From: a phage
NCBI GenBank assembly: GCA_032279465.1
Contig: GCA_032279465.1_4357.1
DNA length: 44,179 bases
Reading direction: 5' to 3' (one strand)
The position numbers were made by a program, and so were the translations under genes. How positions within the stretch are numbered: the first letter of the stretch is position 1; each line of letters opens with the position of its first letter. The notes under the pieces were generated by a model. That model did no database searches. It had not been told where the DNA came from and saw nothing but the letters and a program-made list of their open reading frames with translations. This document shows, piece by piece, positions 1 through 44,179 of this stretch.

Positions 1-31
1 AAAAAAAATCCCGGCTGGGTCAGGGCCGGGA
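1..31 (-). terminator. Rho-independent terminator downstream of lysis genes
   Basis: Stem CCCGGC/GCCGGG (10-15/25-30) followed on the minus strand by a T8 run (complement of A8 at 1-8); just past the endolysin stop. Confidence 0.6.
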
Positions 32-96
32 TAAAACTGGAGAGCAGAGGGATGGAGCAGGAGGTGATTTAAGTATCGTCGGATTAGTCTTAGGTG

Positions 97-585
97 TCAA
101 CCTTTCACCGCGCGCCCGATAGCCTCAGCCTCCTGCCACGGCTTGCCGTCAAACAGTGCAAGACGCCCGGCAGTACGGCGGCGCAGACCAAGTAACGGTC
201 TGCCGTTCTGGTTGATGAACAGTGTCAGCTTAGCCCGCAGCGTCGCGATGTCACCAGAACGCAGTGCCTTACCTGTGCCAGTAGTAGCCGCAATCACACC
301 GGCACCAGCGTTATACACCAGGTCGCACACTGCGTCGAACTGTGCCTGTGTAAGCGAATGGTGTGCTGCCGCATCAACTGCGGCAACCGCCTTAGCCATA
401 TCACGATTTAGTAACAGGAGTCCTTGTCCCGGGGTGATGGTCTGCCCCGCCTTAACATGCGGGCCATAGCTTCCATACCCAATAGTCAGGTACTTCTCAT
501 TCGGTGTAGCGCGATACGCGGTTCCGCGGAATCCCTCGAACGCGGCAGTGAATTTGATGCCATTATCTGAAATATTTCGAGACAC
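97..585 (-). CDS. Endolysin, GH24 T4/P22-type lysozyme
   Basis: ORF track 97..636; motifs ISDNGI, FEGFRGTAY, TIGYG typical of phage lysozymes; likely start is GTG at 585 behind a GAGGG Shine-Dalgarno rather than TTG at 636. Confidence 0.85.
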   Translation of the reverse strand: MSRNISDNGIKFTAAFEGFRGTAYRATPNEKYLTIGYGSYGPHVKAGQTITPGQGLLLLNRDMAKAVAAVDAAAHHSLTQAQFDAVCDLVYNAGAGVIAATTGTGKALRSGDIATLRAKLTLFINQNGRPLLGLRRRTAGRLALFDGKPWQEAEAIGRAVKG

Positions 586-835
586 GCTTATGCCCTCTGT
601 ACGACAGCCACGCCTGACGAATCTGGCGCAGCGCAACTAAAGTGATTAATGTCTCAGGCAGCGTCGGTGACATGCTGCCCTGTAACAGGTGGATACATCC
701 GGCGGCGCAGACAATAGCAGTCAGAATATAAAGCACACGCACGAACAGCCCGTCGTCCACGTGTTCGTTATACACGTTGAACAGGGACGAAGCGCCCATT
801 GAAAGCATTACGACAAACCAGAATAGCTCAGCCAT
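563..835 (-). CDS. Small membrane protein of lysis cassette (antiholin or second holin candidate)
   Basis: ORF track 563..916; internal ATG at 835 abuts holin stop; hydrophobic segments LFWFVVMLSMGASSLF and ILTAIVCAAGCIHLL. Confidence 0.45.
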   Translation of the reverse strand: MAELFWFVVMLSMGASSLFNVYNEHVDDGLFVRVLYILTAIVCAAGCIHLLQGSMSPTLPETLITLVALRQIRQAWLSYRGHKRVSKYFR

Positions 836-1136
836 GTGGTCCTCCTGGGAGGGCAATATCGCCGCCCGATACGACGCCAGAAAGGCGGGAATAGATAGGC
901 ATCCAGAGAATGGCAATGATGAATCCGAGGCCAGCTATCTCGCGCTCGCCAGTAATACCAAACCATTGAGCGGCAAGAGGTGCGCCGAAAATGGCGCACG
1001 CGAAGCCGGTGAGAAGAAATACCAGTCCGTCAATCGGCCCTGATATAGAATTTTTATGTTGTCTTAGTCCGACCAATCCCCCGACCAGTGCGGCAGCGAG
1101 AAGCCACCCCGTCACTGTTTCAGTAAATTTATCCAA
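828..1136 (-). CDS. Holin (three predicted transmembrane helices)
   Basis: 102 aa with three hydrophobic helices; immediately upstream of endolysin. Confidence 0.6.
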   Translation of the reverse strand: MDKFTETVTGWLLAAALVGGLVGLRQHKNSISGPIDGLVFLLTGFACAIFGAPLAAQWFGITGEREIAGLGFIIAILWMPIYSRLSGVVSGGDIALPGGPHG

Positions 1137-1211
1137 GATGAATCCCCCAGGTGCGTATTAAGTATGCAGTAACTGGAGGATAGCACGGTTATGAATTATC
1201 TTAATAACGGT

Positions 1212-1505
1212 TTATTTATGACGCCAGATGTATTGTCGTCTCTGCGGTTTAGTCGGAATATCATCGTATCCGAGCGATTTCCAGTAATTAAATAACCGAT
1301 TAGCGATTGCCGCGCGTTCCTGTGTTTTAAACTCTCCTAGATTCACGGCCTTTCCGTTCTGGAATCCACAGGCGCGGATAGCTTTACGCCTGGCCTGAAT
1401 CTCGGGGTACAGCGCGTTACGGCGGCGCTTGTGTATACGTGTCTTCGCTCTCGGTGACAGCGGCGCAAGGCCGCTTCGTTTCAGGATGTCAGTTGCAAGA
1501 GACAT
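1212..1505 (-). CDS. Hypothetical basic protein
   Basis: ORF track 1212..1550; likely start at internal ATG 1505 overlapping the upstream stop; Arg/Lys-rich. Confidence 0.4.
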   Translation of the reverse strand: MSLATDILKRSGLAPLSPRAKTRIHKRRRNALYPEIQARRKAIRACGFQNGKAVNLGEFKTQERAAIANRLFNYWKSLGYDDIPTKPQRRQYIWRHK

Positions 1506-1693
1506 CACTCCACCCCCTCCACATGTGTAACTGACCCACAGTTCGCGCACTCGACGTAATCAGGGTGCTGGTCTTTGTATTTCTGTAACTCAGCTTCAAG
1601 TTTCGCGTAATCTTCGTAAAGCACTAACACGCCCTCAACATCAGGAGTAAACCCGAATATCTGGTCGTAGGTATATCTCTGCACCATAATCAC
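1505..1693 (-). CDS. Hypothetical protein with CxxC pair
   Basis: 62 aa ORF, contains CANCG; translationally coupled to neighbours. Confidence 0.35.
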   Translation of the reverse strand: MIMVQRYTYDQIFGFTPDVEGVLVLYEDYAKLEAELQKYKDQHPDYVECANCGSVTHVEGVE

Positions 1694-1893
1694 TTCTCCT
1701 GTTTACCAAGTCGCTTAGGTGAGCAGATAGCGCGTACCTCTGAATCGATGGGCTTGTCACCCTGAAACAGGAAGTGCGCGTTCTCTGCGGCGCGTGCCGC
1801 TGACTGGCACGCCCCCATCGAGTAAAACGTTTCCGATGCCGCGAGTTGCATCTGGCCTGCGGACAGTACCCAGATAAATAAGATGCTGGTCAT
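1690..1893 (-). CDS. Hypothetical protein
   Basis: 67 aa ORF, hydrophobic N-terminus, stop/start overlap with neighbours. Confidence 0.35.
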   Translation of the reverse strand: MTSILFIWVLSAGQMQLAASETFYSMGACQSAARAAENAHFLFQGDKPIDSEVRAICSPKRLGKQEK

Positions 1894-2333
1894 TCGGTTA
1901 TAGCTCCACCGCAGTTATCACAGACTACAGTGTTGCCGTAGTAAGTTCCGCAGTGAGCCGGAATGCACGAGCATACAGGTAGTTGAGCGTCTTCCTTTCG
2001 GCAACCGGATTGTTCTGGCGCATCCTTACATCCGAGTTCCTCAAGTGCTTTGCTAAGGTATTGGCGGCGCAAAGTGTCAGTCATTGCACTATTTGCCCGC
2101 CGGATGTACCCAATCGCGCCTTTAGGGTCCAGGTCAACGATTGAACGAAGACACATAACCTCGTTTTCAGCGCAATCCAGCGCACAGGTTAGTTCCTTAA
2201 TCTGCGCCGACGCGTCACGTAACTGATTCTTTAGTGACTGCACTTCATGCACCAGGTCTTCGCACTGGTTGCAGTTTACCTGCTGCCGTAGTTGGGCAAT
2301 CAGGTACTCGAATACTTCGTTTTTGTTACTCAT
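1890..2333 (-). CDS. Hypothetical coiled-coil protein with Cys-rich C-terminus
   Basis: 147 aa; predicted coiled coil then CSCIPAHCG...CDNCGG zinc-binding-like cluster; first gene behind promoter at 2365-2394. Confidence 0.45.
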   Translation of the reverse strand: MSNKNEVFEYLIAQLRQQVNCNQCEDLVHEVQSLKNQLRDASAQIKELTCALDCAENEVMCLRSIVDLDPKGAIGYIRRANSAMTDTLRRQYLSKALEELGCKDAPEQSGCRKEDAQLPVCSCIPAHCGTYYGNTVVCDNCGGAITE

Positions 2334-2364
2334 CTTCTGTCTCTCCTCTTGTTTGTGTAAATGA

Positions 2365-2394
2365 ATAGTAGCCTATTCTATCTTAGTGTGCAAG
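2365..2394 (-). promoter_or_regulatory. Sigma70-like promoter (type 1: TTGCAC-N18-TACTAT) with AATAG-N4-CTATT inverted repeat
   Basis: Minus-strand -35 TTGCAC (2389-2394), -10 TACTAT (2365-2370); inverted repeat 2364-2377; about 30 nt upstream of gene start 2333. Confidence 0.5.
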
Positions 2395-2551
2395 TAAATT
2401 TTATTGGTGTTTGTATTGTTGCATCTCCTGCAATAGTCGCTTCGATTGTTGCGTTTGATGGAAGTGTCGCCTTTTGACGACACTAAGTTAAAGTTGTACG
2501 CTGCCGTGTAGCAGCGTAAGTCACTCGGTAAAATCCCAAACTATTGACCTG

Positions 2552-2739
2552 TTACACCGGCGCCGGTGGTTCAGGTAAGGGCATCCAGTGCGTTATATCA
2601 CCGTGATATAAACTCTTTGCAGGCCCCAGTAGCCATCTGAATTAACACGCATAACCTCACAGCCAACAAAACAATCAGTTACAAGAACGTATTCATAAGG
2701 CTCCGGCATCCGCTCACTACACTTAATCCACTTGCTCAT
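2552..2739 (-). pseudogene. DUF551-like small protein, apparently frameshifted
   Basis: Frame from ATG 2739 gives MSKWIKCSERMPEPYEYVLV... then stops at 2593; the -1 frame continues ...HGDITHWMPLPEPPAPV to 2552, which is the hallmark DUF551 C-terminus recalled from memory. Confidence 0.4.
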
Positions 2740-2897
2740 AAATCGCCTCTCTTCTCAAATGCGCCAGCCATTACATTCGCACCAGCTTTCCACGCCCGCC
2801 ACGCGAGACGCGTCTTAACGTTCAGGTACTCTTTCTTCGAACCCTTATTAACCGGCAGACCCTCGACGATGGCCCACCGTTCGAATGCTTCTCTCAT
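2736..2897 (-). CDS. Hypothetical small protein (53 aa)
   Basis: ATG at 2897 overlaps upstream stop (ATGA); below ORF-track size cutoff. Confidence 0.3.
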   Translation of the reverse strand: MREAFERWAIVEGLPVNKGSKKEYLNVKTRLAWRAWKAGANVMAGAFEKRGDL

Positions 2898-3049
2898 ACC
2901 AGAACCTCGCATTCATCCCGATACACGAACAATAATGACCCTTTGTACTCAATCATAAAACCATAATGGTTGCTGCTGAACGCCAGAAAAACATCACCTA
3001 CCGAGATACCGAAATCTATAAGCCTGCGGTCAGTTATTCGAATTTTCAT
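2894..3049 (-). CDS. Hypothetical small protein (51 aa)
   Basis: ATG at 3049 overlaps upstream stop (TAATG); MKIRITDRRLIDFG... Confidence 0.3.
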   Translation of the reverse strand: MKIRITDRRLIDFGISVGDVFLAFSSNHYGFMIEYKGSLLFVYRDECEVLV

Positions 3050-3252
3050 TAACGGCAACCTCCCTCAGAGTCGTCGGCACGAGCATCATGATTCGATGCC
3101 GTTCGTATAGCCAGTAAGCTATTTAGCATTTGCTGGCTATCCATCGTAATAATTGTAATCCCGTCCGATAAATGCACCTCGTAGCGTTCAGCTACGAAAT
3201 ATATTTCCTCGAAATCATGATGTTTCAGTTCTTCAAATAATTCTTCCATCAC
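3049..3252 (-). CDS. Hypothetical acidic protein
   Basis: 67 aa ORF, coupled to flanking genes. Confidence 0.4.
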   Translation of the reverse strand: MMEELFEELKHHDFEEIYFVAERYEVHLSDGITIITMDSQQMLNSLLAIRTASNHDARADDSEGGCR

Positions 3253-3437
3253 TTCACCCTTTTAAATTTAAAATTGTTGCCGATGAGTTTTAACTCATTA
3301 GCTTCGTAATAAACCGAAGAAGTTAATCCGTCCTGCCTGATATAACGGATGATATAAGACCCTGGGTATACGACAGACTCTTTTCCGACAACACCAAAGC
3401 CATATGCTGTTTTCACCAACTGACCATTCTTAAACAT
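3249..3437 (-). CDS. Hypothetical protein
   Basis: ORF track 3249..3446; probable ATG at 3437 behind GGAGTGAGGG Shine-Dalgarno; first gene behind promoter 3472-3500. Confidence 0.4.
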   Translation of the reverse strand: MFKNGQLVKTAYGFGVVGKESVVYPGSYIIRYIRQDGLTSSVYYEANELKLIGNNFKFKRVK

Positions 3438-3471
3438 AACCCTCACTCCTCTGTCTCGTTTTGATAAGTGA

Positions 3472-3500
3472 ATAGTATCCTATTATGTTGGGGTGTGCAA
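3472..3500 (-). promoter_or_regulatory. Sigma70-like promoter (type 1: TTGCAC-N17-TACTAT) with AATAG-N4-CTATT inverted repeat
   Basis: Minus-strand -35 TTGCAC (3495-3500), 17-nt spacer, -10 TACTAT (3472-3477); inverted repeat 3471-3484. Confidence 0.55.
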
Positions 3501-3559
3501 GAGATTAGTTACGTTGCCGTTGTGATTCTTTCGTTTCTTAAAAGAGTACGCAACGCAGT

Positions 3560-3774
3560 GGGTGGGCGTTAGCCCACCCCAGCGGAGTGAAGTACTCTCT
3601 ATCTTGCTTACGGCAACTATAGAAACTTTTAATTATCAGTGACTTGGATATTTAGGCGGGATTAACAATAGACTTTGACCCTTCCGAAAGCGTCAGCGGA
3701 ACTACACTCAAGTGCCTAATGGCACGCGTTGCGTTCCCTGCCGCTCCGCGGTCGCTTGCGATATCTCACAAGCT
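3560..3774 (-). ncRNA. Structured leader RNA, copy A (putative antitermination/attenuator element)
   Basis: Non-coding; core 3665-3790 is a paralog of 35955-36078; predicted start near 3774 from promoter 3781-3809; 5' hairpin 3754-3773; covarying stem 3698-3702/3733-3737 enclosing hairpin 3712-3725; ends at GC hairpin 3560-3579. Confidence 0.45.
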
Positions 3775-3780
3775 CAGTGA

Positions 3781-3809
3781 AGCTTAGCATATTTTCAAGT
3801 AAAAGTCAA
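3781..3809 (-). promoter_or_regulatory. Promoter of leader RNA copy A (TTGACT-N17-TGcTAAGCT)
   Basis: Minus-strand -35 TTGACT (3804-3809), 17-nt spacer, extended -10 TGcTAAGCT (3781-3789); same architecture as 36069-36097. Confidence 0.5.
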
Positions 3810-3856
3810 TACCAGTAGCATCTTTTGTATTTTAGTAACTTTGCGTGGTGTTTTGG

Positions 3857-3885
3857 TTGCTTTTACATTCACGCTATCCTATACT
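3857..3885 (+). promoter_or_regulatory. Sigma70-like promoter for plus-strand early genes
   Basis: -35 TTGCTT (3857-3862), 17-nt spacer, -10 TATACT (3880-3885), about 30 nt upstream of ATG 3917. Confidence 0.45.
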
Positions 3886-3916
3886 CGTTTTCACCAAACA
3901 AACAGGAGATATAAAA

Positions 3917-4099
3917 ATGCAGCATTACATGACACAGAATGAAGTGGCTGAACGTATCGGGGTGACCCGTCAAACAATTAATAATTGGTTGCGCAGCGGT
4001 AAATTCCCTGATTGCTGTATTAAGGTTATGGGTCGCCGTTTACCAGGAACATTTGACCGTAATAAAGTTGAAGCATGGATTAAGGAGAACGTGAAATGA
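3917..4099 (+). CDS. Small HTH DNA-binding protein (AlpA/excisionase-like)
   Basis: ORF track 3845..4099; ATG 3917 behind AGGAG; helix-turn-helix segment NEVAERIGVTRQTINNWLRSGKFP. Confidence 0.6.
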   Translation: MQHYMTQNEVAERIGVTRQTINNWLRSGKFPDCCIKVMGRRLPGTFDRNKVEAWIKENVK

Positions 4100-4308
4100 T
4101 TGGGCGTATGGGTTGTTACTTTGAAAACTGTAAAGTTAAATACCGGTTTAAGTTTGCGCCGGAAATTACTGACAGCGGATTCTATGCGGAAATATGTAAG
4201 CCTAATCATTTGTTGGAACCGACACGCATTATTAAGATGCCAATCGAGGCTTTAAGTAAGTGTCGTTTCTACGCTTCGGAGCGTGCGTGGATTGCGGGCG
4301 TTAAGTAA
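4096..4308 (+). CDS. Hypothetical protein
   Basis: 70 aa ORF, ATGA overlap with upstream gene. Confidence 0.4.
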   Translation: MIGRMGCYFENCKVKYRFKFAPEITDSGFYAEICKPNHLLEPTRIIKMPIEALSKCRFYASERAWIAGVK

Positions 4309-4376
4309 AAGAAACCCCAACGCCAGAACGTCGGGGCTAAAGTACAAATCATCAAAGTAAGCATAAGGATTATACA

Positions 4377-4505
4377 ATGACAAAGTTAATAGTTCCACAG
4401 CTACGCCGCCAGAAACACGGCGCTGACTTCTTCGCACCGGTAAAGATGAACCGCGCAATGCGCCGTATGCAGGAAGCCTTAGAACGTGCGGAGAAAAAGA
4501 AATGA
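4377..4505 (+). CDS. Hypothetical small basic protein (42 aa)
   Basis: ATG 4377, stop overlaps primase start (ATGA); below ORF-track cutoff. Confidence 0.3.
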   Translation: MTKLIVPQLRRQKHGADFFAPVKMNRAMRRMQEALERAEKKK

Positions 4506-6754
4506 ATATTGTTTTTGCAACGCTGCGCAACACATTCGATAAAAACCCTGTAGCGCGTGAGATGCCTCTCGAGCAGTTTGTGGAGTATGTCTGCGATACA
4601 TCGAAGCGTTTATCCGTGGATCCGTCGTGGTCTAAGGAAGAGTACGACGCTGCCAAGATTAAGCAGAAAGCTATTGCGCCTGTTGGGGGTCGCCGTAAAA
4701 ACGCTATCCTGGAAGACAGTGTGGTTAAGTTCGATTTTGACCATCTCAACCGTACTCAGTACCGCGACCTTGCCCGCAAATTCAAGAACGCACCGTTCTT
4801 CAATATTCTGCATACAACGGCATCGCATCAGCATGTGTGTAAAAACGGTGATTACGCCTTCCGCGTTCTGGTTCCGGCTCGCACGCCGTTTAACTCTAAC
4901 GACGCGTGGATGGTCCAACGGGCTATTTGTGCAGAGTTAGAAATAGATGAAGCCTTGCGTGACCACTGCACGGAAGACGGCAACCGCCTTATCTATCTGC
5001 CACATAGAGAGTCAAAGATAACGGTTACAGAAGGGCGTGTTATCCGTGCCGAGCGGTACATCAAGAAAGCCGAAGAGATGGGGTTGAGTAAACGTGAAGT
5101 TAAGACACTTGCCGCCGATGAGTATGGGCTTAATGCTGATATAGCGCATTTCTGCGAAGCCGAGCTTGGCCTTGACGCTTTATCTTCCGGGCGCGGGTAC
5201 GAAGTCCCATGCCCTAACGAACATCTGCATACAGGCAAAGGCTCCACAAGCATCATGCTTGATGGTAAAGAAGTGCGCTTTGTGTGCCAGCATACAAACA
5301 ACGGCGCTTGCACCGAGCTTAACCGCCGACAGCATTTGGCCCTGCGTATGTGCGGCCTGCCAGACGAGCTTAACGTAGACAAGCAACCTATCAGTATTAA
5401 CAGCATTCGTGCGGCTCTGCCTGATTTACCGGATGAAGAGATTGAAGAACTGCACCGCACAGAGAACGAGGAGCCTGTAACTTGCACGCTGGAAGACCTT
5501 GAAGAAGAGGACGAGTTACCAGAACCGGTAAAGGCTGATTTCGTCGTTGAGGGGTACATGCCGTCGGATTGTATCTGGGATATTGTCGGGGAATCCGGCA
5601 CGTACAAATCATTCTATACGCTGGGGATGATGTACCTGAGCGCCGCCGGGTACCGGTTTGCGGGGGCTGACACCCAACGTTGCCACCATTTCTATATTGA
5701 CGGCGAGGGTGGTGCGACTACACGAACACGTATTGATGCACTCGCGGCTAAATATGGCGAGGAAGGTAAAGATTATGTACATGTCATCGATATGGGCGAA
5801 ATACTCGCTACGCATGGTGATAAAAAAATTCCAGCTCTAATCCGCAGGATGCGCGAAACCGCAGGGGATGAACCTATTGGCATGGTTGCCTTCGACACCC
5901 TTAACCAGACGCTGGCCCTGACGATTGATAAGTTCGACGAGAACAGTTCATCAACGGCAATCGGTATGGGTAAAGTTATCGCCATCCTGAAAGAAGTGCG
6001 CGATGCAACTAAAGCCGCTGTCGGTGTCGTTCACCATACTCCGAAGGGCGGAAAGAAAGCCCGCGGCAGTGGAGCATTGTATGCGGGTGTCGACGTGGAA
6101 CTTACAATCGAACGCGCTACCGGCCGTCAGATAAACGTATACCACTCTAAATTTAAGCACGGTCCGCAACAGAAGACGGTTGGCATGGTACTGGAGTCTG
6201 TACAGTTCCGTGAAGCACCGCCGCCGAAAGAGTACCGCGCGGTTGAGTTCCTCGGTAGCACAGAGGAATACGGCACAATAGTAAACCTCGACCTGCCTGA
6301 GCCGCACAAGGCGCTTGTATTGATGCCGTGGGGCTTCGAGCCATTCAAGACCGACGAGGAGAAAGAGAGGGAAGAAGGGTTAACTAACGAAGGTAAACAA
6401 AATGTACGTAAAACCATAGAGAACGCCGTCAACAGTTCCGAGGCCACGATACTCGCGGCGTTTGAACTGGCGGAGGGGACCTACAACGGCAACGAAGGCA
6501 TCACAGTCGCCGCGGCGAATAAGCTCGCACAGTCAGACCCCAACGCAAAGGCGTTTAACTCCAAAGAAGCCATAGAACGCGGGAAGATTAAGAAAATGGT
6601 TGAGGCTGGGTATCTTGTCCCGGGTACTGACGAAAACAATCAGATAATCCCAGGCCGTTACAGACTGAACACCATGATAACAGATAACAAGATTCCGAAG
6701 ACAATATACGAGCCGAATGAAATGCTGACAGTGACCGAGGAGGATTTGGAATGA
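4502..6754 (+). CDS. DNA primase/helicase (N-terminal primase-like and zinc-binding region, C-terminal RecA-like ATPase)
   Basis: 750 aa; Walker A GESGTYKS, ...VVHHTPKGGKKARGSGALYAGVDVELTIER typical of RepA/DnaB-like phage helicases; Cys/His cluster CPNEHLH...CQHTNNGAC. Confidence 0.65.
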   Translation: MNIVFATLRNTFDKNPVAREMPLEQFVEYVCDTSKRLSVDPSWSKEEYDAAKIKQKAIAPVGGRRKNAILEDSVVKFDFDHLNRTQYRDLARKFKNAPFFNILHTTASHQHVCKNGDYAFRVLVPARTPFNSNDAWMVQRAICAELEIDEALRDHCTEDGNRLIYLPHRESKITVTEGRVIRAERYIKKAEEMGLSKREVKTLAADEYGLNADIAHFCEAELGLDALSSGRGYEVPCPNEHLHTGKGSTSIMLDGKEVRFVCQHTNNGACTELNRRQHLALRMCGLPDELNVDKQPISINSIRAALPDLPDEEIEELHRTENEEPVTCTLEDLEEEDELPEPVKADFVVEGYMPSDCIWDIVGESGTYKSFYTLGMMYLSAAGYRFAGADTQRCHHFYIDGEGGATTRTRIDALAAKYGEEGKDYVHVIDMGEILATHGDKKIPALIRRMRETAGDEPIGMVAFDTLNQTLALTIDKFDENSSSTAIGMGKVIAILKEVRDATKAAVGVVHHTPKGGKKARGSGALYAGVDVELTIERATGRQINVYHSKFKHGPQQKTVGMVLESVQFREAPPPKEYRAVEFLGSTEEYGTIVNLDLPEPHKALVLMPWGFEPFKTDEEKEREEGLTNEGKQNVRKTIENAVNSSEATILAAFELAEGTYNGNEGITVAAANKLAQSDPNAKAFNSKEAIERGKIKKMVEAGYLVPGTDENNQIIPGRYRLNTMITDNKIPKTIYEPNEMLTVTEEDLE

Positions 6755-7065
6755 ATATTTACGATTTTATAGATAACCCGTTTAAAGCAGTGAAGGCAGG
6801 ATACCGCCCGTCATACCTGACATGTGTTTCCGCTGTAAGCAACAACTGGTGGACTTTTTGTGTGTATGCAGCGGGGATTTTTGCGGAGTTTAAAGACATT
6901 TTAGACATGACGCTGGCAGAGATTATAAAGTGCCTTTTCAAATTAATTATATCGATAACTATTGTTATAAGTTTTCCTGTAAGTGCGTGGTTTCTCGCCT
7001 GGATTCAGTACCTGAACGTGCAACACACTATTAAGAATTTGGAAGAACTCGATAAGTTGCTATAA
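6751..7065 (+). CDS. Hypothetical membrane protein (AT-rich, moron-like)
   Basis: 104 aa; hydrophobic helices; 3' half markedly AT-rich versus flanks; ATGA overlap with primase-helicase stop. Confidence 0.45.
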   Translation: MNIYDFIDNPFKAVKAGYRPSYLTCVSAVSNNWWTFCVYAAGIFAEFKDILDMTLAEIIKCLFKLIISITIVISFPVSAWFLAWIQYLNVQHTIKNLEELDKLL

Positions 7066-7089
7066 AAAGAAAGGGGCTTTAAGCCCCTT
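7061..7089 (-). terminator. Rho-independent terminator of XRE regulator gene
   Basis: Hairpin AAGGGGCTTT/AAGCCCCTT overlapping the stop codon, followed on minus strand by T-rich tract TCTTTTTTATA. Confidence 0.55.
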
Positions 7090-7294
7090 CACCTAACGCC
7101 AGCCACTTGGCGTCTACTTCCAGAACTTCCGCCAGTTTGAACAGCGTTGCCGGGCGGACGTCCTGAGTTACTCCAAGTGCCAGCTGGTTAATCGCGCCCT
7201 GGGAAACGCCGGTCAGGGCCGCCAAACGGCGCTGGGAGATGCCGAGTTCTTTACGGCGTTGTTCTACACGGGTGCCTAGTTCAGATGGTTGCAT
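7079..7294 (-). CDS. XRE-family (Cro/CI-like) HTH transcriptional regulator
   Basis: 71 aa; LGISQRRLAALTGVSQGAINQL helix-turn-helix; AAGGAG Shine-Dalgarno; lone minus-strand gene diverging from promoters carrying two inverted-repeat motifs. Confidence 0.7.
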   Translation of the reverse strand: MQPSELGTRVEQRRKELGISQRRLAALTGVSQGAINQLALGVTQDVRPATLFKLAEVLEVDAKWLALGEGA

Positions 7295-7314
7295 GTCAGT
7301 TACTCCTTAGTCAG

Positions 7315-7387
7315 TTGATATGTGAATAGTACCATATTAATTATTTTAGAAAAGCCCATTGACATGTGAATAGTTCGCTATTATAGT
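7315..7387 (+). promoter_or_regulatory. Tandem sigma70-like promoters (type 2) with two AATAG-N4-(C/A)TATT inverted repeats
   Basis: P1 TTGATA (7315-7320)-N17-TAATTA; P2 TTGACA (7359-7364)-N17-TATAGT (7382-7387); inverted repeats 7325-7338 and 7369-7382; divergent from XRE gene. Confidence 0.55.
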
Positions 7388-7415
7388 TAGCCCATACCAA
7401 ACGAGAGGGGCAGAT

Positions 7416-7643
7416 ATGAACACAATCACTGGGGCCATAGCTAAAGGTTTTCGAGCAATTTTCGGCGCTCCGCAAGAAGTGTGCACAAAACATAAATTTG
7501 TACTTTCTTGCGTAGTAGGGGATGAGTTTGATGGGTTCGATAAACTTGTTGTCTGTGACCATTGCGGGCAAGAAGCTATTCAACACTCAAACGGTAAATT
7601 TGAACTAATAGACGATAGCCTTACTGAAGGCGACGGTGAGTAA
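7416..7643 (+). CDS. Hypothetical protein with CxxC motif
   Basis: 75 aa; GAGAGGGG Shine-Dalgarno; VCDHCGQE. Confidence 0.4.
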   Translation: MNTITGAIAKGFRAIFGAPQEVCTKHKFVLSCVVGDEFDGFDKLVVCDHCGQEAIQHSNGKFELIDDSLTEGDGE

Positions 7644-7667
7644 CTTACACAAACAGGAGAGAAACAA

Positions 7668-8159
7668 ATGTTAGAGAAATTCTTAGTATTGCTGGAACGT
7701 TTCGTAGTTGCACATGAACTGATTGCCGCGAACAGTGCGAAACAAGTTGTTCAGGTTGCCGCGCCGCTGGAAGTAGAGACTGTATCGTACACCAAAGAAG
7801 CGGTAGCTGAGTGCGCTGAAGAAGCAACAAAAGAAATCCCGGTAGAAGGCGAAGACATCGTTGACACTAAACCGGCAGAAGAAGAGAAGCCGAAACGCAA
7901 GCCGCGTAAACCTAAAGTAGAGGAGTCTACGCCAGAACCGGAAGAAGAGGTCGATTACAAGTCTCTGCGTGACCAGATTCAGGCCATCGACGATGCAATT
8001 AATGAAGGTCCTAGCGATGCCGCGTGCGATGATTCTGATGAACTGCTGGAAGAGTTCACAGGTAAGAAAATGAAGATTGCAGCGATTAAAGACGAAGACC
8101 TGGCTGAATACCTGGAACGCTTGACAGCAATCAAGAACAAGTATTTCGAAGAAGAATAA
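7668..8159 (+). CDS. Highly acidic low-complexity early protein
   Basis: 163 aa; long Glu/Asp-rich tracts with a short basic patch KPKRKPRKPK; ACAGGAGAG Shine-Dalgarno. Confidence 0.5.
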   Translation: MLEKFLVLLERFVVAHELIAANSAKQVVQVAAPLEVETVSYTKEAVAECAEEATKEIPVEGEDIVDTKPAEEEKPKRKPRKPKVEESTPEPEEEVDYKSLRDQIQAIDDAINEGPSDAACDDSDELLEEFTGKKMKIAAIKDEDLAEYLERLTAIKNKYFEEE

Positions 8160-8202
8160 CTATCAGGCGGCCTTCGGGCCGCTTTAACGGAGGGGCGGAA
8201 AT

Positions 8203-8475
8203 ATGATTTACCAACTCTACCGCGCCGTAGACAGGCGGGATAACACAGAGGCGTTGTGGCTGTTGCGTGCGCCGTCCGGTGCGCACCAGATGGAAGAGAT
8301 GGCGTACTTAGGCAAAGTACCGCGTCCTAAAGATATAGGTCGTCACGTGTCGCGGATTAAACGCACGACATTCGCCAAGCCCGACTTTTATGTCTTCGAG
8401 TCGATGTATGGATGGGCCTTACATTGCGACCACAAGACACGGCATTTAATTGACCAGTGGGAGAACATAGCATGA
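8203..8475 (+). CDS. Hypothetical protein
   Basis: 90 aa ORF; stop overlaps next start (ATGA). Confidence 0.4.
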   Translation: MIYQLYRAVDRRDNTEALWLLRAPSGAHQMEEMAYLGKVPRPKDIGRHVSRIKRTTFAKPDFYVFESMYGWALHCDHKTRHLIDQWENIA

Positions 8476-9713
8476 TTCTAAAAGAACGCGGTGGCAATAA
8501 TGATGTGCACGCCCTGCTGTCGCCGTCGGGGGCTAAGAAATGGCTAAGTTGTGCAGCTTCGCTGGCCTGTGAGAAAGATATTCCTAACGCGTCTGGTAAA
8601 GCTGCGGTATTAGGCACAGCTATGCACACCATAGCGGAGATGCATCTAAACCAGTACATCAAAGGCACTGCGTTGCCATTAAAGCGTGAAGTCGGTGCTT
8701 ACGTACTGGATGAGGGTAAAGGCCAGATTAAGGCGCTAATCAGTCCGATGAAAGGCGCAGTACTGATTACGGCTGACATGATTGAGCAAGTGCGCAAGTA
8801 TACCGACTACTGCAAAGCGATTATCGATGTAGCGACTTACGCCAAGCTGGAAATGCGCGTCAATCTTACTGAGGTATTGCATCCGGGCTACGAAGGCGTT
8901 GAGACGTTCGGGACCGCCGACCTTGTTGCCGTTCAGGAACTGGCGAACACCGACGAGCATATGCTCGTAATCGGCGACCTGAAAACTGGGCGGCATCGCG
9001 TCGAAGCGAAAGAAAACAAGCAGCTTATGCTTTACGCTCTCGGTGTTTATCGTCGACTCAAGAGACGTTATAACATAACAACCGTTCGTCTGGTCATCTT
9101 CCAGCCTTACGCTGGGGGTGCGACAGAGTGGGACATCTCGGTTGAAGGACTGGAACTGTTCGCTAAGTTCGCACAGAAACGCGCGCTGTTAGCGCTTGAT
9201 GCGTATTTCCGTGGCAAGAAGAACCTGAAAGCGTCGGACTTCAAGCCATCGGTAGATGGTTGTCAGTGGTGCCGGTTCTCTGAACAATGCGCTGCGCGTA
9301 CAAAGACGGTTAATTCTGTACTGGCGGAAGAACTGGAAGACGACTTTGTGCTGGAACTGACACCAGAGCAACTCGTAGCTGAGTATGAGAAGTTGCCGTT
9401 GTTGCGCCAGCACATCGACAAGGTTGAAAAAGCTATGTCTGCCGCGTTGCATTCTGGTAAGAAAGTGCCTGGGTACAAGCTGGTTGAAGGCCGCGCGGGT
9501 AATCGTGCGTGGAAAGACACCGATGCGGTATTTGAGAAGTACGGTACTATGCTGCAAAAGGTAGTGCTCATGACGCCGACCGAAGCGGTTAAAGTCATAC
9601 CAGAAGAAGAACTGAAAGACTTCATTACCCGTAAGCCAGGCGCACCATGTGTTGCAACGGCAGACGACAAACGTCCTGAGTGGAATAGGGTAACAGAGGA
9701 GGATTTAGAATGA
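8472..9713 (+). CDS. PD-(D/E)xK exonuclease, Cas4/DUF2800-like
   Basis: ORF track 8457..9713, probable ATG 8472; N-terminal LLSPSGAKKWLSC, IGDLKTG...K core, C-terminal Cys cluster CQWCRFSEQCAA as in Cas4-like nucleases. Confidence 0.6.
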   Translation: MILKERGGNNDVHALLSPSGAKKWLSCAASLACEKDIPNASGKAAVLGTAMHTIAEMHLNQYIKGTALPLKREVGAYVLDEGKGQIKALISPMKGAVLITADMIEQVRKYTDYCKAIIDVATYAKLEMRVNLTEVLHPGYEGVETFGTADLVAVQELANTDEHMLVIGDLKTGRHRVEAKENKQLMLYALGVYRRLKRRYNITTVRLVIFQPYAGGATEWDISVEGLELFAKFAQKRALLALDAYFRGKKNLKASDFKPSVDGCQWCRFSEQCAARTKTVNSVLAEELEDDFVLELTPEQLVAEYEKLPLLRQHIDKVEKAMSAALHSGKKVPGYKLVEGRAGNRAWKDTDAVFEKYGTMLQKVVLMTPTEAVKVIPEEELKDFITRKPGAPCVATADDKRPEWNRVTEEDLE

Positions 9714-9913
9714 TTCAAGTAAATGAAATGCCCACAGATAAAGATTTTGTGATGATATGGCGCTGGGGCGGTTATATCCATTCGGAATCGTTTACGTTCC
9801 TGAACGGCACGATGGTGCGATACAACCATGTGGGGGATGAATTCGAACCCGTTGATATGAATGATTTCGAGAACATAGTCCGTATTGCGAAATTTTATTT
9901 GACACCTGAATAG
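9710..9913 (+). CDS. Hypothetical protein
   Basis: 67 aa ORF coupled to exonuclease. Confidence 0.35.
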   Translation: MIQVNEMPTDKDFVMIWRWGGYIHSESFTFLNGTMVRYNHVGDEFEPVDMNDFENIVRIAKFYLTPE

Positions 9914-9927
9914 TTAGCTATTATAGT
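9899..9927 (+). promoter_or_regulatory. Sigma70-like promoter (type 2: TTGACA-N17-TATAGT) with inverted repeat
   Basis: -35 TTGACA 9899-9904, -10 TATAGT 9922-9927, inverted repeat 9909-9922; followed by 5' UTR hairpin CCGGG/CCCGG near 9940-9955. Confidence 0.55.
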
Positions 9928-9995
9928 TCTAATCACTGGCCGGGCAGCTTCCCGGAGTAAACTTTGAAATATAAACTGAAAAGCGAGAAATCACG

Positions 9996-10622
9996 ATGGG
10001 TATTAAACTGAATCTGCGTAAAGTAAACACTGCATGGGTTAACGTATTTGAACGTGAAAAAGACCGTGAAAACGATGATGGCTCAATCACTAAAGGCCAG
10101 TACAGCGCGACTATCATCCTGCCGTCTGACCATGCTCAAATCGATGCACTCTACGACACCGTTTACGCTGTAGTTGAAGAAGCGTTAGGCGCAGCCGCGG
10201 CCGAGAAATGGATGAAGTCCAACTACGGTGAAGGTAAGCACATGGATAAATGCGCGATTAAAGACATTGCCGAGCGCGACAATCCGTTTGAAGACTTCCC
10301 GGAAGGCTTCTACTTCAAAGCGAAGGCACAGAAACAGCCGCTGATTGTAACCTCTAAAAAAGGTGAGACTCAGGTAGAGCAGGACTTCAACGTAGACGGC
10401 GAACAGATTGAAGGTGAACAGGTTTACAGCGGATGCTTAGCTAACGTAAGCGTTGAAATCTGGTTCAGCCAGAAATACAAAGTCCTCGGCGTTAACCTGC
10501 TGGCGATTAAATACGTTGGCGAAGGCAAAGCGTTCGGCAGTTCTAAAGTCGCTGCGAGCGTCAATGACCTGGAAGACGACGAAGAAGATGAAGCACCGCG
10601 CCGCGAACGTCGCCGCCGCTAA
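9996..10622 (+). CDS. Putative ssDNA-binding protein (T7 gp2.5/DUF2815-like)
   Basis: 208 aa; sits between Cas4-like nuclease and DNA polymerase as in DUF2800-DUF2815-PolA modules; acidic C-terminal tract DDEEDE. Confidence 0.45.
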   Translation: MGIKLNLRKVNTAWVNVFEREKDRENDDGSITKGQYSATIILPSDHAQIDALYDTVYAVVEEALGAAAAEKWMKSNYGEGKHMDKCAIKDIAERDNPFEDFPEGFYFKAKAQKQPLIVTSKKGETQVEQDFNVDGEQIEGEQVYSGCLANVSVEIWFSQKYKVLGVNLLAIKYVGEGKAFGSSKVAASVNDLEDDEEDEAPRRERRRR

Positions 10623-10642
10623 TATCTGAATCAATTTAACTA

Positions 10643-10667
10643 AGGCCCTTCATTGGGCCTTTTTACT
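10643..10667 (+). terminator. Rho-independent terminator
   Basis: Stem AGGCCC/GGGCCT with loop TTCATT followed by TTTTACT. Confidence 0.55.
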
Positions 10668-10681
10668 AAGGGTCGAAAATC

Positions 10682-10837
10682 ATGTTTTTCTGTAAGCACG
10701 TATACCGATATATGAAACCGCTTCCGTGGTACGCGGATGAGTACCGCGCCGGGTACAGGCATGTGTGGATTTGCCGTGATTGTATGAAAATAAGACTCAG
10801 CGAAACGAAGGCACTGGATTTAAGGAAAAAGAAATGA
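10682..10837 (+). CDS. Hypothetical small Cys-containing protein (51 aa)
   Basis: ATG 10682 behind AAGGG; stop overlaps DNA polymerase ATG (ATGA). Confidence 0.3.
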   Translation: MFFCKHVYRYMKPLPWYADEYRAGYRHVWICRDCMKIRLSETKALDLRKKK

Positions 10838-13014
10838 GCTACTTATACCTGGACTTTGAAACATTCTCCGAAGCCGATTTAAAGAAAGTCGGCTCCTACG
10901 CTTACGCCGAACACCCGACTACCGAAGTGCTTATCTGCACATATGCTTTTGACGACGAGCCTGTGCGGGTATGGGATTGCACCGATGGCAGCGACATGCC
11001 GGGTGATTTGCACCGCGCACTGCGCCGCCTGGTTAAGCCGAACAGTCGTATTAAGATGGTGTGGCACAACGGCTCAATGTTCGACAGGCTCATCATGAAA
11101 CACTGCTGGGACTTTGATATTCCGGTAAGTAACACCATTGATACTATGATTTGGGCGTTCCGTCACGCGCTGCCGGGTTCTCTTGATGCGCTGTGCGAAG
11201 TGCTGGGCGTGTCTGCAGACAACGCGAAAGATAAACGCGGCAAGGCTCTGATTAAGCGTTTCTCTAAACCGACGCCGAAGAACTACAAAATCCGCCGCTA
11301 CACCGCAGAAACTCACCCTGACGAGTGGGCGATGTTCATCAGGTACGCCGTGAGCGACATCACTGCGATGCGTGAAGTCTTCCATAAGCTGCCGCGTTGG
11401 GGTAACTCCGAGTTCGAAGACCGTGTACTGGAACTTGACCAGTTAATCAACGACCGCGGATTTAAGGTTGACGTCGCACTGGCGGAAGCCGCGATTGAAG
11501 CCGTAGAGAAGCACAAGGCACAGTTACAGGAAGAAGCTCAACGTAAATACGGCGGCTCGCTTACCGGTAAAGACTTCCTTCCGATTCTGCGTGAACTTGC
11601 GCCCGCGCACCGCATACACAATGCACAGAAGTCGACGCTTAACGACCTGTTGGCAGATGATGATTTACCGGACGACGCCCGGATGATTATCGAAATGCGC
11701 CTCGGGGCCGCGTCAACAGCGTCCACGAAATATAACCCGCTGCTGTTAGGCCGCTCGTCGGACGACCGACGCCGCGGTTGTATCCAGTACGGTGGGGCAA
11801 AGCGTACGTTACGGTTCGCGGGTAAAGGCTTCCAGCCACAGAACCTGGCGCGTGGGTACTATCACGATGATGAACTGGATAAAGGCATTTCAGCGTTACT
11901 TAAGGGCCGGGCGCACCGCCGATTTGACGTAGCCAAGCTGACGGCATCTACCGTTCGTAGCTGCATTATCCCGGAAGCCGGACATAAGTTTGTCATCGCC
12001 GATTACTCTAACGTCGAAGGCCGCGGTCTTGCGTGGCTGGCGGGCGAAGAAACCGCGCTAGATACGTTCCGCGCCGGACTGGATATTTACTGCGTAACAG
12101 CAGGTAAGATGTTCGGCATGGAGCCGGATTACATTAAGAAAGAACGTAAAGACTTACGCCAGATTGGTAAAGCCTGCGAATTGGGCCTCGGATACGCGGG
12201 CGGTGTCGGTGCTTTCGTTCAGTTCGCTAAAAACCTCGGCCTTGACCTGGTTGATATGGCTAAAACAATGGACGGTACTTTCCCTGACCACATCTGGGCC
12301 GCTACCGCGCGCGGGTACGAGTGGGCGCGTATTCAGGAAGCCAAGCGACCACCGCGTCCGGGTGAAAAGGATGACCGACCATCATATATTCTTGATAAGA
12401 AAGTCTGGCGTACATGCGACGCAATTAAGCGTATGTGGCGGGAGTCCCACCCGGAAACAGTAGCTTTCTGGCGTGATATTGAAGACGCAGCTATGGCAGC
12501 AATCCGTAATCCGGGGAAAGAGTTCACCGCTGGCCCTCGCGGGGTTAAGTTTTCTCGCAACGTAGAGACGGACAACAACGGCAACAAAGTCGCTGGTTGG
12601 TGGTTGCGCATGACGTTGCCGTCAGGTCGCGTTATGTCATACCCGGGCGTCGGGTTGAGCGTGTCAAAAGAGACAGACGAAGACGGAAAAGTTTCTACTA
12701 ACGTGCGCATCAAGTATCAGGGTGAAAATCAGTTAACCAGGCAGTGGGGCTTCCAGTACACCTACTCCGGTAAACTGGTGGAAAACTGCACTCAGGCACT
12801 GTGCCGTGACTTGCTGGCTAATGCGCTACTTAACGTTGAAGCAAACGGCTACCCGATTGTACTTCACGTACACGATGAGATTATCTGCGAGACACCAGAT
12901 TTACCAGAATACAATGTTGCAGAGCTTGAGCGATTGATGTGCGAATTACCAGAATGGGTGGAGGGGTTCCCTCTTGTAGCGGAAGGTCAGGAGTTAAAAC
13001 GCTATGCTAAGTAA
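10834..13014 (+). CDS. DNA polymerase, family A, with 3'-5' exonuclease domain
   Basis: ORF track 10780..13014, probable ATG 10834 behind AAGGAAA; exo motif LDFETFS; polymerase motifs DYSNVEGR, RQIGKACELGLGYAGG, HVHDEI. Confidence 0.85.
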   Translation: MSYLYLDFETFSEADLKKVGSYAYAEHPTTEVLICTYAFDDEPVRVWDCTDGSDMPGDLHRALRRLVKPNSRIKMVWHNGSMFDRLIMKHCWDFDIPVSNTIDTMIWAFRHALPGSLDALCEVLGVSADNAKDKRGKALIKRFSKPTPKNYKIRRYTAETHPDEWAMFIRYAVSDITAMREVFHKLPRWGNSEFEDRVLELDQLINDRGFKVDVALAEAAIEAVEKHKAQLQEEAQRKYGGSLTGKDFLPILRELAPAHRIHNAQKSTLNDLLADDDLPDDARMIIEMRLGAASTASTKYNPLLLGRSSDDRRRGCIQYGGAKRTLRFAGKGFQPQNLARGYYHDDELDKGISALLKGRAHRRFDVAKLTASTVRSCIIPEAGHKFVIADYSNVEGRGLAWLAGEETALDTFRAGLDIYCVTAGKMFGMEPDYIKKERKDLRQIGKACELGLGYAGGVGAFVQFAKNLGLDLVDMAKTMDGTFPDHIWAATARGYEWARIQEAKRPPRPGEKDDRPSYILDKKVWRTCDAIKRMWRESHPETVAFWRDIEDAAMAAIRNPGKEFTAGPRGVKFSRNVETDNNGNKVAGWWLRMTLPSGRVMSYPGVGLSVSKETDEDGKVSTNVRIKYQGENQLTRQWGFQYTYSGKLVENCTQALCRDLLANALLNVEANGYPIVLHVHDEIICETPDLPEYNVAELERLMCELPEWVEGFPLVAEGQELKRYAK

Positions 13015-13135
13015 ACTGATTATCGCGGTACTGGCGGGATTTGCCGCAGGTGTCTACTGTCACGAGGGTCAATACGGCATGATGGTTGCCATATTGGGCA
13101 TGTTCATCGCAATTTATCTGTGGGTGCTGGAATGA
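13004..13135 (+). CDS. Hypothetical small membrane protein (43 aa)
   Basis: ATG 13004 behind AGGAG, overlaps polymerase 3' end; hydrophobic. Confidence 0.3.
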   Translation: MLSKLIIAVLAGFAAGVYCHEGQYGMMVAILGMFIAIYLWVLE

Positions 13136-13217
13136 AAATTTACCGGTTCTACGAAGAAGACTGCCGAATCTGTCCGCGCTGCGGGATTGAGCATACGAAA
13201 CGTGAGGGGTGTGTATT

Positions 13218-13715
13218 ATGGCAGCACCAAGTGACGATATAAAAGATTTTCTGTCATACGACCCGGATACCGGGATATTTAAATGGGTCAAGCACAGATG
13301 CCAGACCGCGAAACCCGGAGATGTTGTTACATACAAGGACCGTAAAGGGTACATATTGTTAGGATGGAGTAGGGTGTATTACCGCGCACACAGGCTGGCG
13401 TGGTGGTGGGTGTACGGAGAGATGCCAACTAAGCAAATAGACCATATTAACGGCATACGGGACGATAACCGGATTTGTAACCTACGGCTTGCGGATGAAT
13501 TTCAACAGAACCATAACCGCAAGACCCCAGTTACGAACACCAGCGGCGTGAAAGGGATTAACTGGAGTAAGCCTCATAATGCTTGGTGTGCTCGAGTTGC
13601 TTTTAAAGGTACACGCTATCAGATTGGGTATTTCCAGAACCTAAATGAAGCAGAGGAATCCCTGAGAGAATTTAGGGCAAAACTGCACGGAGAGTTTTGC
13701 AACCATGGCGACTAA
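13218..13715 (+). CDS. HNH homing endonuclease with AP2 DNA-binding domain
   Basis: ORF track 13209..13715; IDHINGIRDDNRICNLRLA...QQNHN HNH motif followed by AP2-like GVKGINWSKPHNAWCARVAFKGTRYQIGYF. Confidence 0.65.
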   Translation: MAAPSDDIKDFLSYDPDTGIFKWVKHRCQTAKPGDVVTYKDRKGYILLGWSRVYYRAHRLAWWWVYGEMPTKQIDHINGIRDDNRICNLRLADEFQQNHNRKTPVTNTSGVKGINWSKPHNAWCARVAFKGTRYQIGYFQNLNEAEESLREFRAKLHGEFCNHGD

Positions 13716-13992
13716 AGAGGGCCGCGTACAGAAATACGCAAAAGAGCGATTCGAGGCCCTCGGGGGCCTCGTTCGTAAGTTGTCGTACGAAAATAGAGTG
13801 GGCGCTCCCGACCTGCTGGTAATTCTCCCCGGCGGCATCATCTGGTTCGTCGAGGTTAAGAAAGACGAAAACACGAAGCCAGACCCGCACCAGCTACGCG
13901 AGCACGAGCGGATGCGTAAACGCGGTGCAGATGTTTTTGTCGTCGGGTCGTTCAAACAGGTTGACGACCTAATAGCGAACTATTATAGTTAG
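13705..13992 (+). CDS. VRR-NUC domain nuclease
   Basis: 95 aa; PD-(D/E)xK signature GAPDLLVILPGGIIWFVEVKK. Confidence 0.7.
   Translation: MATKEGRVQKYAKERFEALGGLVRKLSYENRVGAPDLLVILPGGIIWFVEVKKDENTKPDPHQLREHERMRKRGADVFVVGSFKQVDDLIANYYS
13961..13989 (+). promoter_or_regulatory. Sigma70-like promoter (type 2: TTGACG-N17-TATAGT) with inverted repeat
   Basis: -35 13961-13966, -10 13984-13989, inverted repeat 13971-13984; lies inside 3' end of VRR-NUC gene. Confidence 0.5.
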
Positions 13993-14022
13993 CCCTACAC
14001 CAACAATATAAGGAATTGATAG

Positions 14023-14214
14023 ATGAAATACGAATATGACCGTAAACCAGCACGTGACATCGTACCTGGCGACATGATTTTCAACGTTAAGACCCGTCGT
14101 CCTGTTGCCGTTGATACGGTGTTCGTCGAGTCGAACGGTAAATTGGTTATTGAAGACGTAACTGGTAACGTTACTGCGTTCGGGCGTAAAGAGTTAGTTC
14201 TGGCGGCGAAATGA
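14023..14214 (+). CDS. Hypothetical protein
   Basis: 63 aa ORF; stop overlaps SNF2 helicase start. Confidence 0.4.
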   Translation: MKYEYDRKPARDIVPGDMIFNVKTRRPVAVDTVFVESNGKLVIEDVTGNVTAFGRKELVLAAK

Positions 14215-15635
14215 GTAAGTTTCAAAGGCGCGAATACCAGAAGCTCATGACTTCGTTCATGCTGCAGCATCCACGCTGTAATATCTGGTGCGGCATGGGA
14301 GGGGGTAAAACCTCCTCCACTATGTGGGTGCTAAACCGCCTGTTCCGCAACGGGCAGCTTACTGAAGATGACCGCGTGTTAATCCTCGCCCCCCTGCGTG
14401 TTGCGTCCGGCACATGGCCTGCTGAACAAACTAAGTGGGGTTTCCCGTGTCTGCGTGTCGTAGATGCTACCGGTTCAGAGAAGCGCCGCATCGCGGCGCT
14501 GGAGTCCGACGCTAACGTGGTGTGCACTAACTACGAAGTTATCGAGTGGCTAATTGACTACTACGGCAAAGACGACTGGCCTTTTACGGTTATCGTTGCC
14601 GATGAAAGCACGAAGCTTAAATCGTTCCGCAGCCGTTCGGGTGGTAGCAAGCGGGCAAAGGCGCTCAGCAAGGTTGCGTTCGGAAAGGTTAAGCGTTTCA
14701 TCAACCTGACAGGCACACCGTCACCAAACGGCCTCAAAGACTTGTGGGGTCAGAACTGGTTTATCGACGCTGGCGAGCGCCTCGGCTCTTCGTACACAGC
14801 ATTCACCGACCGCTGGTTTAACTCGGTACAGAAAGGTAAATCGGCTATGGCCCGCGAGTATCATGCACGACCGGGTGCGGATAATGAGATTCATCAGAAG
14901 ATGAAAGACATCAGCCTGACCATAGACCCTGCCGAGTGGTTTGGTTGTGAAGCGCCTGTTATCGTACCGGTGGAAATAGACCTGCCGAAGAAAGCGCGTC
15001 AGGCGTACATAGATATGGAGGAGAAGTTATTCGCAGAACTGGAGAGCGGGGAAGTTGAAGCGGCTAACGCTGCGGCGAAGACCTCAAAGTGCTTGCAGAT
15101 TGCATCTGGTGCCGTGTATGTGTCAGGGCCGGATGGTGAAGCGACCAAAGACTGGGGGAAAGTGCACGACACGAAACTGGATGCGCTCGAGTCGATTGTT
15201 GAGGAGTTGCAGGGTGCGCCGTTGCTGGTAGCCTATCAGTTTAAACACGAACTGGAGCGTATCCTTAAGCGATTCCCACAAGCACAGGCCTTTGCCAAAG
15301 GCGCCAGGGGTAATAAGCAGATGGAAGCATGGAACCGCGGGGAAATCGAAATCTTATGTGTCCACCCTGCGTCAGCCGGTCATGGTTTGAATTTACAGGA
15401 CGGCGGACATCATCTGGCATTCATCTCGCAAGGCTGGAACCTTGAGCACTATTTGCAGGTTGTCGAGCGCATAGGCCCAGTCCGCCAGAAACAGGCGGGT
15501 CACGAGCGCCCGGTGTTCCTTTATCACATCGTTGCTAAAGACACTCTGGACGAGGTTGTCGCCGCGCGTACCGACGAGAAGAAATCGGTACAGGAAGAGT
15601 TGCTTAATTACATGAAGAGACGAGGTAAGAAATGA
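14211..15635 (+). CDS. SNF2-family helicase
   Basis: 474 aa; Walker A GMGGGKT, DEST box, helicase C-terminal motifs. Confidence 0.75.
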   Translation: MSKFQRREYQKLMTSFMLQHPRCNIWCGMGGGKTSSTMWVLNRLFRNGQLTEDDRVLILAPLRVASGTWPAEQTKWGFPCLRVVDATGSEKRRIAALESDANVVCTNYEVIEWLIDYYGKDDWPFTVIVADESTKLKSFRSRSGGSKRAKALSKVAFGKVKRFINLTGTPSPNGLKDLWGQNWFIDAGERLGSSYTAFTDRWFNSVQKGKSAMAREYHARPGADNEIHQKMKDISLTIDPAEWFGCEAPVIVPVEIDLPKKARQAYIDMEEKLFAELESGEVEAANAAAKTSKCLQIASGAVYVSGPDGEATKDWGKVHDTKLDALESIVEELQGAPLLVAYQFKHELERILKRFPQAQAFAKGARGNKQMEAWNRGEIEILCVHPASAGHGLNLQDGGHHLAFISQGWNLEHYLQVVERIGPVRQKQAGHERPVFLYHIVAKDTLDEVVAARTDEKKSVQEELLNYMKRRGKK

Positions 15636-16075
15636 TGGATTTCGAAGAGTTTCTACTTAAAGCTCATCTGCTGGCGCGCGGGTTTGGCGCTGACCGTCTC
15701 CAGGTAGTCTTAGCCCCTGGAGTAGCTACGTTTTACCTGTGGAGGTTTGACGGTAGGCTTCGCGGATACCAGCATTACAAACCACATGCCGAAAAGAACT
15801 GTAAAAACCCTAAAGACGCGCGGTACTTTACCAGAACAACAAGGCCGTGTTTATGGGGGCTTGAGTATTTGCCGGAAAGCGGGGTGGTATTTGTTACCGA
15901 AAGCATATTCAAAGCCGTAGCCTTGATGAATTGCGGGTTCAATGCTGTAAGCGCACTGGGGTCAAATATATCAACAGACCTACGGCAGCAAATGTCACTT
16001 TTGCCGTATGACTGGGTGTGTGCTGGCGACAATGATAAAGCTGGATTAAAGTTCAGCAAAACATTCACCAGATGA
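15632..16075 (+). CDS. Toprim-domain protein (primase-like catalytic core)
   Basis: 147 aa; VFVTESIFKAVAL ... CAGDNDKAG Toprim Glu and DxD motifs; no zinc-binding domain. Confidence 0.55.
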   Translation: MMDFEEFLLKAHLLARGFGADRLQVVLAPGVATFYLWRFDGRLRGYQHYKPHAEKNCKNPKDARYFTRTTRPCLWGLEYLPESGVVFVTESIFKAVALMNCGFNAVSALGSNISTDLRQQMSLLPYDWVCAGDNDKAGLKFSKTFTR

Positions 16076-16283
16076 TTTGTATCTAACGACCTTGATGAAC
16101 TTTGTGAAGAAGAAATAACGTATCTTGCGAGGAAATTTACCAGACGAACATCATAGCCCCAATTCCGGCATTGCAAAAACGTATCAAGGAACTCGAAGAA
16201 GAGGTTCTGCGGCTACGTCAGCAAAGAGACTCTGCTAATGCGCAACTGGCGTTTGTACTGGAGAAGTTATCAGAAGAGTAGAG

Positions 16284-16314
16284 AAAAGGCCCCGTTTGGG
16301 GCCTTAGTTTATTT
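16284..16314. terminator. Bidirectional Rho-independent terminator between convergent modules
   Basis: Stem AAGGCCCC/GGGGCCTT with loop GTTT, A-tract upstream and T-tract downstream; between Toprim gene and tailspike gene. Confidence 0.65.
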
Positions 16315-18649
16315 AACTGTTTGTCAGGGTAGCCACTAATGTCTCAAGCGCTATAATCCTTTTCTCTAACTGAGCTGCTTTACGTCGCTGTAACGCAGCC
16401 TCTAATATCAATACCTCATCATAACGAATACCATACCGCTCCCCTGCCGCCGTAGCTTTTGTTAATACTCCCCCAGATTCCTCATCAATAATTTCCGGAG
16501 ACGCTTCCCACTTATCGTAGCACAGGAAACCGTACTTAGTCGCGTCCAACCCGTGCCGGGTAAACGCCTCAATTGCTCGTTGGGCTACTACTCCAAAGTG
16601 CCACCTAGCTGCATCCTCCCCCTTCTCTGCAACCCTATCCAGGTACTTATATTGAACTAAATTAACTTCAGCCCAAGCGTCTAACATAGCGTCAGTTAAT
16701 TCCAGGGGTAGTGTCTTGGTTCTCTCGTCAGACGTAACCGTAAACGCTGTTTGAGTGAATCCGCCGGACAAAGCGCGACTTGCCGACCCGATAGCGACGG
16801 TGTTTGCACTGGATGGTGTAATAGCCGTCGGGGCTATTTGAATATACGCCGATGCGTCAGAGGCTAAGCGTAAAGCACCCTTAACCAGAGAAATAGTTCG
16901 AGAAGTACCATCAGATGTGAGTAATTTTATCTGAGAGGTCGTACCTCCACCAATAGCCAAAGATGTAGCCCCATCGGAAATTAGTCTGAATTTATCAGCT
17001 GTACTAAAAGGCAATGCAGAAGTATTTATATACTTAGTGAACCACTCAAACCTACCGGACATGGACCCTATGTATTGTCCTATAGCGGGGGCGTGTACCA
17101 CGTTACTGGTGGGAGTACCATCAATGCTAGAGACTCCGGTTATAGTAGATAGTGAACTAAGAAGACTGTTCTTGGGTCCAGGGTGCTTTACTTCCACAAA
17201 GTTACGGGTAGTCCCTGTCTCTAGTGTAACAACCCCGGAAGCACTATACATAGGGAAAACCGATGCGTAGTTATTACTAGCTCCGTCTAAAAACCTAATA
17301 GAAGTCGCGGTTTGCGTTTGCCCTAAACTATTAGTTCCGCTGCACCCAACCATTAGAATATTATCAGCGGCATTATAGTTGCCTTGTAATGTAACGCCGT
17401 GTGCTTGCGTGGCCTCGGAGGAGGAGTAATCAGCTACAACATTTGTCACCAGATTACCTGAACCCTTGCCGGCGACCACAGCGGCATACTTAGCGTTATT
17501 AGCAACAACATTACTGATAATATTACTGCTAGGGGCATTGGTCGTCTTGGTGCCATTATAAACAACGTGCTGACAGCTTTGCCCAATGACGCCACTAACA
17601 ACATTACATTTAGCATCTGTTTTCAACTCAACCGCCCCGAATTGGGGGTAGTTTCGGGCGATAACATCGTTGATTATAGTATTACTTGCGGACTCAAACA
17701 GCACGCACCCCGCTGTTTTATTTGTAGCATACCCGGAGTAGTCGCCCCGTATGCCGCTTACAATGTATCCAGACGGACCCCCATCATTAGGGTATGCTAT
17801 TAAACTAAATCCAGTTCCCTTTGCATTTTTAAAATCAATACCTTTAATAGTAACGTCCTGCCCACCGGCGAAGGAAACCTGCTGACCCTGTGTGAGGTCC
17901 GTTGCCTTATTTCCTACAATACTCAGGGTGCTAAGTAGCCCTCCTGCAGGTTTATCAAAGATTAAGTGGTTTCCAGAATCGTTTGATTGTTTTAAAACCC
18001 CACCCCCTGTTCCAAATAGAGAGCATGTCGGGTGGGAGAGTAGCGACGTACTATACTCCCCTTGCGGTACAAGCACCCCGTTACTAGCTGTAAGCGCTCG
18101 GTTAAGGGCGTTTGTGTAATCAGGGTCAGTACCTAAATAGAAGTCCAGAACGGAAACTACTTCTCTATTTTTATCGTGTTGCGTCCTGCCGACAGCGTCG
18201 GTAAATGGTTGTCGGACGCCGACCATGGCATCACCTAATGTCGCATTGTCTGTGCTGGATAAATCATTCCGTAAATCAGGGTCTGTCTGCGGCTTCCAGT
18301 TAGCGTTACCGACTGGATTAAAACTCGCGGGAACAACAACCGGCAACGTACCCGCATATGAGTGCCACGTCTTGCTTACGGGGTCATACACCACTTTATC
18401 GCGGTCATTAACTGTTAACGTACCGCCGGTGGAAAAGTCCCACGATACGGGAGAAAAACCGGCATCACGCAACACAGCAGGAAGCGTCTTCTGGGTCTGC
18501 CCGGTAACAGGGTTGGTCGCGTAATCAATATCGGCGCCACCAGCAACCCCGCCGGATTTACCGGTGATAACCTCGGCTTCAAAAATTTGGTGTTTCTTGG
18601 CGGTTTGTAAATCCGCCAGGCTTAAAACGTCACCGCATCCGCTTGACAT
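16313..18649 (-). CDS. Tailspike/tail fibre with C-terminal intramolecular chaperone (peptidase S74-like)
   Basis: 778 aa; C-terminal SDERTKTLPLELTDAMLDAWAEVNLVQYKY...WHFGVVAQRAIEAF as in endosialidase-type autoproteolytic chaperone domains; long Gly/Ser/Thr/Asn-rich central region suggestive of beta-helix. Confidence 0.7.
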   Translation of the reverse strand: MSSGCGDVLSLADLQTAKKHQIFEAEVITGKSGGVAGGADIDYATNPVTGQTQKTLPAVLRDAGFSPVSWDFSTGGTLTVNDRDKVVYDPVSKTWHSYAGTLPVVVPASFNPVGNANWKPQTDPDLRNDLSSTDNATLGDAMVGVRQPFTDAVGRTQHDKNREVVSVLDFYLGTDPDYTNALNRALTASNGVLVPQGEYSTSLLSHPTCSLFGTGGGVLKQSNDSGNHLIFDKPAGGLLSTLSIVGNKATDLTQGQQVSFAGGQDVTIKGIDFKNAKGTGFSLIAYPNDGGPSGYIVSGIRGDYSGYATNKTAGCVLFESASNTIINDVIARNYPQFGAVELKTDAKCNVVSGVIGQSCQHVVYNGTKTTNAPSSNIISNVVANNAKYAAVVAGKGSGNLVTNVVADYSSSEATQAHGVTLQGNYNAADNILMVGCSGTNSLGQTQTATSIRFLDGASNNYASVFPMYSASGVVTLETGTTRNFVEVKHPGPKNSLLSSLSTITGVSSIDGTPTSNVVHAPAIGQYIGSMSGRFEWFTKYINTSALPFSTADKFRLISDGATSLAIGGGTTSQIKLLTSDGTSRTISLVKGALRLASDASAYIQIAPTAITPSSANTVAIGSASRALSGGFTQTAFTVTSDERTKTLPLELTDAMLDAWAEVNLVQYKYLDRVAEKGEDAARWHFGVVAQRAIEAFTRHGLDATKYGFLCYDKWEASPEIIDEESGGVLTKATAAGERYGIRYDEVLILEAALQRRKAAQLEKRIIALETLVATLTNS

Positions 18650-18661
18650 ACAGAGTCCTCT

Positions 18662-21229
18662 TTAATTAAAACCATTGCTGAATCCGTCGGAGAAACCGCT
18701 GCCGTATGGCGCGACGCCGTCGTATTTATAGAATCCGTCATCATAGTTGTAGCCCGTAATCTTGACCGTGCGGTCGTCGCCGGGGTCGATTGAAGAAACA
18801 ACTATCTTCTGAGCATTATGCCTTGCTTCGTTGCCGAATGAAAACTCAGTTTTTAGCGCACTATTCCCCGTGTAGATTGCCTCCTCCGGCGCGGAGAGCA
18901 TAATCACTTCGCGGTCGTGGCTTCCTTTGATAACGGAGATACTCTGTACAGAGCCATCGCGCTTCTTAAGAATGATGGAATGGTCATCACCAGGAGTAAA
19001 CGTAACAGGCTGAGACAGCGTCAGCGTAAGGCCATTGACGGCAACAACATAACCATCCTGCGGCGCGATACGCGAGCCTTTAACCACACTGATTACGCCG
19101 CCGGGAGTAGCGAGAGCGCCTTCTTCGGTAGCTTCGAACTCTACGACAACTTTACTTAACGTGTTGCGCTGGTAGCGACGCCACGCCAGCCAGTACGCTT
19201 GCTGATAGTTACGTACACCCTTCGATTCGTACTCCTCGGTGTTCGCGCCGAGTTCTTCCGGGATATAAATCGTCTCCTGTACGTTTGTATCCGGGTCAAT
19301 GTACGAGAACGACAGGCTATCGTAGGTTGTCGAATCGTTGAACGTGCGCGTCCATTTCTCCGTACCGGTCGTTTTGCTGCGGTGGGTGAAAACCATCTCA
19401 GGCCCCGCAACAGGACGGTCGAATCGCAGCATAATATCAGCACCTTTACGGTATGCCGTACAAAACACGGCTTCCGCGATGGTCTGAACGATGTCTTGCA
19501 TGGTTGTGTCGTAGTCGTCGAATGTGTAGCAGAACTGCCCGGCTAATTCACTGTCAAAATACGACTCAATTTCTTCCTGCACGGCAAGTAACTTGTCCAT
19601 ATTTGCCGTTGTCAGTTCCAGATTACCCACCACAGGGTCACGCGCCAGCCTGATTAGCGACTGCACGGCCTGAGTGTTCGGTGTCATTACCGTATCGAAT
19701 ACGCCGTTACCTAAGTATTTGTAGCACATCTCGGTTGCAATCATGCGCAGTTCCGGTTCGGACACCTCGGCTGCACGTGGGGTTTGTTTACGGGCGCAGT
19801 GTACGGTAGTACGGTTGCCGTAGTGGGGGGTTGTGTCCAGCGACTGCCCATACAGATTAGTGAAAGTAACCTCGTCGCTAACAGTACCTTCAAAATCTTT
19901 ATCGGTGTCCGAAACACGACGCATACGGGCGCGGAATCTGGAAGCAGTTGGTAAACTTCCGTAAAGAGTAATCCCTGTGTAATCCGTGTTCCGGCCTGTT
20001 ACGGTTCCTCGTACGGTAAATATGTCACCTACAGGCTGTTTCAATGCATCTACCATCTGGTATTGCAGTTCGACTGTCACTGAAGCGCGGTTATAGTCGC
20101 CGTTGTATTTGTACATGCCGTTGCTGGCAGCCACATTGGCTACAACACGGTCGACGGTTCCGCGGGTGATGTACGCCCATTCAGAGAGGGAAGCCGTGTA
20201 AGTATCCGCCGGGCCTATAAGATGGTTGCCCTCTTCACCTATAAACCATACAGATGTTCCTAGCTGGTTCCATATTGATTGATTTGTACTGACGTCCACA
20301 ATAAGGGTCGTTTCACTAACAGAAAGAACCGTGTACCTCCCGTCCAGGTTAACCTCATTACCCAAAGACCCTGGGGTTGCATCTGCATATACGTTATCGA
20401 AGTATGCCAGGTCCCCGACCGCCAAAAACTCATTGAAACCAGCGTCATCGCCTACTACAACGCCGGTTGTTCCCTGCCGCTGGACAGTGTAGTCCTGCAC
20501 GTCTATAGCGATATCATTAGGGGCGGGAAGAACAGCGCCATCGACATCGGCGTTTTTAAATGTAACGTACAATTTCTGGTCTATAGGGTCGCCGATATGC
20601 AATTGTGGTGTGCTGGTGTTATTCGGCGAAGTGTAAGGAGAATACACCGTCACCGACGAGCCAGTTATCTCGCTGATTCGGGTATCTGCCTCAGTTACAC
20701 CGTCTTCCTCAATATGCAGATACCCTCGACCGGCGTCATAGTACGCATATTCAATAAGCGCCCCCGTGGCGTTAAACACCTTATACGTCTGCATCAGGTC
20801 ATTGGGTATAGTCTGCACTGTCCCGCAGATGTCATAAGAACGTTCATAAGGACGTGGCTTGTTCGAGCGGTCAGTAAGACTGTTGTTAGGCGACGTAGCC
20901 TGATTGTTGGTAGCGGAATAATTAGCGTTAGCTGCTGTGTTTAGCCCGAACAATTTGGCAATTGGCTTAAGGATGAAACTGAATACACTACCGATAGCGT
21001 CGCCGATACCACCGCCTGCACCCTCGATAATGTGGTACACGGCGTCCTCGTCTTTGAGCGCATTGAAGTCGTCTGTTACATCTGTATCATCGCCAATCTC
21101 ACCGAGATAGACGCGCACAGGCACGCCGTAGGGAATACGGTTAACGACAAACTCCATCGGCATCCCGACGTGTTTTGTACGGTCGAAAGCGCCTTCAGCG
21201 TTTCGCGTGTAGTGCAGGATTATCGCCAA
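18662..21229 (-). CDS. Tail tip/central fibre protein (J-like)
   Basis: 855 aa, downstream of K/L/M-like genes and upstream of tailspike. Confidence 0.55.
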   Translation of the reverse strand: MAIILHYTRNAEGAFDRTKHVGMPMEFVVNRIPYGVPVRVYLGEIGDDTDVTDDFNALKDEDAVYHIIEGAGGGIGDAIGSVFSFILKPIAKLFGLNTAANANYSATNNQATSPNNSLTDRSNKPRPYERSYDICGTVQTIPNDLMQTYKVFNATGALIEYAYYDAGRGYLHIEEDGVTEADTRISEITGSSVTVYSPYTSPNNTSTPQLHIGDPIDQKLYVTFKNADVDGAVLPAPNDIAIDVQDYTVQRQGTTGVVVGDDAGFNEFLAVGDLAYFDNVYADATPGSLGNEVNLDGRYTVLSVSETTLIVDVSTNQSIWNQLGTSVWFIGEEGNHLIGPADTYTASLSEWAYITRGTVDRVVANVAASNGMYKYNGDYNRASVTVELQYQMVDALKQPVGDIFTVRGTVTGRNTDYTGITLYGSLPTASRFRARMRRVSDTDKDFEGTVSDEVTFTNLYGQSLDTTPHYGNRTTVHCARKQTPRAAEVSEPELRMIATEMCYKYLGNGVFDTVMTPNTQAVQSLIRLARDPVVGNLELTTANMDKLLAVQEEIESYFDSELAGQFCYTFDDYDTTMQDIVQTIAEAVFCTAYRKGADIMLRFDRPVAGPEMVFTHRSKTTGTEKWTRTFNDSTTYDSLSFSYIDPDTNVQETIYIPEELGANTEEYESKGVRNYQQAYWLAWRRYQRNTLSKVVVEFEATEEGALATPGGVISVVKGSRIAPQDGYVVAVNGLTLTLSQPVTFTPGDDHSIILKKRDGSVQSISVIKGSHDREVIMLSAPEEAIYTGNSALKTEFSFGNEARHNAQKIVVSSIDPGDDRTVKITGYNYDDGFYKYDGVAPYGSGFSDGFSNGFN

Positions 21230-21585
21230 AATTCAATCTCCGTGTACGTGTCTCCGAGGTCCACCAGCCTGTCAAGCCGTACCTGACGGGATGCAAGCTC
21301 GCAATGACTCACCATCCCGTCGAAGTAAACTCCAGCGTGCCACACGATACGACCCCCGCGGCGATAACCCATAAGCACCGCGCAGAAGTTTTCAGGCTTA
21401 TCAATTTTTGTAAGCCCCTTCGTGTCACGGTGGCCTTCGTCAAACGCTTCGTTAATCGCCGTTGGGCTTGTAACGTCGAACGCAGGGGTTTCTAACCCGG
21501 CATCCGCGCGGACAATGCGCACGTGATGCCAGCAATTGCGCTTGCGAAAGTCGTAAGGTATGCCCGTGTAGTCGTTAATATTCAT
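21220..21585 (-). CDS. Tail assembly protein with NlpC/P60-like fold (K-like)
   Basis: 121 aa; Cys in NCWHHVR, His in WHAGVY; position matches lambda K. Confidence 0.45.
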   Translation of the reverse strand: MNINDYTGIPYDFRKRNCWHHVRIVRADAGLETPAFDVTSPTAINEAFDEGHRDTKGLTKIDKPENFCAVLMGYRRGGRIVWHAGVYFDGMVSHCELASRQVRLDRLVDLGDTYTEIEFWR

Positions 21586-22112
21586 GTGGTCAACAGGCCG
21601 CGTAATAACGGTATCTCTTTAGGTGTCATCAGTATACCAGTGCTTCGCTGGTTCAGCATAGGTGTACCGACATCCGCGGAGAACTCGCCCTTCTCCTGGT
21701 TGATGGCCTGTAACTCGTACACGACAGGACCGTCAGCCGGATAAGACAGGTCTGTGCTGACATAACGACGGAAGACGAACTTAGGCAACTCAGTATTGCT
21801 CATCGGGATTTTATCCATCTCATCATCCAGTTGATTGAGGATATCCGGTAAAGTAAACGTCGTAGTCTGGTCCATATCACTGTTGTTAGCCGCTCCCGAC
21901 GCCTCCATCGGGGTTGGCTCGAATGTTATTGTTTCGCCTGTCTCCAGTGTTGCCGTAAGTTCCTGTAGCCCGCGCACAAGATAGTACGTCTTCGACAGCA
22001 ACGGGTGGCTGATTTGCAACGTGACGTAGTCCATCTCGCCGTCGGGATTTGAGGCCAGCTTACGGCGATAGGCGGCTTCTACTGATTCCTGACTCATTGC
22101 ATAGGGTCCCAA
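21582..22112 (-). CDS. Minor tail protein (L-like, by position)
   Basis: 176 aa between M-like and K-like genes. Confidence 0.4.
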   Translation of the reverse strand: MGPYAMSQESVEAAYRRKLASNPDGEMDYVTLQISHPLLSKTYYLVRGLQELTATLETGETITFEPTPMEASGAANNSDMDQTTTFTLPDILNQLDDEMDKIPMSNTELPKFVFRRYVSTDLSYPADGPVVYELQAINQEKGEFSADVGTPMLNQRSTGILMTPKEIPLLRGLLTT

Positions 22113-22594
22113 ATTCGTGGAAACGATGATTGTGCGGTCCCGTAGGCTTTAAGGAAACATCCCAGCCCGTCGCCATAACAACCATACAAATCAGGCAGAT
22201 TGTTAATCAGACACTGGTTCTCGAGGTCCTGGAACGGTGATTTCTCAGCGGTTGCCGTGAAAGTAATTGTCCAGTTAATCCCGTCTTCGGTGGACTCCGC
22301 GATGGTTGACGTGATAGTTACCTGATAATCCTCGATACCCATGCCGAAGTCATGCGCCATCCAGAAACTTGACGCACCGCCGTCTACTTTTTCGAGGAAC
22401 GACAGAAACGCCTGTCGCCCCATTGCGGATGTAATGAGGGTTACGCTCACCGGGAACACGTCATAATACGTGTCACGGCCCTGACGCACCCCGCCACCCG
22501 CTAAATCGACACTCCAGACGTTGTTACGTCTGGTCATTGAGTAGCCTTTTGATACCACCGGCTTAAGGCTACGTGGGAAATATAATTCGGTCAT
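22094..22594 (-). CDS. Minor tail protein (M-like, by position)
   Basis: 166 aa immediately after tape measure gene. Confidence 0.4.
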   Translation of the reverse strand: MTELYFPRSLKPVVSKGYSMTRRNNVWSVDLAGGGVRQGRDTYYDVFPVSVTLITSAMGRQAFLSFLEKVDGGASSFWMAHDFGMGIEDYQVTITSTIAESTEDGINWTITFTATAEKSPFQDLENQCLINNLPDLYGCYGDGLGCFLKAYGTAQSSFPRIWDPMQ

Positions 22595-24933
22595 TATTTA
22601 AACCCCGGCGCATTTCTTGTGGCCTTGCGGGCCTTGCTAATCTTACTGTTACTGTTCTGCAAAGAGGCAGCAACTTGCTCTTCTATGATGATACGCAAAC
22701 GGCCTTCATCATCCTGCTCTGTGGATACGTTGCCGATCTGAGAACTCGTGTTGTTTACGATAGTAACATTAGACGGTCCGGAAGAAGACCCGTTTTGCCC
22801 CATAATTTCTTTCATCTGCTGTGCGGTGCGTACACGTGACGCACCAGCGGGCATGATAACTTCTGGTTTACCGCGTTCGGCGATGGTTGAAGCCTGCCCC
22901 GCGGATAACTGTCCGCCCTGTTCACGTGCGGACCTGATAGCGGAAATCTGCGCCATACCCGCCCCAACGGCAGCAGCGGCAGCTACAGGAGCCAGGAACG
23001 GGCCAACTACAGGGATAGCCGCTGTTGACTTATACGCCTCAATAGCCGCGGTGTACGTGGCTATAGTGGCCTGCACGATAGCGAATGCCTTGTACGCACC
23101 AGAAGCCTCGCCCAGCGCAGACCCGATGTTTGAAGCCATGTTGCCAAAGGCGGTTGCCGTTGCGTCGGCACGCTTCGTGGCGTACTGCTCGTTGATGGCA
23201 TTAAGCGCAGCCTGATACTGCTTCTCACTAATCAAACCCTGCTCGCGGTACTTATCTGCTACCGACAGTTTCTGCTGTTCCTGAATGTTGAGAAGCTCAA
23301 GCTCAGCGGCGTTCTGACCCATAATCTGAGCCATGAAGTCTTCACCTTTCTGGTTCTTTTCCTGCCGTTCTTTCTCTCGTTTAGCGAGTTCCTCCTGGCG
23401 AGCAGTGTCCGCTTCCAGCATAATCTGCGTCTTGGCGTTTTCGTACTGCTGGTCGCTAAGAAGCTGATTGCCGTAAAACTCCTGTAGCTTGGTTAACTGC
23501 TGTTCCTGGTTGGCTTCTATTTTCTGGAATACGTCATCATTGAGATGAATTGACTGATAGTAGAAATCCTCCGCGGCTTTCTTCTGGCGCTCGAACGCAT
23601 CCGCTGCTTTCTTAGCGGCTTTTGCACCCGCGCTATCATCTTCAGATCCGCCGCCGGTACCAGTTACCTTAAATTTACTAAGCCCTTCTTCCTTAGCGGC
23701 TTCTTTGTCGATGTCATACGCTGCGCGTTTAAGCGCGACGATATTTTGCTGAGCCTCCACCTGTTCGCGGAAACTTTTACGTGTCAGGTCCGCAACGTCG
23801 CGCTGAGTATCCAGTGCCATCCCCAGCTGGAAGTTAATATTTTTTGCTACGTCTACGGATTCCCCTGGTGTGAAGGCGGCCTTAACCAGCCGACCGGCAT
23901 CCTGCGCCCCTTTAACCATATCCTCAAAGAAGCGCTCCATCGCGGTAAATTCTTCCGCGATGAAATCGAGCGCATCGGCGGCTGATTCCGCTATGGTTGT
24001 CGCCGTTTGTTCGCCGCTATCCGTGATACTTTTGCTACTAAAATCCCAAAGCTCATTTAGCCCGTTTATCGCATCACCCACGAAACCAAATGCCGCGTCG
24101 AATGACATCTCTATTGCGCTTCCTACTTCCGACGCGATGTCGCCCCACATACGCATCTCTGCGGCAAGTTCACCGGATGCAACCTGTGCGTTAAGTTCCT
24201 GGATTAAATCATCGATGTATCGGATAGGTTCGGCGAGCGCACCAACATCAAGACTGGTAGCCAGTGTCATTTTTAACTGCGACCATGAGTCGCTGGCACT
24301 GGCGATGGCCCCGTTAAGTGTGTTGGCCTGGTCCGCCATAGCCCCCGCGAAGTTTACGTTACCGATGTTGAGCAGGTATTGCTCGATGTCGGCAGCGCTC
24401 TTCTTAACTACCGTAGTAGTACCCTGGAATGTAAATTCAACATCGTTTTTGTTCTGTTTGGCCTTGATACCAAATTCTTTAAGGCGCTCAAATTCAAAAG
24501 TACTAGCGTCTGCAACCGCCTCAATCATCTGATTCAGGTCTTTACCCATAGCAGCGGCGGTGTTTCCGTAGGAACGCAACGCTTCTTCTGACGGTGTAAG
24601 ACCAAGCGCCACAAGTTTACGGAATCCCTCTACCGCCTGTTCAAGGCCATACGGAGTGTCGCGCGCGAAGTCTTGCAGGATGCTTAACGCCTGTCTTGCA
24701 CCCTGCGTGCTTCCGGTTAGTGTTTTCAGGCTGGCGGACATCTTGTCTAGTTGCCGTTGGGATTCTACCAGTTCCTGTGCGGCCTTGTAAGCGGTAGCGG
24801 CGACGATGGAAGCGAGGCCCGCTACCGCAGCTCCGGCTACCTTTGCAGACTTGGAAAGGTTATCAAGACGGTCTGATGTAGCTTTCGCGCCTTGCTCTGA
24901 TACTTTTACAACTAAACTAGCTACATCAGCCAT
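22594..24933 (-). CDS. Tail tape measure protein
   Basis: 779 aa, long coiled-coil/Ala-rich low-complexity protein following chaperone genes. Confidence 0.8.
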   Translation of the reverse strand: MADVASLVVKVSEQGAKATSDRLDNLSKSAKVAGAAVAGLASIVAATAYKAAQELVESQRQLDKMSASLKTLTGSTQGARQALSILQDFARDTPYGLEQAVEGFRKLVALGLTPSEEALRSYGNTAAAMGKDLNQMIEAVADASTFEFERLKEFGIKAKQNKNDVEFTFQGTTTVVKKSAADIEQYLLNIGNVNFAGAMADQANTLNGAIASASDSWSQLKMTLATSLDVGALAEPIRYIDDLIQELNAQVASGELAAEMRMWGDIASEVGSAIEMSFDAAFGFVGDAINGLNELWDFSSKSITDSGEQTATTIAESAADALDFIAEEFTAMERFFEDMVKGAQDAGRLVKAAFTPGESVDVAKNINFQLGMALDTQRDVADLTRKSFREQVEAQQNIVALKRAAYDIDKEAAKEEGLSKFKVTGTGGGSEDDSAGAKAAKKAADAFERQKKAAEDFYYQSIHLNDDVFQKIEANQEQQLTKLQEFYGNQLLSDQQYENAKTQIMLEADTARQEELAKREKERQEKNQKGEDFMAQIMGQNAAELELLNIQEQQKLSVADKYREQGLISEKQYQAALNAINEQYATKRADATATAFGNMASNIGSALGEASGAYKAFAIVQATIATYTAAIEAYKSTAAIPVVGPFLAPVAAAAAVGAGMAQISAIRSAREQGGQLSAGQASTIAERGKPEVIMPAGASRVRTAQQMKEIMGQNGSSSGPSNVTIVNNTSSQIGNVSTEQDDEGRLRIIIEEQVAASLQNSNSKISKARKATRNAPGFK

Positions 24934-25285
24934 CGTTTCTACCCTCGAAAATAGCGTCTAAGCTCATGATGATGTCAGATTCAAACATGCCTATATTCTG
25001 GCCTGAAACGGTGCTATATGCCACTAAATCCGACCATCTTAACTGTTCACGCGGATACATCTTGATGCCATCATCGTCCACTCGGCGGGTGAATTTGATT
25101 TCCCTGTACTTCTCGAAGGTGGTTAATAGCTCAGGGGGGCATTCTGGTCCGGTGTCCTGCGTTGCTTCCGGCGCGTCTTGCATAACCCCCATAGCAATTA
25201 GCGCGGCTTTATGCCCGTCGGAGATACTGTCAAACTCCCGCCGTTTGTGGCGAGTTATGAAGTTCCAACGGGCAAACTGGAGCAA
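24926..25285 (-). CDS. Tail assembly chaperone, T portion (expressed as G-T fusion by -1 frameshift)
   Basis: No ATG; -1 frame from GGAAAAG (25294-25300) at end of G ORF reads ...VDALLQFARWNF straight into this ORF. Confidence 0.5.
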   Translation of the reverse strand: MLQFARWNFITRHKRREFDSISDGHKAALIAMGVMQDAPEATQDTGPECPPELLTTFEKYREIKFTRRVDDDGIKMYPREQLRWSDLVAYSTVSGQNIGMFESDIIMSLDAIFEGRNDG

Positions 25286-25290
25286 CGCGT

Positions 25291-25707
25291 CTACTTTTCC
25301 TGCAATTGGTGAAGCTGTTCGTTGTGGAAAACAACAACGTGTTCAGCGAGGCGTTTATATTGTGAAAAAAGAGTATTCAGGTTCTCTTTATTAAATTCAT
25401 CGTCGAGACTCCAACCGTTAACCAGTTCAAGTGCTAACTGGCGGTTAAGGTCCGTCGCGGCGTCTTCCATCTTAATGTTATATTCCGAGAAATCTTTCAG
25501 TTCCTCGCATTTATCACGAAGCGGCTTCAGTTTACCTAACGACGCGCGGTACGCCAGGGTAAATGCACGCATGGCTTTAACCGCAACGTCCGCCTCCGGT
25601 GAAACAACGTTCAGCCACTCCCCTGAATCGGTGCCGTCTTTCAGTGGGATCGGCATACGGGAGCCTTTTTCTGCCTCAGCTTCGTAATAAAAATCAGAAA
25701 GTTTCAT
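25291..25707 (-). CDS. Tail assembly chaperone, G-like
   Basis: 138 aa, between major tail and tape measure genes; ends at slippery GGAAAAG followed by TAG. Confidence 0.55.
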   Translation of the reverse strand: MKLSDFYYEAEAEKGSRMPIPLKDGTDSGEWLNVVSPEADVAVKAMRAFTLAYRASLGKLKPLRDKCEELKDFSEYNIKMEDAATDLNRQLALELVNGWSLDDEFNKENLNTLFSQYKRLAEHVVVFHNEQLHQLQEK

Positions 25708-25814
25708 TCTTTAATCCTTTGGTTAAGAGGTTACGGGTTAAGGTTAATGCGCCAGACGGGAACCACCCGCTTTTCGTGTGCGACACTAGGCGCAAAATTA
25801 TTCTATCACATTAC

Positions 25815-25843
25815 TTGCACACCCCAATATAATAGTGTACTAT
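25815..25843 (+). promoter_or_regulatory. Sigma70-like promoter (type 1: TTGCAC-N17-TACTAT) of plus-strand accessory island
   Basis: -35 25815-25820, -10 25838-25843, inverted repeat 25831-25844; about 40 nt upstream of ATG 25885. Confidence 0.55.
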
Positions 25844-25884
25844 TCACTTACACCGACGATGTTATCCCAAACAGGAGCTACACC

Positions 25885-26076
25885 ATGACGGGTATTACTA
25901 TGTTCTTCTTAATCATTATCGTTTTAGTTTATTTTATTCCATTTCTCGTGGCGCATATGCGCGACCATAAAGCGAAATTAGCGATATTCATGGCTAATCT
26001 GTTTCTTGGATGGGTTCTGCTGCCGTGGGTATTTATTTTAATCTGGGCTTGCAACTCGAATGTCAAAGAGAAGTGA
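25885..26076 (+). CDS. Superinfection immunity-like small membrane protein
   Basis: 63 aa; IPFLVAHMRDHKAKLAIFMANLFLGWVLLPWVFILIWA resembles Imm-superinfection family proteins (recalled from memory); ACAGGAG Shine-Dalgarno; AT-rich. Confidence 0.5.
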   Translation: MTGITMFFLIIIVLVYFIPFLVAHMRDHKAKLAIFMANLFLGWVLLPWVFILIWACNSNVKEK

Positions 26077-26113
26077 GCTAGTATAGGACAAATCCTAAGC
26101 ACGAGGAATAAAC

Positions 26114-27244
26114 ATGGCCCGGAAGAAAATAACCGACGAACAGTTGCAGGAAGAATTGAACGCCGGTATGAAGAATGTAGATATCGCCCGTAAATACGGC
26201 ATCTCAGACCGCGTAATTCGTATCCGTAAAGCGAAGCTGGCTAAGAAAGGCGTGGGCCACGGGCGCGACGTTAGCCACCTTGTGCCAGACGGCTACAAGA
26301 TTAAAGGAACGTCGTCACTTGTGGACGAGTTCGGCAACACTAAGTTGCAATGGGTTAAGACTGATACCGACGCCGAACGTCAGGTTGAATTGATGGAAAC
26401 CGTAATAGAGGGCATGAAGTCAGAGATTACGCCCGTTGCGCCTGTTAAAGCGGCGCGCGCCAAACGTGACGACAAGCTACTCAATCTTTACACGGTATCT
26501 GATTTCCATCTCGGTATGCTGGCATGGGCCGATGAGAGCGGCGACGACTGGGGCATGAAGATTGCAGAAGACCTGTTCTCTCGGTGGTTCGACGCGGCGT
26601 TTCAGAAAGCACCGGATGCAGGAACAGGAGTTATTAACCTGCTTGGGGACTTCGCACACTTCGATAGTCTTGATGCCGTTACCCCCGAGTCACGCCATGT
26701 ATTAGATGCGGATACTCGCTATCAGAAACTGGTACGTTACATGATTCGTATGGTCCGCCGTGTTGTTGATATGGCGCTGGTTAAGCATCACACAGTAAAA
26801 CTTTTAATCGTTCAAGGTAACCACGACCCTGTTGGCTCCGTATGGCTTGCCGAAATGTTCACGGTTTTATACTCAAACGACAGCCGAGTGATTGTTGATA
26901 CGTCGCCGGATGTTTACAAGATGGTGCAACACGGCAAAACGACGCTGTTCTTCCATCACGGGCATAAAGCACGATTCGACGCTATCGAACCGGTTATGAT
27001 TGCCAAGTTCCGTAAAGCGTTCGGCGAGAGTGTTTACAGCTACGCCCACGTAGGCCATCTGCACCACCAGAAGATTGTAGAAAGCCGTAACATGATTGTT
27101 GGGCAACACCGCACCTTAGCGGCTAAAGACGCCTACGCCTCTCGCGGCGGATGGATGTCGGGCCGCAGTGCAAATGTAATTACTTATAGCGCCGAATATG
27201 GCGAGGTCGCACGTTTAACTATTTCACCGGAGATGCTGGGATGA
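26114..27244 (+). CDS. Calcineurin-like metallophosphoesterase with N-terminal HTH
   Basis: 376 aa; metallophosphatase motifs DFHLG, GDFAHFD, GNHD, HHGH, GHLHH; N-terminal DIARKYGISDRVIRIRK helix-turn-helix. Confidence 0.6.
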   Translation: MARKKITDEQLQEELNAGMKNVDIARKYGISDRVIRIRKAKLAKKGVGHGRDVSHLVPDGYKIKGTSSLVDEFGNTKLQWVKTDTDAERQVELMETVIEGMKSEITPVAPVKAARAKRDDKLLNLYTVSDFHLGMLAWADESGDDWGMKIAEDLFSRWFDAAFQKAPDAGTGVINLLGDFAHFDSLDAVTPESRHVLDADTRYQKLVRYMIRMVRRVVDMALVKHHTVKLLIVQGNHDPVGSVWLAEMFTVLYSNDSRVIVDTSPDVYKMVQHGKTTLFFHHGHKARFDAIEPVMIAKFRKAFGESVYSYAHVGHLHHQKIVESRNMIVGQHRTLAAKDAYASRGGWMSGRSANVITYSAEYGEVARLTISPEMLG

Positions 27245-27729
27245 AAGATATTGTAATTTTCGATTTAGACGGGACATTGGCTGACGGTACCCATCGCTTA
27301 CACCTGTTACCAAAAGATAACTACGGAGAAACGTGGGCGTGGAAGCCATTTAACATGGCCTGCAAAGATGACGCTCCGATATACGACAATATCCATTTGT
27401 GTAGCGTACTGTGGCATTCCGGACTTACTATAATTATCCTTACCGGGCGAAGTGATGACGCTGAGGAGGAGACTCGCGAATGGTTACGAGAGAATAACGT
27501 TAGGTTTGACACGCTAATCATGCGCGGCAAACACGACAACAGAAAAGACATCGTAATTAAAGAAGAGGTGTTGCGTGCTTTCGGACTGGAAAGAATCTTG
27601 TGTGCGTTCGACGACTCTCCAGCGGTAATAAAGCATTTCCGTGACCTCGGCATAACCGCACACGCAGTTACCGAATACGACTGTAACGGGAACTCTACAC
27701 ACTTAAAACCACACGGGAGCGATAAATAA
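27241..27729 (+). CDS. HAD-superfamily phosphatase/nucleotidase
   Basis: 162 aa; HAD motif I FDLDGTL. Confidence 0.6.
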   Translation: MKDIVIFDLDGTLADGTHRLHLLPKDNYGETWAWKPFNMACKDDAPIYDNIHLCSVLWHSGLTIIILTGRSDDAEEETREWLRENNVRFDTLIMRGKHDNRKDIVIKEEVLRAFGLERILCAFDDSPAVIKHFRDLGITAHAVTEYDCNGNSTHLKPHGSDK

Positions 27730-28283
27730 TGGCTAAGGTAATTATTCTTAATGGCCCTGCGGGTTGCGGGAAAGACACGCTTGCTATGGCGCTGGTAGAA
27801 ATGGGCTTTGCGAAAGGAACTACCAGTTTCAAGAATCCAATGTTCAATATTGCTTTGGCAGCGTTAGGCCAGGATGCTTACCACGAATTTCTCGACGGCT
27901 ACGACGACCGGGCGCGGAAAGAAAAACCCGAGGGTTTTCTTAATGGGTTGTCCCGCCGCCGGTTAATGATTGCCATTTCTGAGCAATTCATTAAACCGGT
28001 ATTCGGCGATGATTATTTCGGTAAGTATCTTGCTGAAAACTTGCCTGACGGCGACGAAGTTTTTGTAGTGTCCGATGGTGGATTCGCCAGTGAAGTTGCC
28101 CCTATCGTCGCCGCGGGGCATGACGTGCGAATCGTCCGCCTCCATCGTGACGGCTATACGTTCATCCGCGATAGCCGTGGCTATCTGTACGATGTTAGTG
28201 GTGTAAAAGATTACGACACCTACATCATACCGGGTGACGTTAAATCGAACGTTATAGACATTGCTTTAAAATTAGGTTTGTAA
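27729..28283 (+). CDS. Deoxynucleoside monophosphate kinase (T4 gp1-like)
   Basis: 184 aa; P-loop ILNGPAGCGKDT at N-terminus. Confidence 0.6.
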   Translation: MAKVIILNGPAGCGKDTLAMALVEMGFAKGTTSFKNPMFNIALAALGQDAYHEFLDGYDDRARKEKPEGFLNGLSRRRLMIAISEQFIKPVFGDDYFGKYLAENLPDGDEVFVVSDGGFASEVAPIVAAGHDVRIVRLHRDGYTFIRDSRGYLYDVSGVKDYDTYIIPGDVKSNVIDIALKLGL

Positions 28284-28287
28284 GAAA

Positions 28288-28315
28288 AAGGCCCCGAAAG
28301 GGGCCTTAGTTTTAT
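28288..28315. terminator. Bidirectional Rho-independent terminator
   Basis: Stem AAGGCCCC/GGGGCCTT with loop GAAA, then TAGTTTTAT; between dNMP kinase and convergent major tail gene. Confidence 0.65.
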
Positions 28316-29484
28316 GCGTAGGTGATACGTTGAATTACGATAGACGACTGGTACTGATTGCCGGTAGCCTGGCCTTCAATGGACTGAGTGATTGACTCAG
28401 GCCCACCAATCTCAGGTGTAACCGCCGTAAGCTCTGCACGTTTCAAACTGAAAGACATAGCCCCGTTTACCCCTGCCAGAATAGAGTTAATCTCTACCTG
28501 CTGCTCGTTGATAAACTTCTGAATCATCGCCATGTCGTACAGCTTACCGGAGATGGAGAAGGTGTTAGCTGCTCGGCTACGCTCCACAAACGCTACGTTA
28601 GTGTTGCCGAGTTCGAACTGTGCGGACGCGCTGTTGTCGTTGGTGATGGTCAGGCTATCGCAACGCAACGGCGTAGAACCGTCGAACACAGAAACATCGA
28701 CCGAGGAGAATGGCTCGTCACCAAAAGTAACAGATGAGAAGTTGGAACCGGTCGGCGGCGTAGTGAGAATCTCCTGACTGCGACCGATGAATGGGAAGCT
28801 GCCAGTTACCATCGCGTTAACAGCCTGTTCGATGGTAAAACCAGAAACTTCCACGCCTTTGGTTAACGTGTACGCGTCAGTACCGCCGCACTGGCCTTTG
28901 TACCAGGTAAGGATAGAGAACGTCTTACACGTGTTACCGGTTTCCAGCGTGTCGCCGGTTTTAGCCTTACTGGTTTTTGTCTCGGTGGTCAGGGTGTGTT
29001 GGATGCCCGCACCAGTAACAACGGTATCCGTTACTGCGGTAACAATAAATGGTTTTGCGTTATCGCCTGTTAAGTCGGTAAACGCAATCAGGTCGCCTAC
29101 CCCAACTCCGTCAGTGATAAAACTGCCGGTAGCGCGTGTGAACGTCTTGCCCGCGGGTGCGACGGTAATTGATAGCCCGGTCAGAGAACTACCGGCATGC
29201 CATGTAGAGCCTAAAGCGCCCGCCAGCCAGTCGTCCTGGCTTTTCGAGCTAAGCTCGATGGCGTATTCTCCACTAACCTGTTTGTTACCGGTGCGGATGG
29301 ACGTAGTTTCACGGCTGCCGTCCAGTTCGTTGGAGGTCAGCGTGTCGCGGGTAATGGCAGGAACGCCACCTGTGTTACGCAATGGTGACCAGACCGGGTT
29401 AGTCGGTGTTACGCCAGGGGTAGTTTCTGCCACATAGAATTGCGCGGTATTCGCGCCCTTAAAAGGAGTTGTAGCCATATTCAC
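28312..29484 (-). CDS. Major tail (tube) protein
   Basis: 390 aa, position after tail terminator-like gene and before chaperones. Confidence 0.55.
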   Translation of the reverse strand: MNMATTPFKGANTAQFYVAETTPGVTPTNPVWSPLRNTGGVPAITRDTLTSNELDGSRETTSIRTGNKQVSGEYAIELSSKSQDDWLAGALGSTWHAGSSLTGLSITVAPAGKTFTRATGSFITDGVGVGDLIAFTDLTGDNAKPFIVTAVTDTVVTGAGIQHTLTTETKTSKAKTGDTLETGNTCKTFSILTWYKGQCGGTDAYTLTKGVEVSGFTIEQAVNAMVTGSFPFIGRSQEILTTPPTGSNFSSVTFGDEPFSSVDVSVFDGSTPLRCDSLTITNDNSASAQFELGNTNVAFVERSRAANTFSISGKLYDMAMIQKFINEQQVEINSILAGVNGAMSFSLKRAELTAVTPEIGGPESITQSIEGQATGNQYQSSIVIQRITYA

Positions 29485-29897
29485 AGCCTCTTGGTGAATG
29501 CAATAAAGTTAATTGACAATGGTCGTTTGGCCCATCCGTTTTCTACAATCAGCGGCCCCAGGCTAACCGATTGAACCTCGGCGCAGATGTCGTTACGCGA
29601 AAATGCCTTACCTGATTTAAACGCCGTGTTAAGTAAGTCTGCCATTTTATTGATTGGCGCGCTACCTTTCACCGATGCGTAGTTAATGTCTATCTGATAG
29701 ACACCGGCGCGTTGTTCCGTGAAGAATAAGTCAGCCTGCTCGGTATCCGCCAGCAACATGTAACTTGCCAGATACGGCGTATCTGTTGACGTCGGCGCGT
29801 CGATGTTTTCAAGCGCTACCTTGATGCCGTTGGTGGTTCCGAAGGCTACCAGCGGCACATCAAACGCTTTTGTTAAGTCCTCAAAGTAGCCCATCAT
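29481..29897 (-). CDS. Tail terminator/completion protein (by position)
   Basis: 138 aa immediately upstream of major tail gene. Confidence 0.4.
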   Translation of the reverse strand: MMGYFEDLTKAFDVPLVAFGTTNGIKVALENIDAPTSTDTPYLASYMLLADTEQADLFFTEQRAGVYQIDINYASVKGSAPINKMADLLNTAFKSGKAFSRNDICAEVQSVSLGPLIVENGWAKRPLSINFIAFTKRL

Positions 29898-30289
29898 CTC
29901 ACCTTGCTAGCTTCTTCGTTAATGAGTTGCTGGAAGCGGGACACGTTAGTCCTGACGAATCCTTGCGGGGCCTGTTGCGACCAGCCATACTCCAGCCGTT
30001 GTGCATACGGCAGGTTATTTGTCAGCGTGAACTCATGCCAGTCGGTGGCTTTCAGCACGAAACTTGTAGCGTTTCCGGTTGCTGTGTTCCCTGATTTATC
30101 CGTAGCATCCGTAATCCCGGAAGCAGGAGTACCGCCAGATGCCATCCAGTTCATGCGAAACCGACCAGTATCTACCGGACTCGCCTTTATAATAGCGGAA
30201 AACAGCTTGATAGACACCTGACGCATCACCTTCTCAGGGTTCTTCTTCGCCTTTTCCACGAACTTAGAGACGTCCAGCGCGAAACTCAT
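29894..30289 (-). CDS. Head-tail connector protein, HK97 gp10-like
   Basis: 131 aa; SPVDTGRFRMNWM segment resembles HK97 gp10 family. Confidence 0.5.
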   Translation of the reverse strand: MSFALDVSKFVEKAKKNPEKVMRQVSIKLFSAIIKASPVDTGRFRMNWMASGGTPASGITDATDKSGNTATGNATSFVLKATDWHEFTLTNNLPYAQRLEYGWSQQAPQGFVRTNVSRFQQLINEEASKVR

Positions 30290-30645
30290 TTTCTCACCTG
30301 AATAAAGTAGGACACAACATCATCGTTAACCACCTTCTTCTCAATGGCTACGACGGACCATTGCTCGCCGCCGAATTGCACTTTGTCTTCCATCTTAGGA
30401 ACGACGCTGTAATCGGCTTTAACAATCATGTCGCCAGCCTGAATCGTCGTACCGTTCACCAGACCCGCATTAACAGGAACCGGAACGGCCTTCAACGGCA
30501 ACACTTCATCCGCAGACCAGACGTACTCACCGAGAACTTCGTCCCACACTTTCGAGCCAGCGCGAATCAGAGATACCGTGCTACCGAATTTGGTTAACAG
30601 GCGTGTACCTACGCCTTGCATACGTTTACTGAAAGCTGTGCTCAT
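30286..30645 (-). CDS. Head-tail joining protein (putative)
   Basis: ORF track 30286..30699; probable ATG 30645 behind GGAGG. Confidence 0.4.
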   Translation of the reverse strand: MSTAFSKRMQGVGTRLLTKFGSTVSLIRAGSKVWDEVLGEYVWSADEVLPLKAVPVPVNAGLVNGTTIQAGDMIVKADYSVVPKMEDKVQFGGEQWSVVAIEKKVVNDDVVSYFIQVRK

Positions 30646-31259
30646 CAGGCGGCCTCCAGTCTCGAGATAACCAGTAGCGCGGATGGTGCTGTACCCCATG
30701 AGGTTACGGTAGCCGCTTGCGGGTATACGCCGCCGAAGTTGCTTCCGGAGCTATCCCGCATAATCTGAACGGCAAAAGTCTGGCCTGCTGTTGGGTTAAT
30801 AACAACGCGAGATTCAATCGGGATTGTGGTGTCCGCGCTTACCAGTTTCGTGGCTGCTGGTGAGCCGTACTGAGCGCCGTTTACTAAAATACGTGATAGC
30901 AGGATTGACGTTCCGCTGGCACCTGTGCAGCCTGCCTGTAACTTGATGCGAACGGCGTAGTTACCCGCGGTGTTGAATGTAACAAGCCCCGCGGCATTAA
31001 TCATTACCGGGTCGGATGCACTACCCTGAGCTGCACCGAAAGTTAACTGCAATGCCGTATCTACCGCGGTAGGCGCTTGGGTTACCGTAGACGCGGCACG
31101 GAGAACTTCAACCTCTTTAACACCTGGAGTGGCGTAAATAGGTGAGTCAGCCATCTGTGTCATTACCTCGCGCAACGCTGCTGGGGTAATAAGCCCGGTA
31201 GTGTTATCGGGGAGGTTTGCGCCGATAAGAGTAAACATCTCTGATTTAGTCTTCGCCAT
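30645..31259 (-). CDS. Hypothetical structural protein
   Basis: 204 aa Ala/Thr/Gly-rich protein in connector region. Confidence 0.4.
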   Translation of the reverse strand: MAKTKSEMFTLIGANLPDNTTGLITPAALREVMTQMADSPIYATPGVKEVEVLRAASTVTQAPTAVDTALQLTFGAAQGSASDPVMINAAGLVTFNTAGNYAVRIKLQAGCTGASGTSILLSRILVNGAQYGSPAATKLVSADTTIPIESRVVINPTAGQTFAVQIMRDSSGSNFGGVYPQAATVTSWGTAPSALLVISRLEAA

Positions 31260-31261
31260 TT

Positions 31262-31774
31262 TTAACCCCGGTACACATTAAATGAGAAGCCGTTGTTAAG
31301 ACCACCACACAGTAACGGGCGTAAGGCGTCGTCAGCGGCGGTAATCGCGGTTGTGGCTCCGCTGTTGCCGTTGTTGAAGTAGGTAACTGTTACCGCACCC
31401 TCTACACGCTCGGTCTGCACGGAACGTCCATCGGAGTTAGCCCGAACATCAGTGCCCGCCCCATACGTAACAGCGGCGATTACCTGCGCCCGGATTAACT
31501 GCGGTGGGATAACATTATCAGCTACGGTGAAGCCGTTTAGTGTTGTTCCCGTACGTGGGTACGCCAGGGACTGCTCGGCGGATACGCGGTGGCCACACAT
31601 CTGAGGTTCTGCAAGCCCGACATAAGTAGCACCGTTGCGCAAGGCCACCTCTGCGGCGGTATCGTCTTCCGGTAGCTCAAGGCCATAATTAGCCGCTAAC
31701 GCGCGGGCGTCAGCCAGTGAGATGTACGAATCGGCCCCTTCTATAATTTGACCTGTTTCTACGGTTAAGGACAC
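31262..31774 (-). CDS. Head-tail adaptor-like protein (putative)
   Basis: 170 aa, position between capsid and tail genes. Confidence 0.4.
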   Translation of the reverse strand: MSLTVETGQIIEGADSYISLADARALAANYGLELPEDDTAAEVALRNGATYVGLAEPQMCGHRVSAEQSLAYPRTGTTLNGFTVADNVIPPQLIRAQVIAAVTYGAGTDVRANSDGRSVQTERVEGAVTVTYFNNGNSGATTAITAADDALRPLLCGGLNNGFSFNVYRG

Positions 31775-31777
31775 TTT

Positions 31778-32431
31778 TCACCCCTTCTTACAGTTATCAA
31801 AGTGCCACCTCTTTAGAAGAGATAGCGCCCCTTCGGTTCCGCAATGTGGGCATACCCCGCGCGGGCGTTTCATTCCAGTAAGTTTATCTGAAATTTTCTT
31901 GACAGTCTCGCCCTTTAACGTATGGCCCTTCTTAAAACTTCCGGAGTTAGGTTTTCTATTAACCTTGCCAACGATTCTATTTGGGTCCGCGAACTGGCAT
32001 TTCTTGCAGCAATATTTACGCGCTCGTGATTTAAAACGGTAGGGGATCGGCTGGTCGCATGTTACACATCGTTGTGGGTTTGCCATGTAATGCTCTATTC
32101 TGGCTTTTCTACTTGCAGTTTCCCAGGTAGCAATTCCTTTATTCCACGCCTTTTGCCCTAGATGTGCTTGTCTGAGATTTTCTATACGTTTATCAGAAAA
32201 TTTAACACCAGTATTCAACCTGGACATCTCTATAGCCCAAGCCTCTTTCGCCAACTTAAAGGAATGTGAGTTAACTTTTGACCTCTGATTGTTTTTAGGG
32301 TTAATACACATAACCCTCCAGGCGAAAGCTAGTTCTTTAGTCCCGTGTATCTTATAGAGAAGCCAATGCGCAATAAAATGCTGTCTAGCGCTCAAAGATA
32401 CAATATTGTCAAAAGTATCTCCACCACCCAT
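31778..32431 (-). CDS. HNH homing endonuclease with NUMOD3-like repeats and C-terminal zinc finger; canonical start lies inside the HNH motif
   Basis: 217 aa from ATG 32431; upstream in-frame codons read NAKINPFSGYTEKHHIVPKC before MGGGDTFDNIVSLSARQHFIAHW with no ATG/GTG/TTG back to stop at 32492; GHTLKGETVKKISDKLTG NUMOD3-like; CPHCG; AT-rich. Confidence 0.6.
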   Translation of the reverse strand: MGGGDTFDNIVSLSARQHFIAHWLLYKIHGTKELAFAWRVMCINPKNNQRSKVNSHSFKLAKEAWAIEMSRLNTGVKFSDKRIENLRQAHLGQKAWNKGIATWETASRKARIEHYMANPQRCVTCDQPIPYRFKSRARKYCCKKCQFADPNRIVGKVNRKPNSGSFKKGHTLKGETVKKISDKLTGMKRPRGVCPHCGTEGALSLLKRWHFDNCKKG

Positions 32432-32582
32432 GCATTTCGGGACTATGTGATGTTTTTCGGTATACCCACTAAACGGATTGATTTTTGCGTTCTATATTAA
32501 CTGTTCATAGATTTTGGCGTAGTTCATGATTCACCCTTTTCAATGGAGGATGGATTCATTATGCCAACTACGCCAGATATTA

Positions 32583-32762
32583 CTATTCCTCAGACTTACG
32601 GCGACGACGCTTAGTGCCGCCGCCGTTGTTGTGCGCTTCTTCGTTGTCCGGTTGTGTTGCAACCAGTTCTTCCGCTTCTACCGCACCGCGAACAGGCATC
32701 ACCTGACCGTTAACAACGTCAACGTGTGTGTACTTTTCGCGGATTACATAATTATCAGCCAT
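32583..32762 (-). CDS. Hypothetical small protein (59 aa)
   Basis: ATG 32762 overlaps stop of Ig-like gene; basic C-terminus GGGTKRRRRKSEE; below ORF-track cutoff. Confidence 0.3.
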   Translation of the reverse strand: MADNYVIREKYTHVDVVNGQVMPVRGAVEAEELVATQPDNEEAHNNGGGTKRRRRKSEE

Positions 32763-33141
32763 GACCTTTCCTTATTACGGCCCCTTCGGTGCCGTTGTAT
32801 TGCCTCACAGTTGCTACAGTGCTGCTGGAGATAATATTACCATATACATCGTGAACAACCACTTTATACGTACCGGAGTCGGCGGTAGTGGTCGACGCTT
32901 TAACATAGGTGGCTGCGGTAGCCCCCGCGATGGCGTTGTTGTTCTTGTACCACTGATAGGAATATGGCGCCAGACCGCCGGTTACGGTTACGGTCAGTGT
33001 CATAGTTTCACCTGCGGTTACTACGGTAGTGGCCGCCGGTGCGGGTGAGAAAGACGCAGGAGAAATAGTCCCCGTGTCAATCTTAGCGCCTACGGTATCC
33101 CCGGAGACGCCGGTAATGCGACGTTTGATTACATCAACCAT
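32755..33141 (-). CDS. Ig-like domain protein (possible capsid decoration)
   Basis: 128 aa; TVTVTGGLAPYSYQWYKNNNAIAGAT resembles Ig-like domains of phage decoration proteins. Confidence 0.5.
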   Translation of the reverse strand: MVDVIKRRITGVSGDTVGAKIDTGTISPASFSPAPAATTVVTAGETMTLTVTVTGGLAPYSYQWYKNNNAIAGATAATYVKASTTTADSGTYKVVVHDVYGNIISSSTVATVRQYNGTEGAVIRKGHG

Positions 33142-33153
33142 TTTTAAGCTCCT

Positions 33154-33453
33154 TTAGCTTACAGTTCCTGCGTTTTTAAGCGCAGTCAACAGATTTGCTA
33201 CGGTAGTGCGCAGCGCGGTAACATCGGTTCGGGGTTTGTTGTACTCCGCTACAAGGGCGTCGAACTCTTCCTTAGTCGGTGCCGCGGCGGACTGCACCCT
33301 GGCGGCGGCGGTAATGGCCGCAGGTGCAGCCACAGTAGCTGACTTTTTAACCCCACCAACTACGCTGGTAGTAGCAGGCGTGACTGGGATATCAAAGTCA
33401 CCGAAGTCGACATTCTGAAGGCTGCGCGGCAAGCCTTTTCCGGTCTTAGCCAT
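33154..33453 (-). CDS. Hypothetical head protein
   Basis: 99 aa directly downstream of major capsid gene. Confidence 0.4.
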   Translation of the reverse strand: MAKTGKGLPRSLQNVDFGDFDIPVTPATTSVVGGVKKSATVAAPAAITAAARVQSAAAPTKEEFDALVAEYNKPRTDVTALRTTVANLLTALKNAGTVS

Positions 33454-33512
33454 AATTTACCTCTTAGTAAATGAAAAGAGGGACCGAAGTCCCTCTCGAT
33501 TATAGCTTAACC

Positions 33513-34562
33513 TTAAGCACCGACGCCAGTTACCAGGAAGGCAATCGGCACATGCTTACGTTCAACAACACGGTTCCAGTTGGAGGCGTTCGCCAGGTCC
33601 TGCCAGGAAGCGGAGCGTGCGACAGTCTCTGTGCCGTTACCGGTGATTACTGCGCTGGTGAAGCTGTAGCCCAGTGGGTGCAGCAACCAGGTCTTACGGG
33701 TCCACAGGGTTTCGACGCCACCACCGTTGCCGCGAGACGCTTCGCGTTCGTATTCCAGCGGGTTGGACGGAGAACCTTCACCGTAACCGATAGCGCCGTT
33801 GCCGAAGATGACGGAGATGAACTTGCGGCTCGGGCCAGTGTCAACTACGGTCATGCTGTCGTCAACAATCACGCGGTAGCCCTGGTAGGTGGCGAACATG
33901 GTGTTGTTGTCCGCGTCACGGATGAAGTCGATAAGCTGCTGCTTACGTGCCTGCGCATAAACGAAGCTATGCATCGCGATAGCCCCCAGCACTTCACCGC
34001 CGTTGGCCATCAGAGCATCGCCCATAGTCTGGGTAGCGTCGATGAACGCGCCAGCATCGAAGCCCAGAGTATCAGACACGTCGATAACCATGTCGTTCTT
34101 CTCGTGGTAAGCATCGGTAGCAGCTACGTTGTCGTTGTACAGACCGAGCGCGGTAGCAATCAGACGGCGTTGTGCCTGGCGCTGCCAGAAGTTATCCAGA
34201 CGGGACGCTACGGATTGCAGCGGGTTCTGGCTGGTCAGTTCGACAGTCAAATCCGCCTGACCGAAACCTTCGTTCAGGTATGCAACGCGGGCCATCATCT
34301 CACCGGTCTGCACGTTACGCGGGGTGGCGATGTCCTGGTATACATCGTTCGAGTAGTTAGGCTCGATAGAGGTATCAATCGCTTTCCAGAACGGAATATT
34401 AGCGACGTTGGACGGGCCGCGGGCAATCTCGGCAGCGTACGGGGTCGGGGTCAGAATACCAGACTGGAAGAACGCGGTTTTTTCTACCGGGTCCTCGGTC
34501 ATATAAGACGCCAGGACCGGGATGTTGCCGGTTACGATATCGCCGATAGTGGTAATTGCCAT
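33513..34562 (-). CDS. Major capsid protein
   Basis: 349 aa, preceded by scaffold and followed by decoration-like genes. Confidence 0.7.
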   Translation of the reverse strand: MAITTIGDIVTGNIPVLASYMTEDPVEKTAFFQSGILTPTPYAAEIARGPSNVANIPFWKAIDTSIEPNYSNDVYQDIATPRNVQTGEMMARVAYLNEGFGQADLTVELTSQNPLQSVASRLDNFWQRQAQRRLIATALGLYNDNVAATDAYHEKNDMVIDVSDTLGFDAGAFIDATQTMGDALMANGGEVLGAIAMHSFVYAQARKQQLIDFIRDADNNTMFATYQGYRVIVDDSMTVVDTGPSRKFISVIFGNGAIGYGEGSPSNPLEYEREASRGNGGGVETLWTRKTWLLHPLGYSFTSAVITGNGTETVARSASWQDLANASNWNRVVERKHVPIAFLVTGVGA

Positions 34563-34564
34563 TA

Positions 34565-35266
34565 TTATTTCCTCAGGGCTTTAAGTTGCCGTTCAAATTC
34601 GGCAGGGTTCGATTTATACAGGGCTAAACGCTCTGCTTCACTCATGTCTTTAAACGCTGGTGCGGCCCCGCCGCCTTTGCTACCGGAAGCCCCGCCGCCG
34701 GAAGCTGCATTTGCTTTGATCAAATGCGAAAACGCCTTGTGTTCGCGCAGGTATTTGCGGAACTGTTCCGGGTCAGTCGTGATTACGTTACCGTCTGCGC
34801 CAACAAACTTAGTAACCACATCATCGCCTTCGAACTCAGTCTTAACGAACGGCGCAAGAATGTCCACTGCTTCTGGGGTAATAAAGTCACCCGCGAAAGA
34901 GCCTAGCACCGCTTTACGTTCGCTGCCGAGGATACGCTCTGCCATTCTGGAGATGCGACCGTCTTTCTCGGCTAACACCGGGTCATACTGGCTACGAATC
35001 GTCTTTTCGAACTCATCCATCTTACCAGCGGCTTTTAACGCCTCCTGGTGCGCGCGCTGCCGTTCTTCTTCGGCCTCTTTTGCTTTGCGAGCGGCTTCTT
35101 TCTTCTCCGCCAACAATGCTTCCTGATTAGCCTTAAGCCCGGCAACTTCTTTCTCAATCAGCGCCTGAACTTCTTCAGCGGTGAACATTTTCGGCGCGTC
35201 ACCGCCACCAGCTTTATCTTCTGCCCCAGCTTCTTCCTGGAACGGATAACGTAAAAAACGATTCAT
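34565..35266 (-). CDS. Scaffolding protein
   Basis: ORF track 34565..35320, probable ATG 35266; Ala/Glu/Lys-rich coiled coil immediately upstream of capsid gene. Confidence 0.6.
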   Translation of the reverse strand: MNRFLRYPFQEEAGAEDKAGGGDAPKMFTAEEVQALIEKEVAGLKANQEALLAEKKEAARKAKEAEEERQRAHQEALKAAGKMDEFEKTIRSQYDPVLAEKDGRISRMAERILGSERKAVLGSFAGDFITPEAVDILAPFVKTEFEGDDVVTKFVGADGNVITTDPEQFRKYLREHKAFSHLIKANAASGGGASGSKGGGAAPAFKDMSEAERLALYKSNPAEFERQLKALRK

Positions 35267-35348
35267 AGTCAGTATGTCCCCTGGACGTTGGAATCCGGGC
35301 CTCCCGGATTTACATGTCAAGAATAAATTATTCCAACATGCAAGGCAA

Positions 35349-35612
35349 CTATTCCAGAATATTCCTCACGTAATCCTGCAACATGAACACTTTCAGCCTC
35401 AGTTGCCGTACACATTCGGCGTTCTGAACGTCGATAGCCAAATCCTCATCGGCGTCGCTACTTGGCAGCGCCAGCTTGCACGGCGGCTGCATCATCGTCG
35501 TATCCGGGGATGGAATTGGCGTTGGCGACGGCGCGGGACTTGAACTGCACGCGCTCAGGGTCAAAAGTGCACACGCTGCGACCAGGCGTTCTAATGTACT
35601 TAACGACTTCAC
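35349..35612 (-). CDS. o-spanin (Rz1-like outer-membrane lipoprotein)
   Basis: Signal peptide with lipobox LSAC then Pro-rich SSSPAPSPTPIPSPD; starts inside Rz in another frame and extends past its stop. Confidence 0.55.
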   Translation of the reverse strand: MKSLSTLERLVAACALLTLSACSSSPAPSPTPIPSPDTTMMQPPCKLALPSSDADEDLAIDVQNAECVRQLRLKVFMLQDYVRNILE

Positions 35613-35844
35613 GGGTAATCACCTCTGATTTCGTCTTGCCTTCGTTGTCAGCGGCGGCTGCCTTCGATTCGTCCTGCTGCTGCCGTTGTGTTTTCTTAGC
35701 TAACTCAGCCTGTGCTTTTTGCTGTTGCTGCGAAACGAGATTAGCGCGGCCTTCGTGCCAGCCGCTGCGGTACTGATAAATGCCGTGTGTGTAAGCCTGG
35801 ATGATGAAACATGCTCCTGCTACGACGGTTGCTTTAAGATTCAT
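35458..35844 (-). CDS. i-spanin (Rz-like)
   Basis: 128 aa; N-terminal TM helix, Gln/Ala-rich coiled coil; overlapping Rz1-like ORF. Confidence 0.6.
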   Translation of the reverse strand: MNLKATVVAGACFIIQAYTHGIYQYRSGWHEGRANLVSQQQQKAQAELAKKTQRQQQDESKAAAADNEGKTKSEVITREVVKYIRTPGRSVCTFDPERVQFKSRAVANANSIPGYDDDAAAVQAGAAK

Positions 35845-35861
35845 GTTTCTCCTTTCTCGAT

Positions 35862-36062
35862 AAGTAAAGCCCCGCCTTAAAGCGGGGCGCTAGTCCTTAT
35901 CATTTAAACATAGAAACGGCGTAATCTAAGTAAACCTGTTACTTTTTACACAAGCAATAGAGTATGGCCCTTCCGAACGCGTCAGCGTAACTACACTCAG
36001 GACTTACGTCCCGCTCCGTTACCTGCCCGCGCCGCGGTCGCTTGTTCATACTTCACAAGCTC
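35862..36062 (-). ncRNA. Structured leader RNA, copy B (putative antitermination/attenuator element) ending in intrinsic terminator
   Basis: Paralog of 3665-3790; predicted start near 36062; 5' hairpin 36040-36060; covarying stem 35987-35991/36018-36022 enclosing hairpin 36000-36011; terminator stem 35869-35875/35882-35888 plus U-tract, about 25 nt upstream of Rz start. Confidence 0.45.
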
Positions 36063-36068
36063 AGGTGG

Positions 36069-36097
36069 AGCTTAGCACATTTTTAGTGAAAAGTCAA
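36069..36097 (-). promoter_or_regulatory. Promoter of leader RNA copy B (TTGACT-N17-TGcTAAGCT)
   Basis: Minus-strand -35 36092-36097, 17-nt spacer, extended -10 36069-36077; identical elements to copy A. Confidence 0.5.
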
Positions 36098-36111
36098 CTA
36101 TTCGAATAGTT
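36096..36111. promoter_or_regulatory. Perfect 16-bp palindrome AACTATTCGAATAGTT overlapping -35 of leader-RNA promoter
   Basis: Same GAATAG/CTATTC half-sites as the promoter inverted repeat, here with zero spacer; adjacent inverted repeat TATTCCA...TGGAATA. Confidence 0.4.
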
Positions 36112-36163
36112 TATTCCAACATTTACAATTCGGTGGAATAACTGGAATACGTAAATAAATAGT

Positions 36164-36192
36164 TTGCACACCCCAATATAATAGGGTACTAT
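36164..36192 (+). promoter_or_regulatory. Sigma70-like promoter (type 1: TTGCAC-N17-TACTAT) of 67-aa moron
   Basis: -35 36164-36169, -10 36187-36192, inverted repeat 36180-36193; AGGAGG Shine-Dalgarno then ATG 36220. Confidence 0.55.
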
Positions 36193-36219
36193 TCAGTTAA
36201 CTTAAACAGGAGGTGAAAA

Positions 36220-36423
36220 ATGTATGCAATTTGCGAAGTAGTTCAAGAGTTCGATGAAGAGTTCGACGGTGACTTGTGCCGGGTTAAAAAGGTTCTGCAG
36301 GTTTTCCCTGACGCAATGTCTGCTTACAAGGCATTAGATATATTTGAACCTGGAAGATACGGGGATTATGACACTGTTCTGAGGGTTGTCCATGAGCAGG
36401 ATTTAAACACAAGATTCCGTTGA
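36220..36423 (+). CDS. Hypothetical acidic protein (moron)
   Basis: 67 aa; own promoter and terminator; opposite orientation to surrounding late genes. Confidence 0.5.
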   Translation: MYAICEVVQEFDEEFDGDLCRVKKVLQVFPDAMSAYKALDIFEPGRYGDYDTVLRVVHEQDLNTRFR

Positions 36424-36429
36424 AAACTA

Positions 36430-36455
36430 AAGCCCCGTAAGGGGCCTTTTATCAT
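36430..36455. terminator. Rho-independent terminator
   Basis: Stem GCCCC/GGGGC with loop GTAA, followed by CTTTTATC. Confidence 0.55.
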
Positions 36456-36913
36456 TCTGGCTTAGTTACCTTCGCCGCTTTACTAACAGCCTCTACCCCA
36501 TCGGCATCAGTAACTTTAACGAAGTATTCACCTACCGCATTAACCATCAGAGACAAAGCCTCTTCCGGGGCGTTTACCACTTCCTTACCGTCTTTGTACC
36601 AGGTCAGAGCATACGGTGCTTTACCCGCCTTAACTTCGACAGTGATAGTTGCGCTGCCATCTGTAAGTTCAGTGTCTTTCGGTTGCACAGAGAAATACAC
36701 GTCACCAGCGTCCGCCAGATACGGAATTTCATAAAGCATACCAGCGGCAGAGAGTGCGATACCTGTCTTGTCTGCGTACGGCATCTCGTCTACAGGTATA
36801 CCTAGTACACTTTCATCCTCAACGTAGGTTACGTTCTCACCGGAGCCAGACACCCGAGCGTACTGGACTACGCGACGTGACGGCACATCAGTTACTTTGA
36901 AAAAACCCATCAT
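36452..36913 (-). CDS. Ig-like domain protein (structural)
   Basis: 153 aa; ATITVEVKAGKAPYALTWYKDGKEV Ig-like segment. Confidence 0.45.
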   Translation of the reverse strand: MMGFFKVTDVPSRRVVQYARVSGSGENVTYVEDESVLGIPVDEMPYADKTGIALSAAGMLYEIPYLADAGDVYFSVQPKDTELTDGSATITVEVKAGKAPYALTWYKDGKEVVNAPEEALSLMVNAVGEYFVKVTDADGVEAVSKAAKVTKPE

Positions 36914-37956
36914 TAATCCCCTTTCAGATAATCAGCAACACGTTTATCGAGTTCCGCCATCTGCTTAAGCGTAAGCGGATTCCCGAAACCATCTACAGAT
37001 TTTACGCGAAACTCTTCCGGCGATATACCGCTGTTACGGAAAATCTTACCACGAACAGGACCGAGCGCCTGGTCCTGAAACCATGCTGGTTGTTGTTTCA
37101 GGAACTCGTAATAGGTGGTGTCTGCGCTTACCTGAGTACCGCCGTCCGCACCCTTAGCCGCACGTTTTGCGCCTTTATCAAGGAAGTCGAACTCTGAACT
37201 GATTACCGGTGCAGTGGTACTTCGGCAATTAGGATGGGCTGGTGGCATCGGACCTTTACCGATTTCCCACGTCATTCCGTCTCTGGCCCTGCAAATCGTG
37301 CTGGTACGGCTGTCCAGCGTCGACATCCACTCGTATTTCTCGATGATGTCGTCGTTCTGGCGGTACGTCTCGTTACGTGCTTCGTTGGACACGTGGGACA
37401 GCGCAGTACGGATTACTGTAGCCGCGTATTTCTCCGATACGTCAGCCAGCCCGCCTTTACCGACTACTTCCGTAACAATCTGCCGTGTTGTCTTACCCTG
37501 AACAAAGCCCATCTTAACGCCGGTTACAAGACGTGCTACTTCCGTTTCACCCCAGCCCGACATCAGCTTGGTGAAATCAACGGGCTTGTCGCTCAATGAT
37601 AATGGTTGAAACTCGGCAGCGGCCCATACCTGTTCTGCGGTAGGCGTAACAAATTCCGCGTCTACGTTGGCGGTCAGTGTCTTTACGTTCCACTCAGCCT
37701 CATACGCCGCCAGTTCCTTAAGGTCTTCTGTCAGCTTTGTCTGCCAGTCGCCCGTAAGCCCCACCAGTGCTTCTTCAAGGTCGCGTAACAATTTATTCAG
37801 TCGGGCAGTGCTTCGCCCGTCGTCACCGAATAACAGCACCTGCCGTTTTATTTCGTCCCGCATCTCCTGAATGAACGGTGCTAGGTCTTTCACTTCACCA
37901 GATGCGGTGCGTTGCAGCCAAATCTGGTGGCTGATTAGTGATGTCAGTAAGCTCAT
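36913..37956 (-). CDS. Head morphogenesis protein (SPP1 gp7 / Mu F-like)
   Basis: 347 aa; HPNCRS motif typical of the family; follows portal gene. Confidence 0.65.
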   Translation of the reverse strand: MSLLTSLISHQIWLQRTASGEVKDLAPFIQEMRDEIKRQVLLFGDDGRSTARLNKLLRDLEEALVGLTGDWQTKLTEDLKELAAYEAEWNVKTLTANVDAEFVTPTAEQVWAAAEFQPLSLSDKPVDFTKLMSGWGETEVARLVTGVKMGFVQGKTTRQIVTEVVGKGGLADVSEKYAATVIRTALSHVSNEARNETYRQNDDIIEKYEWMSTLDSRTSTICRARDGMTWEIGKGPMPPAHPNCRSTTAPVISSEFDFLDKGAKRAAKGADGGTQVSADTTYYEFLKQQPAWFQDQALGPVRGKIFRNSGISPEEFRVKSVDGFGNPLTLKQMAELDKRVADYLKGD

Positions 37957-38037
37957 ATACCCTCCTGTTTCGATATGACAATCATATCAGTCGGTAACGT
38001 ATTGGCATAATCATACGCATTTAAGGTTAAAAAGAGC

Positions 38038-38068
38038 TTGATTAAATTCTACATTCAAATGTAGAATT
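38038..38068 (+). promoter_or_regulatory. Promoter of KilA-N gene overlapped by 24-bp perfect palindrome (operator candidate)
   Basis: -35 TTGATT 38038-38043, -10 TAGAAT 38062-38067; palindrome AATTCTACATT-CA-AATGTAGAATT at 38045-38068. Confidence 0.5.
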
Positions 38069-38098
38069 TAAACGTACACTTAAACAGGAGAAATACAC

Positions 38099-38752
38099 AT
38101 GAAACTGCAAACATTAGAGTTCCCTTATGGAGAAATCACTTTTGACCGTGAAAACTTTATTAACGTAAACGAGCTGGTTGACCAGATGAACCGTTGGCGT
38201 TTAGACAACGGCATGGGGGCCAGAGAGCTTCGCCAGGTCATGGCAACGGATGGCTTCAAGATTTTCAAGGAGGAATGCGAAAAACAACTCGGAATCGAGA
38301 ATGCCATAAGGGCGACGAAAGGCCGAAACGGTCGCACCTTTGCATGTCTCCATCTGGCAGTATATATTGCGGAGCAATACAGCGCCTATTTCCATTTCCT
38401 CGTTATCGACCGCTTTATCACACAACGGCAGGTAGAACTACGAAACATTGGCGCGGTGAGCTTTGTCGAGCTTAACGCTGCCGTTAGTCGAATGATCGAG
38501 CGCACGGAGGGAAGAATTGGCCACAGTGGACACTTCATACAGGTGGCTAAAGCGGTAAAGGAATCCGTAGATATCCGCGACGTAACGGGTTTCGATACAT
38601 GGGACTCTCAGGATGCGAAGACCAATCAGTTGCGAAGTGACATCCAGAAAGCTCTGGTGACGCTTCTTGACATGGAGGCCGTTAATACATGGGGTGAACT
38701 GAAAGAGGCGATACCTCGGGTTGTGCGTAAATGTGCGGCTAATATACGTTAA
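38099..38752 (+). CDS. KilA-N domain protein (moron)
   Basis: 217 aa; GRNGRTFACLHLAVYIAEQYSAYFHFLVIDRF resembles KilA-N core; own promoter and terminator; opposite orientation to late genes. Confidence 0.5.
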   Translation: MKLQTLEFPYGEITFDRENFINVNELVDQMNRWRLDNGMGARELRQVMATDGFKIFKEECEKQLGIENAIRATKGRNGRTFACLHLAVYIAEQYSAYFHFLVIDRFITQRQVELRNIGAVSFVELNAAVSRMIERTEGRIGHSGHFIQVAKAVKESVDIRDVTGFDTWDSQDAKTNQLRSDIQKALVTLLDMEAVNTWGELKEAIPRVVRKCAANIR

Positions 38753-38756
38753 AACT

Positions 38757-38783
38757 AAGGCCCCTAGCGGGGCCTTTCTATTT
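38757..38783. terminator. Bidirectional Rho-independent terminator
   Basis: Stem AGGCCCC/GGGGCCT with loop TAGC, then TTCTATTT; between KilA-N and convergent portal gene. Confidence 0.6.
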
Positions 38784-40251
38784 ACTCCTGTTGTTGCGCG
38801 GACTGCGGAATTTCTCCTGCTACCTGAGCAACCGCACCCAACGGCAGCGGTGCGTCCCCAATAGCGTTCTGAATGTCCCCATCGGTCCAGTCGGTTACGC
38901 CAGCCTTACGCAACGCGGCGTAGTAAGCAGTAGCTGGTAGCAGGCCTGCGTTAATGTCCGCCATCCACTGAGCGCGGTCCTGAGCTGTCATAGGTTGCAG
39001 GAAGAATTCCATATTCAGCTTGAACTCAATCTCAGTATCTTCACTAAGCCCAAGCATACCCGCTACCCAGCGCAATGCATCGGTATACGCCATACTTACG
39101 TTACGTGCGATTGTCGCCATAACAGACGTATCCGCGCCACGTTGCAGGCGGGCGGATTCGGCGGTGATTTGCTGCGTCGGGGTGATAAGCTGCGCACCAA
39201 TCTGAATGGCCTGATTCTCTTTATCCAGCATATTCTGTTTGGCGAGGTTGTTCTCTCCTGCCTGAACAAGAAATGCATTGCCGCCGTAACCGATGTTATG
39301 GCCCGAACGCGACCCCATGCGCACGCCGTGAGGGTTGGCTTCTTTCCACTGTTCCATGCTCATGTTCTCGCCAGGGGCGATGAACAGAGTAGGCTGGCCT
39401 ACAACGAAGCTGGATTCCTCGTTGTCCGCGCTGTTGCGGAAATGCCCGATATTAAGCTCAGCTAACGGTAGCAAAGGTGCATCATCAATGGTCGCATCGT
39501 TGTTGCTTGCCCCAATGAACGTGAACGGGATTTTGCCCCGTAACTGTTCGCCAAGTTCCGGGAATATTTCGATTACATCATCCTGAGCGCCACCTTCGGC
39601 ATCGAAGCGATAGATTCGCTGGCGGTAGCGCCCGTCAATCAAATCGAGAACGCGGTATTGTTCACCGAACTTTGTTTCGAACTCTGCACTTGGTTCTGAG
39701 TATTCCCACACCTCACGTAACACGACCATCGTCACACGGTTCACTGAGCCGATGCGGGTCAGTCGCCAGTTGATGATGTTCTCAGCAGTGTAGAATGCAA
39801 TGACCGGGTTTAGTAACCCCGCGTTCTGTTCGGCTGCCGTTGCCGCGGCTGTCTCCGGGGCGTCCACCAGCAACCCGCCACGACCCACCGAATCAATCTC
39901 CATTAGCGTATCCTGTGCGTGCTGCCACAGCCCGACACCAGAACCGTCCGCGTTACGTAACAGGTACTCCAGTTCAGGCGGTATAATCTGCTCGGGGTCT
40001 TTGCGCATGACACTGCCGACCATCCCCGCCAGCGTTCTCTTGGTGAAGTTGTAACAGATAGCGCCGTTCTCGTATTCTTCCTGGCGCTGTGCCGCGTAGG
40101 TCGGGTCCGGCTCATTCTTCCCAACGTTGCGCAGATAGCGGATAAGGTCGCCTTCCAGCGCGTGGCGCACCTTCTGCCATTTATCGAAGTGGTGCAGCCA
40201 TTCCCGGTGTTTTGTCTTAACACCCTGATTCTGACCGTTCATAGTTAACAT
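38782..40251 (-). CDS. Portal protein
   Basis: 489 aa directly downstream of large terminase. Confidence 0.7.
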   Translation of the reverse strand: MLTMNGQNQGVKTKHREWLHHFDKWQKVRHALEGDLIRYLRNVGKNEPDPTYAAQRQEEYENGAICYNFTKRTLAGMVGSVMRKDPEQIIPPELEYLLRNADGSGVGLWQHAQDTLMEIDSVGRGGLLVDAPETAAATAAEQNAGLLNPVIAFYTAENIINWRLTRIGSVNRVTMVVLREVWEYSEPSAEFETKFGEQYRVLDLIDGRYRQRIYRFDAEGGAQDDVIEIFPELGEQLRGKIPFTFIGASNNDATIDDAPLLPLAELNIGHFRNSADNEESSFVVGQPTLFIAPGENMSMEQWKEANPHGVRMGSRSGHNIGYGGNAFLVQAGENNLAKQNMLDKENQAIQIGAQLITPTQQITAESARLQRGADTSVMATIARNVSMAYTDALRWVAGMLGLSEDTEIEFKLNMEFFLQPMTAQDRAQWMADINAGLLPATAYYAALRKAGVTDWTDGDIQNAIGDAPLPLGAVAQVAGEIPQSAQQQE

Positions 40252-40263
40252 TGAATAATCCTC

Positions 40264-41535
40264 TTAAAGTGCGAAAGTCACCGGGACATTAATAACTGGT
40301 TTGCGAATCGGCATTTCATACGCGATAGGATATGTGGTCCCGTCGTTCTGGTGGTCCACACCACCCGATTTATCCGGTTCGCCGTTCTTGTCGTAAGCCT
40401 GTTGCTCCAGGCATCGCGCGGTAACCGGGCAAGCCTGCTCATTAATCATGACCATACCAGATTCAAGCGCCTTATTCATCGCCGCTACGCGGTCTTTAAC
40501 CGGTGGGTTTGTCGATTTAGCGCGCACTTCGAAGCCGGCCTGCTGTAACTGGGCAATATCAGATGTGCTGGCGTTGTTACTTTTACGGTTTTTACCGCTT
40601 GCGTCGGGGTACATAACGATATAGTGGCCCTTACTTTTCCAGCGCTCTGTTACGGCTCTCACCACATCGGGCGTATCGAACATATCCACCAACTCGGCGA
40701 CTGCATGCCAGACTTTGCCACGTTGCACGTAAACTGTACTAGCCATGTGGCCTACGTTAAAGTCCTGCCCGATATACAGAGTCTCGCCTGGTTTTATTGT
40801 TTCGCGGCTGCTGTTTTTCCTGCGGTCATAGGCGTAATAGACAGTCCCCGCCGTCAGGTTGACGAACTCGCCGTTGATGTAGGCGTCAATCAACTGACCT
40901 GGGTATGTGTCGCGTAACGACTGCACATAATCTTCTGGCAGGAACGGGTTAGACAGGGTGGACGCCTGAATCATCTCGTAGCCTGGATTCTTTTTGACTA
41001 CCCAGCGGTCATGTACGAAACGGAATCCTTCCGGGGTAGTGAACACGGAAACGGTATTAGCAGGTTTCGGTGTAATAGGTTTATATGTCCGCGGCAACTG
41101 GCGGTTACGGGCGATGACTTTGTTCCACGCGTGCTCGGCGTGCTCCATGTTAAGGGTGTCCAACTCGTCGATTTTCGCACGAAACGATTCGTAGCCAACG
41201 ATTCGTGCTGGATTATCAAGTGTACGCAGAACAAAATCCCCAAATTGTCCGGAAGACGTATAGATTATGTTGTCAGACTTGTTGTATTTGTACCGGATAC
41301 CCCAGTCGGTGAGCTTTTCTTCCATACGCGGTGCAAGGATGAGGCGCACCAGGTCATAGGTCGGCTCATACATGGCGATGATAGAATCGCTACCACCTTC
41401 CATGCTGTCGAGTAGTGCAGAGTTGCACATAACTTCGGATTTACCCGTACCGAAGCCAGCTACGAATGCCGGAAACTTGCAATGCATACCGAGAAACGCG
41501 CCTTGCGGCTCCGTTGCCGTGATATTAACGTTCAC
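40264..41535 (-). CDS. Terminase large subunit
   Basis: 423 aa; Walker A AGFGTGKS near N-terminus; upstream of portal. Confidence 0.8.
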   Translation of the reverse strand: MNVNITATEPQGAFLGMHCKFPAFVAGFGTGKSEVMCNSALLDSMEGGSDSIIAMYEPTYDLVRLILAPRMEEKLTDWGIRYKYNKSDNIIYTSSGQFGDFVLRTLDNPARIVGYESFRAKIDELDTLNMEHAEHAWNKVIARNRQLPRTYKPITPKPANTVSVFTTPEGFRFVHDRWVVKKNPGYEMIQASTLSNPFLPEDYVQSLRDTYPGQLIDAYINGEFVNLTAGTVYYAYDRRKNSSRETIKPGETLYIGQDFNVGHMASTVYVQRGKVWHAVAELVDMFDTPDVVRAVTERWKSKGHYIVMYPDASGKNRKSNNASTSDIAQLQQAGFEVRAKSTNPPVKDRVAAMNKALESGMVMINEQACPVTARCLEQQAYDKNGEPDKSGGVDHQNDGTTYPIAYEMPIRKPVINVPVTFAL

Positions 41536-42034
41536 CGGACACCACCTTAATTGTTACTTCGCTGATTGGCTCGTCGCGTACTTCTTCGGCGGCAACAGTT
41601 TTATTCAGGCCCAGTTTCGCGGCAGCAAACGTAGCAGAGATGCCCGCGGCCCCCGTTTCAGTGAAGTATGCCTCTTCCAGCGCCTGTGCCGTTTCATAGG
41701 CTTCTGCAAATGCGGGAATCTCGCGCAGCCACAGCTTAATAATCGGGATAGTGACACCGATGTGTAAGGCGAAGCGAGCCAGTGATGGCGGTTTATCCTG
41801 AATCCGCGGGCGTTCATCACCCTTTGACGTAGGTACAAGCTCCCACGACGTGCGGTCAAAGAACTCGATTAACGCGTCGCAATAGTCCGGGTCCCACAGT
41901 GCGGCGGAGTTACGTGATGATTGATAAAGGCTCTGTTTACCACGCGGTCGTCTACGGCGACGGTTTGCGCTAACAGCTTCTTCATGTGCAGCTTGTACCA
42001 CCTCTGGCGATGGCTGCTTAAGTTTCAGCTTCAT
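41525..42034 (-). CDS. Terminase small subunit (putative)
   Basis: ORF track 41525..42073; probable ATG 42034 behind AAGGGG; basic N-terminal region RRRRRPRGK; overlaps large terminase start. Confidence 0.5.
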   Translation of the reverse strand: MKLKLKQPSPEVVQAAHEEAVSANRRRRRPRGKQSLYQSSRNSAALWDPDYCDALIEFFDRTSWELVPTSKGDERPRIQDKPPSLARFALHIGVTIPIIKLWLREIPAFAEAYETAQALEEAYFTETGAAGISATFAAAKLGLNKTVAAEEVRDEPISEVTIKVVSGER

Positions 42035-42126
42035 AGAATCCCCTTGCATATGCGTCTGACCATCAGAGCGCACCAGACGCGCCCTACGCGTCTAAAGGGA
42101 TTATATAAGGGGATTGGGCGGGATGT

Positions 42127-42151
42127 ACAGAAAAGCCCTCCGTAGAGGGCT
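42127..42151 (-). terminator. Rho-independent terminator upstream of terminase genes
   Basis: Stem AGCCCTC/GAGGGCT with loop CGTA, followed on minus strand by TTTTCTG. Confidence 0.5.
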
Positions 42152-42210
42152 TGTATCAGTTATATAGGCCGTGGCGTGGCGCTCGTTTACCGTCGCCGCC
42201 GTAATGGTCG

Positions 42211-42450
42211 TTAGCTACAGCGATAGCCCAGGCATTCGGAAAGACTAAAAGTTGCATTAAATTCCTCAAGGTCTATTTTACGAATACATGGTGAAAGGCA
42301 ATCAGCGAAAACCAACTCACCAGAATCAATAACGACGAATCGCCAGCCTTTGAATATGTTCTCGGAAATACCCTCCGCAACTTCGCGTACATTAGGCATG
42401 TGTTCTGGGAAATCGTGGAAGTTTCTGGACAAAAAATTCAAGTGCCTCAC
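42211..42450 (-). CDS. Hypothetical protein
   Basis: 79 aa ORF. Confidence 0.35.
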   Translation of the reverse strand: MRHLNFLSRNFHDFPEHMPNVREVAEGISENIFKGWRFVVIDSGELVFADCLSPCIRKIDLEEFNATFSLSECLGYRCS

Positions 42451-42480
42451 ACCGGTTTATGTGGTAGTTATCATATTCAA

Positions 42481-42717
42481 TCATTCCCCGCTCTCCTCTC
42501 GTGCAATGCGTTGCTCTGTTTTAGTGATACCACGGCGCGTGAATAACACCGGGCTTGTCTTAACGTGCGTCATCAGACGGTTGTTATAAATTACATGGCG
42601 TTCGCAATCAACGTCTTTGCTGTACTTGGCAATCGTCATCTCATTGATGCCGGTTTGACGGCATGTCTCCGCCATCGTGCCAAATTCTTTAATAAGGTTA
42701 GGAATGCTGGTAATCAA
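42481..42717 (-). CDS. Putative HTH DNA-binding protein
   Basis: 78 aa; AETCRQTGINEMTIAKY helix-turn-helix-like segment. Confidence 0.35.
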   Translation of the reverse strand: MITSIPNLIKEFGTMAETCRQTGINEMTIAKYSKDVDCERHVIYNNRLMTHVKTSPVLFTRRGITKTEQRIAREESGE

Positions 42718-43010
42718 TTAATCTCTCCCTTAGTAACCGTTATGTCTTTCTTATCCAGGTCTACGAACACCGTATGGCTGCCGTTAGTAAGAACGAGGCA
42801 CCGAGGAACCAACCCCTCTGTAGACCATATAAACTCTTGCGGTCGACAAGCGCGCACCCTGCGTGTTTCGAACATGCCATTGACCGAGATAACACCGTAA
42901 TTCTGTGTTTCACTGGCGTTTGCATATTTACGATAGACGGCCTCTTCTATCGCAGATTCAATATCAGTGAATCTCGATGCAACAGTACGCGCCATTATTT
43001 TCGACCCCAC
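42714..43010 (-). CDS. Hypothetical protein
   Basis: 98 aa ORF coupled to neighbour. Confidence 0.35.
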   Translation of the reverse strand: MGSKIMARTVASRFTDIESAIEEAVYRKYANASETQNYGVISVNGMFETRRVRACRPQEFIWSTEGLVPRCLVLTNGSHTVFVDLDKKDITVTKGEIN

Positions 43011-43082
43011 ACAAAACCAACCAATACGCCGATAAAATAGCTTGCCACTACAAGACCAATAACCACTTCAAGGATCATACTC

Positions 43083-43283
43083 TTACCCCACTATCTCATC
43101 ACCGAGCCACGCCGTTTCTCGTATATCGTCTACCACACAAGCGGCGTGCTCCCGGCTAATTGCAAAAATGTAGAAGCTGAACTTCTTCCCGTCGGCGTCG
43201 ATGTGGTTAACCGAGTAAGGTTTCCACAGGACGCCATCGATAACTACCGGTTTAGGCGCTTTCATCTTCTGGTCCGACAACAT
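43083..43283 (-). CDS. Hypothetical protein
   Basis: 66 aa ORF. Confidence 0.3.
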   Translation of the reverse strand: MLSDQKMKAPKPVVIDGVLWKPYSVNHIDADGKKFSFYIFAISREHAACVVDDIRETAWLGDEIVG

Positions 43284-43551
43284 TGTCGTACAGCGGGATT
43301 ATCACATCAGCCCCATCCTTTGAAGCTGCGGTTGCCGTGTTGTAATAAGCCAGCGAAGAACTGTCTTCACCGACGAACAACCCCGCGTACACGTTCGGTT
43401 CTTGCGTCTTAATAGCCAGTAGCTCTTTAAACGCCTCCAGCTGAAACTCACCGTTAATCGACAGTTGCCCACCTAACGTCTGTTTCTCCGACTCAAGCAC
43501 CAGAATACGGTGTTCGAGAGATGCGATTGTGATTTTAGGCATTGGTGTCAC
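43252..43551 (-). CDS. Hypothetical protein
   Basis: 99 aa ORF. Confidence 0.35.
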   Translation of the reverse strand: MTPMPKITIASLEHRILVLESEKQTLGGQLSINGEFQLEAFKELLAIKTQEPNVYAGLFVGEDSSSLAYYNTATAASKDGADVIIPLYDNVVGPEDESA

Positions 43552-43720
43552 CTTTGTTCAGGTTGAAGCGGTTAATCAGTTCACGGCGCGTCTCGTAAAG
43601 CGACTCGACCATTTGCTCGGCTACCGAGATTTTAGTATTCAGGACGCGCATCACGTGTCCGATGTCTACGCCGCCTTTAACGGCCTCAACCATCATCTTT
43701 TCGTATTCACGGTCAGTCAT
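43535..43720 (-). CDS. Hypothetical protein
   Basis: 61 aa ORF; further unlisted minus-strand ORFs below 60 aa follow at 43720-44110. Confidence 0.3.
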   Translation of the reverse strand: MTDREYEKMMVEAVKGGVDIGHVMRVLNTKISVAEQMVESLYETRRELINRFNLNKGDTNA

Positions 43721-44179
43721 TCTTTACGCTCTCCCCACATGCGATTGAGATACTTGTTCTTGTCCGGCCCAGGGAAACTGTTACGTTTCATCAGTTCCTC
43801 GCGTGTCGGGAACGGGGTGTGGCTGACTTTACGGCCTACCCGTAGTGGTTGGCTTACTTGACCTTGTTCGCTCATTTCTTCTCTCCTGCATAAGCTGCTT
43901 TCAGTGCCTGCATTGCCGCGGCCCAGAACGCGTCAGCCTGGATATTGCTGCTCAGGTTATTGACGGCGATGCGCGCCATCAGTTGTGCGTCTTTGAATGC
44001 TTCGGTATCTGTGATTTTCATTTCCCAAAAACCCCTTTAGTTTTCAGTTTATTGCGATAGAACTGCATCACATGTTCATTATGGAAGTTACTCATCTTCT
44101 CTACTCCGTTCTCGTTGTCGATGAAGTAAATATAATAGGGTCGAGGATAATAGTCAACTAGTCATCACAGAAAATAGAT

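Follow-up and report, generated by a model that had tools for sequence, protein, structure and literature searches.

In phage lambda, the spanins Rz and Rz1 accumulate in an inactive state, restrained by the intact murein until it is attacked by the endolysin, and their synthesis requires no co-timing with that of the holin. The lysis genes of phage T4 (t, e and pseT.3/pseT.2) are scattered over its genome. T4 has served as a precedent for such scattering in the survey of Kongari et al. (2018), who also described the 'Jersey' families of i-spanins and o-spanins, characterized by a 155-bp overlap of the two genes and constant Cys45 and Cys67 residues in the o-spanin (PMC6139136). Members of these families occur in Jersey, K1G, K1H, K1ind1-3, SETP3, Ent1-3, EP23 and HK578 (PMC6139136). 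In Schulenberg, the spanins were stated to be separate from the holin and endolysin, and a 'holin/antiholin pair' was named (PMC6763661); in VB_EcoS-Golestan, ORF7/8 code for the spanins and ORF66-68 for the holins and endolysin (PMC7203180). With regard to regulatory RNAs, features of the putL and putR elements of phage HK022 have been described (PMC9378689).

The window, i.e., the whole 44,179-nucleotide stretch of DNA analyzed here, is a complete, circularly permuted genome of a coliphage of the genus Kagunavirus (Guernseyvirinae), and its two ends are contiguous in phage SHAK7858, which shows that they join. All five lysis ORFs are present at the coordinates given in the initial annotation, all on the minus strand, in two transcription units: the holins and endolysin belong to one operon, and the spanin pair heads the capsid-gene operon. 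The two groups are separated by 8,431 bp (8.4 kb), and only across the circular junction; the separation reported in the initial annotation was real, and its distance of about 9 kb is corrected here. This split layout is genuine, but it is normal and already published for the whole phage group, and is not new. Its presentation as a departure from the usual placement of spanins could not be upheld, given the reports for this group (PMC6763661, PMC7203180) and for T4 (PMC6139136).

A spanin pair of the Jersey family

The i-spanin (Rz-like) gene (35458..35844, minus strand) codes for a 128-aa protein that has a hydrophobic anchor at its N-terminus as well as a long helix and a single periplasmic Cys, C92. 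Its product matched phrog_2536 ('Rz-like spanin', 1.2e-54), and homologs were present in 652 phage records, many of them annotated as spanins. The hydrophobic segment (residues 3-17/23) is only moderate in this phage, with a Kyte-Doolittle value of 1.69 over 15 residues, and is clearer in homologs. A single-sequence AlphaFold model predicted one long helix at residues 3-64 (pLDDT 72-84), with low confidence for the remainder. Hydropathy, the model and the PHROG match all point to a single N-terminal transmembrane anchor followed by a largely helical periplasmic domain. Of the transmembrane helix and coiled coil initially assigned to this protein, the former was retained as a moderately hydrophobic segment, and the latter is weakly supported by the modeled helix.

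The o-spanin (Rz1-like) lipoprotein gene (35349..35612, minus strand; 87 aa) begins with a GTG inside the i-spanin gene in another frame. The two genes overlap by 155 nt with a frame offset of 1, placing the pair in the overlapped class. Two 'Rz-like spanin' families were matched, phrog_1267 (residues 10-86, 5.8e-20) and phrog_5672 (residues 41-87, 2.4e-30). A lipobox, L-S-A-C, is present with Cys22 (MKSLSTLERLVAACALLTLSA followed by C), and is followed by a Pro-rich stretch and by Cys45 and Cys67, so that both partners contain periplasmic Cys residues as candidates for intermolecular disulfides. The lipoprotein signal, judged by pattern and hydropathy, was evident, and the lipobox was found in 6/6 lineages examined. 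The fact that both the lipobox and a C-terminal motif (PPC...SDADEDL..DVQNAEC..QLRL) were kept in six divergent lineages implied that this ORF is more than a chance occurrence. Annotations frequently give just a 47-aa fragment of the o-spanin, lacking the signal peptide.

A good Shine-Dalgarno site precedes both spanin starts, and that of the i-spanin is strong (AAAGGAG). No Pfam match of these proteins to the lambda Rz/Rz1 families was detectable. Beside the endolysin, no other plausible lipoprotein or spanin ORF was observed, and no alternative candidate was found elsewhere in the genome, in agreement with the initial view that these are the only spanin candidates. The initial proposal of an out-of-frame Rz/Rz1-type pair with an LSAC lipobox and a Pro-rich stretch is likewise borne out by the coordinates, family matches and Cys22. 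Judged by their sequences, 35458-35844 and 35349-35612 are a predicted Rz/Rz1-type two-component spanin and another member of the Jersey family.

The pair is located between the terminator of a leader element (copy B, described below) and the head scaffolding gene (34565..35266, minus strand; phrog_206, 2.6e-55; annotated in Bas73), which is the first structural gene after the spanins; this location had been noted correctly. The same position, with head-morphogenesis or Hoc-like genes on one side and the scaffold gene on the other, is occupied in Bas73, Jerseyvirus Ent3, Serratia phage Otaku and Dhillonvirus Bas15; separation of the spanins from holin and endolysin is likewise seen in Ent3 and in a Dhillonvirus. 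In Klebsiella phage Kp4862-1, homologous spanins are found inside a canonical holin, endolysin, spanin cassette.

Holins, endolysin and their terminator

Two holin-family genes were identified. The first (828..1136, minus strand) has a TTG start and codes for a 102-aa protein with three Kyte-Doolittle hydrophobic segments (residues 8-22, 38-56 and 67-85), resembling class I; it matched phrog_2359 ('holin', 7.9e-32), and in relatives its homologs are labeled either holin or class I holin-like. The second (563..835, minus strand; 90 aa) overlaps the first by 8 nt, has two hydrophobic segments, resembling class II, and matched phrog_2508 ('holin', 7.4e-32). Originally listed simply as a membrane protein, it does have membrane segments and is actually a second holin-family protein, whose homologs are named antiholin or holin partner in relatives. 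The endolysin gene (97..585, minus strand; 162 aa, GTG start) overlaps the second holin gene by 23 nt. Its product is a soluble GH24-type enzyme, with matches to Pfam PF00959 (9.6e-26) and to the PHROG endolysin families phrog_33703 and phrog_7, and has no hydrophobic N-terminal segment (maximum KD19 score 1.15). On reading the sequence, no Asp corresponding to that of the T4 E-D-T triad was apparent.

An intrinsic terminator (1..32, minus strand) closes the cassette, consisting of a stem-loop at 32-8 that folds at -13.9 kcal/mol and a T8 run at 7-1, which reaches the edge of the window. Based on hydropathy, PHROG holin families, PF00959 and the overlaps of 8 and 23 nt, this is a canonical holin-endolysin cassette, in which small membrane proteins with two or three transmembrane domains and a charged C-terminus adjoin a muralytic enzyme that has neither a signal nor a SAR sequence. 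The gene identifications of the initial annotation, with PHROG or Pfam matches for all five lysis proteins, and its cassette ending in a terminator are supported.

Promoter-leader-terminator modules

Each of the two operons is headed by a promoter-leader-terminator module. A covariance model of the leader (R1) had exactly two matches in the window, at 35954-36068 (copy B) and 3665-3780 (copy A). Copy B (35954..36068, minus strand; 140.9 bits) is a structured, non-coding RNA of ~115 nt with a P1 hairpin and a long P2-P3-P4 hairpin. It is preceded by a promoter-like site, P_B (36069..36097, minus strand), with TTGACT, a 17-nt spacer and an extended -10 (TG-n-TAAGCT); we infer promoter function here, since a site at this position recurs in copy A and, in the form TAGACT-17-TACGCT, in Jerseyvirus, although a consensus promoter scan did not pick up P_B. 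The terminator hairpin of copy B (35860..35888, minus strand) reads GCCCCGC-TTTAA-GGCGGGGC, then TTTACTTAT, and lies 16 nt before the i-spanin Shine-Dalgarno site. A terminator scan placed the hairpin at 35888-35869, with a fold of -18 kcal/mol, and it is kept in Jerseyvirus with a compensatory change (GCCCGGC/GCCGGGC). The whole 286-nt copy-B module is 95-99% identical in 179/181 records. An annotated 36-aa ORF inside leader copy B is not kept in copy A.

Copy A (3665..3780, minus strand; 110.3 bits) heads the leftward small-gene operon that ends with the holins and endolysin. It follows a promoter-like site, P_A (3781..3809, minus strand; TTGACT, 17 nt, TAAGCT), and is followed by a terminator hairpin (3538..3600, minus strand) that folds at -33.7 kcal/mol, continues into TTTT and lies ~95 nt upstream of the operon's first gene. 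The two leader copies are 79% identical over 147 nt, with compensatory differences in P2, P3 and P4. In an alignment fitted to the R1 model, which favors the structure, 94.6% of cells were paired vs 82.1% in shuffles, and 14/28 pairs were changed on both sides vs 7.7, with at most 2 in slid controls. Thus, the ~115-nt leader is a structured RNA supported by covariation. Several of its single-stranded stretches are invariant, and no Rfam match was found for it. Of the few small proteins near the leaders that were scanned, the early HTH protein (3845-4099) was the only regulator-like match.

Occurrence of the second leader copy was limited. Jerseyvirus Ent3 has the same split layout and a single leader copy, before the spanins (R1, filters off). 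Among the 181 records holding copy B, only 43 extra places were found by BLAST, and approximately three quarters of these records show no second copy by this method. In K1G, terminator A is kept, but unrelated sequence occupies the place of the leader-A core. Because Ent3 is split with one copy and most copy-B records show no second BLAST copy, the pairing, judged from these comparisons, is lineage-specific and not part of the split lysis system. The initial annotation had suggested that paired leaders gate both lysis-bearing operons; homologous modules do head the two operons, but a role of the pairing in coordinating split lysis is not supported by this distribution.

A probable lysis system in two transcription units

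Our data are very probably explained by three-step lysis of the ordinary Gram-negative type, with the genes divided between two transcription units. By homology to lambda and P22, the two holin-family proteins would permeabilize the inner membrane at a programmed time, the soluble GH24 endolysin would then reach and degrade the murein, and murein loss would free a pre-assembled i-spanin/o-spanin complex for fusion of the inner and outer membranes. Spanins do nothing as long as the murein is whole, so synthesis at any time ahead of holin triggering would suffice, and their detached position among late genes would therefore be functionally neutral. The Jersey-family pair rides at the front of the late capsid/tail operon, in a position that is probably ancestral to Kaguna- and Jerseyviruses and common to Dhillonvirus. 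As suggested by their position, the putative promoter, structured leader and terminator before the spanins most likely regulate how RNA polymerase enters the late operon, and a second copy of the module would have been acquired in this lineage before the small-gene/lysis operon.

Other explanations assign the leaders a different role. Both modules could be read through on one signal, turning the two operons on together, and this coupling could be what permits the lysis genes to be split. Such coupling is suggested by the exactly two R1 matches, one per operon, both of which lie between a similar promoter-like site and a terminator, and by the related Kagunavirus K1B4, in which expression of the lysozyme and of the capsid genes peaks within one broad 'middle' temporal class, as would also suit the two-unit system above. 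In addition, the leader core is conserved whereas the terminator sequences differ, a pattern more in keeping with a terminator-independent (processive) read-through device than with an attenuator. However, the coupling is unlikely, as the split is conserved where the pairing is not (single-copy Ent3, the 43 second BLAST places among 181 records, and terminator A without a leader core in K1G); operon A begins with ~ten small early-looking genes rather than lysis genes; the terminase/portal/head-morphogenesis operon between the two leader-headed operons has a plain promoter and no leader (R1); and, as established for lambda Rz/Rz1, tight co-timing of spanins and holin is unnecessary. A similarly doubtful proposal is that the leader is a self-sufficient cis-acting antiterminator, like HK022 put, that binds its own polymerase and makes it terminator-resistant, the terminator being an insulator against incoming transcription and not a timed gate. 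Two similar copies per genome, two stem-loops beginning ~8 nt after the inferred start site, downstream terminators and the invariant single-stranded stretches parallel putL and putR (PMC9378689). Yet the element is ~115 nt vs ~70 nt for put, an R1 search of HK022 26000-31000, in the immunity region, with filters off gave no put match (best 5 bits, E=3), and a virulent phage would lack an obvious late switch if read-through were constitutive.

It is less likely still that leader and terminator serve mainly to produce a small stable transcript of ~210 nt, with its 3' end at the hairpin, which would act in trans or, like lambda 6S RNA, be a by-product. Conservation of the entire module is strong and the terminator is stable, as would suit such a transcript. 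In this proposal, downstream genes would be served by another promoter; between the o-spanin and scaffold genes we did find a second promoter-like site (TTGCCT-17-TATTCT) and repeated GGAATA motifs. However, the i-spanin start lies 16-25 nt after terminator B with no promoter-like site between, implying that the spanins would then be expressed only by read-through. Finally, that the spanin ORFs are chance or decayed, with something else disrupting the outer membrane, is extremely improbable: apart from the frequent annotation of the o-spanin as a fragment, no evidence for it was found, and it is contradicted by the strong family matches of both proteins, conservation of the lipobox, Cys45 and Cys67 across six lineages, the Shine-Dalgarno sites and the lack of an alternative spanin candidate in the genome.

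Like HK022 putL/putR (PMC9378689), the leaders occur as two related copies in the genome, lie close to a promoter-like site, contain two stem-loops and are followed by terminators, but neither sequence nor structure matches, the predicted RNA is longer than put and Jerseyviruses have one copy. The region before the spanin operon fits the layout of the lambda PR'-6S RNA-tR' region, served by antiterminator Q, with a putative promoter (here without a consensus-scan match), a leader of ~200 nt and an intrinsic terminator directly before a late operon that begins with lysis functions; in the Kagunavirus, the leader is a conserved structured RNA and the operon begins with spanins only. As in lambda Rz/Rz1, a type II inner-membrane protein and an outer-membrane lipoprotein are encoded in different frames of the same DNA, with a presumed role in the last lysis step, whereas in contrast to the lambda S-R-Rz/Rz1 cassette the genes are overlapped, not fully embedded, and do not adjoin the holin and endolysin genes. 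T4 also lacks a single cassette for holin, endolysin and spanins; however, its spanins have a 'separated' architecture and belong to a different family, and in the present phage the holins and endolysin still form a cassette from which only the spanins are detached. Escherichia phages Schulenberg and Golestan, both of the Guernseyvirinae, show the same split of spanins from holins and endolysin; the leader RNA and its duplication are absent from the two papers (PMC6763661, PMC7203180). With the Jersey family, the pair shares the 155-nt overlap, the N-terminal transmembrane domain of the i-spanin, and the lipobox, Pro-rich linker, Cys45 and Cys67 of the o-spanin; its i-spanin is 90-97% identical in amino-acid sequence to those of K1H and K1ind2, and there is no difference of substance.

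Lysis genes of the circular genome

By Megablast, the window groups with Kagunavirus coliphages (Guernseyvirinae), with 95-97% identity to BASEL phages Bas70-76 over 34000-37000 and 86-91% identity to phages such as SHAK7858, K-01 and Golestan over 1-4000. In SHAK7858, the match to window 44098-44179 continues directly into the match to window 1-199. Thus, the window represents a single complete genome (44,179 bp), circularly permuted and opened just after a terminator.

The initial annotation placed a holin, a membrane protein and an endolysin at the left end and a spanin pair about 9 kb away. All three left-end ORFs were present on the minus strand. The holin-family ORF (828-1136, 102 aa) matched phrog_2359 'holin' (8e-32) and contains three hydrophobic segments. 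The presumed membrane protein (563-835, 90 aa) is better described as a second holin-family protein, which matched phrog_2508 'holin' (7e-32), contains two hydrophobic segments and is named antiholin or class II holin in relatives. The endolysin (97-585, 162 aa) matched Pfam PF00959 (1e-25) and endolysin PHROGs, and its N-terminus is not hydrophobic, which makes it a soluble, holin-dependent enzyme. Genes within the cassette overlap by 8 and 23 nt, and no convincing promoter site was found in the 76-nt gap before the holin gene. The cassette does end in a terminator, a 32-8 hairpin with a run of eight T residues after it, and the 96 nt downstream of the endolysin have no coding content. An NCBIfam search returned nothing useful for holins or spanins. 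In SHAK7858, an HNH homing-endonuclease gene (2570-3085) is inserted between the second holin and endolysin genes; this insert is absent from the window. On the minus strand, 8,431 bp separate the endolysin stop (97) from the start of the inner-membrane spanin (35844), counted leftward through the circular junction.

The Rz-like inner-membrane spanin (i-spanin; 35458-35844, minus strand, 128 aa) matched phrog_2536 'Rz-like spanin' (1e-54). Its N-terminus is moderately hydrophobic, its periplasmic part contains a single Cys, and a single-sequence AlphaFold model predicted one long helix (residues 3-64, pLDDT 72-84), the C-terminal half being unreliable. Hydropathy and this model agree with the TM helix proposed earlier, followed by further helix; the coiled coil of that proposal was not demonstrated. 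The out-of-frame lipoprotein ORF was borne out by both sequence and PHROG matches. This Rz1-like o-spanin (35349-35612, minus strand, 87 aa) has a GTG start with GAGGTG seven bases upstream, and matched phrog_1267 over residues 10-86 (6e-20) and phrog_5672 over residues 41-87 (2e-30). It begins inside the i-spanin gene in another frame and extends beyond its end, and the 155-nt overlap puts the pair in the 'overlapped' class. Its N-terminus, MKSLSTLERLVAACALLTLSA|C, carries the lipobox LSAC leading to Cys22, followed by a Pro-rich stretch, Cys45 and Cys67.

Equivalent ORF pairs were taken from Jerseyvirus Ent3, Salmonella phage St162, Serratia phage Otaku, Klebsiella phage Kp4862-1 and Dhillonvirus Bas15. 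The i-spanin had a hydrophobic N-terminus in all five phages. Across the compared pairs, the o-spanin had a lipobox (LSGC, ITGC, TTAC, LCSC or LSAC), and the motif PPC...SDADEDL..DVQNAEC..QLRL was present in all. This conservation across lineages implies that the alternative-frame ORF is under selection rather than a chance occurrence. A scan of the circular genome for other lipoprotein-like ORFs, which was crude in that its filter also discarded the true o-spanin owing to an earlier VAAC match, revealed no second spanin candidate and none near the endolysin; apart from reading frames internal to other genes, it returned just a 42-aa membrane peptide (25948-26076). Neither outcome that would have contradicted the initial annotation, a lack of lipoprotein signal or TM helix in the predictions or another spanin pair beside the endolysin, was observed. 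In Bas73 and Ent3 records (4350-4493 and 1853-1996 in the numbering of the fetched loci) and in PHROG 5672, the o-spanin is a 47-aa fragment from an internal Met (window equivalent 35349-35492), without the signal peptide and lipobox Cys; the start of the complete ORF lies 120 nt farther upstream, at the GTG at 35612. Many database entries hold this truncated form, which should be replaced by the 87-aa ORF.

The leader element

A BLAST comparison of the 286 nt upstream of the i-spanin with the window identified a second copy on the same strand at 3666-3809, with 79% identity over 147 nt. Both copies open with a promoter-like site (TTGACT, 17 nt, TG-n-TAAGCT), designated P_B for the copy before the spanins (copy B) and P_A for the other (copy A), followed by a conserved core of ~115 nt. 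They end 60-130 nt beyond the core in different minus-strand terminator hairpins, at 35888-35869 for copy B (-18 kcal/mol) and at 3600-3541 for copy A (-33.7 kcal/mol). A 36-aa ORF (35939-36049, minus strand), recorded as a hypothetical protein in Bas73 and other records, lies wholly inside copy B. It had no PHROG or Pfam match, and in copy A the corresponding sequence lacks an ATG and is thrown out of frame by an indel. The ORF is probably not a gene, and these features argue that the leader element is non-coding.

An IMG/VR motif scan and fetched loci provided 35 distinct leader versions, of Kagunavirus B-type, Kagunavirus A-type and a divergent Jerseyvirus type. Single-sequence folds concurred on hairpin P1 followed by one long interrupted hairpin comprising helix P2 (CCG.CGGNGC with GCN'UUCGG), then P3 and P4. 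Applied to a plain MAFFT alignment of 14 leaders, RNAalifold recovered only the long-range P2 helix, because Jersey- and Kaguna-type hairpins were misaligned; this result was replaced by a hand-drawn structure, a covariance model (R1) built from nine Kagunavirus leaders with the folded structure, and a model-guided alignment. Only two sites in the window matched R1, 35954-36068 (140.9 bits) and 3665-3780 (110.3 bits), both on the minus strand; the Jerseyvirus versions matched as well (~39 bits, E ~1e-8). In the model-guided alignment, which is fitted to R1 and so favors the structure, 94.6% of cells were paired versus 82.1% in shuffles (none of the 500 shuffles attained this value), and 14 of 28 pairs were changed on both sides versus 7.7, with at most 2 in slid controls. 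One P2 position, which is C-G, U-A or A-U depending on type, was seen on the unfitted alignment as well. The loops GAGUGUAGU (UAGCGUAAC in Jerseyvirus) and GGAAGGGCC are invariant. Read by eye as an RfaH ops element, GAGUGUAGU gave 5/12 matches in this phage, and this candidate was dropped.

Rfam gave no match for the whole window at gathering thresholds, and only noise on the terminator hairpin for the leader region at E values up to 10. R1 had no match in the immunity region of HK022, which encodes the put antiterminator RNAs (putL/putR); therefore, the leader was not placed among put RNAs. R1 also found no further members in 80 other IMG/VR loci containing the 15-nt motif, and none in the St162, Otaku, Kp4862-1 and Dhillonvirus loci. 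Within this sample, the element appears to be confined to Kaguna- and Jerseyviruses. Copy B was 95-99% identical in 179 records, whereas the surrounding 3 kb was matched by 486 records, most of them with only 80-90% identity to it. A literature search on Guernseyvirinae and antitermination found nothing.

Leader copies and late gene expression

The initial annotation further proposed that paired leaders gate both lysis-bearing operons. Each operon is indeed headed by one copy: copy A heads a small-gene operon ending in the holins and endolysin, and copy B heads the spanin/scaffold/capsid/tail operon. Genome comparison, however, argues that the pairing is not integral to the split system. The complete genome of Ent3 has the same split (holins 39799-40369, endolysin 40350-40838, spanins 5987-6482), yet gave a single R1 match (5788-5888), before the spanins, even with filters off. 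Among 181 phage records with copy B (>80% coverage), BLAST shows only 43 extra places, and K1G keeps terminator A and everything downstream with unrelated sequence in place of the leader-A core. By these sequence comparisons, it is copy B before the spanins that is conserved, copy A having been acquired in a particular lineage. Operon A opens not with lysis genes but with about ten small genes whose function is unknown. The terminase/portal operon between the two units has no leader; this leftward operon (small genes, terminase, portal, head-morphogenesis) is headed by a good sigma-70-like site, TTGACT-17-TATATT (44157-44129, minus strand), directly after the endolysin terminator across the circular junction.

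Compared with window 3400-3900, K1G is near-identical from CACTGATAATTAAAAGTTTCTAT through terminator A onward, which marks a mosaic boundary; upstream of it lies a different small hairpin, GCCCCGCCATAAAGCGGGGC. The motif GTTTCTAT, common to copies A and B, may mark the recombination joint.

Only 16-25 nt, devoid of any promoter-like site, lie between terminator B and the spanin start, so that spanin expression must come from terminator read-through, and the leader RNA is the obvious candidate for controlling it. Because copy A, copy B and Jerseyviruses share a conserved core but have different terminators, a terminator-independent (processive) mechanism is favored over an attenuator with alternative pairing. 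The leader may act alone, like put, or with an early phage protein, or may be mainly a stable small RNA. It is possible, if on balance doubtful, that this ~115-nt RNA, with its P1 and long P2-P3-P4 hairpins and invariant loops, and with neither an Rfam family nor put similarity, represents a new class of phage cis-regulatory RNA. It would govern read-through before the late operon of Kaguna- and Jerseyviruses, and hence spanin, capsid and tail expression, alone or with an early protein; in a subset of Kagunaviruses, the module would have been copied before the small-gene/holin/endolysin operon, tying lysis to the same switch.

By homology, lysis most likely follows the standard pathway: holin triggering would let out the soluble endolysin, and murein degradation would then free the spanin complex for membrane fusion. 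Spanins are inert until murein is cut; thus, they can be made together with structural proteins, and no special coordinating device is required for spanin genes located apart. The only transcript data found, from the related phage K1B4, assign lysozyme and capsid to one broad 'middle' class (PMC12645636), which is compatible with co-regulation, although these classes are far too coarse as a test.

Both leader promoters have a small divergent gene beside them, on the plus strand. Beside copy B is a 67-aa protein of unknown function (36220-36423), followed by a hairpin (36432-36445), and beside copy A an 84-aa HTH protein (3845-4099; PF12728); no relation was found between the two proteins. An HTH gene is one of four early genes of K1B4 (PMC12645636), and shared annotation suggests that it may be a homolog of the 84-aa protein. 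In addition, TGGAATAA occurs five times in the window versus 1.2 expected, at 36111-36118 (-), 36134-36141 (+), 35328-35335 (-), 25934-25941 (-) and 32139-32146 (-), with an inverted pair just upstream of the P_B -35 site. The interval from the o-spanin stop to the scaffold gene contains more GGAATA repeats, and TTGCCT-17-TATTCT in this interval resembles a second promoter. The TGGAATAA/GGAATA sites may be operators for a DNA-binding regulator, flanking the spanin pair.

Spanin placement and known systems

The split lysis layout was confirmed, and its initial interpretation found partial support. Annotations and publications on Guernseyvirinae already describe this layout, and its spanins belong to a catalogued family. 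In this form the finding is of little consequence, being a known layout re-derived from raw sequence. The leader RNA is the only potentially new item: a conserved structured leader before the spanin/capsid operon is undescribed and could explain how late genes are switched on in these host-polymerase-dependent virulent phages.

In Golestan, the spanins are ORF7/8 and the holins and endolysin ORF66-68 (PMC7203180). GenBank records of Bas73 and Ent3 show two 'Rz-like spanin' genes between the Hoc-like/head-morphogenesis genes and the scaffold gene, Otaku has its spanins in that same position, and Bas15 likewise keeps it, adjoining the minor capsid protein gene. T4 is the textbook example of scattered lysis genes (PMC6139136). 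Kp4862-1 has a canonical cassette (799-1960), with a holin-like ORF (799-1023), a PF00959 endolysin with a hydrophobic, SAR-like N-terminus (1001-1495), and, at its end, an i-spanin (1480-1842) and o-spanin (1718-1960) homologous to the detached Guernseyvirinae pair. This spanin family is therefore found in both contexts, which cleanly illustrates the movement of spanin genes as one unit. Kongari et al. (2018) assigned the spanins of Jersey, K1G, K1H, K1ind1-3, SETP3, Ent1-3, EP23 and HK578 to 'Jersey' i- and o-spanin families, classed as overlapped, with a 155-bp overlap in Jersey and constant o-spanin Cys45 and Cys67 (PMC6139136); the spanin pair of the window has exactly the same features.

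Follow-up and report, generated by a model that had tools for sequence, protein, structure and literature searches.

The AATAG-N4-CTATT dyads and their promoters

The window, by which we mean the whole stretch of DNA analyzed (44,179 nt), represents, in complete and circularly permuted form, the genome of a virulent E. coli phage, a Kagunavirus (Guernseyvirinae). Dispersed along it are seven exact copies of the dyad AATAG-N4-CTATT, starting at 2364, 3471, 7369, 9909, 13971, 25831, and 36180, each inside a sigma70-type -35/-10 pair, together with an imperfect copy at 7325 (AATAGTACCATATT) that was recovered at one mismatch; all eight are intergenic and lie 20-60 nt 5' of a start codon (Table 1). 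Two of the dyads, 44 bp apart, flank the gene of a 71-aa XRE-family protein, one of them over that gene's own promoter, and the gene divergent from it (7416-7643) had no Pfam match among those listed.

Table 1. Dyads, associated promoters, and the proposed regulator gene in the window
Feature	Position	Strand	Remarks
Class 2 promoter with dyad 2364-2377	2364..2393	-	-35 2388-2393, -10 2365-2370; drives 2333 leftward, operon with holin and endolysin genes at its end
Dyad 3471-3484	3461..3500	both	common to two overlapping, mutually exclusive promoters
Class 2 promoter at dyad 3471	-35 3495-3500, -10 3472-3477	-	small genes from 3446 leftward
TTGATA-N17-TATGTT at dyad 3471	3461-3489	+	toward the 3845 operon (HTH_17 protein, helicase-primase)
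Proposed repressor gene (XRE family, HTH_3; 71 aa, resembling 434 Cro)	7079..7294	-	Pfam HTH_3; monocistronic, own promoter, hairpin terminator 7070-7090
Imperfect dyad AATATGGTACTATT (- strand)	7325..7338	-	over the extended -10 promoter of the XRE gene; proposed autoregulatory operator
Class 1 TTGACA-N17-TATAGT, dyad 7369-7382	7359..7387	+	centre about -18.5; diverges from the XRE gene and reads into the exonuclease block, 7416 onward
Class 1 TTGACA-N17-TATAGT, dyad 9909-9922	9899..9927	+	ssDNA-binding protein and DNA polymerase genes
Class 1 TTGACG-N17-TATAGT, dyad 13971-13984	13961..13989	+	14023 onward (helicase block)
Class 2 TTGCAC-N17-TACTAT, dyad 25831-25844	25815..25844	+	-10 25838-25843; centre about -12.5; drives 25885 onward (DNA-repair exonuclease block)
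Class 2 TTGCAC-N17-TACTAT, dyad 36180-36193	36164..36193	+	67-aa gene 36220-36423
Late-type promoter TTGACT-N17-TGcTAAGCT, one-mismatch dyad AATAGTTGACTTTT 36089-36102	36069..36102	-	dyad over -35; doubtful member
Early promoter TTGACT-N17-TATATT, one-mismatch dyad ACTAGTTGACTATT 44149-44162	44129..44162	-	dyad over -35, centre about -33.5; first promoter past the genome-end terminator

An exhaustive scan of both strands of the window gave 7 exact dyads versus 0.01 expected from 100 dinucleotide shuffles, with seven or more in 0/100 shuffles, and 10 dyads versus 1.19 expected when up to one mismatch was allowed. Among the non-terminator palindromes of the window, AATAG-N4-CTATT alone was enriched. 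The first-pass annotation had listed eight sites, held that such a repeat should arise far less than once in 44 kb by chance, and proposed a site family; the scan returned all eight, bore out the estimate, and found the dyad confined to promoters. It also supplied two one-mismatch dyads absent from that list, at 36089 and 44149. The membership of the former in the operator family is doubtful, and the other copy of its late-type promoter (3781-3809) has no dyad. The predicted reach over early, moron, and lysis-proximal promoters agrees with the dyads found at promoters of small early genes, of replication genes, of a single small gene, and of an operon ending in lysis genes, to which the inserted exonuclease block can be added.

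The exact dyads lie in two promoter classes, both of which had been recognized earlier. Class 1 (TTGACA or TTGACG-N17-TATAGT, + strand) comprises the three sites at 7369, 9909, and 13971, and class 2 (TTGCAC-N17-TACTAT) the four at 2364 and 3471 (- strand) and at 25831 and 36180 (+ strand). Their description as near-consensus holds for class 1, which matches 11, 11, and 10 of 12 consensus positions and gives the three top sigma70 scores in the left 16.5 kb, but not for class 2, since only 7 of 12 positions match and a simple promoter scan missed these copies. Promoter spacers were 16-18 bp, 17 being commonest.

The dyad stands in at least four registers with respect to the promoter hexamers (-35 and -10). 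Its centre lies in the window at about -12.5 (class 2), -18.5 (class 1), or -33.5 (over the -35), relatives adding one of about -15.5. With the window and relatives taken together, the dyad either follows the -35 after 4, 5, 7, or 10 nt or covers it. The left half falls in the spacer, a stretch that RNA polymerase does not read. Because the spacing varies and the left half is so placed, the dyad is independent of RNA polymerase contacts and a module distinct from the promoter. In class 2 the right half-site doubles as the -10 hexamer, so that part of the half-site conservation is due to the promoter. Class 2 copies also have about 36 bp in common, spacer included; a spacer block within Kagunavirus (ACCCCAAYAT), for which the operator model does not account, probably reflects common descent, since its conservation is lost in phiEap-2.

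These observations bear on a published reading of the repeat. In the Kagunaviruses fBC-Eco01 and Golestan, the program PHIRE yielded seven copies with the consensus tgAATAGTa-ccTATTat-T, which were named phage-specific promoters and taken either to be read by an RNA polymerase of the phage or to be plain promoters (PMC9825357; PMC7203180). They are the same seven copies as the window dyad; the dyad symmetry and the link to the XRE gene are new relative to those papers. The first-pass annotation had been written unaware of this published label. That the dyad is an intrinsic promoter element lacking a repressor of its own, whether a phage polymerase promoter, a box for host polymerase altered by a MotA-like phage factor, or a by-product of recent promoter duplication, would suit the overlap of the right half-site with the -10 and the long stretch common to class 2 copies, which resembles duplication. 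We nevertheless regard it as decidedly unlikely. At least four registers are incompatible with a polymerase or activator contact of fixed geometry, the left half-site belongs to the spacer, and duplication alone would not give symmetry, a variable N4, and conservation across genera with diverged flanks; moreover, the same dyad adjoins XRE genes in GC-rich elements that are unrelated (see below). No RNA polymerase family was found among the Pfam matches listed for the 68 ORFs or in the annotation of the relative Bas75, and the ORFs longer than 760 aa encode tail proteins only. The phage RNA polymerase promoter in particular was rejected, as the copies lie within sigma70-type promoters at varied positions and no polymerase gene was found among those matches or in Bas75.

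Conservation across the Guernseyvirinae

The dyad is kept across the Guernseyvirinae with its 5-N4-5 geometry and promoter positions unchanged, while the half-site drifts by clade among AATAG, ATTAG, and AATAC. Within Kagunavirus, variation was 0-0.006 in the ten half-site columns and 0.02-0.04 in the N4, and the flanks vary too. AATAG-N4-CTATT was likewise the sole enriched palindrome in Bas75, Ent1, and SP-101, and a looser dyad was enriched in phiEap-2 (7 versus 0.29 expected) and in Cornellvirus (9 versus 1.37 expected). At half-site position 2, SP-031 has T in 11/16 cases versus 0/16 in the window (Fisher p = 7e-5), and in L066 the half-sites are AATAC in 6/8, and both sites beside the XRE gene carry this variant. 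Among individual promoters, the ortholog of 9899..9927 keeps its dyad in Ent1, SP-101, phiEap-2, and TS6. Jerseyvirus retains the 44149 site, with the other half as the imperfect one, and the orthologs of its promoter in phiEap-2 and L066 carry the dyad (3722 and 9514, respectively) 7 nt past the -35 instead.

Since every host belongs to the Enterobacteriaceae, the phages could in principle exploit a host transcription factor that recognizes the dyad, and the geometry resembles that of the TrpR operator, ACTAG-N4-CTAGT, a lead only, with one ACTAG half present at 44149. Such a host factor is nonetheless very improbable. Jerseyvirus and Cornellvirus-like phages have Salmonella as a common host and unlike half-sites, which argues for a phage-encoded partner; the half-site differs again in L066, and the same dyad type occurs in contigs of 60-70% GC from other hosts.

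The XRE protein as the probable partner of the dyad

The first-pass annotation had put forward the XRE protein as the best candidate regulator, and several lines of evidence strengthen this choice. The protein matches HTH_3 in Pfam over residues 11-65 (E 3.9e-13, 49.6 bits versus a cut-off of 23), and its best solved relatives in phmmer are 434 Cro and 434 repressor (E about 5e-6). A single-sequence AF2 model (pLDDT 84) has helices at 5-17, 21-28, 32-39, 48-57, and 62-66 and was matched by Foldseek to 434 Cro (2cro, TM 0.80/0.87) and 3cro (0.78/0.84) at 38-40% identity, with the controller proteins C.BclI and C.AhdI also among the top structural matches. Likeness by sequence and fold is accompanied by the two flanking dyads and by a fitting distribution among clades, the XRE protein being present in all dyad-bearing clades and the sole HTH protein detectable in every one. 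Its promoter has an extended -10, TGgTACTAT (TG 7333-7334, TACTAT 7326-7331), and no -35, and the G-to-T mismatch of the 7325 dyad is what creates the TG. An imperfect site lies in the regulator's own promoter in L038, Ent1, and L066 as well. Against this choice stands the predicted recognition helix, SQGAINQ in Kagunavirus and SQSLITH in Jerseyvirus, which differs at 4/7 positions although the core half-site is identical and the flanking base alone differs. Nor does any simple residue-to-base rule hold for every clade.

Homologues of the XRE protein at about 40-50% identity were also found in three unrelated GC-rich contigs, with the same dyad type adjoining their genes. In L081 (70% GC) the sole such dyad in 18 kb lies between a cI/cro-like pair (0/200 shuffles), in L069 (60% GC) three dyads lie within 720 bp of the homologue (0/200 shuffles), and in L067 one dyad lies 55 bp upstream of it (5/200 shuffles).

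The operator might instead serve another phage protein, either the conserved 56-aa HTH_17 (excisionase/MerR-like) protein (3845-4099) or a small protein lacking a recognizable DNA-binding domain. The HTH_17 gene is the first of the operator-linked rightward operon, and with 80-84% identity its Kagunavirus and Jerseyvirus products fit an identical core dyad better than do the XRE proteins at 46-48%. Against it, dyads are enriched and occupy orthologous promoters in phiEap-2 and the Cornellvirus-like phages, which lack an HTH_17 homologue, none being found in SP-031 or phiEap-2 by hmmsearch --max (best E > 1). The dyads beside XRE homologues in L067, L069, and L081 also count against it, a point that concerns XRE linkage only. 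Known HTH_17 relatives typically act as monomers on direct repeats and not on 14-bp palindromes. Just two HTH proteins, XRE and HTH_17, were detectable among the Pfam matches listed for the 68 ORFs. The partner may still be a small DNA-binding protein that Pfam fails to recognize. Taken together, we consider a partner other than the XRE protein unlikely.

Comparison with known regulators

The XRE protein and its dyads were compared with the 434 system, beside which P22 c2/Cro and lambda Cro were named as comparators. Like 434 Cro, it is a small five-helix XRE-type protein of 71 aa; as for 434 Cro and repressor, the operator is a 14-bp dyad whose outer bases are conserved and whose centre varies; and as for 434 Cro, the operators lie across sigma70 promoters, autoregulation is suggested by a weaker site in the regulator's own promoter, and the proposed role is the lowering of early transcription in lytic growth. 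In contrast to 434, where it is ACAA, the half-site reads AATAG, single operators stand at no fewer than eight promoters across the 44-kb genome in place of OR1-3/OL1-3 arrays, and neither a cI partner nor an integrase or other lysogeny module was seen. No cI-type partner was found among the Pfam matches listed, the one XRE gene (71 aa) having no C-terminal domain, and no integrase was found in the Bas75 annotation or among the 25 of 47 Pfam families listed. The genus Kagunavirus is described as lytic (PMC9825357; PMC7203180). A lambdoid immunity switch was rejected, as the scan gave no tripartite operators and the listed Pfam families and the Bas75 annotation gave no cI partner or lysogeny module.

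One operator type serving many promoters is also a feature of the global repressor KorA (and of TrbA/KorB). KorA of the IncP plasmid RP4 is reported to be a small dimeric repressor that coordinates replication, transfer, and maintenance genes through a palindromic operator in about seven promoters, overlapping the -10 (PMC2665229, PMC4889941). KorA differs in belonging to another protein family, in being plasmid-borne, and in cooperating with KorB, whereas there is no hint of a co-repressor here. The C proteins (C.BclI, C.AhdI) are likewise small XRE proteins with palindromic boxes in their own promoter that time expression after cell entry. They differ in working through paired boxes and in serving one or two promoters, those of the operon to which they belong, while the dyads here are many single sites positioned where repression alone is plausible.

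C.BclI and C.AhdI, which are restriction-modification controller proteins, both activate and repress. Their place among the closest structural matches, together with the poor -35 of class 2 promoters, raises the possibility that the XRE protein binds the dyad without being a pure repressor, activating weak class 2 promoters and repressing class 1 ones, or acting as a dual switch of the C-protein kind. This seems improbable from the position of the sites. The class 2 dyad is centred atop the -10, so that protein bound to it should keep the open complex from forming, whereas known class I/II activators sit at or upstream of about -41.5. The dyad centres are displaced in 3 bp steps and so present no constant helical face. 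Activation of the MerR type needs spacers of 19-20 bp as opposed to the 16-18 bp seen here, and MerR-type activator sites were rejected for lack of the over-long spacer.

Proposed role in the phage

We conclude that the 71-aa XRE protein encoded by the phage itself probably uses AATAG-N4-CTATT as its operator and would repress the promoters that carry it, including its own; binding, dimerization, repression rather than activation, and timing are what we infer from the arrangement described. Two HTH monomers would occupy the two 5-bp half-sites of the 14-bp dyad. As the dyads overlap the spacer/-10 or the -35 of host sigma70 promoters, the bound protein would exclude RNA polymerase by occlusion. 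In this way at least eight promoters could be turned down together, namely those of small early genes, three in the replication module, and those of the exonuclease block, the single small gene, and the lysis-operon-proximal promoter, and the weaker site at 7325 would let the protein limit its own synthesis. RNA-seq of Kagunavirus K1B4 placed an HTH gene among just four early genes (PMC12645636), which by gene order alone would be the XRE gene. Against the proposal, the same time course classed some genes 3' of dyad promoters as late, but its sampling covers several infection cycles (PMC12645636). The XRE protein would play a Cro-type role in lytic growth, with its single operators dispersed over the genome. 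This would be a familiar kind of switch, in which a repeat formerly labelled a phage promoter is read as a putative repressor operator.

Genome identity and layout

Over the replication module the window shared approximately 95% identity with Escherichia phage SHAK7858, and many K1G-like phages matched it at 90-93%, which places the genome in Kagunavirus (Guernseyvirinae), a genus described as lytic (PMC9825357, PMC7203180). When the ends of the window (1-33 and 44129-44179) are joined, a terminator hairpin (1-33) comes ahead of a promoter (44129-44157), contiguous and in the same order as in phage Bas75, so that the window represents one complete genome in circularly permuted form. The annotated records of Bas75 and the Jerseyvirus phage Ent1 served to place the gene blocks. 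Convergent blocks were parted by near-identical bidirectional terminator hairpins, AAGGCCCC-N4-GGGGCCTT, the sole repeated palindrome family in the window other than the dyad AATAG-N4-CTATT.

One protein had a domain of the Peptidase_S74 (endosialidase chaperone) family in the proteome scan, which did not name the ORF; this protein is taken to be the 778-aa tailspike and would fit a phage specific for the K1 capsule. The 75-aa gene directly 3' of the 7369 promoter had 86-87% DNA identity to a gene of T7-like Kayfunavirus podophages, lacked a Pfam domain and is annotated in other records as a '13.88 kDa late protein'; it looks like an exchange between unrelated coliphages.

The dyad family and its promoters

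The dyad occurred in seven exact copies, against 0.01 expected, all at the coordinates reported in the first-pass annotation. Allowing up to one mismatch gave ten sites (1.19 expected), the additional ones being the imperfect copy at 7325, also listed by that annotation, and those at 36089 and 44149. Besides the GC-rich terminator hairpins, the dyad was the only enriched palindrome in the window, and a start codon with a Shine-Dalgarno sequence lay 20-60 nt downstream of every perfect copy. The site family is real, and statistically overwhelming.

Features of the window, with dyads designated by their start coordinates
Feature	Coordinates	Strand	Remarks
Class 1 promoters, TTGACA/G-N17-TATAGT	7369, 9909, 13971	+	dyad centre ~-18.5
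Class 2 promoters, TTGCAC-N17-TACTAT	2364, 3471	-	dyad centre ~-12.5
Class 2 promoters, TTGCAC-N17-TACTAT	25831, 36180	+	dyad centre ~-12.5
XRE gene's own promoter	7325	-	extended -10 TGgTACTAT, no -35
Variant dyad ACTAG TTGA CTATT	44149		covers -35 of TTGACT-N17-TATATT, first early promoter past genome-end terminator
Overlapping promoters sharing dyad 3471	3461-3500	both	opposite strands, facing each other
XRE gene	7079-7294	-	HTH_3
HTH_17 gene	3845-4099	+	56 aa
Gene shared with Kayfunavirus	7416-7643	+	75 aa
Tailspike gene	16313-18649	-	778 aa
Terminator hairpins	16286-16305, 28288-28307, 38757-38776; also 36432-36445	both	between convergent blocks
Late module, copy 1	35955-36097	-	late-type promoter 36069-36097
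Late module, copy 2	3666-3809	-	late-type promoter 3781-3809
TTATTCC-N17-GGAATAA	36111-36141		
GAATAA-N-TTATTC	35317-35334		precedes scaffold gene

All of the promoters carrying the dyad had been called near-consensus, which held for class 1, whose members were the best sigma70 matches within the left 16.5 kb, but was too generous for class 2, in which only 7 of 12 consensus positions match. The class 1 dyad begins 4 nt past the -35 and finishes on the first T of the -10; that of class 2 begins 10 nt past the -35, with the -10 formed by its right half. A further register, centred at approximately -15.5, was found in relatives; its gap is 7 nt and its -10 reads TATTAT or TAATAT. Across these registers the CTATT right half thus builds the -10 in three different frames, and the left half always lies within the spacer, a region that sigma70 does not read. 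The lone mismatch of the 7325 dyad is the base that makes the TG of the extended -10 of the XRE gene. Since a single dyad (3471) is common to both facing promoters of 3461-3500, one bound protein would shut both. The variant at 44149-44162 reads ACTAGTTGACTATT, one half of which matches the half-site of the E. coli TrpR operator (ACTAG-N4-CTAGT, with the same 5-N4-5 geometry).

The palindrome could be read as a symmetric or bidirectional -10; this was rejected, as the bottom-strand hexamers (CCCTAT, GCCTAT and TCCTAT) do not have the A that is essential at position 2. A class 2 alternative built on the TATAAT immediately left of the dyad (ATCACA-N17-TATAAT, 25805) was also dismissed, since conservation among paralogous copies starts only at TTGCAC.

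The dyads cover either the -10 with the spacer or the -35, their helical phase is not constant, and the spacers are normal (16-18 bp). Promoter occlusion is for these reasons the only mechanism fitting all sites; activation by class I, class II or MerR mode does not fit the positions, phase and spacers. The sequence data are best explained if the set serves as operators through which a 434-Cro-like repressor controls the majority of early and middle promoters in a virulent phage.

The same seven copies were picked up by PHIRE in two Kagunavirus genome papers, which term them promoters, of a phage-encoded RNA polymerase or without further specification (PMC9825357, PMC7203180). No phage RNA polymerase was found among the Pfam matches listed for the 68 ORFs of the window or in the Bas75 annotation, and our literature search for an operator reading returned no paper on the dyad symmetry or on a link to the XRE gene. 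The sole recurring regulatory motif of these phages is mislabelled in the genome papers.

The candidate binding protein

Only two HTH proteins were found among the Pfam matches listed for the 68 ORFs, XRE and HTH_17. The HTH_17 (excisionase/MerR-like) protein was 80-100% identical in more than 440 Kagunavirus and Jerseyvirus records and missing from the remaining Guernseyvirinae clades. It is better conserved between genera than XRE (80-84% versus 46-48% identity) and was considered as the common binder on account of that conservation, but a sensitive HMM search found no homologue in the Cornellvirus SP-031 or in phiEap-2; since both still carry dyads, it was rejected in this role. The XRE gene was found in every clade with the dyad that we compared and is flanked by two dyads; that over the divergent promoter is perfect, and that over the XRE gene's own promoter is imperfect. 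In another phage clade (L066) both flanking dyads are the AATAC variant of that clade.

XRE homologues (approximately 40-50% identity) in three unrelated GC-rich contigs also adjoin this type of dyad. In L081 (70% GC) the sole AWTAG-N4-CTAWT in 18 kb is a perfect AATAGACATCTATT, intergenic in a cI/cro-like divergent pair. L069 (60% GC) has three dyads within 720 bp of its homologue, two of them at a TTGACA-N17-TAATAT promoter, where one covers the -35 and the other lies 7 nt past it, and L067 has one dyad 55 bp upstream of its homologue. Such sites were never present in shuffled L069 and L081 sequences, and the pairings give independent support for XRE as the binder. No dyad was found beside the XRE homologues of L040, L068, L072 and L090, and in L039 a repeat of a different type lies next to the homologue. 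Based on its presence in every dyad clade, its flanking dyads, its homologues in unrelated contigs and the lack of HTH_17 in two clades, XRE stands as the best candidate, as the first-pass annotation had proposed.

At 71 aa, the XRE protein has the same length as 434 Cro, which together with the 434 repressor is its best solved relative. An AF2 single-sequence model (pLDDT 84) gave a five-helix XRE fold that superposes on 434 Cro, P22 c2, SinR, HipB and restriction-modification controller proteins, and by sequence and fold the protein belongs to the XRE/Cro family. The operators of 434 are likewise 14 bp long; their outer bases are conserved, and their centre is not contacted. Unlike the lambdoid phages, the window does not have a cI-cro immunity switch; the proposed mode of repression would resemble that of KorA-like global plasmid repressors and of Cro.

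Conservation and drift among clades

Among 37 Kagunavirus loci the ten half-site columns were near-invariant (mean variability 0-0.006), whereas the N4 (0.02-0.04) and the flanks varied. In the Jerseyviruses Ent1 and SP-101, orthologous promoters had 4-5 perfect copies, with the dyad lengthened to TAATAG-N4-CTATTA. Looser AATA[G/C/T] dyads were found in phiEap-2 (7 versus 0.29 expected), mostly ATTA[G/C/T] in SP-031 and the related TS6 and GRNsp27 (9 versus 1.37 expected), and AATAC-N4-GTATT in the L066 clade (4 versus 0.29 expected). Half-site position 2 was T in 11 of 16 cases in SP-031 versus 0 of 16 in the window (p = 7e-5). Geometry and promoter position were kept in all clades compared, and at some orthologous promoters the dyad was shifted, such as by a move from covering the -35 to lying 7 nt past it.

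This pattern of drift is how operators with a co-evolving, phage-encoded partner would be expected to behave. A host-factor site does not fit, because Jerseyvirus and Cornellvirus, with their differing half-sites, both infect Salmonella, and neither does a polymerase contact. Two points weaken the operator reading. The predicted recognition helices of Kagunavirus and Jerseyvirus differ at 4 of 7 positions with the core half-site the same, and no simple residue-to-base code for this helix fitted all clades compared; and in class 2 the right half-site is also constrained by the -10. Erwinia phage 59, considered as a distant relative, is a lambdoid temperate phage whose match was to the CI N-terminal domain and is therefore uninformative on covariation.

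Late promoters and leaders

The late module, present in two copies 79% identical over 147 nt, joins a leader of approximately 110 nt to a promoter of the extended -10 type (TTGACT-N17-TGcTAAGCT). The operon of spanin, scaffold and capsid genes begins with copy 1. Copy 2 precedes the operon of small genes and lysis genes, and approximately 20 of the 37 Kagunavirus loci had it, with identities of 72-100%. In the late leaders of four clades the box CGGAAGGG is invariant and an outer CCG...CGG stem is kept, with fully compensatory central hairpins (GGAC/GTCC, GTGCC/GGCAC, ACGTC/GACGT and GGGCGC/GCGCCC). An Rfam scan of the window, late leader included, gave no match, and RNAalifold on MAFFT alignments of the leader performed poorly, the variable hairpins being misaligned. 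Possibly the leader acts as a cis-regulatory RNA of late operons that has yet to be described. The centre of the inverted repeat TTATTCC-N17-GGAATAA lies approximately 64 nt ahead of the late promoter start. Motifs of this type, of which the window also has a compact form, are found again 3-4 times close to late genes in phiEap-2 and SP-031; they are candidate sites of a late-gene regulator, unrelated to the AATAG dyad.

Proposed regulation and implications

XRE would be made early and would then lower the early and middle promoters together with its own, and the late-type promoters, for which the dyad is not a feature of the class, would drive late transcription of structural and lysis genes. 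RNA-seq of the Kagunavirus K1B4, in a time course spanning several cycles, placed an HTH gene among four early genes (PMC12645636). This gene (_008) is probably the XRE gene, equated by gene order, and its timing is consistent with early XRE synthesis. It is a serious possibility, in our view a little short of an even chance, that throughout the strictly virulent siphophages of Guernseyvirinae the early-to-late transition is run by a single Cro-sized repressor, through single operators that occupy, in four or more registers, the -10 or -35 of almost all early and middle promoters, with three or more specificities (AATAG, ATTAG and AATAC) having arisen as protein and operator diverged together.

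Kagunaviruses and Jerseyviruses are often isolated as therapy and biocontrol phages, and to our knowledge their gene regulation is essentially undescribed. The operator reading lays out the early and middle regulon in testable form and predicts that XRE supplied in trans blocks infection and that operator mutants escape. If it holds across the subfamily, it would provide a natural set of orthogonal mini-repressors, and plasmid-expressed XRE would confer genus-specific 'immunity' to phages that never lysogenise. For synthetic biology, it would offer compact pairs of a 14-bp operator and a 71-aa repressor with natural specificity variants. The general principle is textbook, and the result is therefore useful rather than surprising; it would represent a clear case of a Cro-type module retained by a phage lineage without lysogeny.

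Follow-up and report, generated by a model that had tools for sequence, protein, structure and literature searches.

What is the segment of about 110 nt that follows the same promoter at two sites of one phage genome, and what does it do for the operons behind it? The stretch of DNA analysed here (the window, 44,179 bp) comprises the whole genome of a virulent siphophage of E. coli, a Kagunavirus (Guernseyvirinae) whose nearest relatives are phiEc4 and vB_Eco_K-01. The gene layout was transferred from the K-01 annotation. The first of the two segments, copy A, lies in a divergent control region. Rightward from it runs an early/replication operon (HTH regulator at 3917-4099, helicase-primase and exonuclease), and leftward lie many small genes, a peptidase, holins and an endolysin, an array that then spans the window ends and continues into the terminase, portal and head morphogenesis genes. 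Copy B lies directly upstream of a leftward operon encoding the Rz/Rz1 spanin, scaffold, major head protein, neck and tail. We know of no description of late-gene control in Guernseyvirinae, and no paper addressing the question was found in the literature.

A sequence-only reading of this DNA had proposed a paralogous pair of like orientation, 3665-3790 and 35955-36078, and every position and sequence that it gave proved correct. Pairwise alignment confirmed the paralogy and covered the promoter, the element and part of the downstream spacer. The core of the similarity was a direct repeat (D5) of 45 nt with 89% identity, and a profile made from the two copies matched each of them with nhmmer E-values of about 1e-51 to 1e-52, a self-match by construction. 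As that reading had claimed, the indels between the copies were not in multiples of three, with 1, 1, 1 and 4 nt inside the ~110-nt element and gaps of 2 and 7 nt in the downstream spacer. Both copies were preceded by the identical promoter, TTGACT-N17-TGCTAAGCT, and the RNA copies began 3-4 nt downstream of it. The pattern TTGACT-N14-TGNTAAGCT was found at exactly two sites in the 44 kb, against a chance expectation of 0.21, which bears out the shared minus-strand promoter that had been read as TTGACT-N17-TGcTAAGCT. These sites are promoter P_A at 3781-3809(-), with a predicted start at ~3774-3775, and promoter P_B at 36069-36097(-), with a predicted start at ~36062-36063; both match TTGACT-N17-(TGC)TAAGCT. 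At P_B, an operator-like site (36088-36103) overlaps the -35 hexamer, and a perfect 16-bp palindrome (36096-36111) adjoins the same hexamer. In all types of the element, including that of Salmonella phage Jersey, the -35 hexamer, the 17-bp spacing and TGnTA(A/C)GCT were kept while the spacer sequence differed. The distance from promoter to RNA was fixed across genera, and the first helix began at +2/+3. The -10 hexamer was directly repeated 3-5 nt downstream in all types (TAAGCT..TGAGCT; in Jersey, TACGCT-ACC-TACGCT). This repeat could act as a sigma-dependent proximal pause, and its Kagunavirus version, TGAGCT, lacks the critical A at position 2.

Copy A, the structured module 1 of its leader, covers 3666-3778(-) and scored 97 bits with covariance model R1, and copy B covers 35955-36065(-) and scored 138 bits; covariation backed both assignments, and the fold that of copy B as well. 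Folding of both copies, which had been put forward as a check, gave a structured RNA on the minus strand in each case, and the minimum free energy of copy A was -47 kcal/mol (z = -2.6). The RNA domain of ~95-110 nt consists of a 5'-terminal hairpin, P1, a linker of 1-2 nt and a long irregular stem, P2a/P2b/P3. P1 (3754-3773 in copy A, 36040-36060 in copy B) begins 2-3 nt past the predicted transcription start. The long stem occupies 3684-3751 in copy A, where it encloses the P3 hairpin at 3712-3725, and P2/P3 occupy 35973-36037 in copy B. P2a is formed by CCG, a bulged C and six further pairs, the first two of which are G·U; a GG/A internal loop and P2b follow. Above P2b lie a purine-rich internal loop (5' GRAGC / 3' AGYGUA) and the apical, sequence-variable P3. 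The domain ends in a conserved single-stranded tail, UUCGGAAGGGYC...UAUUGCUU, which in copy A reads UUCGGAAGGGUC...CUAUUG(-) and ends at 3666, and in copy B runs to 35955. The features outside the helices that were kept across genera are ACCGCGG (including the bulged C), the two tandem G·U pairs, the GG/A loop, GRAGC/AGYGUA and the tail; the one exception is phage Jersey itself, where the GG/A loop has closed into a G-C pair.

Homologs were gathered from viral contigs and GenBank phages, and the Kagunavirus sequences fell into six types (B and A1 to A5). In a MAFFT alignment of 26 distinct sequences, 95.5% of the cells could pair, compared with 30-42% when the 3' partners were slid by 1-3 columns, and the covariation score was 0.18 compared with 0.083 in shuffles (reached in 0 of 500). 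Model R1 was built from this alignment. An alignment of 36 distinct homologs to the covariance model gave 95.7% paired cells (30-39% when slid) and double-sided compensatory changes in 15 of the 29 pairs, a level reached by 0 of 500 shuffles, so the covariation that the sequence-only reading had predicted for a larger alignment was found. An alignment fitted to the model is biased towards the structure; the plain MAFFT alignment showed the same signal, which is thus independent of that fitting. One pair of P2a takes three Watson-Crick types (C-G, U-A and A-U). P2b occurs as GGAAC/GUUCC, GUAAC/GUUAC and GAAAC/GUUUC, and as UCGCG/CGCGA in Jersey. P3 occurs as six or more helices (GUGCC/GGCAC, GGAC/GUCC, GUGC/GCAC, GGGC/GCCC, CACG/CGUG and GGGCG/CGCCC), and P1 is wholly replaced between genera (GCUUGU/ACAAGC in Kagunavirus, UACGCU/AGCGUA in Jersey). 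Two of these differences had already been read from the window and were verified, namely the outer stem GGAAC/GTTCC (3698-3702/3733-3737) that becomes GTAAC/GTTAC in copy B, and the enclosed hairpin GTGCC-TAAT-GGCAC (3712-3725) that becomes GGAC-TTAC-GTCC. A further A-U to C-G compensation beyond these was GGAGCG/CGCUUU in copy A versus GGCGCG/CGCGUU in copy B. Two tertiary motifs were tried and rejected. A pseudoknot of 6 bp in copy B, in which AGUAUG of the P1 loop would pair with CAUACU of the 3' tail, was discarded because a C/G polymorphism in the tail is uncompensated and the loop is missing in Jersey, and a K-turn did not fit the GA/GA arrangement. A loop-E-like GAA/GUA motif is possible in Jersey.

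The alignment contained 114 G·U cells, and the opposite strand would form standard pairs in only 85.4%. One such cell had been noticed in the hairpin at 3754-3773, where the plus-strand mismatch C3759/A3768 proved to be a U·G pair in the minus-strand RNA. These cells, together with the promoter, indicated that the minus-strand transcript is the functional molecule, as had been argued from this hairpin. The earlier statement that neither region holds an open reading frame stood in part: no conserved frame was present, but small ORFs of 36 aa (copy B) and 24 aa (copy A) lie over the element and are kept neither in frame nor in content. Between types, such ORFs differed in frame, length and content, and they lacked a Shine-Dalgarno sequence. 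The sole recurrent frame ('AFGRAxLYC') has no start codon in copy A; its conservation is that of the RNA tail itself, and the base at its variable 'third position' changes in step with a helix partner. A Pfam search of the frames over the element gave no match. A conserved small ORF was rejected on the shifting frames, the startless copy A, the absent Pfam match and the covarying variable positions; the homologs had been named as the place to look for coding-type conservation or protein matches, and no conserved frame and no Pfam match were seen there. Annotated ORFs do lie over the element as 'hypothetical protein' (gp08 in Jersey, CDS0082 in K-01). The family phrog_14923, of no known function, was matched only by a 39-aa frame of the Jersey type, and this is consistent with a family of ORF calls made over the element. 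Taken together, copies A and B are very probably structured minus-strand RNA.

A search of the whole window against Rfam 15 in gathering mode returned no match at gathering level, and in E-value mode the only hits for the two copies and for the Jersey homolog were at chance level (E >= 0.16, far below gathering). A literature search on non-coding RNA or transcriptomes in Guernseyvirinae, Kagunavirus and Jerseyvirus surfaced only genome and collection papers and nothing relevant. The two copies belong to a previously undescribed RNA family, in line with the earlier remark that the element was not recognised as a described one.

The Kagunavirus-type element was found in 181 phage records, of which 43 carry two copies, and the Jersey type in a further 268 records, always as a single copy; in total, about 450 sequenced E. 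coli and Salmonella phages carry it. The element is present in essentially all Guernseyvirinae at the copy-B position, where it heads the Rz-scaffold-major capsid-tail operon. In Salmonella phage Jersey the diverged homolog (7305-7401; 37 bits with R1, E = 1e-8) sits at exactly this position, between a Hoc-like gene and Rz, and R1 also matched other Jersey-like contigs. Since the Jersey type shares the copy-B position and is always single, copy B is ancestral and subfamily-wide. At the A-equivalent site of Jersey, a search with the covariance model, filters off, found no second copy, and the leader there is structured (z = -3.0) and unrelated. In phage K1G, which lacks copy A, the A site is occupied by another promoter and another leader; from '...CACTGATAATTAAAAGTTTCTATAGTTGCCG' on, K1G and the window share spacer, hairpin module and TTGCAC promoter. 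This arrangement implies that copy A is a promoter-plus-RNA cassette recombined into another leader; it is the derived copy and was swapped in for another leader in some Kagunavirus lineages. Extra matches to ACCGCGG...TYCGGAAGG in the same contigs were set aside; they are promoterless, fail the covariance model and are likely chance occurrences within coding sequence. A blastn search of 5,426 E. coli genomes gave no match, and mimicry of a host sequence was rejected.

The two leaders continue beyond module 1 in different ways. In leader B, a spacer of ~50 nt (35902-35954(-)), in part conserved with phage Jersey (GAUUNCGCCGU...AUGUUUA), precedes a composite module 2 (35859-35901(-)). Here an outer stem, GAUAAG/CUUAUC, surrounds the terminator-like hairpin GCCCCGC-UUUAAG-GCGGGGC (35869-35888), which lies ~65 nt downstream of the element, with UUUACUUAUC after it. 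Directly afterwards come the ribosome-binding site of Rz and, at most 25 nt past the hairpin, the Rz start codon (35844). This hairpin, on the minus strand, was the top-listed terminator-like site in a scan of 28-44 kb. Compensatory variants were present in L037 and L067, and in Jersey both stems are replaced (UAUACG/CGUAUA around GCCCGGC/GCCGGGC); module 2 of leader B is, on these substitutions, under structural selection as well. The Jersey hairpin may terminate poorly because its U-tract is poor (UUAGCGUAU). Between P_B and Rz no consensus-grade promoter was found, and a weak TTTACT-N16-TATGTT was seen by eye. Further leftward terminators lie at 33476-33497, after the capsid gene, and at 28288-28307, at the operon end.

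In leader A, the spacer (3619-3665(-)) carries a second UCUAUNGUU-like motif (GUUUCUAUAGUU) and, according to the alignments, is common to K1G, which lacks copy A. Module 2 of this leader (3513-3618(-)) has an outer stem, GUUGCCGU/ACGGCAAC (3611-3618 / 3513-3520), within which lie an AGAGUAC/GUACUCU stem and the GC hairpin at 3560-3579. The outer stem is present in all A types, and the enclosed part varies, with a (CTCA)n repeat in other lineages. The claim that the element ends at this GC hairpin did not hold. Nested in two outer stems, the hairpin has no adjacent U-tract, was not flagged as terminator-like and belongs to an independent module that K1G keeps without copy A. The promoter announced behind it was found as TTGCAC-N17-TACTAT at 3500-3472(-), between leader A and the first gene (3446-3249); the leftward 'operon' said to follow is instead an array with several internal promoters of its own. 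The TTGCAC promoter belongs to a repeat family (D7), contains an operator palindrome (GAATAGT-N3-CTATTA at 3470-3485) and recurs at 2393-2365. As whole leaders, which are 200-270 nt long and untranslated, both folded far better than shuffles (z = -3.4 for leader A and -3.3 for leader B; about -3.3 overall).

What the RNA does was approached by comparison with known systems. HK022 putL RNA begins at +1 of its own promoter (PMC9378689), and put consists of two adjacent stem-loops of ~73 nt in all and needs no protein (PMC9378689). It also occurs as two paralogs diverged by compensatory changes (PMC9378689). Like put, the element directly follows a sigma70 promoter, on the sense strand, and precedes terminators and long operons; it forms two adjacent stem-loops with bulges, has two compensatorily diverged paralogs per genome and shows a -10-like hexamer in the initially transcribed sequence (PMC9378689). 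It differs in size (95-110 nt vs ~73 nt) and in shape, with one short stem-loop of 20 nt and one very long of ~70 nt, whereas the two of put are similar. It stands before structural/late genes of a virulent phage rather than in the early PL/PR operons of a temperate one, and most relatives carry one copy only, unlike the put pair. The HK022 putL was located via a neighbouring PL primer site, and R1 with filters off left putL unmatched in the 5-kb PL-putL region, the best match lying elsewhere (4.6 bits, E = 3.3). Homology to put was therefore rejected. The P_R'-qut-6S RNA-t_R' region of lambda is alike in its near-constitutive promoter, ~190-nt untranslated leader, terminator and late/structural operon, and the repeated -10 hexamer past the promoter is consistent with such a layout. 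Lambda Q, however, acts via DNA (the QBE) and needs no conserved RNA fold, whereas the RNA fold is the conserved part of the element. No Q- or N-like protein was recognised with PHROGs among 20 early or small proteins, many of them of unknown function.

We favour the reading that the element is a cis-acting nascent leader RNA which promotes terminator read-through, analogous to put and not homologous with it; this proposal is tentative and falls somewhat short of probable. We infer the preference for a put-like antitermination leader acting in cis from the anatomy of the locus only. That anatomy favours read-through in that the best terminator-like site of that strand lies between P_B and the Rz ribosome-binding site, with no consensus-grade promoter between them. 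The folded RNA would bind the elongating host RNA polymerase, either alone, as HK022 put RNA does, or with a factor. The polymerase so modified would resist pausing and termination and would pass the hairpin at 35869-35888 and then later terminators, such as that at 33476-33497, and the structural genes would be expressed. Strictly factor-independent, put-like action is possible and deserves a little less belief than the proposal as a whole, while antitermination mediated by the leader RNA in any form is about evenly balanced. Other observations in keeping with read-through are the second terminator after the capsid gene, the third at the operon end, the portable cassette and the lack of a recognised Q- or N-like protein. 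On the opposite side are the absent homology to put, a size and shape unlike put and the poor U-tract of Jersey. At site A, antitermination is not obviously needed because the hairpin has no U-tract, a separate promoter follows and the array has internal promoters. Constitutive put-like action would also give no temporal control unless P_B is regulated, and P_B has operator-like sites.

Among the alternatives, the strongest, which we still consider unlikely, is a protein-dependent leader, in which an RNA-binding protein of the phage or the host would recognise the conserved P2 base together with the internal loop. Candidate kinds are an N/nut-like antiterminator, or a regulator of translation or stability such as an autogenous structural protein. 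An invariant bulged C, tandem G·U, GG/A loop and GRAGC/AGYGUA among covarying helices is the usual signature of a recognition surface, and many early proteins are of unknown function; the same features, however, would also suit direct binding to RNA polymerase, and no candidate protein was found. Lambda N/nut, EAR and conAn2 are likewise leader RNA signals that turn RNA polymerase terminator-resistant, and nutL and nutR also number two per genome. A boxA (GCTCTTTAACAA, up to 2 mismatches) was found in neither leader, the lone match in the window (31112) being unrelated. In contrast to lambda boxB, the element has no 15-nt GNRA-like hairpin with a conserved loop, and its P3 loops vary. EAR and conAn2 are Gram-positive and in or related to known families, whereas the element had no Rfam match.

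A stand-alone small RNA of ~190-260 nt seems rather improbable. It would end at the downstream hairpin and have mRNAs or proteins of the host or the phage as its targets in trans, and the copies would be paralogous genes. Each copy is served by a strong promoter of its own, copy B is succeeded by a terminator-like hairpin, the separate promoter downstream of the site-A hairpin module would allow the P_A unit to be an independent gene, and the promoter-plus-RNA cassette is mobile. The Rz-capsid operon, however, begins 25 nt past the site-B hairpin and has no consensus-grade promoter of its own, so transcripts from site B must continue. Good U-tracts are missing from the hairpin behind copy A and from that of Jersey, candidate single-stranded 'seeds' vary between genera (the P1 loop is missing in Jersey), and no target complementarity was found. 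The sequence-only reading had offered a put/qut-like element, an attenuator or a small RNA; homology to HK022 put was not found, and neither was an alternative pairing of the attenuator type.

Hairpins that stabilise mRNA at its 5' end are known, for example in the ompA 5' UTR. The element could similarly be passive armour, its 5' hairpin and structured leader guarding the late mRNA against RNase E/RppH and against the loading of Rho, which we regard as improbable. As in the ompA type, the hairpin P1 lies 2-3 nt from the predicted 5' end, with its helix conserved and its sequence not. The leaders are long, untranslated and strongly folded, and unrelated structured leaders stand at the A site in Jersey and K1G. 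Stabilisers of this type, however, need no extra domain of ~70 nt with invariant bulges and loops, and protection would leave the strict conservation of bulges, tandem G·U, loop bases and tail in ~450 genomes unexplained.

A transcriptional riboswitch is very unlikely. In that case late genes would be tied to host physiology, with module 1 serving as the aptamer (for a small molecule or an ion) and module 2 as the terminator platform. The order of promoter, conserved structured domain, terminator and genes is the classic one, and aptamers can take the form of rod-like hairpins whose internal loops are conserved. Against it, 50-65 nt separate the domain from the terminator, copy A has no adjacent terminator, K1G has the A-site module 2 without module 1, and, on inspection, Kagunavirus and Jersey showed no covarying pairing of the mutually exclusive kind. 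An attenuator with terminator/antiterminator pairing between module 1 and the downstream hairpin was rejected, as no complementarity there covaries between genera. Least credible of all is a function outside RNA, as a signal in single-stranded DNA (priming or origin), as a protein-binding site in duplex DNA or as the gene of a tiny peptide in the '...AFGRAxLYC' frame: DNA hairpins also tolerate G·T pairs, copy A adjoins replication genes, ORFs are annotated over the element (one frame matching phrog_14923) and one lineage shows two synonymous-looking changes, but the promoter is conserved at a fixed distance from a first helix at +2/+3, compensatory changes rule out a duplex site, and the peptide frames shift, lack a start in copy A, a Shine-Dalgarno sequence and a Pfam match, and have their variable base exactly where covariation with a helix partner is seen.

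Factor-independent antiterminator RNAs are known essentially from one phage family, that of HK022 put. If the read-through reading is correct in its put-like form, the element might be a second, evolutionarily independent class of self-sufficient polymerase-modifying antiterminator RNA, one which would switch on the structural operon across the subfamily and travel as a mobile cassette; this remains a doubtful though real prospect. An example unrelated to put would reveal the features by which an RNA can reprogramme the RNA polymerase of E. coli, and antitermination would gain a second portable tool. However it works, the element is a strongly conserved RNA, backed by covariation, in ~450 sequenced phages, many of which are candidates for phage therapy or biocontrol against E. 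coli and Salmonella. It is at present unannotated or mis-annotated as 'hypothetical protein', and its position is the control point of capsid and tail gene expression.

The operator-like palindrome GAATAGT-N3-CTATTA (16 bp) was observed at approximately 10 sites in the window (2363-2378, 3470-3485, 7324-7339, 7368-7383, 9908-9923, 13970-13985, 25830-25845, 36088-36103, 36179-36194, and 44148-44163), and the number of strand matches was 15, versus 0.86 expected. Nearly all of these sites fell within the spacer of a promoter or overlapped a -35 hexamer, and this placement suggests that most promoters are controlled by a single phage DNA-binding regulator. The HTH protein encoded at 3917-4099 is a candidate for this role at the palindromes. 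One site overlapped the -35 hexamer of P_B (36069-36097, minus strand), the promoter of copy B of the structured RNA element; among the sites found across the window, none was present at P_A (3781-3809, minus strand), the promoter of copy A. In addition, a perfect 16-bp palindrome, AACTATTCGAATAGTT (36096-36111), adjoined the P_B -35 hexamer with a 2-bp overlap. It was centred near -41.5 relative to P_B, the classic position of a class II activator, and was not conserved in Salmonella phage Jersey. A second promoter family, TTGCAC-N17-TACTAT, carried the operator within its spacer and was represented by four copies in the window (3500-3472(-), 2393-2365(-), 25815-25850(+), and 36164-36199(+)). 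One copy sat between leader A, the untranslated RNA from P_A, and the first leftward gene, and another drove a small gene (36220-36423) that is transcribed rightward, divergently from P_B.

At the element promoters, the -10 hexamer was directly repeated 3-5 nt downstream, where the repeat formed the beginning of the 5'-terminal hairpin P1. The pairs were TAAGCT..TGAGCT in Kagunavirus (window 3775-3786 and 36063-36074) and TACGCT-ACC-TACGCT in Jersey (L046 7297-7311). The repeat may act as a sigma70-dependent promoter-proximal pause element. Each leader also contained two occurrences of the short motif UCUAUNGUU (Jersey form UAUnUGnUUUnCAG), which includes the operator half-site CTATT. These were spaced 35-45 nt apart in the window (3666-3673 and 3622-3633; 35955-35963 and 35911-35921) and ~27 nt apart in Jersey (7393-7406 and 7420-7437). 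In the leaders of Golestan, Schulenburg, Sciku, fTaEco03, L AB-2017, and UTI89UKE1 (L039-L045), a (CTCA)n microsatellite of ~3 to 7 repeats, varying by phage, lay ~50-80 nt downstream of the element and was followed by a UUCG-tetraloop hairpin, the two standing in place of the GC hairpin of leader A. In the region 25720-25850 (minus strand), the tail operon (25707 leftwards) was preceded by a separate promoter bearing the operator and by a distinct GC-rich leader of ~90 nt; the covariance model search found no third element copy there. Database records annotated "hypothetical protein" CDSs on either strand over the element (Jersey gp08, 7265-7456; vB_Eco_K-01 CDS0082, 5100-5210; L036 5080-5169; L042 526-669), and the 39-aa Jersey-type frame matched phrog_14923, which has no assigned function. 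These CDSs are probably mis-annotations.

The leftward late gene array carried convergent insertions in the form of rightward gene cassettes (38099-38752(+), terminator 38757-38776; 36220-36423(+), terminator 36432-36445; 25747-28283(+)), flanked by bidirectional AAGGCCCC...GGGGCCTT terminators. One cassette carried an amidase, another a 67-aa ORF, and the third was an island encoding a superinfection-immunity-like protein, a polynucleotide kinase, and a dNMP kinase. Leftward transcription from the portal gene to the head-morphogenesis gene must traverse one cassette terminator.

Follow-up and report, generated by a model that had tools for sequence, protein, structure and literature searches.

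An optional membrane-protein gene and a conserved Cro-like regulator are neighbours rather than a pair in the replication module of a lytic Kagunavirus

In the replication module of a lytic E. coli phage belonging to Kagunavirus, a small gene for a hydrophobic protein (ORF104) converges on the gene of an XRE-type helix-turn-helix (HTH) regulator (XRE), which raises the question whether the two work together. A preliminary description of the same DNA stretch of 44 179 nucleotides (hereafter the window) had taken ORF104 for a moron-like exclusion or host-interaction protein of foreign origin, paired with a regulatory switch, and had left room for a toxin/immunity-like pair. Our analysis indicates that ORF104 is optional cargo and XRE the presumed core repressor of the subfamily, and that they are adjacent but no functional pair, because most relatives lack ORF104 while XRE spans the whole subfamily. 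The full explanation that we consider probable has ORF104 and XRE as independent back-to-back elements, with XRE a Cro-like repressor acting through a palindrome. Feature coordinates are collected in Table 1; Rfam and tRNA scans of the whole window returned no matches.

Table 1. Features of the ORF104–XRE locus and positions of the promoter-associated palindrome in the window
Feature	Position	Strand	Remarks
Palindrome	2364..2377		over -10 of leftward promoter TTGCAC-17-TACTAT (2393, minus strand)
Promoter of helicase-primase operon, TTGATA-17-TATGTT	3461	+	
Palindrome	3471..3484		shared by two overlapping divergent promoters, 3461(+) and 3500(-)
Promoter TTGCAC-17-TACTAT	3500	-	divergent from 3461(+)
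Replicative helicase-primase gene	4502..6754	+	phrog_3228 E=0; AAA_25 E 6e-21
Shine-Dalgarno GAGGAGG	6737..6743	+	7 nt 5' of ORF104 ATG; from sequence
ORF104	6751..7065	+	accessory single-pass membrane protein, phrog_2638 (PHROG without assigned function)
XRE intrinsic terminator	7062..7090	-	stem 7071-7079/7081-7089; U-tract 7062-7070
XRE, 434-Cro-like HTH regulator, 71 aa	7079..7294	-	HTH_3 E 3.9e-13; 434 Cro E 5e-6
Operator-like palindrome O2 (AATAGTACCATATT, 1 mismatch)	7325..7338		at predicted XRE promoter start site
Candidate XRE promoter TTCACA-16-TAAAAT	7343..7370	-	consensus scan, 10/12
Rightward promoter P_R, TTGACA-17-TATAGT	7359..7387	+	11/12; drives 7416 onward
Operator-like palindrome O1 (AATAGTTCGCTATT)	7369..7382		in P_R spacer, 44 bp from O2
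Second variable accessory ORF, 75 aa	7416..7643	+	phrog_32657; other flank of XRE core
Palindrome	9909..9922		in spacer of TTGACA-17-TATAGT, upstream of SSB and DNA polymerase genes
Palindrome	13971..13984		in spacer of TTGACG-17-TATAGT, upstream of second helicase and primase genes
Palindrome	25831..25844		over -10 of TTGCAC-17-TACTAT, upstream of Imm_superinfect gene
Palindrome	36180..36193		over -10 of TTGCAC-17-TACTAT, upstream of 36220-36420

XRE matched PF01381 (HTH_3) with 49.6 bits against a Pfam gathering threshold of 23. Its HTH spans residues 11–65 of a single-domain protein lacking a C-terminal oligomerisation or peptidase domain, and the closest solved structures were 434 Cro and 434 repressor, with XRE residues 6–68 aligning end to end with residues 4–64 of the 71-aa 434 Cro. 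No other minus-strand gene lies between 3917 and 16144, which confirms XRE as the lone one in the replication module, and the overlap of a terminator hairpin with its stop is confirmed too: the hairpin at 7071–7089 reads AAGGGGCTT-T-AAGCCCCTT and holds the stop codon (7079–7081) in its loop. The minus-strand RNA of this terminator folds at -17.3 kcal/mol (z -2.75), and the T-run is found on the minus strand only, the plus strand having no U-tract. The stop codon of ORF104 adjoins the terminator and is overlapped by its U-tract.

At its other end ORF104 is joined to the helicase-primase gene, with an ATG that overlaps the stop codon of the latter (ATGA). No promoter-like site was found 5' of ORF104, and the sole hairpin is that of XRE on the opposite strand. 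ORF104 would be translated by coupling, through the ATGA overlap and the GAGGAGG motif, as the final cistron of the helicase-primase operon, and would represent dispensable cargo in a variable slot that extends from the helicase-primase stop to the XRE terminator. Comparison with relatives agrees with such a slot. It is empty in K1ind3 and many other relatives (span ~441 bp), the helicase-primase stop directly adjoining the XRE terminator in K1ind3, K1H, fFiEco02 and others; in phiEc3/phiEc4-type phages it holds an unrelated 65-aa ORF of phrog_36357, which in phiEc4 uses the same Shine-Dalgarno junction, and in BEU33 another insert. The block conserved across Kagunavirus starts at 7063. Cassette carriers, defined by at least 80% query coverage, made up 12 of 100 Kagunavirus records, the rest having an empty slot or unrelated inserts. 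It is this presence/absence polymorphism, not composition, that supports ORF104 as an accessory, horizontally mobile membrane-protein gene.

The two genes differ widely in distribution. XRE was found in 489 phage records, all of them Kagunavirus, Jerseyvirus or other Guernseyvirinae (117 records with at least 90% identity, Kagunavirus; 372 below 60%, Jerseyvirus and others), and in every Guernseyvirinae genome examined. ORF104 was present in 14 phage records, and homologues without an adjacent XRE occur in Enterobacter phage Mulvp2 and in lambdoid-type contigs, there 3' of O/DnaB-like replication genes. A search of bacterial genomes yielded one true locus, at the end of a Pseudocitrobacter contig, and the ORF104 family is therefore, as far as these searches indicate, rare and phage-borne.

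These numbers do not bear out the pairing of ORF104 with an XRE switch. A functional coupling in which XRE would turn an exclusion or host-interaction moron on and off is very unlikely and, judged by distribution, already largely refuted: 475 records have XRE without ORF104, the slot in relatives is empty or filled by other genes, ORF104 homologues exist without XRE, and ORF104 has no separate promoter on which XRE could act. The proposal draws on the arrangement of the genes, which are adjacent, convergent, 13 bp apart and have the terminator region in common, and on the accessory, membrane-bound nature of ORF104. It also draws on promoter 3461 of the ORF104 operon, which carries the palindrome, so that XRE may repress this operon along with everything else. 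A toxin/antitoxin or toxin/immunity system, with ORF104 as a membrane toxin neutralised or repressed by an XRE antitoxin, is highly improbable. Type II antitoxins commonly have an XRE fold, XRE gave weak sub-threshold matches to HipB, HigA and MqsA models, and small membrane proteins can be toxic; however, the genes converge on an intervening terminator instead of forming a co-directional, co-transcribed operon, they show no obligate co-occurrence, XRE being conserved where ORF104 is absent, translation of ORF104 is coupled to that of an essential replication gene, and ORF104 matched no toxin or defence family in Pfam, NCBIfam or PADLOC.

The case for a foreign origin of ORF104 had been built on its AT-rich 3' half. 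Numerically this holds, with a GC of 0.365 in the 3' half and 0.391 in the whole gene against 0.512 in the helicase-primase gene, and the raw GC of ORF104 is the second lowest among 60 genes; the lowest belongs to Imm_superinfect (25885–26073), also a small membrane protein. The GC expected from amino-acid content and phage codon usage is 0.429 (3' half 0.401), which leaves a residual of -0.038 (z -1.4) after amino-acid correction, and GC3 is 0.462, alike in both halves, compared with 0.545 ± 0.068 genome-wide (z -1.2). The low GC is largely due to amino-acid content, residual and GC3 being unremarkable across the 60 genes. Compositional foreignness was set aside after amino-acid correction and comparison with all 60 genes: the deviation of ORF104 does not reach significance, a result that the preliminary description had itself taken to speak against its view.

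ORF104 is evidently a real gene, since its family is conserved and dN/dS lies at 0.13–0.32. The 104-aa reading frame was confirmed, with one clear hydrophobic segment: the Kyte-Doolittle 19-residue mean exceeded 1.6 in windows centred on approximately residues 59–76, and hydropathy predicted a single transmembrane (TM) segment at approximately residues 58–88. A second TM segment at residues 23–45 was considered and discarded, its hydrophobicity being inconsistent across the family. The match to the phrog_2638 profile (E 6.9e-33, residues 1–98) was counted as full-length, and distant homologues match the same profile. Family members consist of a conserved N-terminal domain of ~57 aa (NIYDFIxxPxxAVxxGYxPSYLxCVS...DMTLxEI), one TM helix, in which a proline is invariant, and a short tail, and the AlphaFold2 model is all-helical (pLDDT 88). 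The mean net charge flanking the TM segment in 25 family members was -1.24 on the N-terminal flank and +1.28 in the C-terminal tail; hydropathy and the positive-inside rule, on which the topology is based, favour a predicted orientation with the N-terminus out and the C-terminus in. Pfam gave sub-threshold matches only (DUF4750, TatC), nothing matched in NCBIfam or PADLOC, a Foldseek search against BFVD found no match at E <= 0.001, and none of the cluster members carries a name.

As to what ORF104 might do, the label moron is apt in part. Like genes of moron or accessory hot spots, it is a small gene (phrog_2638) inserted between conserved genes that are adjacent in relatives; among genomes that are otherwise nearly identical only a minority carry it, and it also turns up in unrelated phages. 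Unlike morons, it lacks a promoter and terminator of its own and depends on translational coupling to the essential gene 5' of it, its composition deviates without reaching significance and the phage carrying it is virulent, so the logic of a prophage-expressed fitness factor does not apply. The likeliest role, offered tentatively, is a non-essential envelope function, for example superinfection exclusion or another interaction with the host envelope. ORF104 would resemble the superinfection-exclusion proteins T4 Imm and Sp, P22 SieA and HK97 gp15 in being a small, early- or middle-expressed, dispensable inner-membrane protein whose conserved domain is probably turned towards the periplasm. 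It differs from T4 Imm and Sp, P22 SieA and HK97 gp15 in sharing no sequence or fold similarity with them, and no sequence or fold match was found to the characterised exclusion families Imm, Sp, SieA, Cor, Llp and gp15. The phage already encodes Imm_superinfect elsewhere, a point against an exclusion role.

Alternatively, ORF104 might serve replication from the membrane, for example as an anchor or modulator of the replisome comparable to phi29 p16.7. In each of four phage backgrounds it lies right beside a gene for a replicative helicase or primase: Kagunavirus, lambdoid-type contigs (where it follows O/DnaB-like genes), Jerseyvirus TS3 and Mulvp2 (where it converges on a DUF5906/VapE-like primase-helicase gene); here it is also translationally coupled to helicase-primase. 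Yet ~88% of Kagunavirus records do without it, lambdoid phages generally collect accessory genes behind their replication genes, ORF104 shows no DNA-binding motif, and the charge bias suggests that its conserved domain faces the periplasm. We regard such a role as doubtful.

The preliminary description was nearer the mark in placing a regulator at a switch, in that XRE sits in a switch-like divergent promoter region. Leftward transcription of XRE would start at a promoter of its own in the control region 7295–7415 and end at its own terminator. Across nine distinct Kagunavirus control regions the palindrome arms are invariant and the central N4 and the linker vary; O2 is invariant in these nine sequences, whereas O1 has invariant arms and varies only in its central N4. 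The candidate XRE promoter in relatives has an invariant -10 hexamer and a -35 that varies at its last two bases.

The palindrome, AATAG-N4-CTATT (14 bp), is not confined to this region. It occurs 10 times at no more than one mismatch against 1.19 expected, a count reached in none of 100 shuffles, and ranks first of all 5+5 palindromes, with seven exact copies compared with 0.04 expected. In eight of the ten best sigma-70-like promoter matches it lies within the spacer or -10 region; the remaining two comprise one with an imperfect palindrome over the -35 and one with none. Two promoter architectures are involved, and the register of the palindrome against the -10 differs between them. Related phages carry it as well: Jerseyvirus Ent3 has eight sites (1.1 expected), and Pantoea phage AH01 has AATAC-N4-GTATT instead, at 10 sites (1.4 expected), two of them in its XRE control region. 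No enriched palindrome of the AATAG or AATAC type was found in 37P2, TS33 and SE1, which keep an XRE homologue; either their operators have become too divergent to recognise or the palindrome is not bound by XRE. The recognisable DNA-binding proteins are XRE, HTH_17 and NinH, and XRE is the only one common to Kagunavirus, Jerseyvirus and AH01.

From these patterns we infer that XRE most likely represses the palindrome-bearing promoters, its own included. It would be a 434-Cro-like dimeric repressor, core to the whole subfamily, and AATAG-N4-CTATT is its most likely binding site; 434 Cro and 434 repressor bind 14-bp operators. O1, in the spacer of P_R, and O2, at the XRE start site, would serve autoregulation, and the other palindromes, in the spacer or -10 of the remaining strong sigma-70-type promoters, would bring in the replication, accessory and lysis operons. 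Bound XRE would keep RNA polymerase off these promoters and so reduce their activity, a shut-off of the Cro type in a phage that has no lysogeny module. The broadest form of this reading makes the lone XRE the master transcriptional regulator of a strictly virulent subfamily, a 'Cro without CI' with approximately nine operators in essentially every strong sigma-70-type promoter and a G-to-C half-site switch between Kagunavirus/Jerseyvirus and AH01, a switch that rests on three lineages; we put it at slightly short of even. No specific recognition-helix residues could be assigned to the switch among six sequences. The master-regulator reading counts two back-to-back promoter pairs, each with one shared operator.

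There is a smaller but appreciable chance that XRE controls only itself and the neighbouring promoter, or has another role, and that the palindrome is bound by another phage or host factor or is intrinsic to the promoters. The palindrome overlaps -10-like hexamers, so part of its conservation could be promoter-intrinsic (TACTAT, TATTAT), three relatives bear XRE without an enriched palindrome, and the link between XRE and the palindrome is a prediction from sequence. On the other side stand the two registers in two architectures, arms that are conserved around a free centre, a half-site that switches as a unit in AH01, the presence of XRE in AH01 without HTH_17 and NinH, and the two palindromes in the control region of XRE itself.

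The convergent arrangement might itself be regulatory, helicase-primase/ORF104 transcripts reading through the hairpin antisense to XRE and damping it as transcription of the replication genes rises. The terminator is unidirectional by sequence, the plus strand having no U-tract, and the arrangement is conserved in Kagunavirus and Jerseyvirus, where XRE is convergent with helicase-primase. In AH01, 37P2, TS33 and SE1, however, XRE is co-directional with helicase-primase, so convergence is no ancestral requirement, and we consider antisense damping unlikely.

The predicted repressor resembles 434 Cro and other lambdoid Cro proteins in being a small single-domain HTH protein, 434 Cro being its best solved-structure match, and lambdoid Cro in its divergent promoter region with two 14-bp palindromic sites and in its predicted repression of early promoters. 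Unlike lambdoid Cro, it belongs to a virulent phage family that, by the annotation of relatives, has no CI partner, integrase or lysogeny module (their full genomes carry no annotated integrase or CI), and its putative operators are spread over approximately nine promoters genome-wide, beyond one control region, with a sequence unrelated to ACAA-N6-TTGT. The gene divergent from XRE is a 75-aa ORF without an HTH, and the region is not a lambdoid CI/Cro switch. A further parallel is found in the controller (C) proteins of restriction-modification systems and other small autoregulated XRE regulators, likewise small XRE dimers with two adjacent palindromes upstream of their own gene, a site layout that suggests autoregulation and temporal control. 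The PADLOC 'control protein' model matched XRE only weakly and below threshold (E 0.012); unlike C proteins, XRE has no linked restriction-modification operon here.

A literature search found nothing mechanistic on XRE or the promoters of these phages. In an RNA-seq study of a Kagunavirus (PMC12645636), just four genes are listed as peaking early, one of them an HTH gene, and gene order suggests that this gene is XRE. If the XRE mRNA peaks early and the repressed genes peak later, a simple shut-off does not obviously explain the timing.

For annotation, ORF104 and XRE should not be treated as one module, and the 'repressor' often flagged in these therapeutic phages would be a core regulator of lytic development and no cargo-linked remnant of lysogeny. 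The slot that ends the helicase-primase operon appears to be a natural, well-tolerated insertion site for payloads. Kagunavirus and Jerseyvirus phages are widely isolated for phage therapy, are represented in the BASEL collection and are used as synthetic chassis. If the operator prediction holds, these phages would gain a defined promoter-operator-repressor set for engineering, and the prediction would help to explain the timing of gene expression in a virulent siphovirus. If true, the role of master regulator would give them a compact, portable one-protein circuit for the whole early and middle programme.

The window was assigned to Kagunavirus (Guernseyvirinae) based on the identity of the region to Escherichia phage vB_EcoM_SHAK7858 (96.5%) and to many K1G-like phages (88–94%), indicating a virulent siphovirus of E. 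coli. All genes between 3917 and 16144 lie on the plus strand except that of the XRE regulator (7079–7294), which is thus the sole minus-strand gene of the replication module, as reported in the preliminary description. The ORF at 6751–7065, encoding a 104-amino acid protein (ORF104), is a genuine gene. Its ATG overlaps the TGA of the helicase-primase gene (ATGA), with a Shine-Dalgarno sequence, GAGGAGG, 7 nt upstream, and the product matches the phrog_2638 profile (E 6.9e-33). The family is small, with 25 clusters when grouped at 90% identity and 30 representatives in a set of 1.84 billion proteins. It has a strongly conserved N-terminal motif, a hydrophobic segment containing an invariant proline and dN/dS of 0.13–0.32 against five relatives. 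Hydropathy analysis identified one transmembrane segment (approximately residues 58–88), in agreement with the hydrophobic protein described previously; hydrophobicity of residues 23–45 was inconsistent across the family. The AlphaFold2 model is all-helical (pLDDT 88), with a C-terminal helix of 49 residues. Across 25 homologs, net charge averages −1.24 N-terminal to the transmembrane segment and +1.28 in the C-tail, which favours an N-out/C-in topology with the conserved domain predicted on the periplasmic side. The homolog in PQ571288 is annotated as 'helix-turn-helix domain-containing protein', with no such motif detectable.

The AT-richness of ORF104 had been taken to suggest foreign origin. 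Its GC content of 0.391 is indeed the second lowest of 60 genes (mean 0.504, sd 0.044), but the amino-acid content, rich in I, F, L, K, N and Y, alone predicts 0.429 with the phage's own codon usage, leaving a residual of −0.038 (z −1.4), and GC3 is 0.462 in either half (0.545 ± 0.068; z −1.2). Several other small genes deviate more, for example that at 7416–7643 (GC3 0.347, z −2.9, the most deviant in the window). The compositional argument for foreign origin therefore fails on formal analysis of GC and codon usage. The only gene of lower GC (0.386, 25885–26073) likewise encodes a small membrane protein; it has one of the palindrome-bearing promoters described below and matches Imm_superinfect (PF14373, E 9.5e-14), so the phage already has a recognised exclusion-type protein.

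ORF104 and the XRE regulator differ in distribution. Searches by tblastn identified XRE in 489 of 50,697 phage records, 117 at ≥90% identity (Kagunavirus) and 372 at <60% (Jerseyvirus and other Guernseyvirinae of Pantoea, Klebsiella, Hafnia, Serratia and others). ORF104 was present in 14: twelve of Kagunavirus, one of Jerseyvirus (TS3, where it likewise lies between the helicase-primase stop and the XRE terminator) and one of an unrelated Enterobacter phage, Mulvp2 (58.5 kb). Among 100 Kagunavirus records with a match to 6551–7300, only 12 carry the cassette (≥80% of the query covered). The slot is empty in, for example, K1H and fFiEco02 (span ~441 bp), and elsewhere holds an insert of ~196 bp, another insert (BEU33) or, at the same ATGA junction, an unrelated 65-amino acid ORF (phiEc4, phrog_36357). 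In many records the alignment does not start until query position 513 (window 7063), immediately past the ORF104 coding sequence, and in K1ind3 the terminator A-tract lies two bases beyond the TAG of helicase-primase. In Mulvp2 the homolog lies among small early genes, convergent on a DUF5906/VapE-like primase-helicase gene, with no XRE nearby. Distant homologs (28–34% identity) occur in lambdoid-type contigs among small nin-like genes, downstream of genes for replication protein O and DnaB-like or Toprim-helicases; a single locus was found in representative bacterial genomes. Some records are misannotated: XRE is unannotated in K1ind3 (GU196281), and OR594183, a Kagunavirus labelled Autographiviridae/Kayfunavirus, has a spurious opposite-strand ORF in place of the XRE CDS.

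These distributions indicate that the two genes are not a pair, contrary to the pairing with a regulatory switch proposed earlier. A toxin–antitoxin or toxin/immunity reading is contradicted by gene orientation, missing co-occurrence and the lack of any match to toxin or defence families. In AH01 (Pantoea), 37P2 (Klebsiella), TS33 (Hafnia) and SE1 (Salmonella), XRE directly precedes helicase-primase, shares its strand and is divergent from the remaining replication genes. In Kagunavirus and Jerseyvirus, inversion has turned the helicase-primase module to face XRE; the convergence is thus a lineage-specific rearrangement rather than a designed pairing. ORF104 is optional cargo that occupies an insertion hot spot and is expressed as the final gene of the helicase-primase operon. 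With neither promoter nor terminator of its own, it is not a classical moron. The 75-amino acid Cys-rich ORF directly after the rightward promoter (phrog_32657) also varies, being absent in K1ind3 and replaced in EC3-1, so the XRE core has cargo slots on both flanks. The locus is an ordinary one, in which cargo adjoins a core regulator; the observations described previously were largely confirmed, the compositional and pairing inferences were not.

Features of the XRE control region, the palindrome-bearing promoters and the replication module
Feature	Position	Strand	Remarks
Direct repeat, 25 nt	7315–7339 and 7359–7383		Control region 7295–7415
Palindrome AATAGTACCATATT	7325–7338		Control region of XRE
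Palindrome AATAGTTCGCTATT	7369–7382		Spacer of rightward promoter
Rightward promoter TTGACA-17-TATAGT		+	Near-consensus; palindrome 7369–7382 in spacer
Candidate leftward promoter TTCACA-16-TAAAAT	7370 to 7343	−	
Type A promoters, TTGAYA-N4-palindrome then TATAGT	3461, 7359, 9899, 13961	+	
Type B promoters, TTGCAC-N10-palindrome	2393, 3500 (−); 25815, 36164 (+)	−/+	Palindrome overlaps −10 TACTAT
XRE hairpin AAGGGGCTT-T-AAGCCCCTT	7071–7089		XRE stop codon within loop
Module members	3917–16144		Include HTH_17 protein, helicase-primase, PD-(D/E)XK exonuclease, SSB, DNA polymerase A, second helicase, primase

XRE matches HTH_3 (E 3.9e-13), and the nearest solved structures are 434 Cro, of equal length (71 amino acids), and the 434 repressor DNA-binding domain (E ~5e-6). 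The overlap of its terminator with its stop codon was borne out. TTTCTTTTTAT follows the hairpin only on the minus strand; on the plus strand the sequence downstream is CACCTAACG, so that, judged by sequence, the hairpin would terminate the helicase-primase/ORF104 transcript poorly. Terminator-type palindromes AAGGCC...GGCCTT occur elsewhere in five copies (10642, 16286, 28288, 33418, 38757), and also in Jerseyvirus Ent3 and AH01.

Each 25-nt repeat contains one copy of a 14-bp palindrome, AATAG-N4-CTATT (with one mismatch at 7325–7338), and XRE transcription from the candidate leftward promoter would start inside the first, at 7325–7338. Genome-wide, this is the most over-represented 5+5 palindrome of all (7 exact copies, 0.04 expected; 10 at ≤1 mismatch, 1.19 expected, reached in 0 of 100 shuffles). 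It occurs in eight of the ten best sigma-70-like promoter matches, in two registers. Downstream of these promoters lie replication, accessory and lysis genes, and no such promoter was found immediately before the structural operons. One copy (3471–3484) is common to the two overlapping divergent promoters at 3461–3500. Within 3461–3916, a stretch of ~430 nt, poor in ORFs and containing GC-rich hairpins, separates the rightward promoter from the HTH_17 gene; it has no Rfam match and could be an origin or regulatory leader. An imperfect copy, AATAGTCAACTAGT (44149–44162), overlaps the −35 (TTGACT) of a strong promoter-like site in a third register, and is kept between Kagunavirus and Jerseyvirus (40956–40969 in the latter).

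Across nine distinct Kagunavirus control regions both arms are invariant and variation is seen in the central N4 (TTCG, TTTG, TTCA, TTAG) and the linker to the −35, the pattern expected for the operator of a dimer. Ent3 has 8 sites (1.1 expected) at the same promoter positions. AH01 has AATAC-N4-GTATT instead (10 sites, 1.4 expected), embedded in promoters (for example, at 12009, 13345, 21793, 42398 and 45437 of that genome) and including two sites in its XRE control region, suggesting a lineage-specific specificity switch; 37P2, TS33 and SE1 retain XRE, yet neither palindrome is enriched. Of the recognisable DNA-binding proteins in the window (XRE, HTH_17 protein and NinH), only XRE has homologs in all three lineages, Kagunavirus, Jerseyvirus and AH01; the other two were rejected as binders, being absent from AH01.

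We propose that early transcription of XRE, from its own promoter, yields a Cro-like dimer. The dimer would bind palindromes located within the spacer or −10 region of those phage promoters that host RNA polymerase uses and thereby turn them down, the XRE promoter included. In RNA-seq of the Kagunavirus vB_Eco_K1B4, the HTH-domain gene _008, three genes past the AAA-domain helicase _005, is among only four early-peaking genes (PMC12645636); from gene order, _008 probably corresponds to XRE. Our literature search found no paper describing targets of this regulator. ORF104 would be translated with helicase-primase and inserted in the inner membrane, with a dispensable, envelope-related function, for which superinfection exclusion is the leading, if tentative, guess. 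The main rival is a replisome-associated protein, given its recurrence beside replicative helicase genes. A by-product of moderate interest is that, in this subfamily of virulent phages, a single protein is predicted to act on a network of operators.

What the first reader, a model, noticed from the sequence alone, without database searches (positions are those of the whole stretch)
25815..28315. Plus-strand accessory island inside the tail gene cluster: Imm-like protein, HTH-metallophosphoesterase, HAD phosphatase, dNMP kinase
Seen in sequence: four co-oriented genes with their own promoter (25815-25843) and terminator (28288-28315) are inserted between the major tail gene and the tail chaperone genes, opposite to the late operon. 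Domain motifs: Imm-superinfection-like membrane protein; calcineurin-like phosphoesterase (DFHLG, GDFAHFD, GNHD, GHLHH) with N-terminal HTH; HAD motif FDLDGTL; P-loop kinase GPAGCGKDT. Inference: a moron-like module combining superinfection exclusion with nucleotide-pool manipulation, possibly countering host nucleotide-depletion or nucleotide-signalling defences. The HTH-phosphoesterase fusion is the least expected component.
Basis: partly seen in the sequence, partly recalled or inferred. Interest (0 to 1): 0.6.

Follow-up and report, generated by a model that had tools for sequence, protein, structure and literature searches.

The report
Conserved accessory operon in tail genes
The four-gene island is real, but it is a long-annotated, subfamily-wide feature of Kagunavirus/Jerseyvirus phages: a small membrane "immunity" protein plus a nuclease-like phosphoesterase, a 3'-phosphatase and a nucleotide kinase that most likely recycle DNA breakdown products, with no evidence that they counter host defences.

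Summary
Four co-oriented plus-strand genes (25885-28283) sit between the tail-tube gene and the tail-chaperone genes. They have a phylogenetically conserved sigma-70 promoter (25815-25843) and a strong bidirectional terminator (28288-28307). All quoted motifs are present.

The window is a Kagunavirus, 99.6% identical to a GenBank phage. The island occupies the same slot in all ten Guernseyvirinae loci whose gene content I tabulated, so it is not a recent moron.

The slot is modular:
- Position 1: Imm or a signal-peptide protein.
- Position 2: the HTH-metallophosphoesterase, always present.
- Position 3: exchangeable cargo. The HAD + kinase pair is found in only about 50 of more than 300 records.

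The HTH-phosphoesterase is the most conserved part, not the oddest; its family occurs in about 2,000 phage genomes.

- The phosphoesterase's closest folds are DNA nucleases (PolD DP1, SbcD, Mre11).
- The HAD protein is a full-length homologue of the T4 Pnkp 3'-phosphatase domain.
- The kinase is T4 gp1/T5 Dnk-like.

The three enzymes recur together, in the same order, in unrelated phages, once with a non-orthologous phosphoesterase.

Best reading: DNA breakdown and nucleotide salvage. Main rival: DNA or RNA end healing. The anti-defence idea has no support. Novelty is low and no member has been tested experimentally.

The parts
25815..25843 (+). Sigma-70-type promoter of the island: -35 TTGCAC (25815-25820), 17-nt spacer, -10 TACTAT (25838-25843)
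   Evidence: Both hexamers fall in invariant columns of the 9-phage Kagunavirus/Jerseyvirus alignment. SETP3 carries an annotated BPROM promoter in the equivalent intergenic region between the chaperone and Imm genes. The overlapping ATCACA-17-TATAAT hit is not conserved.
25885..26076 (+). Imm-like small membrane protein, 63 aa, two hydrophobic helices
   Evidence: PF14373 E 9.5e-14, 51.5 bits against a cut-off of 27.9. PHROG 1039 'immunity to superinfection' 1.6e-23. Hydropathy shows two hydrophobic segments. AGGAG lies 7 nt upstream of the ATG.
26114..27244 (+). HTH-metallophosphoesterase, 376 aa: N-terminal three-helix HTH (about residues 8-44), a beta-hairpin/helix linker domain (61-104) and a binuclear metallophosphoesterase domain (119-376)
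27241..27729 (+). Stand-alone HAD phosphatase of the polynucleotide kinase-phosphatase (Pnkp) type, 162 aa; its start overlaps the phosphoesterase stop (ATGA)
   Evidence: PF25109 HAD_PNKP 5.7e-20. PHROG 415 2.4e-64. Best PDB relatives are the Pnkp1 and T4 PNK phosphatase domains. BLASTP against T4 Pnkp residues 162-300, E 9e-10, with DxDGT, R, GR, RKD and DD aligned. These residues are invariant in 35 homologues, except the Arg of the GR motif (R70), which is not.
27729..28283 (+). P-loop kinase of the dNMP-kinase-like family, 184 aa; its start overlaps the HAD stop (TAATG)
   Evidence: PHROG 139 5.3e-44. AlphaFold2 pLDDT 94.8. Foldseek top hit is T4 dNMP kinase 1DEK, E 5e-6, TM 0.64. hhalign against T5 Dnk gives 95% probability over the GxGKDT and SFxxP region.
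28288..28315 (.). Bidirectional intrinsic terminator shared with the convergent tail gene: hairpin 28288-28307 plus T-runs on both strands
   Evidence: z = -3.84. SETP3 has an annotated terminator at the same position.

Best explanation
The island is an ancestral transcription unit, read by the host RNA polymerase, embedded antisense in the tail operon of Guernseyvirinae. It holds two functionally separate things.

(1) A cell-envelope slot. Here it holds an Imm-type two-helix membrane protein. In other members it holds a signal-peptide protein instead. This slot most likely modifies the infected cell's envelope, for example to exclude superinfecting phages.

(2) A nucleic-acid phosphoryl-processing cassette. 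I propose it works as a breakdown-to-precursor salvage line:
- The HTH-metallophosphoesterase binds DNA and cleaves it as a Mn/Mg-dependent nuclease. Its target would be host or damaged DNA.
- The Pnkp-type HAD phosphatase removes the 3'-phosphates that such cleavage leaves on oligonucleotides or mononucleotides.
- The dNMP-kinase-like enzyme converts the resulting 5'-dNMPs to dNDPs. Host NDP kinase then turns these into dNTPs for phage replication.

What is shown: gene structure, conserved promoter and terminator, intact catalytic motifs in all three enzymes, fold relationships, and recurrent linkage of the three genes.

What is inferred: every substrate assignment, the order of the reactions, expression timing, and the exclusion role of Imm.
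For: Linkage
- The phosphoesterase, HAD and kinase genes are adjacent and in the same order in Pseudomonas podovirus MR4. Identities are 53%, 53% and about 43%. They lie between exonuclease/endonuclease VII genes and DNA ligase.
- The same trio occurs in IMG/VR loci L029 and L040-L045. L041 has a 51,170-bp contig, the genome size reported for Pantoea phage AAS23.
- In Drexlerviridae, a 522-genome pangenome study found these two genes to be the commonest genes directly after the 'DNA repair exonuclease' (PMC13164509).
- In L061, a different phosphoesterase family (phrog_221) sits directly upstream of the HAD-kinase pair. This is non-orthologous displacement and argues for functional coupling.
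- Every kinase relative above about 44% identity has the HAD gene just upstream, except one disrupted copy, L038.

Enzymology by homology
- HAD: full-length homologue of the T4 Pnkp phosphatase domain with conserved catalytic residues.
- Kinase: top fold match is T4 gp1, and it shares the GKDT P-loop and SFxxP motif with T5 Dnk.

Gene context
- Immediate neighbours of kinase homologues in 62 loci are DNA and nucleotide metabolism genes: HAD_PNKP 9, DNA ligase 9, HD nucleotidase 3, NT5C 2, and thymidylate synthases two genes upstream.

Biology
- T1 and TLS, whose family (Drexlerviridae) carries all three gene families, degrade the host chromosome and reuse its nucleotides. The responsible genes have not been identified (PMC11447400).
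- A mycobacteriophage metallophosphoesterase degrades host DNA (PMC12287305).

Imm is independent of the enzymes
- Imm or phrog_14165 occupies slot 1 regardless of what occupies slot 3.
- Imm does not accompany the phosphoesterase in the Dhillonvirus Bas83 or Pseudomonas MR4 loci examined.
Against: - No member of the phosphoesterase family (PHROG 704) or of this kinase clade has been assayed. There is no sequence-level match to any solved structure.
- By sequence, the kinase matches T4 gp1 and T4 Pnkp only at the P-loop. Its substrate could therefore be a polynucleotide 5'-OH.
- None of the Jerseyvirus loci examined, and only some Kagunavirus loci, carry the HAD-kinase pair, and Dhillonvirus Bas83 keeps the phosphoesterase alone. 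The phosphoesterase must therefore have a role that does not need the other two.
- E. coli already has dNMP kinases.
- Host DNA degradation by Kagunaviruses has not been reported in the papers I read.
- The only transcriptome available (PMC12645636) is unsynchronised and gives no usable timing.
Confidence: 0.4

Rival explanations
1. End-healing or repair cassette, acting as a split Pnkp plus a trimming nuclease. The HAD enzyme removes 3'-phosphates and the P-loop kinase phosphorylates 5'-OH ends of broken DNA or RNA. The phosphoesterase trims blocked ends or opens 2',3'-cyclic phosphates. A ligase then seals the nick: host LigA here, a phage ligase elsewhere. This would repair phage DNA, or tRNA/mRNA, cut by host nucleases.
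For: - The HAD protein belongs to the polynucleotide 3'-phosphatase family and is a full-length homologue of that T4 Pnkp domain.
- The HAD and kinase genes are translationally coupled. Their order, phosphatase then kinase, matches mammalian PNKP (my own knowledge).
- An ATP-dependent DNA ligase directly follows the trio in MR4 and L043, and a similarly sized, unscanned ORF follows it in L044. A ligase directly precedes the kinase in 9 of 62 loci.
- Clostridium thermocellum Pnkp combines a kinase with a metallophosphoesterase (my own knowledge).
- By sequence the kinase matches T4 Pnkp about as well as T4 gp1, 81% against 68% probability, at the P-loop only.
Against: - The kinase's best structural match is T4 dNMP kinase. 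No polynucleotide kinase appears in the top 50 Foldseek hits.
- The T5 Dnk similarity extends beyond the P-loop.
- No relative annotated in full has a ligase gene: neither an RNA ligase nor a DNA ligase in the Kagunavirus.
- Ligase adjacency is also expected simply from membership of a DNA-metabolism gene cluster, as with T7 genes 1.3 and 1.7.
Confidence: 0.25
2. One reading: an anti-defence module. The phosphoesterase and HAD enzymes would degrade immune signalling nucleotides, or the kinase would restore or reshape dNTP pools against depletion defences. One variant is that the kinase removes dNMP alarm signals such as m6-dAMP.
For: - A calcineurin-type phosphoesterase plus a HAD phosphatase can act as a coupled cascade on free nucleotides, and dNMPs released by phage-induced host-DNA degradation act as an immune trigger (PUA-Cal-HAD, PMC12871103).
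- Rv0805-type cyclic-nucleotide phosphodiesterases are among the fold matches.
- The island lies in a cargo-exchange hotspot next to an exclusion-type gene.
Against: - No similarity to any PADLOC model, though PADLOC models defence rather than anti-defence proteins.
- An HTH DNA-binding domain is conserved across the family, and nuclease folds rank first.
- The phosphoesterase is a persistent core gene of whole phage families: 508 of 522 Drexlerviridae and every Guernseyvirinae locus I tabulated. Known anti-defence genes are usually patchily distributed.
- Kagunaviruses were not unusually robust in the BASEL defence panel.
- A dNMP kinase cannot reverse dGTPase or dCTP-deaminase products (reasoning).
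Confidence: 0.1
3. The HTH-phosphoesterase is mainly a DNA-bound regulator or a protein phosphatase, like lambda phosphatase, that reprograms host or phage transcription. On this view the HAD and kinase genes are unrelated cargo that happen to share its operon.
For: - The N-terminal HTH resembles GerE/FixJ/sigma-70 region 4 and a PHROG 'late transcriptional activator'.
- Some annotators call the protein a Ser/Thr phosphatase.
- It lies beside an unusually conserved intergenic block.
- The phosphoesterase occurs without the HAD-kinase pair in the Jerseyvirus loci examined and in Dhillonvirus Bas83.
Against: - The trio recurs in at least four unrelated phage groups and shows non-orthologous phosphoesterase displacement. 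That is hard to explain if the genes were functionally unrelated.
Confidence: 0.1

Closest known systems
The same locus in published Guernseyvirinae genomes (vB_EcoS-22664BS2, K1G ORF18-21, SETP3 ORF20-23, Jersey, S142)
   Same: Identical position between the tail-tube gene and the tail chaperone genes, with the same promoter and terminator. The DNA is 99.6% identical to MZ234010. The genes are already annotated as superinfection immunity protein, DNA repair exonuclease/metallophosphoesterase, polynucleotide kinase/phosphatase and dNMP kinase.
   Different: Nothing differs structurally. Jerseyviruses and some Kagunaviruses carry other cargo after the phosphoesterase: a 76-aa phrog_2452-like protein, Ant-like DNA-binding proteins or an HNH endonuclease. 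Some have phrog_14165 in place of Imm.
T4 polynucleotide kinase-phosphatase (PseT/Pnkp)
   Same: The HAD protein aligns with the entire Pnkp phosphatase domain (residues 162-300) with the catalytic residues conserved. A P-loop kinase is encoded next to it.
   Different: Here there are two separate proteins in the reverse order. The kinase resembles dNMP kinases in fold rather than the Pnkp kinase domain. No RNA ligase partner is annotated in the close relative K-02.
T4 gp1 and T5 Dnk deoxynucleoside monophosphate kinases
   Same: NMP-kinase fold and an unusual GxGKDT P-loop. T4 gp1 is the top structural hit. T5 Dnk shares the P-loop and the SFxxP motif. Both belong to a phage pathway that turns dNMPs into dNDPs.
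   Different: The window's kinase is shorter: 184 aa against 241 and 250. Sequence similarity is confined to the N-terminal 37-50 residues. Substrate range is unknown.
Mre11/SbcD and the PolD DP1 exonuclease (nuclease branch of the metallophosphoesterases)
   Different: No Rad50/SbcC partner gene is annotated in the close relative K-02. There is an extra N-terminal HTH and a beta-hairpin domain. There is no detectable sequence similarity. This is a distinct, phage-specific clade (PHROG 704).
Phosphoesterase ('DNA repair exonuclease') - PNK - dNMP kinase arrangement in Drexlerviridae (PMC13164509) and the trio in Pseudomonas phage MR4
   Same: The same three families in the same order. [quoted passage not shown]
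   Different: In those phages the genes lie next to the lysis cassette or inside the DNA-metabolism cluster. Here they are embedded antisense in the tail operon, behind an Imm gene.
PUA-Calcineurin-CE-HAD defence system (PMC12871103)
   Same: It pairs a calcineurin-type metallophosphoesterase with a HAD phosphatase acting on deoxynucleotides.
   Different: That is a host defence with a PUA sensor domain and filament assembly. Homology to the phage proteins could not be tested because no sequence or structure was available to me. The phage phosphoesterase has an HTH, not a PUA domain.

Membership tests
Imm_superinfect (PF14373; T4 Imm-like) | Match to the family HMM above the curated cut-off | tested here: met
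   51.5 bits against a cut-off of 27.9, E 9.5e-14. PHROG 1039 1.6e-23.
Imm_superinfect (PF14373; T4 Imm-like) | Small protein with two membrane-spanning helices | tested here: met
   63 aa. Hydropathy peaks at about residues 1-23 and 31-55, separated by the basic loop RDHKAK.
Imm_superinfect (PF14373; T4 Imm-like) | Blocks DNA entry of superinfecting phage | not testable with these tools
   Needs an exclusion assay with 25885-26076 expressed in the host.
Binuclear metallophosphoesterase (calcineurin-like) superfamily | Five metal-binding motifs: DxH, GD, GNH(D/E), H, GHxH | tested here: met
   D130, H132, G178, D179, N236, H237, H282, G314 and H317 are invariant, and G235, D238 and H315 nearly invariant (at least 90%), in 70 homologues at 29-49% identity.
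Binuclear metallophosphoesterase (calcineurin-like) superfamily | Pfam Metallophos/Metallophos_2 score above the gathering threshold | tested here: not met
Mre11/SbcD nucleases | Rad50/SbcC ATPase partner encoded alongside | tested here: not met
   No SMC-type gene is annotated in the complete genome of the close relative K-02, nor next to the phosphoesterase in the other loci.
Mre11/SbcD nucleases | Nuclease activity on DNA | not testable with these tools
   Only fold ranking is available.
HAD_PNKP (polynucleotide 3'-phosphatase domain) | Family HMM above cut-off, and a DxDGT nucleophile motif | tested here: met
   72.3 bits against a cut-off of 27.6. D8-L-D10-G-T12 is invariant.
HAD_PNKP (polynucleotide 3'-phosphatase domain) | Counterparts of the residues I recall as essential in the T4 Pnkp phosphatase (D165, D167, R176, R213, D254, D277/278) | tested here: met
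   The BLASTP alignment (E 9e-10) pairs them with D8, D10, R19, R70, D99 and D124/D125. All are at least 95% conserved in the family except R70. The list of essential T4 residues is from my own knowledge.
Bifunctional Pnkp (T4 type) | Kinase and phosphatase domains in one polypeptide, with a Pnkp-type kinase domain | tested here: not met
   There are two separate ORFs. The kinase fold is closest to dNMP kinase 1DEK. Sequence similarity to T4 Pnkp covers 25 P-loop columns only.
Phage dNMP kinases (PHROG 139; T4 gp1, T5 Dnk) | Family HMM match and NMP-kinase fold with a GKD(T) P-loop | tested here: met
   PHROG 139 5.3e-44. 1DEK is the top fold hit with TM 0.64. GKDT is shared with T4 gp1 and T5 Dnk.
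Phage dNMP kinases (PHROG 139; T4 gp1, T5 Dnk) | Full-length homology to a biochemically characterised member | tested here: inconclusive
   hhalign against T5 Dnk: 95% probability, but over 50 columns only. Against T4 gp1: 68% over 37 columns.
Phage dNMP kinases (PHROG 139; T4 gp1, T5 Dnk) | Phosphorylates dNMPs | not testable with these tools
   Needs an enzyme assay.
Moron (independently transcribed accessory insertion) | Own promoter and terminator, located between genes of a late operon | tested here: met
Moron (independently transcribed accessory insertion) | Present in some but absent from other closely related phages | tested here: not met
   The unit, with promoter and phosphoesterase, is present in all ten GenBank Guernseyvirinae loci tabulated and in all 16 IMG/VR Kagunavirus loci. 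The latter were retrieved through the kinase, so they say nothing about how common the HAD-kinase cargo is. Only positions 1 and 3 vary.

The most novel reading that the evidence does not exclude
The phosphoesterase-HAD-kinase trio could be a phage counter-measure to immunity that senses or depletes deoxynucleotides. While the phage nuclease dismantles host DNA, the kinase and phosphatase would rapidly clear free dNMPs and 3'-phosphorylated products. That would include alarm molecules such as m6-dAMP, which trigger PUA-Cal-HAD-type systems. The same enzymes would refill the dNDP/dNTP pool. On this view salvage and immune evasion are one pathway, and this would be the first anti-defence role for a dNMP kinase.
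Probability: 0.07. Interest if true: 0.75.

Novelty: new member of a known kind. Interest (0 to 1): 0.3.

Why it matters
As a genome feature the island is ordinary. It is already annotated in hundreds of Kagunavirus and Jerseyvirus records.

What is worth keeping is the comparative result. An uncharacterised, very widespread phage phosphoesterase family occurs in about 4% of sequenced phage genomes and is a core gene of Drexlerviridae and Guernseyvirinae. It is repeatedly linked to a Pnkp-type 3'-phosphatase and a dNMP-kinase-like enzyme.

That yields a concrete, testable candidate for an old open question: which genes of T1-type phages degrade the host chromosome and recycle its nucleotides.

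The finding also flags the Guernseyvirinae slot as a natural cargo-exchange site with its own promoter and terminator. This could be useful for engineering these small therapeutic phages.

Tried and rejected
Searches that gave nothing informative
- Sequence searches of the phosphoesterase and kinase against PDB, with single sequences and with profiles, returned only P-loop or HTH noise.
- NCBIfam and PADLOC gave nothing informative.
- hhalign of the kinase profile against T4 gp1 and T4 Pnkp could not discriminate, because only the P-loop aligned.
- Literature searches found genome announcements and one pangenome paper, but no biochemistry for any of the three enzyme clades.

Ideas tested and rejected
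- The conserved intergenic block as a structured RNA or repeated regulatory site: no Rfam hit, fold z = 0.29, single copy in the window.
- The 76-aa ORF that replaces the HAD-kinase pair in relatives as a HAD remnant: it is an unrelated phrog_2452-like protein.
- DNA hypermodification, in the manner of the dTMPase plus dNMP-kinase logic of PBS2/SPO1-type phages: no thymidylate-synthase-like or modification genes are annotated in the close relative K-02, and Kagunaviruses are highly sensitive to restriction-modification systems.
- The scanner's best promoter (ATCACA-17-TATAAT): not conserved in Jerseyvirus.

Other
- The Kagunavirus transcriptome paper is unsynchronised and could not date expression of the island.
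- GC content of the island (0.43-0.53) is only slightly below its flanks, giving no clear sign of foreign origin.


Full report
**What is there**

The window is a Kagunavirus (Guernseyvirinae) genome. The region 25700-28350 is 99.6% identical to Escherichia phage vB_EcoS-22664BS2 and 86-93% identical to K1G-type phages.

Four plus-strand ORFs lie at 25885-26076, 26114-27244, 27241-27729 and 27729-28283. Imm and the phosphoesterase have good ribosome-binding sites. The last two junctions overlap (ATGA and TAATG).

The ORFs sit between a minus-strand tail protein gene (28312-29484, PHROG 290) and the tail assembly chaperone. The tail protein is called the major tail or tail tube protein in several relatives. 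The chaperone's two halves (25291-25707 and 24926-25285) match positions 1-138 and 143-259 of one PHROG family, so it is the usual frameshifted pair.

**Promoter and terminator**

It is TTGCAC (25815-25820), a 17-nt spacer, then TACTAT (25838-25843), and both hexamers fall in invariant columns. The better-scoring ATCACA-17-TATAAT found by the consensus scanner is not conserved in Jerseyvirus.

Promoter-like hits in the region are no more frequent than in shuffled sequence (7 found against 9.3 expected). The argument therefore rests on conservation, not on the consensus match.

The hairpin at 28288-28307 is far more stable than shuffled controls (z = -3.84). It has T-runs on both strands, so it ends both the island and the convergent tail gene. 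SETP3 carries an annotated BPROM promoter in the equivalent intergenic region and a terminator between its last island gene and the tail gene.

**The island is ancestral and modular, not a recent moron**

The slot is laid out the same way in all ten GenBank Guernseyvirinae loci whose gene content I tabulated: the window, K-02, K1G, ZCEC5, 536P11, XY2, Jersey, SETP3, S142, and RP180 from hit annotation only. The 16 IMG/VR Kagunavirus loci agree. The layout is:
- Chaperone gene, then the conserved intergenic region and promoter.
- Slot 1, a small exported or membrane protein.
- The HTH-metallophosphoesterase.
- Slot 3, variable cargo.
- The terminator, then the tail gene.

Slot 1 holds either the Imm-like protein or a 108-aa signal-peptide protein (phrog_14165). 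The second option is found in XY2, Jersey, L019, L020, L023, L025 and L026.

Slot 3 holds the HAD + kinase pair in about 50 of the 317 records that match the region by megablast. Elsewhere it holds a 76-aa phrog_2452-like protein, with or without an HNH endonuclease and Ant-like DNA-binding proteins.

The choices in slots 1 and 3 combine freely. GC content is only slightly below that of the flanks.

**The four proteins**

1. *Imm.* PF14373 scores above its cut-off and there are two hydrophobic helices. The family assignment is sound. An exclusion function has not been tested.

2. *HTH-metallophosphoesterase.*
   - Pfam scores fall below the cut-off. However, PHROG 704 matches at 5.7e-160, and all five metal-binding motifs are invariant in 70 homologues of 29-49% identity.
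   - The AlphaFold2 model (pLDDT 92.9) shows an N-terminal three-helix HTH, a beta-hairpin/helix linker domain and the catalytic domain.
   - No solved structure is detectable by sequence.
   - The family is very large: 4,471 clusters at 50% identity and 2,007 of 50,697 phage records. These include Guernseyvirinae, Dhillonvirus, Drexlerviridae, and phages of Vibrio, Campylobacter and Rhodobacter.
   - The HTH is part of the family consensus. The fusion is therefore the family norm, and this gene is the most conserved part of the island.

3. *HAD phosphatase.*
   - HAD_PNKP scores above its cut-off.
   - The best solved relatives are the phosphatase domains of Pnkp1 and T4 Pnkp.
   - BLASTP aligns it with T4 Pnkp residues 162-300 (E 9e-10), and the DxDGT, Arg, GR, RKD and DD positions are matched.
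   - These positions are invariant in 35 homologues, except the Arg of the GR motif (R70).

4. *Kinase.*
   - PHROG 139 matches at 5.3e-44 and the model has pLDDT 94.8.
   - The best fold match is T4 dNMP kinase 1DEK (TM 0.64), followed by adenylate kinases and phosphomevalonate kinase.
   - Profile comparison with the biochemically characterised T5 Dnk gives 95% probability over the GxGKDT P-loop and the following SFxxP motif.
   - T4 gp1 and T4 Pnkp align only around the P-loop.
   - The protein is therefore dNMP-kinase-like, but its substrate is not settled.

**The three enzymes travel together**

- In Pseudomonas podovirus MR4 the same three genes are adjacent and in the same order. Identities are 53%, 53% and about 43%. 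They lie between exonuclease/endonuclease VII genes and an ATP-dependent DNA ligase.
- I scanned 64 non-Kagunavirus loci retrieved through kinase homology. Seven have the contiguous trio (L029, L040-L045). Five have the HAD-kinase pair without a PHROG-704 phosphoesterase. Seven Drexlerviridae-type loci have the HAD gene about 1 kb upstream of the kinase. More distant kinases stand alone.
- In L061, one of the HAD-kinase-only loci, the gene directly upstream of the HAD gene is a phosphoesterase from a different family, phrog_221. This is non-orthologous displacement and argues for a functional link.
- A Pfam census of the ORFs next to the 62 kinase homologues finds DNA and nucleotide metabolism genes: HAD_PNKP 9, DNA ligase 9, HD-domain 3, NT5C 2 and Metallophos 2. 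Thymidylate synthases lie two genes upstream.
- A 2026 pangenome study of 522 Drexlerviridae reports the 'DNA repair exonuclease' as persistent, within a core module detected in 508 of 522 genomes. It finds polynucleotide kinase and dNMP kinase to be the commonest genes directly after it, and reads them as enhancing nucleotide supply (PMC13164509).
- Imm does not accompany the phosphoesterase in the two non-Guernseyvirinae loci I examined for this.

**Mechanism**

I commit, at about 40%, to a salvage line. The DNA-binding phosphoesterase cuts host or damaged DNA. The Pnkp-type phosphatase clears 3'-phosphates from the products. The kinase raises 5'-dNMPs to dNDPs for phage replication.

Two things support this beyond the homologies. 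T1 and TLS belong to Drexlerviridae, which carries all three families; they degrade the host chromosome and reuse its nucleotides, and the genes responsible are still unidentified (PMC11447400). Separately, a mycobacteriophage metallophosphoesterase has been shown to break down host DNA (PMC12287305).

The main rival, at about 25%, is end healing. The HAD-kinase pair would act as a split Pnkp that makes 3'-P/5'-OH breaks ligatable, with the phosphoesterase trimming the ends. This fits the HAD family and the frequent ligase neighbours. It conflicts with the kinase's fold ranking and with the absence of any annotated ligase in the close relative K-02.

There is a precedent for a calcineurin-type phosphoesterase and a HAD phosphatase acting as a nucleotide cascade, and for dNMPs acting as immune triggers (PMC12871103). 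Nothing here points that way, however:
- There are no PADLOC hits, although PADLOC models defence proteins, not anti-defence proteins.
- Nuclease folds rank first.
- The phosphoesterase is distributed like a core gene rather than patchily.
- Kagunaviruses showed no special robustness in the BASEL defence panel.

A purely regulatory or protein-phosphatase role for the HTH-phosphoesterase gets about 10%.

The phosphoesterase occurs without the HAD-kinase pair in all the Jerseyvirus loci examined and in Dhillonvirus Bas83. Whatever it does, it does not require them. The pair is an optional extension.

**Verdict**

The anatomy and domain calls are right. The 'moron', 'least expected fusion' and 'anti-defence' claims are not.
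- The feature itself is already annotated in public genomes, so novelty is low.
- The useful residue is a testable hypothesis for a very common, uncharacterised phage enzyme trio.

Noticed in passing
window 25745-25795 (intergenic, upstream of the island promoter): A block of about 50 nt (TGCGCCAGACGGGAACCACCCGCTTTTCGTGTGCGACACTAGGCGC) is almost invariant between Kagunavirus and Jerseyvirus, although the neighbouring coding DNA is only 66-73% identical. It occurs once in the window, shows no RNA-fold signal (z = 0.29) and has no Rfam match. Its function is unexplained. It could be an operator or the 5' UTR of the leftward tail-chaperone transcript.
   Followed up: partly
window 25800-25808, minus strand: TGATAGAAT reads as an extended -10 element pointing leftward. 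Its TGnTA core is invariant across both genera. It is a candidate promoter that would let the chaperone, tape-measure and distal-tail genes be transcribed independently of read-through across the island and its terminator.
   Followed up: partly
L004:3173-3499, L006:2685-3014; also L019, L020, L023, L025, L026: In these Guernseyvirinae the Imm gene is replaced at exactly the same position by a 108-aa protein with an N-terminal signal-peptide-like segment (phrog_14165, function unknown). It behaves as an allelic alternative in the envelope slot and occurs independently of the downstream cargo.
   Followed up: partly
L003:5128-5358, L004:4692-4922, L006, L007, L008, L009: Where the HAD + kinase pair is absent, a conserved 76-aa protein follows the phosphoesterase, often overlapping its stop codon. 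It matches the C-terminal part of phrog_2452 and has no Pfam hit. XY2 annotates it, apparently wrongly, as 'phosphodiesterase'.
   Followed up: partly
L029:5969-6454, L007:4031-4501 (S142); possibly also L045:5690-6193 (not scanned): HNH homing endonuclease genes are inserted directly after the phosphoesterase gene in unrelated phages. This suggests the 3' end of that gene is a homing hotspot, which may help explain the cargo turnover at this position.
   Followed up: no
L061:4629-5594 (ORFs of matching size and position in L055 and L065 were not scanned): In this phage, which carries a single-subunit RNA polymerase gene, a phosphoesterase of a different family (phrog_221, 321 aa, no HTH-family match) sits directly upstream of the HAD-kinase pair. 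The RNA polymerase gene follows.
   Followed up: partly
window 38099-38752 (+): A second opposite-strand gene lies inside the minus-strand head/portal region: a 217-aa amidase (phrog_6095, E 9e-121, category lysis). It is separate from the holin/endolysin cassette annotated in relatives.
   Followed up: no
window 24926-25707 (-): The two tail-chaperone ORFs match positions 1-138 and 143-259 of one PHROG family, and K1G annotates a joined product. This implies a programmed translational frameshift of the G/GT type. I did not look for the slippery site.
   Followed up: no
L005 (Dhillonvirus Bas83) 1696-4477; Drexlerviridae per PMC13164509: Outside Guernseyvirinae the same phosphoesterase family is syntenic with the lysis cassette. 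It lies after holin-holin-endolysin in Dhillonvirus and before holin-endolysin-spanin in 508 of 522 Drexlerviridae. The reason for this linkage is unknown.
   Followed up: no

Follow-up and report, generated by a model that had tools for sequence, protein, structure and literature searches.

Within a 44,179-nucleotide stretch of phage DNA (the window) from a Kagunavirus, a K1G-like coliphage of the Guernseyvirinae, a minus-strand open reading frame at 31778-32431 raises the question of where its HNH endonuclease gene begins, as gene callers start its 217-residue product at a methionine designated here as Met33. The original prediction was that this ATG, at 32431, is the only canonical start codon and lies inside the catalytic HNH motif, such that the gene either initiates at a rare AUA or AUC codon or is N-terminally decayed and probably inactive. 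Translation of the frame bears out several of the underlying observations: the HNH signature is complete, with NAKINPFSGYTEKHHIVPKC and then MGGGDTFDNIVSLSARQHFIAHW present downstream of a stop codon; no ATG, GTG or TTG occurs from that stop (32494-32492) to 32431; and a start at 32431 would omit the His pair, which is encoded upstream of that ATG. The gene is also AT-rich, with 42.5% GC content compared with 50.3% for the window.

Gene model and the amber at codon 12

The segment at 31778-32431 proves to be the 3′ 87% of a 249-codon gene. The whole reading frame (249 codons plus stop; minus strand, 31778-32527) codes for a mobE-like HNH homing endonuclease of the K1G gp13 type, as supported by its translation, the CDSs annotated in phages K1G and MirsaeidiM_Esher4, and a match to PHROG 655. 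Its native ATG start codon (minus strand, 32525-32527) lies approximately 32-33 codons upstream of the Met33 ATG, and is supported both by the annotated CDS starts in K1G and Esher4 and by conservation of M1, Y3 and Y7 in the encoded protein. A Shine-Dalgarno-like sequence, AAAAGGGTGA (minus strand, 32531-32540), is positioned 3 nt upstream of the ATG and is invariant in 23 copies of the gene. The start codon at 32431 is therefore not the only canonical one, as an in-frame ATG with a putative ribosome-binding site lies upstream of the stop. The coding strand reads CCATTGAAAAGGGTGAATC then ATG AAC TAC GCC AAA ATC TAT GAA CAG TTA ATA TAG, followed by AAC GCA AAA ATC AAT CCG TTT AGT GGG TAT ACC GAA AAA CAT CAC, and, after this CAT CAC pair, by ATA GTC CCG AAA TGC ATG GGT; translation from the native ATG gives MNYAKIYEQLI*NAKINPFSGYTEKHHIVPKCMGGGDTFDNIVSLSARQHFIAHW, opening with MNYAKIYEQLI*NAKINPF.

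Because the stop at 32494-32492 is in frame with the ATG at 32527-32525, it is codon 12 of one gene and not the end of an upstream gene. This codon is an amber TAG in the window (minus strand, 32492-32494) and TCG (Ser) in the orthologs, including both K1G and MirsaeidiM_Esher4 in a three-way alignment; on the coding strand the difference is a single A in place of C at 32493. Among 23 copies compared, A is present at this position only in the window (the same as Logan DRR388932), and C in the other 22. We conclude that a single C-to-A substitution very probably converted Ser12 to an amber codon in a mobE-like HNH homing endonuclease gene starting at ATG 32527, and generated a null allele, because translation from the native start stops after 11 residues; the amber is presumably fixed in the phage population. 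The first canonical start past the amber is the Met33 ATG (minus strand, 32429-32431), 60 nt downstream of the stop, and no Shine-Dalgarno-like sequence was found in the 20 nt upstream of it, ATCACATAGTCCCGAAATGC. Decay and probable inactivity were thus correctly anticipated as the outcome, but not the kind of decay: the start codon and ribosome-binding site are retained, and the lesion is a TCG-to-TAG change at codon 12.

We give almost no credence to initiation at an AUA or AUC codon between the stop and Met33, from which a near-full-length and active HNH enzyme would be made. An open frame does run from 32491 and includes an ATC at 32482, but no Shine-Dalgarno-like sequence precedes this ATC, and its product would be without the conserved helix residues M1, Y3 and Y7; moreover, the ATA at 32497-32495 precedes the stop, and homologs begin MNY..IY. 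Initiation at ATC or ATA is extremely rare in E. coli. We reject rare-codon initiation because there is an in-frame upstream ATG with a Shine-Dalgarno-like sequence, which is the start in all orthologs, and because the orthologs have a sense codon at position 12. What the window carries is a fresh knock-out allele of a known and already annotated homing endonuclease gene, not an example of exotic initiation.

The HNH core and other conserved elements

The product matches PHROG 655 'homing endonuclease' across residues 1-249 (1.8e-55), and there are 425 homologs at E ≤ 1e-5; its membership of the family is clear by sequence, and the intact enzyme is presumably an active nuclease. In an alignment of 50 homologs, with a mean column identity of 30%, residues E24, H26, H27, P30, G35, N41, H50, H54 and L57 are invariant, as are C226, C229, H242 and C246, and M1, Y3, Y7 and Y22 are conserved at 90% or more. 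From this alignment, the N-terminus (M1, Y3, Y7, E24, H26, H27 and P30) appears as the best-conserved part of the family. The HH pair is at positions 26-27 in 81 of 120 homologs, and MNY or MDY opens most of the 60 N-termini listed from those 120. A possible refutation raised with the original prediction, that the HNH motif of homologs normally begins at Met33, finds no support, as the homologs extend approximately 32 residues further upstream and Met33 falls below the 90% conservation level.

Residues 22-54 (minus strand, 32366-32464) form a predicted HNH beta-beta-alpha-metal core, as indicated by the 50-homolog alignment, a weak match of residues 16-55 to the McrA HNH domain (6ghc) in a PDB sequence search, and an AlphaFold model of an intact ortholog. 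The model, with a pLDDT of 84 overall and approximately 96 for residues 1-70, has a helix at residues 3-16, strands at 23-27 and 42-46, and a helix at 47-61, giving a beta-hairpin plus helix; the amber codon therefore falls in the N-terminal helix. With TAG at codon 12, the window allele has no uninterrupted CDS for the catalytic domain, and a product started at Met33 should be catalytically dead because it would lack the N-terminal helix together with the beta-strand bearing E24, H26 and H27.

The description of the gene as HNH-NUMOD holds for the family, with PF07460 (NUMOD3) in 40 of the 50 aligned full-length homologs, one of them 85% identical, and HNH in 31 of the 50; in the K1G-type protein itself, Pfam reports no NUMOD family even at E=10. 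The Pfam HNH family PF01844 scores 18.8-19.6 bits on the same protein, under its cutoff of 21.4. A central CxxC...CxxC zinc-ribbon-like segment (residues 153-181; minus strand, 31985-32071) is suggested by weak YacG and zinc-ribbon matches (E 0.005-0.16, all under cutoffs, from Pfam, NCBIfam and PDB sequences), and the invariant C226, C229, H242 and C246 form a C-terminal CCHC zinc-finger-like motif (minus strand, 31790-31852). Fold searches returned no significant match. In the intact enzyme, the HNH nuclease domain would be N-terminal, and the NUMOD3-family and zinc-ribbon-like elements would belong to a DNA-binding region at the C-terminal end.

A mobile cassette linked to the 5′ end of Ad1

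A 951-nt query over the gene matched 53 phage records, three of which, representing two phages, include the gene, with DNA identities across the gene and its junctions of 99.1% for MirsaeidiM_Esher4 and 98.7% for K1G. Both phages annotate a 750-nt CDS coding for 249 amino acids, the same gene at the same genomic position: K1G gp13 (YP_009168793 / ADA82255) is described as 'homing endonuclease; similar to T6 mobE', and Esher4 XLM28264 as 'endonuclease'. These two copies are intact and code for Ser12, whereas the window has the amber, a G135W substitution, one synonymous change, and a T-to-C change in an upstream TATAAT. A tblastn search against annotated phages yielded 922 records, nearly all of them T4-like; the T6 gene beside nrdA has 31.9% identity over 99% of the query, the IME08 and PEi20 matches are annotated as mobE, and many matches span only the N-terminal 25-60%. 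The matches to the T6 gene and to mobE genes support the GenBank note of similarity to T6 mobE. The available portions of the literature on Kagunavirus and homing endonucleases do not discuss the gene, and a literature search for DRR388932 found nothing.

On one side of the gene are a 59-aa gene and a Hoc-like decoration gene, and on the other, 4 nt downstream, is the Ad1 head-tail adaptor gene, in agreement with the connector and decoration neighbors originally proposed. Comparison with related phages lacking the insertion, as had been suggested for mapping the homing site, locates the boundary: in the HNH-less phages Bas75 and KMB36 the stop of the 59-aa gene runs straight into the Ad1 ATG (GAGGAATAATTTATGCCG), and alignment of the junctions defines an inserted cassette of approximately 808 bp in the window (minus strand, 31775-32582), its ends lying immediately after the TAG of the 59-aa gene and immediately ahead of the Ad1 GTG. 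The junction AAGAAGGGGTGAAAAGTGTCCTTAACCGTAGAAAC is invariant. The cassette is absent from approximately 50 of the 53 matching Kagunavirus records, and the closest genome over 24 kb, vB_EcoS-22664BS2 (94.8%), is not among the three that include the gene.

A packaging-associated HNH protein of the HK97 gp74 type, known from cos phages, would be expected to be conserved in all relatives, encoded beside terminase, and needed for packaging. We reject a packaging role of this kind because the gene is missing from most Kagunaviruses, and it is located between the head-decoration and adaptor genes.

The first 60 nt of Ad1 (minus strand, 31715-31774) form a patch that travels with the cassette. In this segment the window is identical to K1G and Esher4 (60/60) and matches HNH-less Bas75 and KMB36 at only 33/60 positions; the Ad1 N-terminus is MSLTVETGQIIEGADSY in carriers and MPLIVETGAIVPNADSY in HNH-less phages, and the carriers start with GTG instead of ATG. 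Further downstream in Ad1 the relationship is reversed, the window being approximately 90-100% identical per 30-nt block to the HNH-less phages and approximately 70-85% to K1G and Esher4. An ungapped pairwise comparison of 17 carrier loci from public assemblies gives the same picture: the last 590 nt of the HNH gene have a mean pairwise identity of 99.8%, Ad1 nt 1-60 are 100% identical in every pair, and Ad1 nt 61-513 have a mean of 87.7% and a minimum of 78.8%. Low minima in the other flanks are indel artefacts, as the comparisons were ungapped. This pattern of identity is what homing with co-conversion produces, and it mirrors T4 MobE. The prediction of a free-standing mobile endonuclease is supported by an intergenic cassette absent from approximately 50 relatives and by the co-converted Ad1 patch.

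MobE is a free-standing HNH homing endonuclease encoded between nrdA and nrdB (Wilson & Edgell 2009, PMC2790892); it nicks the 5′ region of nrdB in phages without mobE, and carriers hold protective polymorphisms there (PMC2790892). T-even MobE likewise combines an HNH domain at the N-terminus with a DNA-binding region at the C-terminus and is encoded by a free-standing intergenic gene, and its nick site in nrdB has a counterpart in the polymorphic patch linked to the gene at the 5′ end of Ad1. Unlike MobE, the Kagunavirus gene resides in a small siphovirus genome, has a head-tail adaptor gene and not nrdB as its neighbor, and is known here from sequence. I-HmuI, an intron-encoded nicking HNH enzyme of Bacillus SPO1-like phages, joins an HNH catalytic domain to a DNA-binding domain in an extended two-domain design (PMC2790892); the likeness is architectural only, with no significant sequence or fold match.

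By analogy with MobE, both the endonuclease target and the immunity polymorphisms probably lie in the 5′ end of Ad1, and we infer a target where the 59-aa gene meets the Ad1 5′ end. In a co-infection, the intact enzyme would nick or cut the DNA of an HNH-less Kagunavirus near this junction, recombinational repair would then copy the cassette along with ~60 nt from the start of Ad1, and the altered Ad1 5′ sequence would shield carriers from self-cleavage.

Recurrent null alleles

Only one contig, Logan DRR388932_34 (44,209 bp), is on record with exactly the window's 217-aa product; this contig, identical to the window over a 201-nt aligned stretch, is evidently where the window comes from. The exact 59-aa protein was found in no contig other than the window's own. 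The 90%-identity cluster holds intact 249-aa alleles on many contigs; two of these alleles, P0122 and P0127, are indexed in 57 and 30 collection blocks, respectively. It is not only in the window that the gene is broken. An A is inserted in an A5 run at codons 14-15 in ERZ13382839, ERZ13382879 and approximately 12 similar contigs, and again in SRR26419668 on a different synonymous background; an A5 run at codons 24-25 has gained an A in SRR22520414, and in DRR388490, where the insertion is accompanied by a G-to-A change and by V29D; and ERZ28581907 has lost a T from a T4 run at codon 50. With the window amber included, there are at least five independent inactivating lesions. Scans anchored on the 5′ side gave no hits in IMG/VR and one in JGI metagenomes, and those anchored on the 3′ side none in GTDB genomes and one in IMG/VR, numbers that are too few for an unbiased survey of lesions.

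Other variants are found both within and upstream of the gene. The Gly135-to-Trp change (GGG to TGG; minus strand, 32123-32125) is private to the window, with G in 22 of 22 other copies. Upstream, the window has TGGCATAAT in place of the TGGTATAAT present in all other copies but one (minus strand, 32558-32566), a segment that resembles an extended -10 element, in which the first position of the -10-like hexamer is changed from T to C (32563). All intact copies examined share an unaltered hexamer, and it differs only in the window and SRR22520414, both of which are broken. Because neither the window nor K1G gave a full sigma-70 site here in a consensus promoter scan, TGGTATAAT is at most a putative promoter element. 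One IMG/VR copy (L032) has an intact open reading frame and a G-to-T change at -8 in the Shine-Dalgarno region. The intact copies have six synonymous and three non-synonymous polymorphic sites, and the only HNH genes found next to the exact Ad1 protein of the window are broken ones, which carry two different lesions and come from otherwise mosaic phages. Taken together, these data fit purifying selection on functional copies with repeated recent loss of function.

That the TAG is an assembly or sequencing error, or a sub-population captured in the Logan contig, with the phage of the sample carrying an intact TCG, we regard as unlikely. The amber allele is present in one contig of one run only, Logan contigs are assembled automatically, and four changes in ~840 nt are private to the window copy; however, K1G has about as many changes of its own, substitution errors are uncommon in a consensus contig, the neighboring genes match those of relatives in length (349, 170, 204, 119, 131 and 137 aa), and inactivating lesions of this gene are common in independent assemblies.

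A second alternative is that the amber is leaky, either naturally or in a suppressor host, and permits a little full-length nuclease to be made, so that the gene is tuned down and not dead. MobE-type enzymes appear to be detrimental when overexpressed and are down-regulated in T4 (PMC2790892); the variants in expression signals noted above, in the -10-like box (window and SRR22520414) and in the Shine-Dalgarno region (L032), point in the same direction. Nonetheless, there is no known read-through signal, the TAG is not conserved, with TCG in every other copy, and the private G135W fits relaxed constraint. No suppressor tRNA is available from the window, which has no tRNA gene, and for this reason we also reject, as far as sequence can tell, reassignment of TAG or a phage-encoded suppressor. 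TAG is a normal though rare stop, terminating 2 of 48 open reading frames in a crude set as well as the adjacent 59-aa gene, and the other genes run to full length with no TAG inside them. Some protein could be made by read-through or by restart at Met33, but down-tuning by a leaky amber is highly improbable.

The distribution of the lesions suggests a third alternative, that the 217-aa protein started at Met33 is retained as a nuclease-dead DNA-binding protein, and that lesions upstream of Met33 have been selected; the proposed gains are protection of the target site, regulation, or the avoidance of polar effects on Ad1, an essential gene 4 nt further downstream. The five lesions all fall within nt 1-150 of the 750-nt gene, an in-frame codon for restart lies beyond every one of them (Met33, or Met73 in one copy, L013), and the same 217-aa protein (P0128) is present in copies with three different lesions. 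This part of the gene contains two of the three A5 runs, three of the 17 four-base runs, and 18% of the nonsense paths, and arithmetic from these hotspot counts puts the chance of such clustering at ~0.01. There is ascertainment bias, however, as the lesions were found through gene-call lengths among the 15 of 32 cluster members listed, and two of the three A5 hotspots are themselves in codons 14-25. Met33 is also without a Shine-Dalgarno-like sequence, there are further changes (G135W downstream in the window and V29D in DRR388490), and because the lesions look recent, an intact downstream reading frame is expected anyway. The clustering is a hint of selection and not evidence for it, and we consider a retained Met33 protein improbable. 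The broader proposal, that the recurrent knock-outs and the changes in the -10-like and Shine-Dalgarno sequences reflect selection in gut Kagunaviruses to turn the nuclease off while keeping the C-terminal part from Met33 or Met73, also seems quite unlikely; if true, the window amber would be one of several convergent solutions for switching off a costly nuclease.

We favor recent loss of function by simple inactivation. Degeneration is a phase of the homing-endonuclease cycle that has been discussed for phage elements (PMC2988022), and the amber and frameshift alleles would represent this phase. A cost of the nuclease may contribute to the loss, given that mobE could not be cloned and is down-regulated in T4; the lesions themselves recur, and the selective reasons are presumptive. 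A precedent is I-TevIII of phage T4, an HNH homing endonuclease described as defunct (PMC2790892, PMC2988022). Like I-TevIII, the window gene would be a natural inactive phage HNH homing endonuclease at the decay stage of its life cycle; I-TevIII is intron-encoded, whereas the window gene stands on its own and owes its inactivation to a single nonsense codon, the remainder being intact.

The corrected gene model, in which the 217-aa open reading frame of the gene callers is a nonsense allele of a 249-aa gene, touches the annotation of Kagunaviruses, which find use in phage therapy and synthetic biology. One nearly invariant cassette is found on mosaic phage backgrounds, with the 5′ end of Ad1 as its likely homing site, and the null alleles, at least five in public metagenomes, provide a natural series for the invasion and decay cycle of homing endonucleases in phages.

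Lesions and expression-signal variants of the HNH gene

Besides the amber at codon 12 of the window's mobE-like homing endonuclease gene (HNH gene; 31778-32527, minus strand), four further independent lesions disrupt this gene in the Logan/ENA contigs DRR388490, ERZ13382839, SRR26419668, ERZ13382879, SRR22520414, and ERZ28581907 (L007-L011 and L013). These are a gained A in one A5 run, a gained A in a second A5 run, a G-to-A change together with a gained A, and the loss of a T from a T4 run; all four fall within the first 150 nt of the gene. Because the ERZ contigs are of low coverage (~4-7x, according to the contig names), single homopolymer calls in them are individually provisional.

An intact copy of the encoded protein (P0123) is present in NCBI as MDU3284340.1, assigned to a metagenome-assembled genome labelled 'Cutibacterium avidum'; a coliphage contig misplaced there during binning is its most likely source.

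Upstream of the HNH gene, 29 nt 5′ of its ATG, lies the sequence TGGTATAAT (32558-32566, minus strand), which resembles an extended −10 element and is a candidate for one on the basis of its sequence. Its hexamer is constant across all intact HNH copies examined and is changed in only two broken copies, to CATAAT in the window and to TATAGT at the equivalent position of SRR22520414; a sigma-70 promoter scan did not call a full promoter at this box. Another expression-signal variant is found in IMGVR_UViG_3300007747_000049, where a G-to-T change 8 nt 5′ of the HNH ATG converts the Shine-Dalgarno-like AAAAGGGTGA to AAAATGGTGA; the HNH open reading frame of this copy is intact.

Other features of the window and its relatives

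The Hoc-like Ig-domain decoration gene (32755-33141, minus strand) codes for 128 aa in the window and shares 8 nt with the beginning of the 59-aa gene, whereas in relatives it codes for 113-119 aa and is followed by a 36-nt gap before the 59-aa gene. The difference points to an extended C-terminus, or to loss of a stop codon, in the window phage. The tail completion/Neck1 gene (3601-3950 in K1G; equivalent to ~29900-30700 in the window) is annotated in K1G in two forms, ORF14A and ORF14B, the latter as a two-piece join, and the two annotated forms imply a programmed frameshift.

The largest AT-rich island of the window (2334-3844; GC minimum 0.385) contains only small minus-strand open reading frames of 48-67 aa, presumably early genes. 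Beyond the HNH gene, no HNH or GIY-YIG motif is found elsewhere in the whole window.

The Ad1 start downstream of the HNH gene

All phages carrying the HNH cassette start the head-tail adaptor gene Ad1 at a GTG (31774 in the window, minus strand), 4 nt past the HNH stop codon, with a Shine-Dalgarno-like GGGG lying within the HNH 3′ end, whereas in phages lacking the HNH gene, Ad1 starts at an ATG preceded by GAGGA. With this arrangement in the carriers, early termination in the HNH gene could affect Ad1 expression, either through coupling or through polarity.
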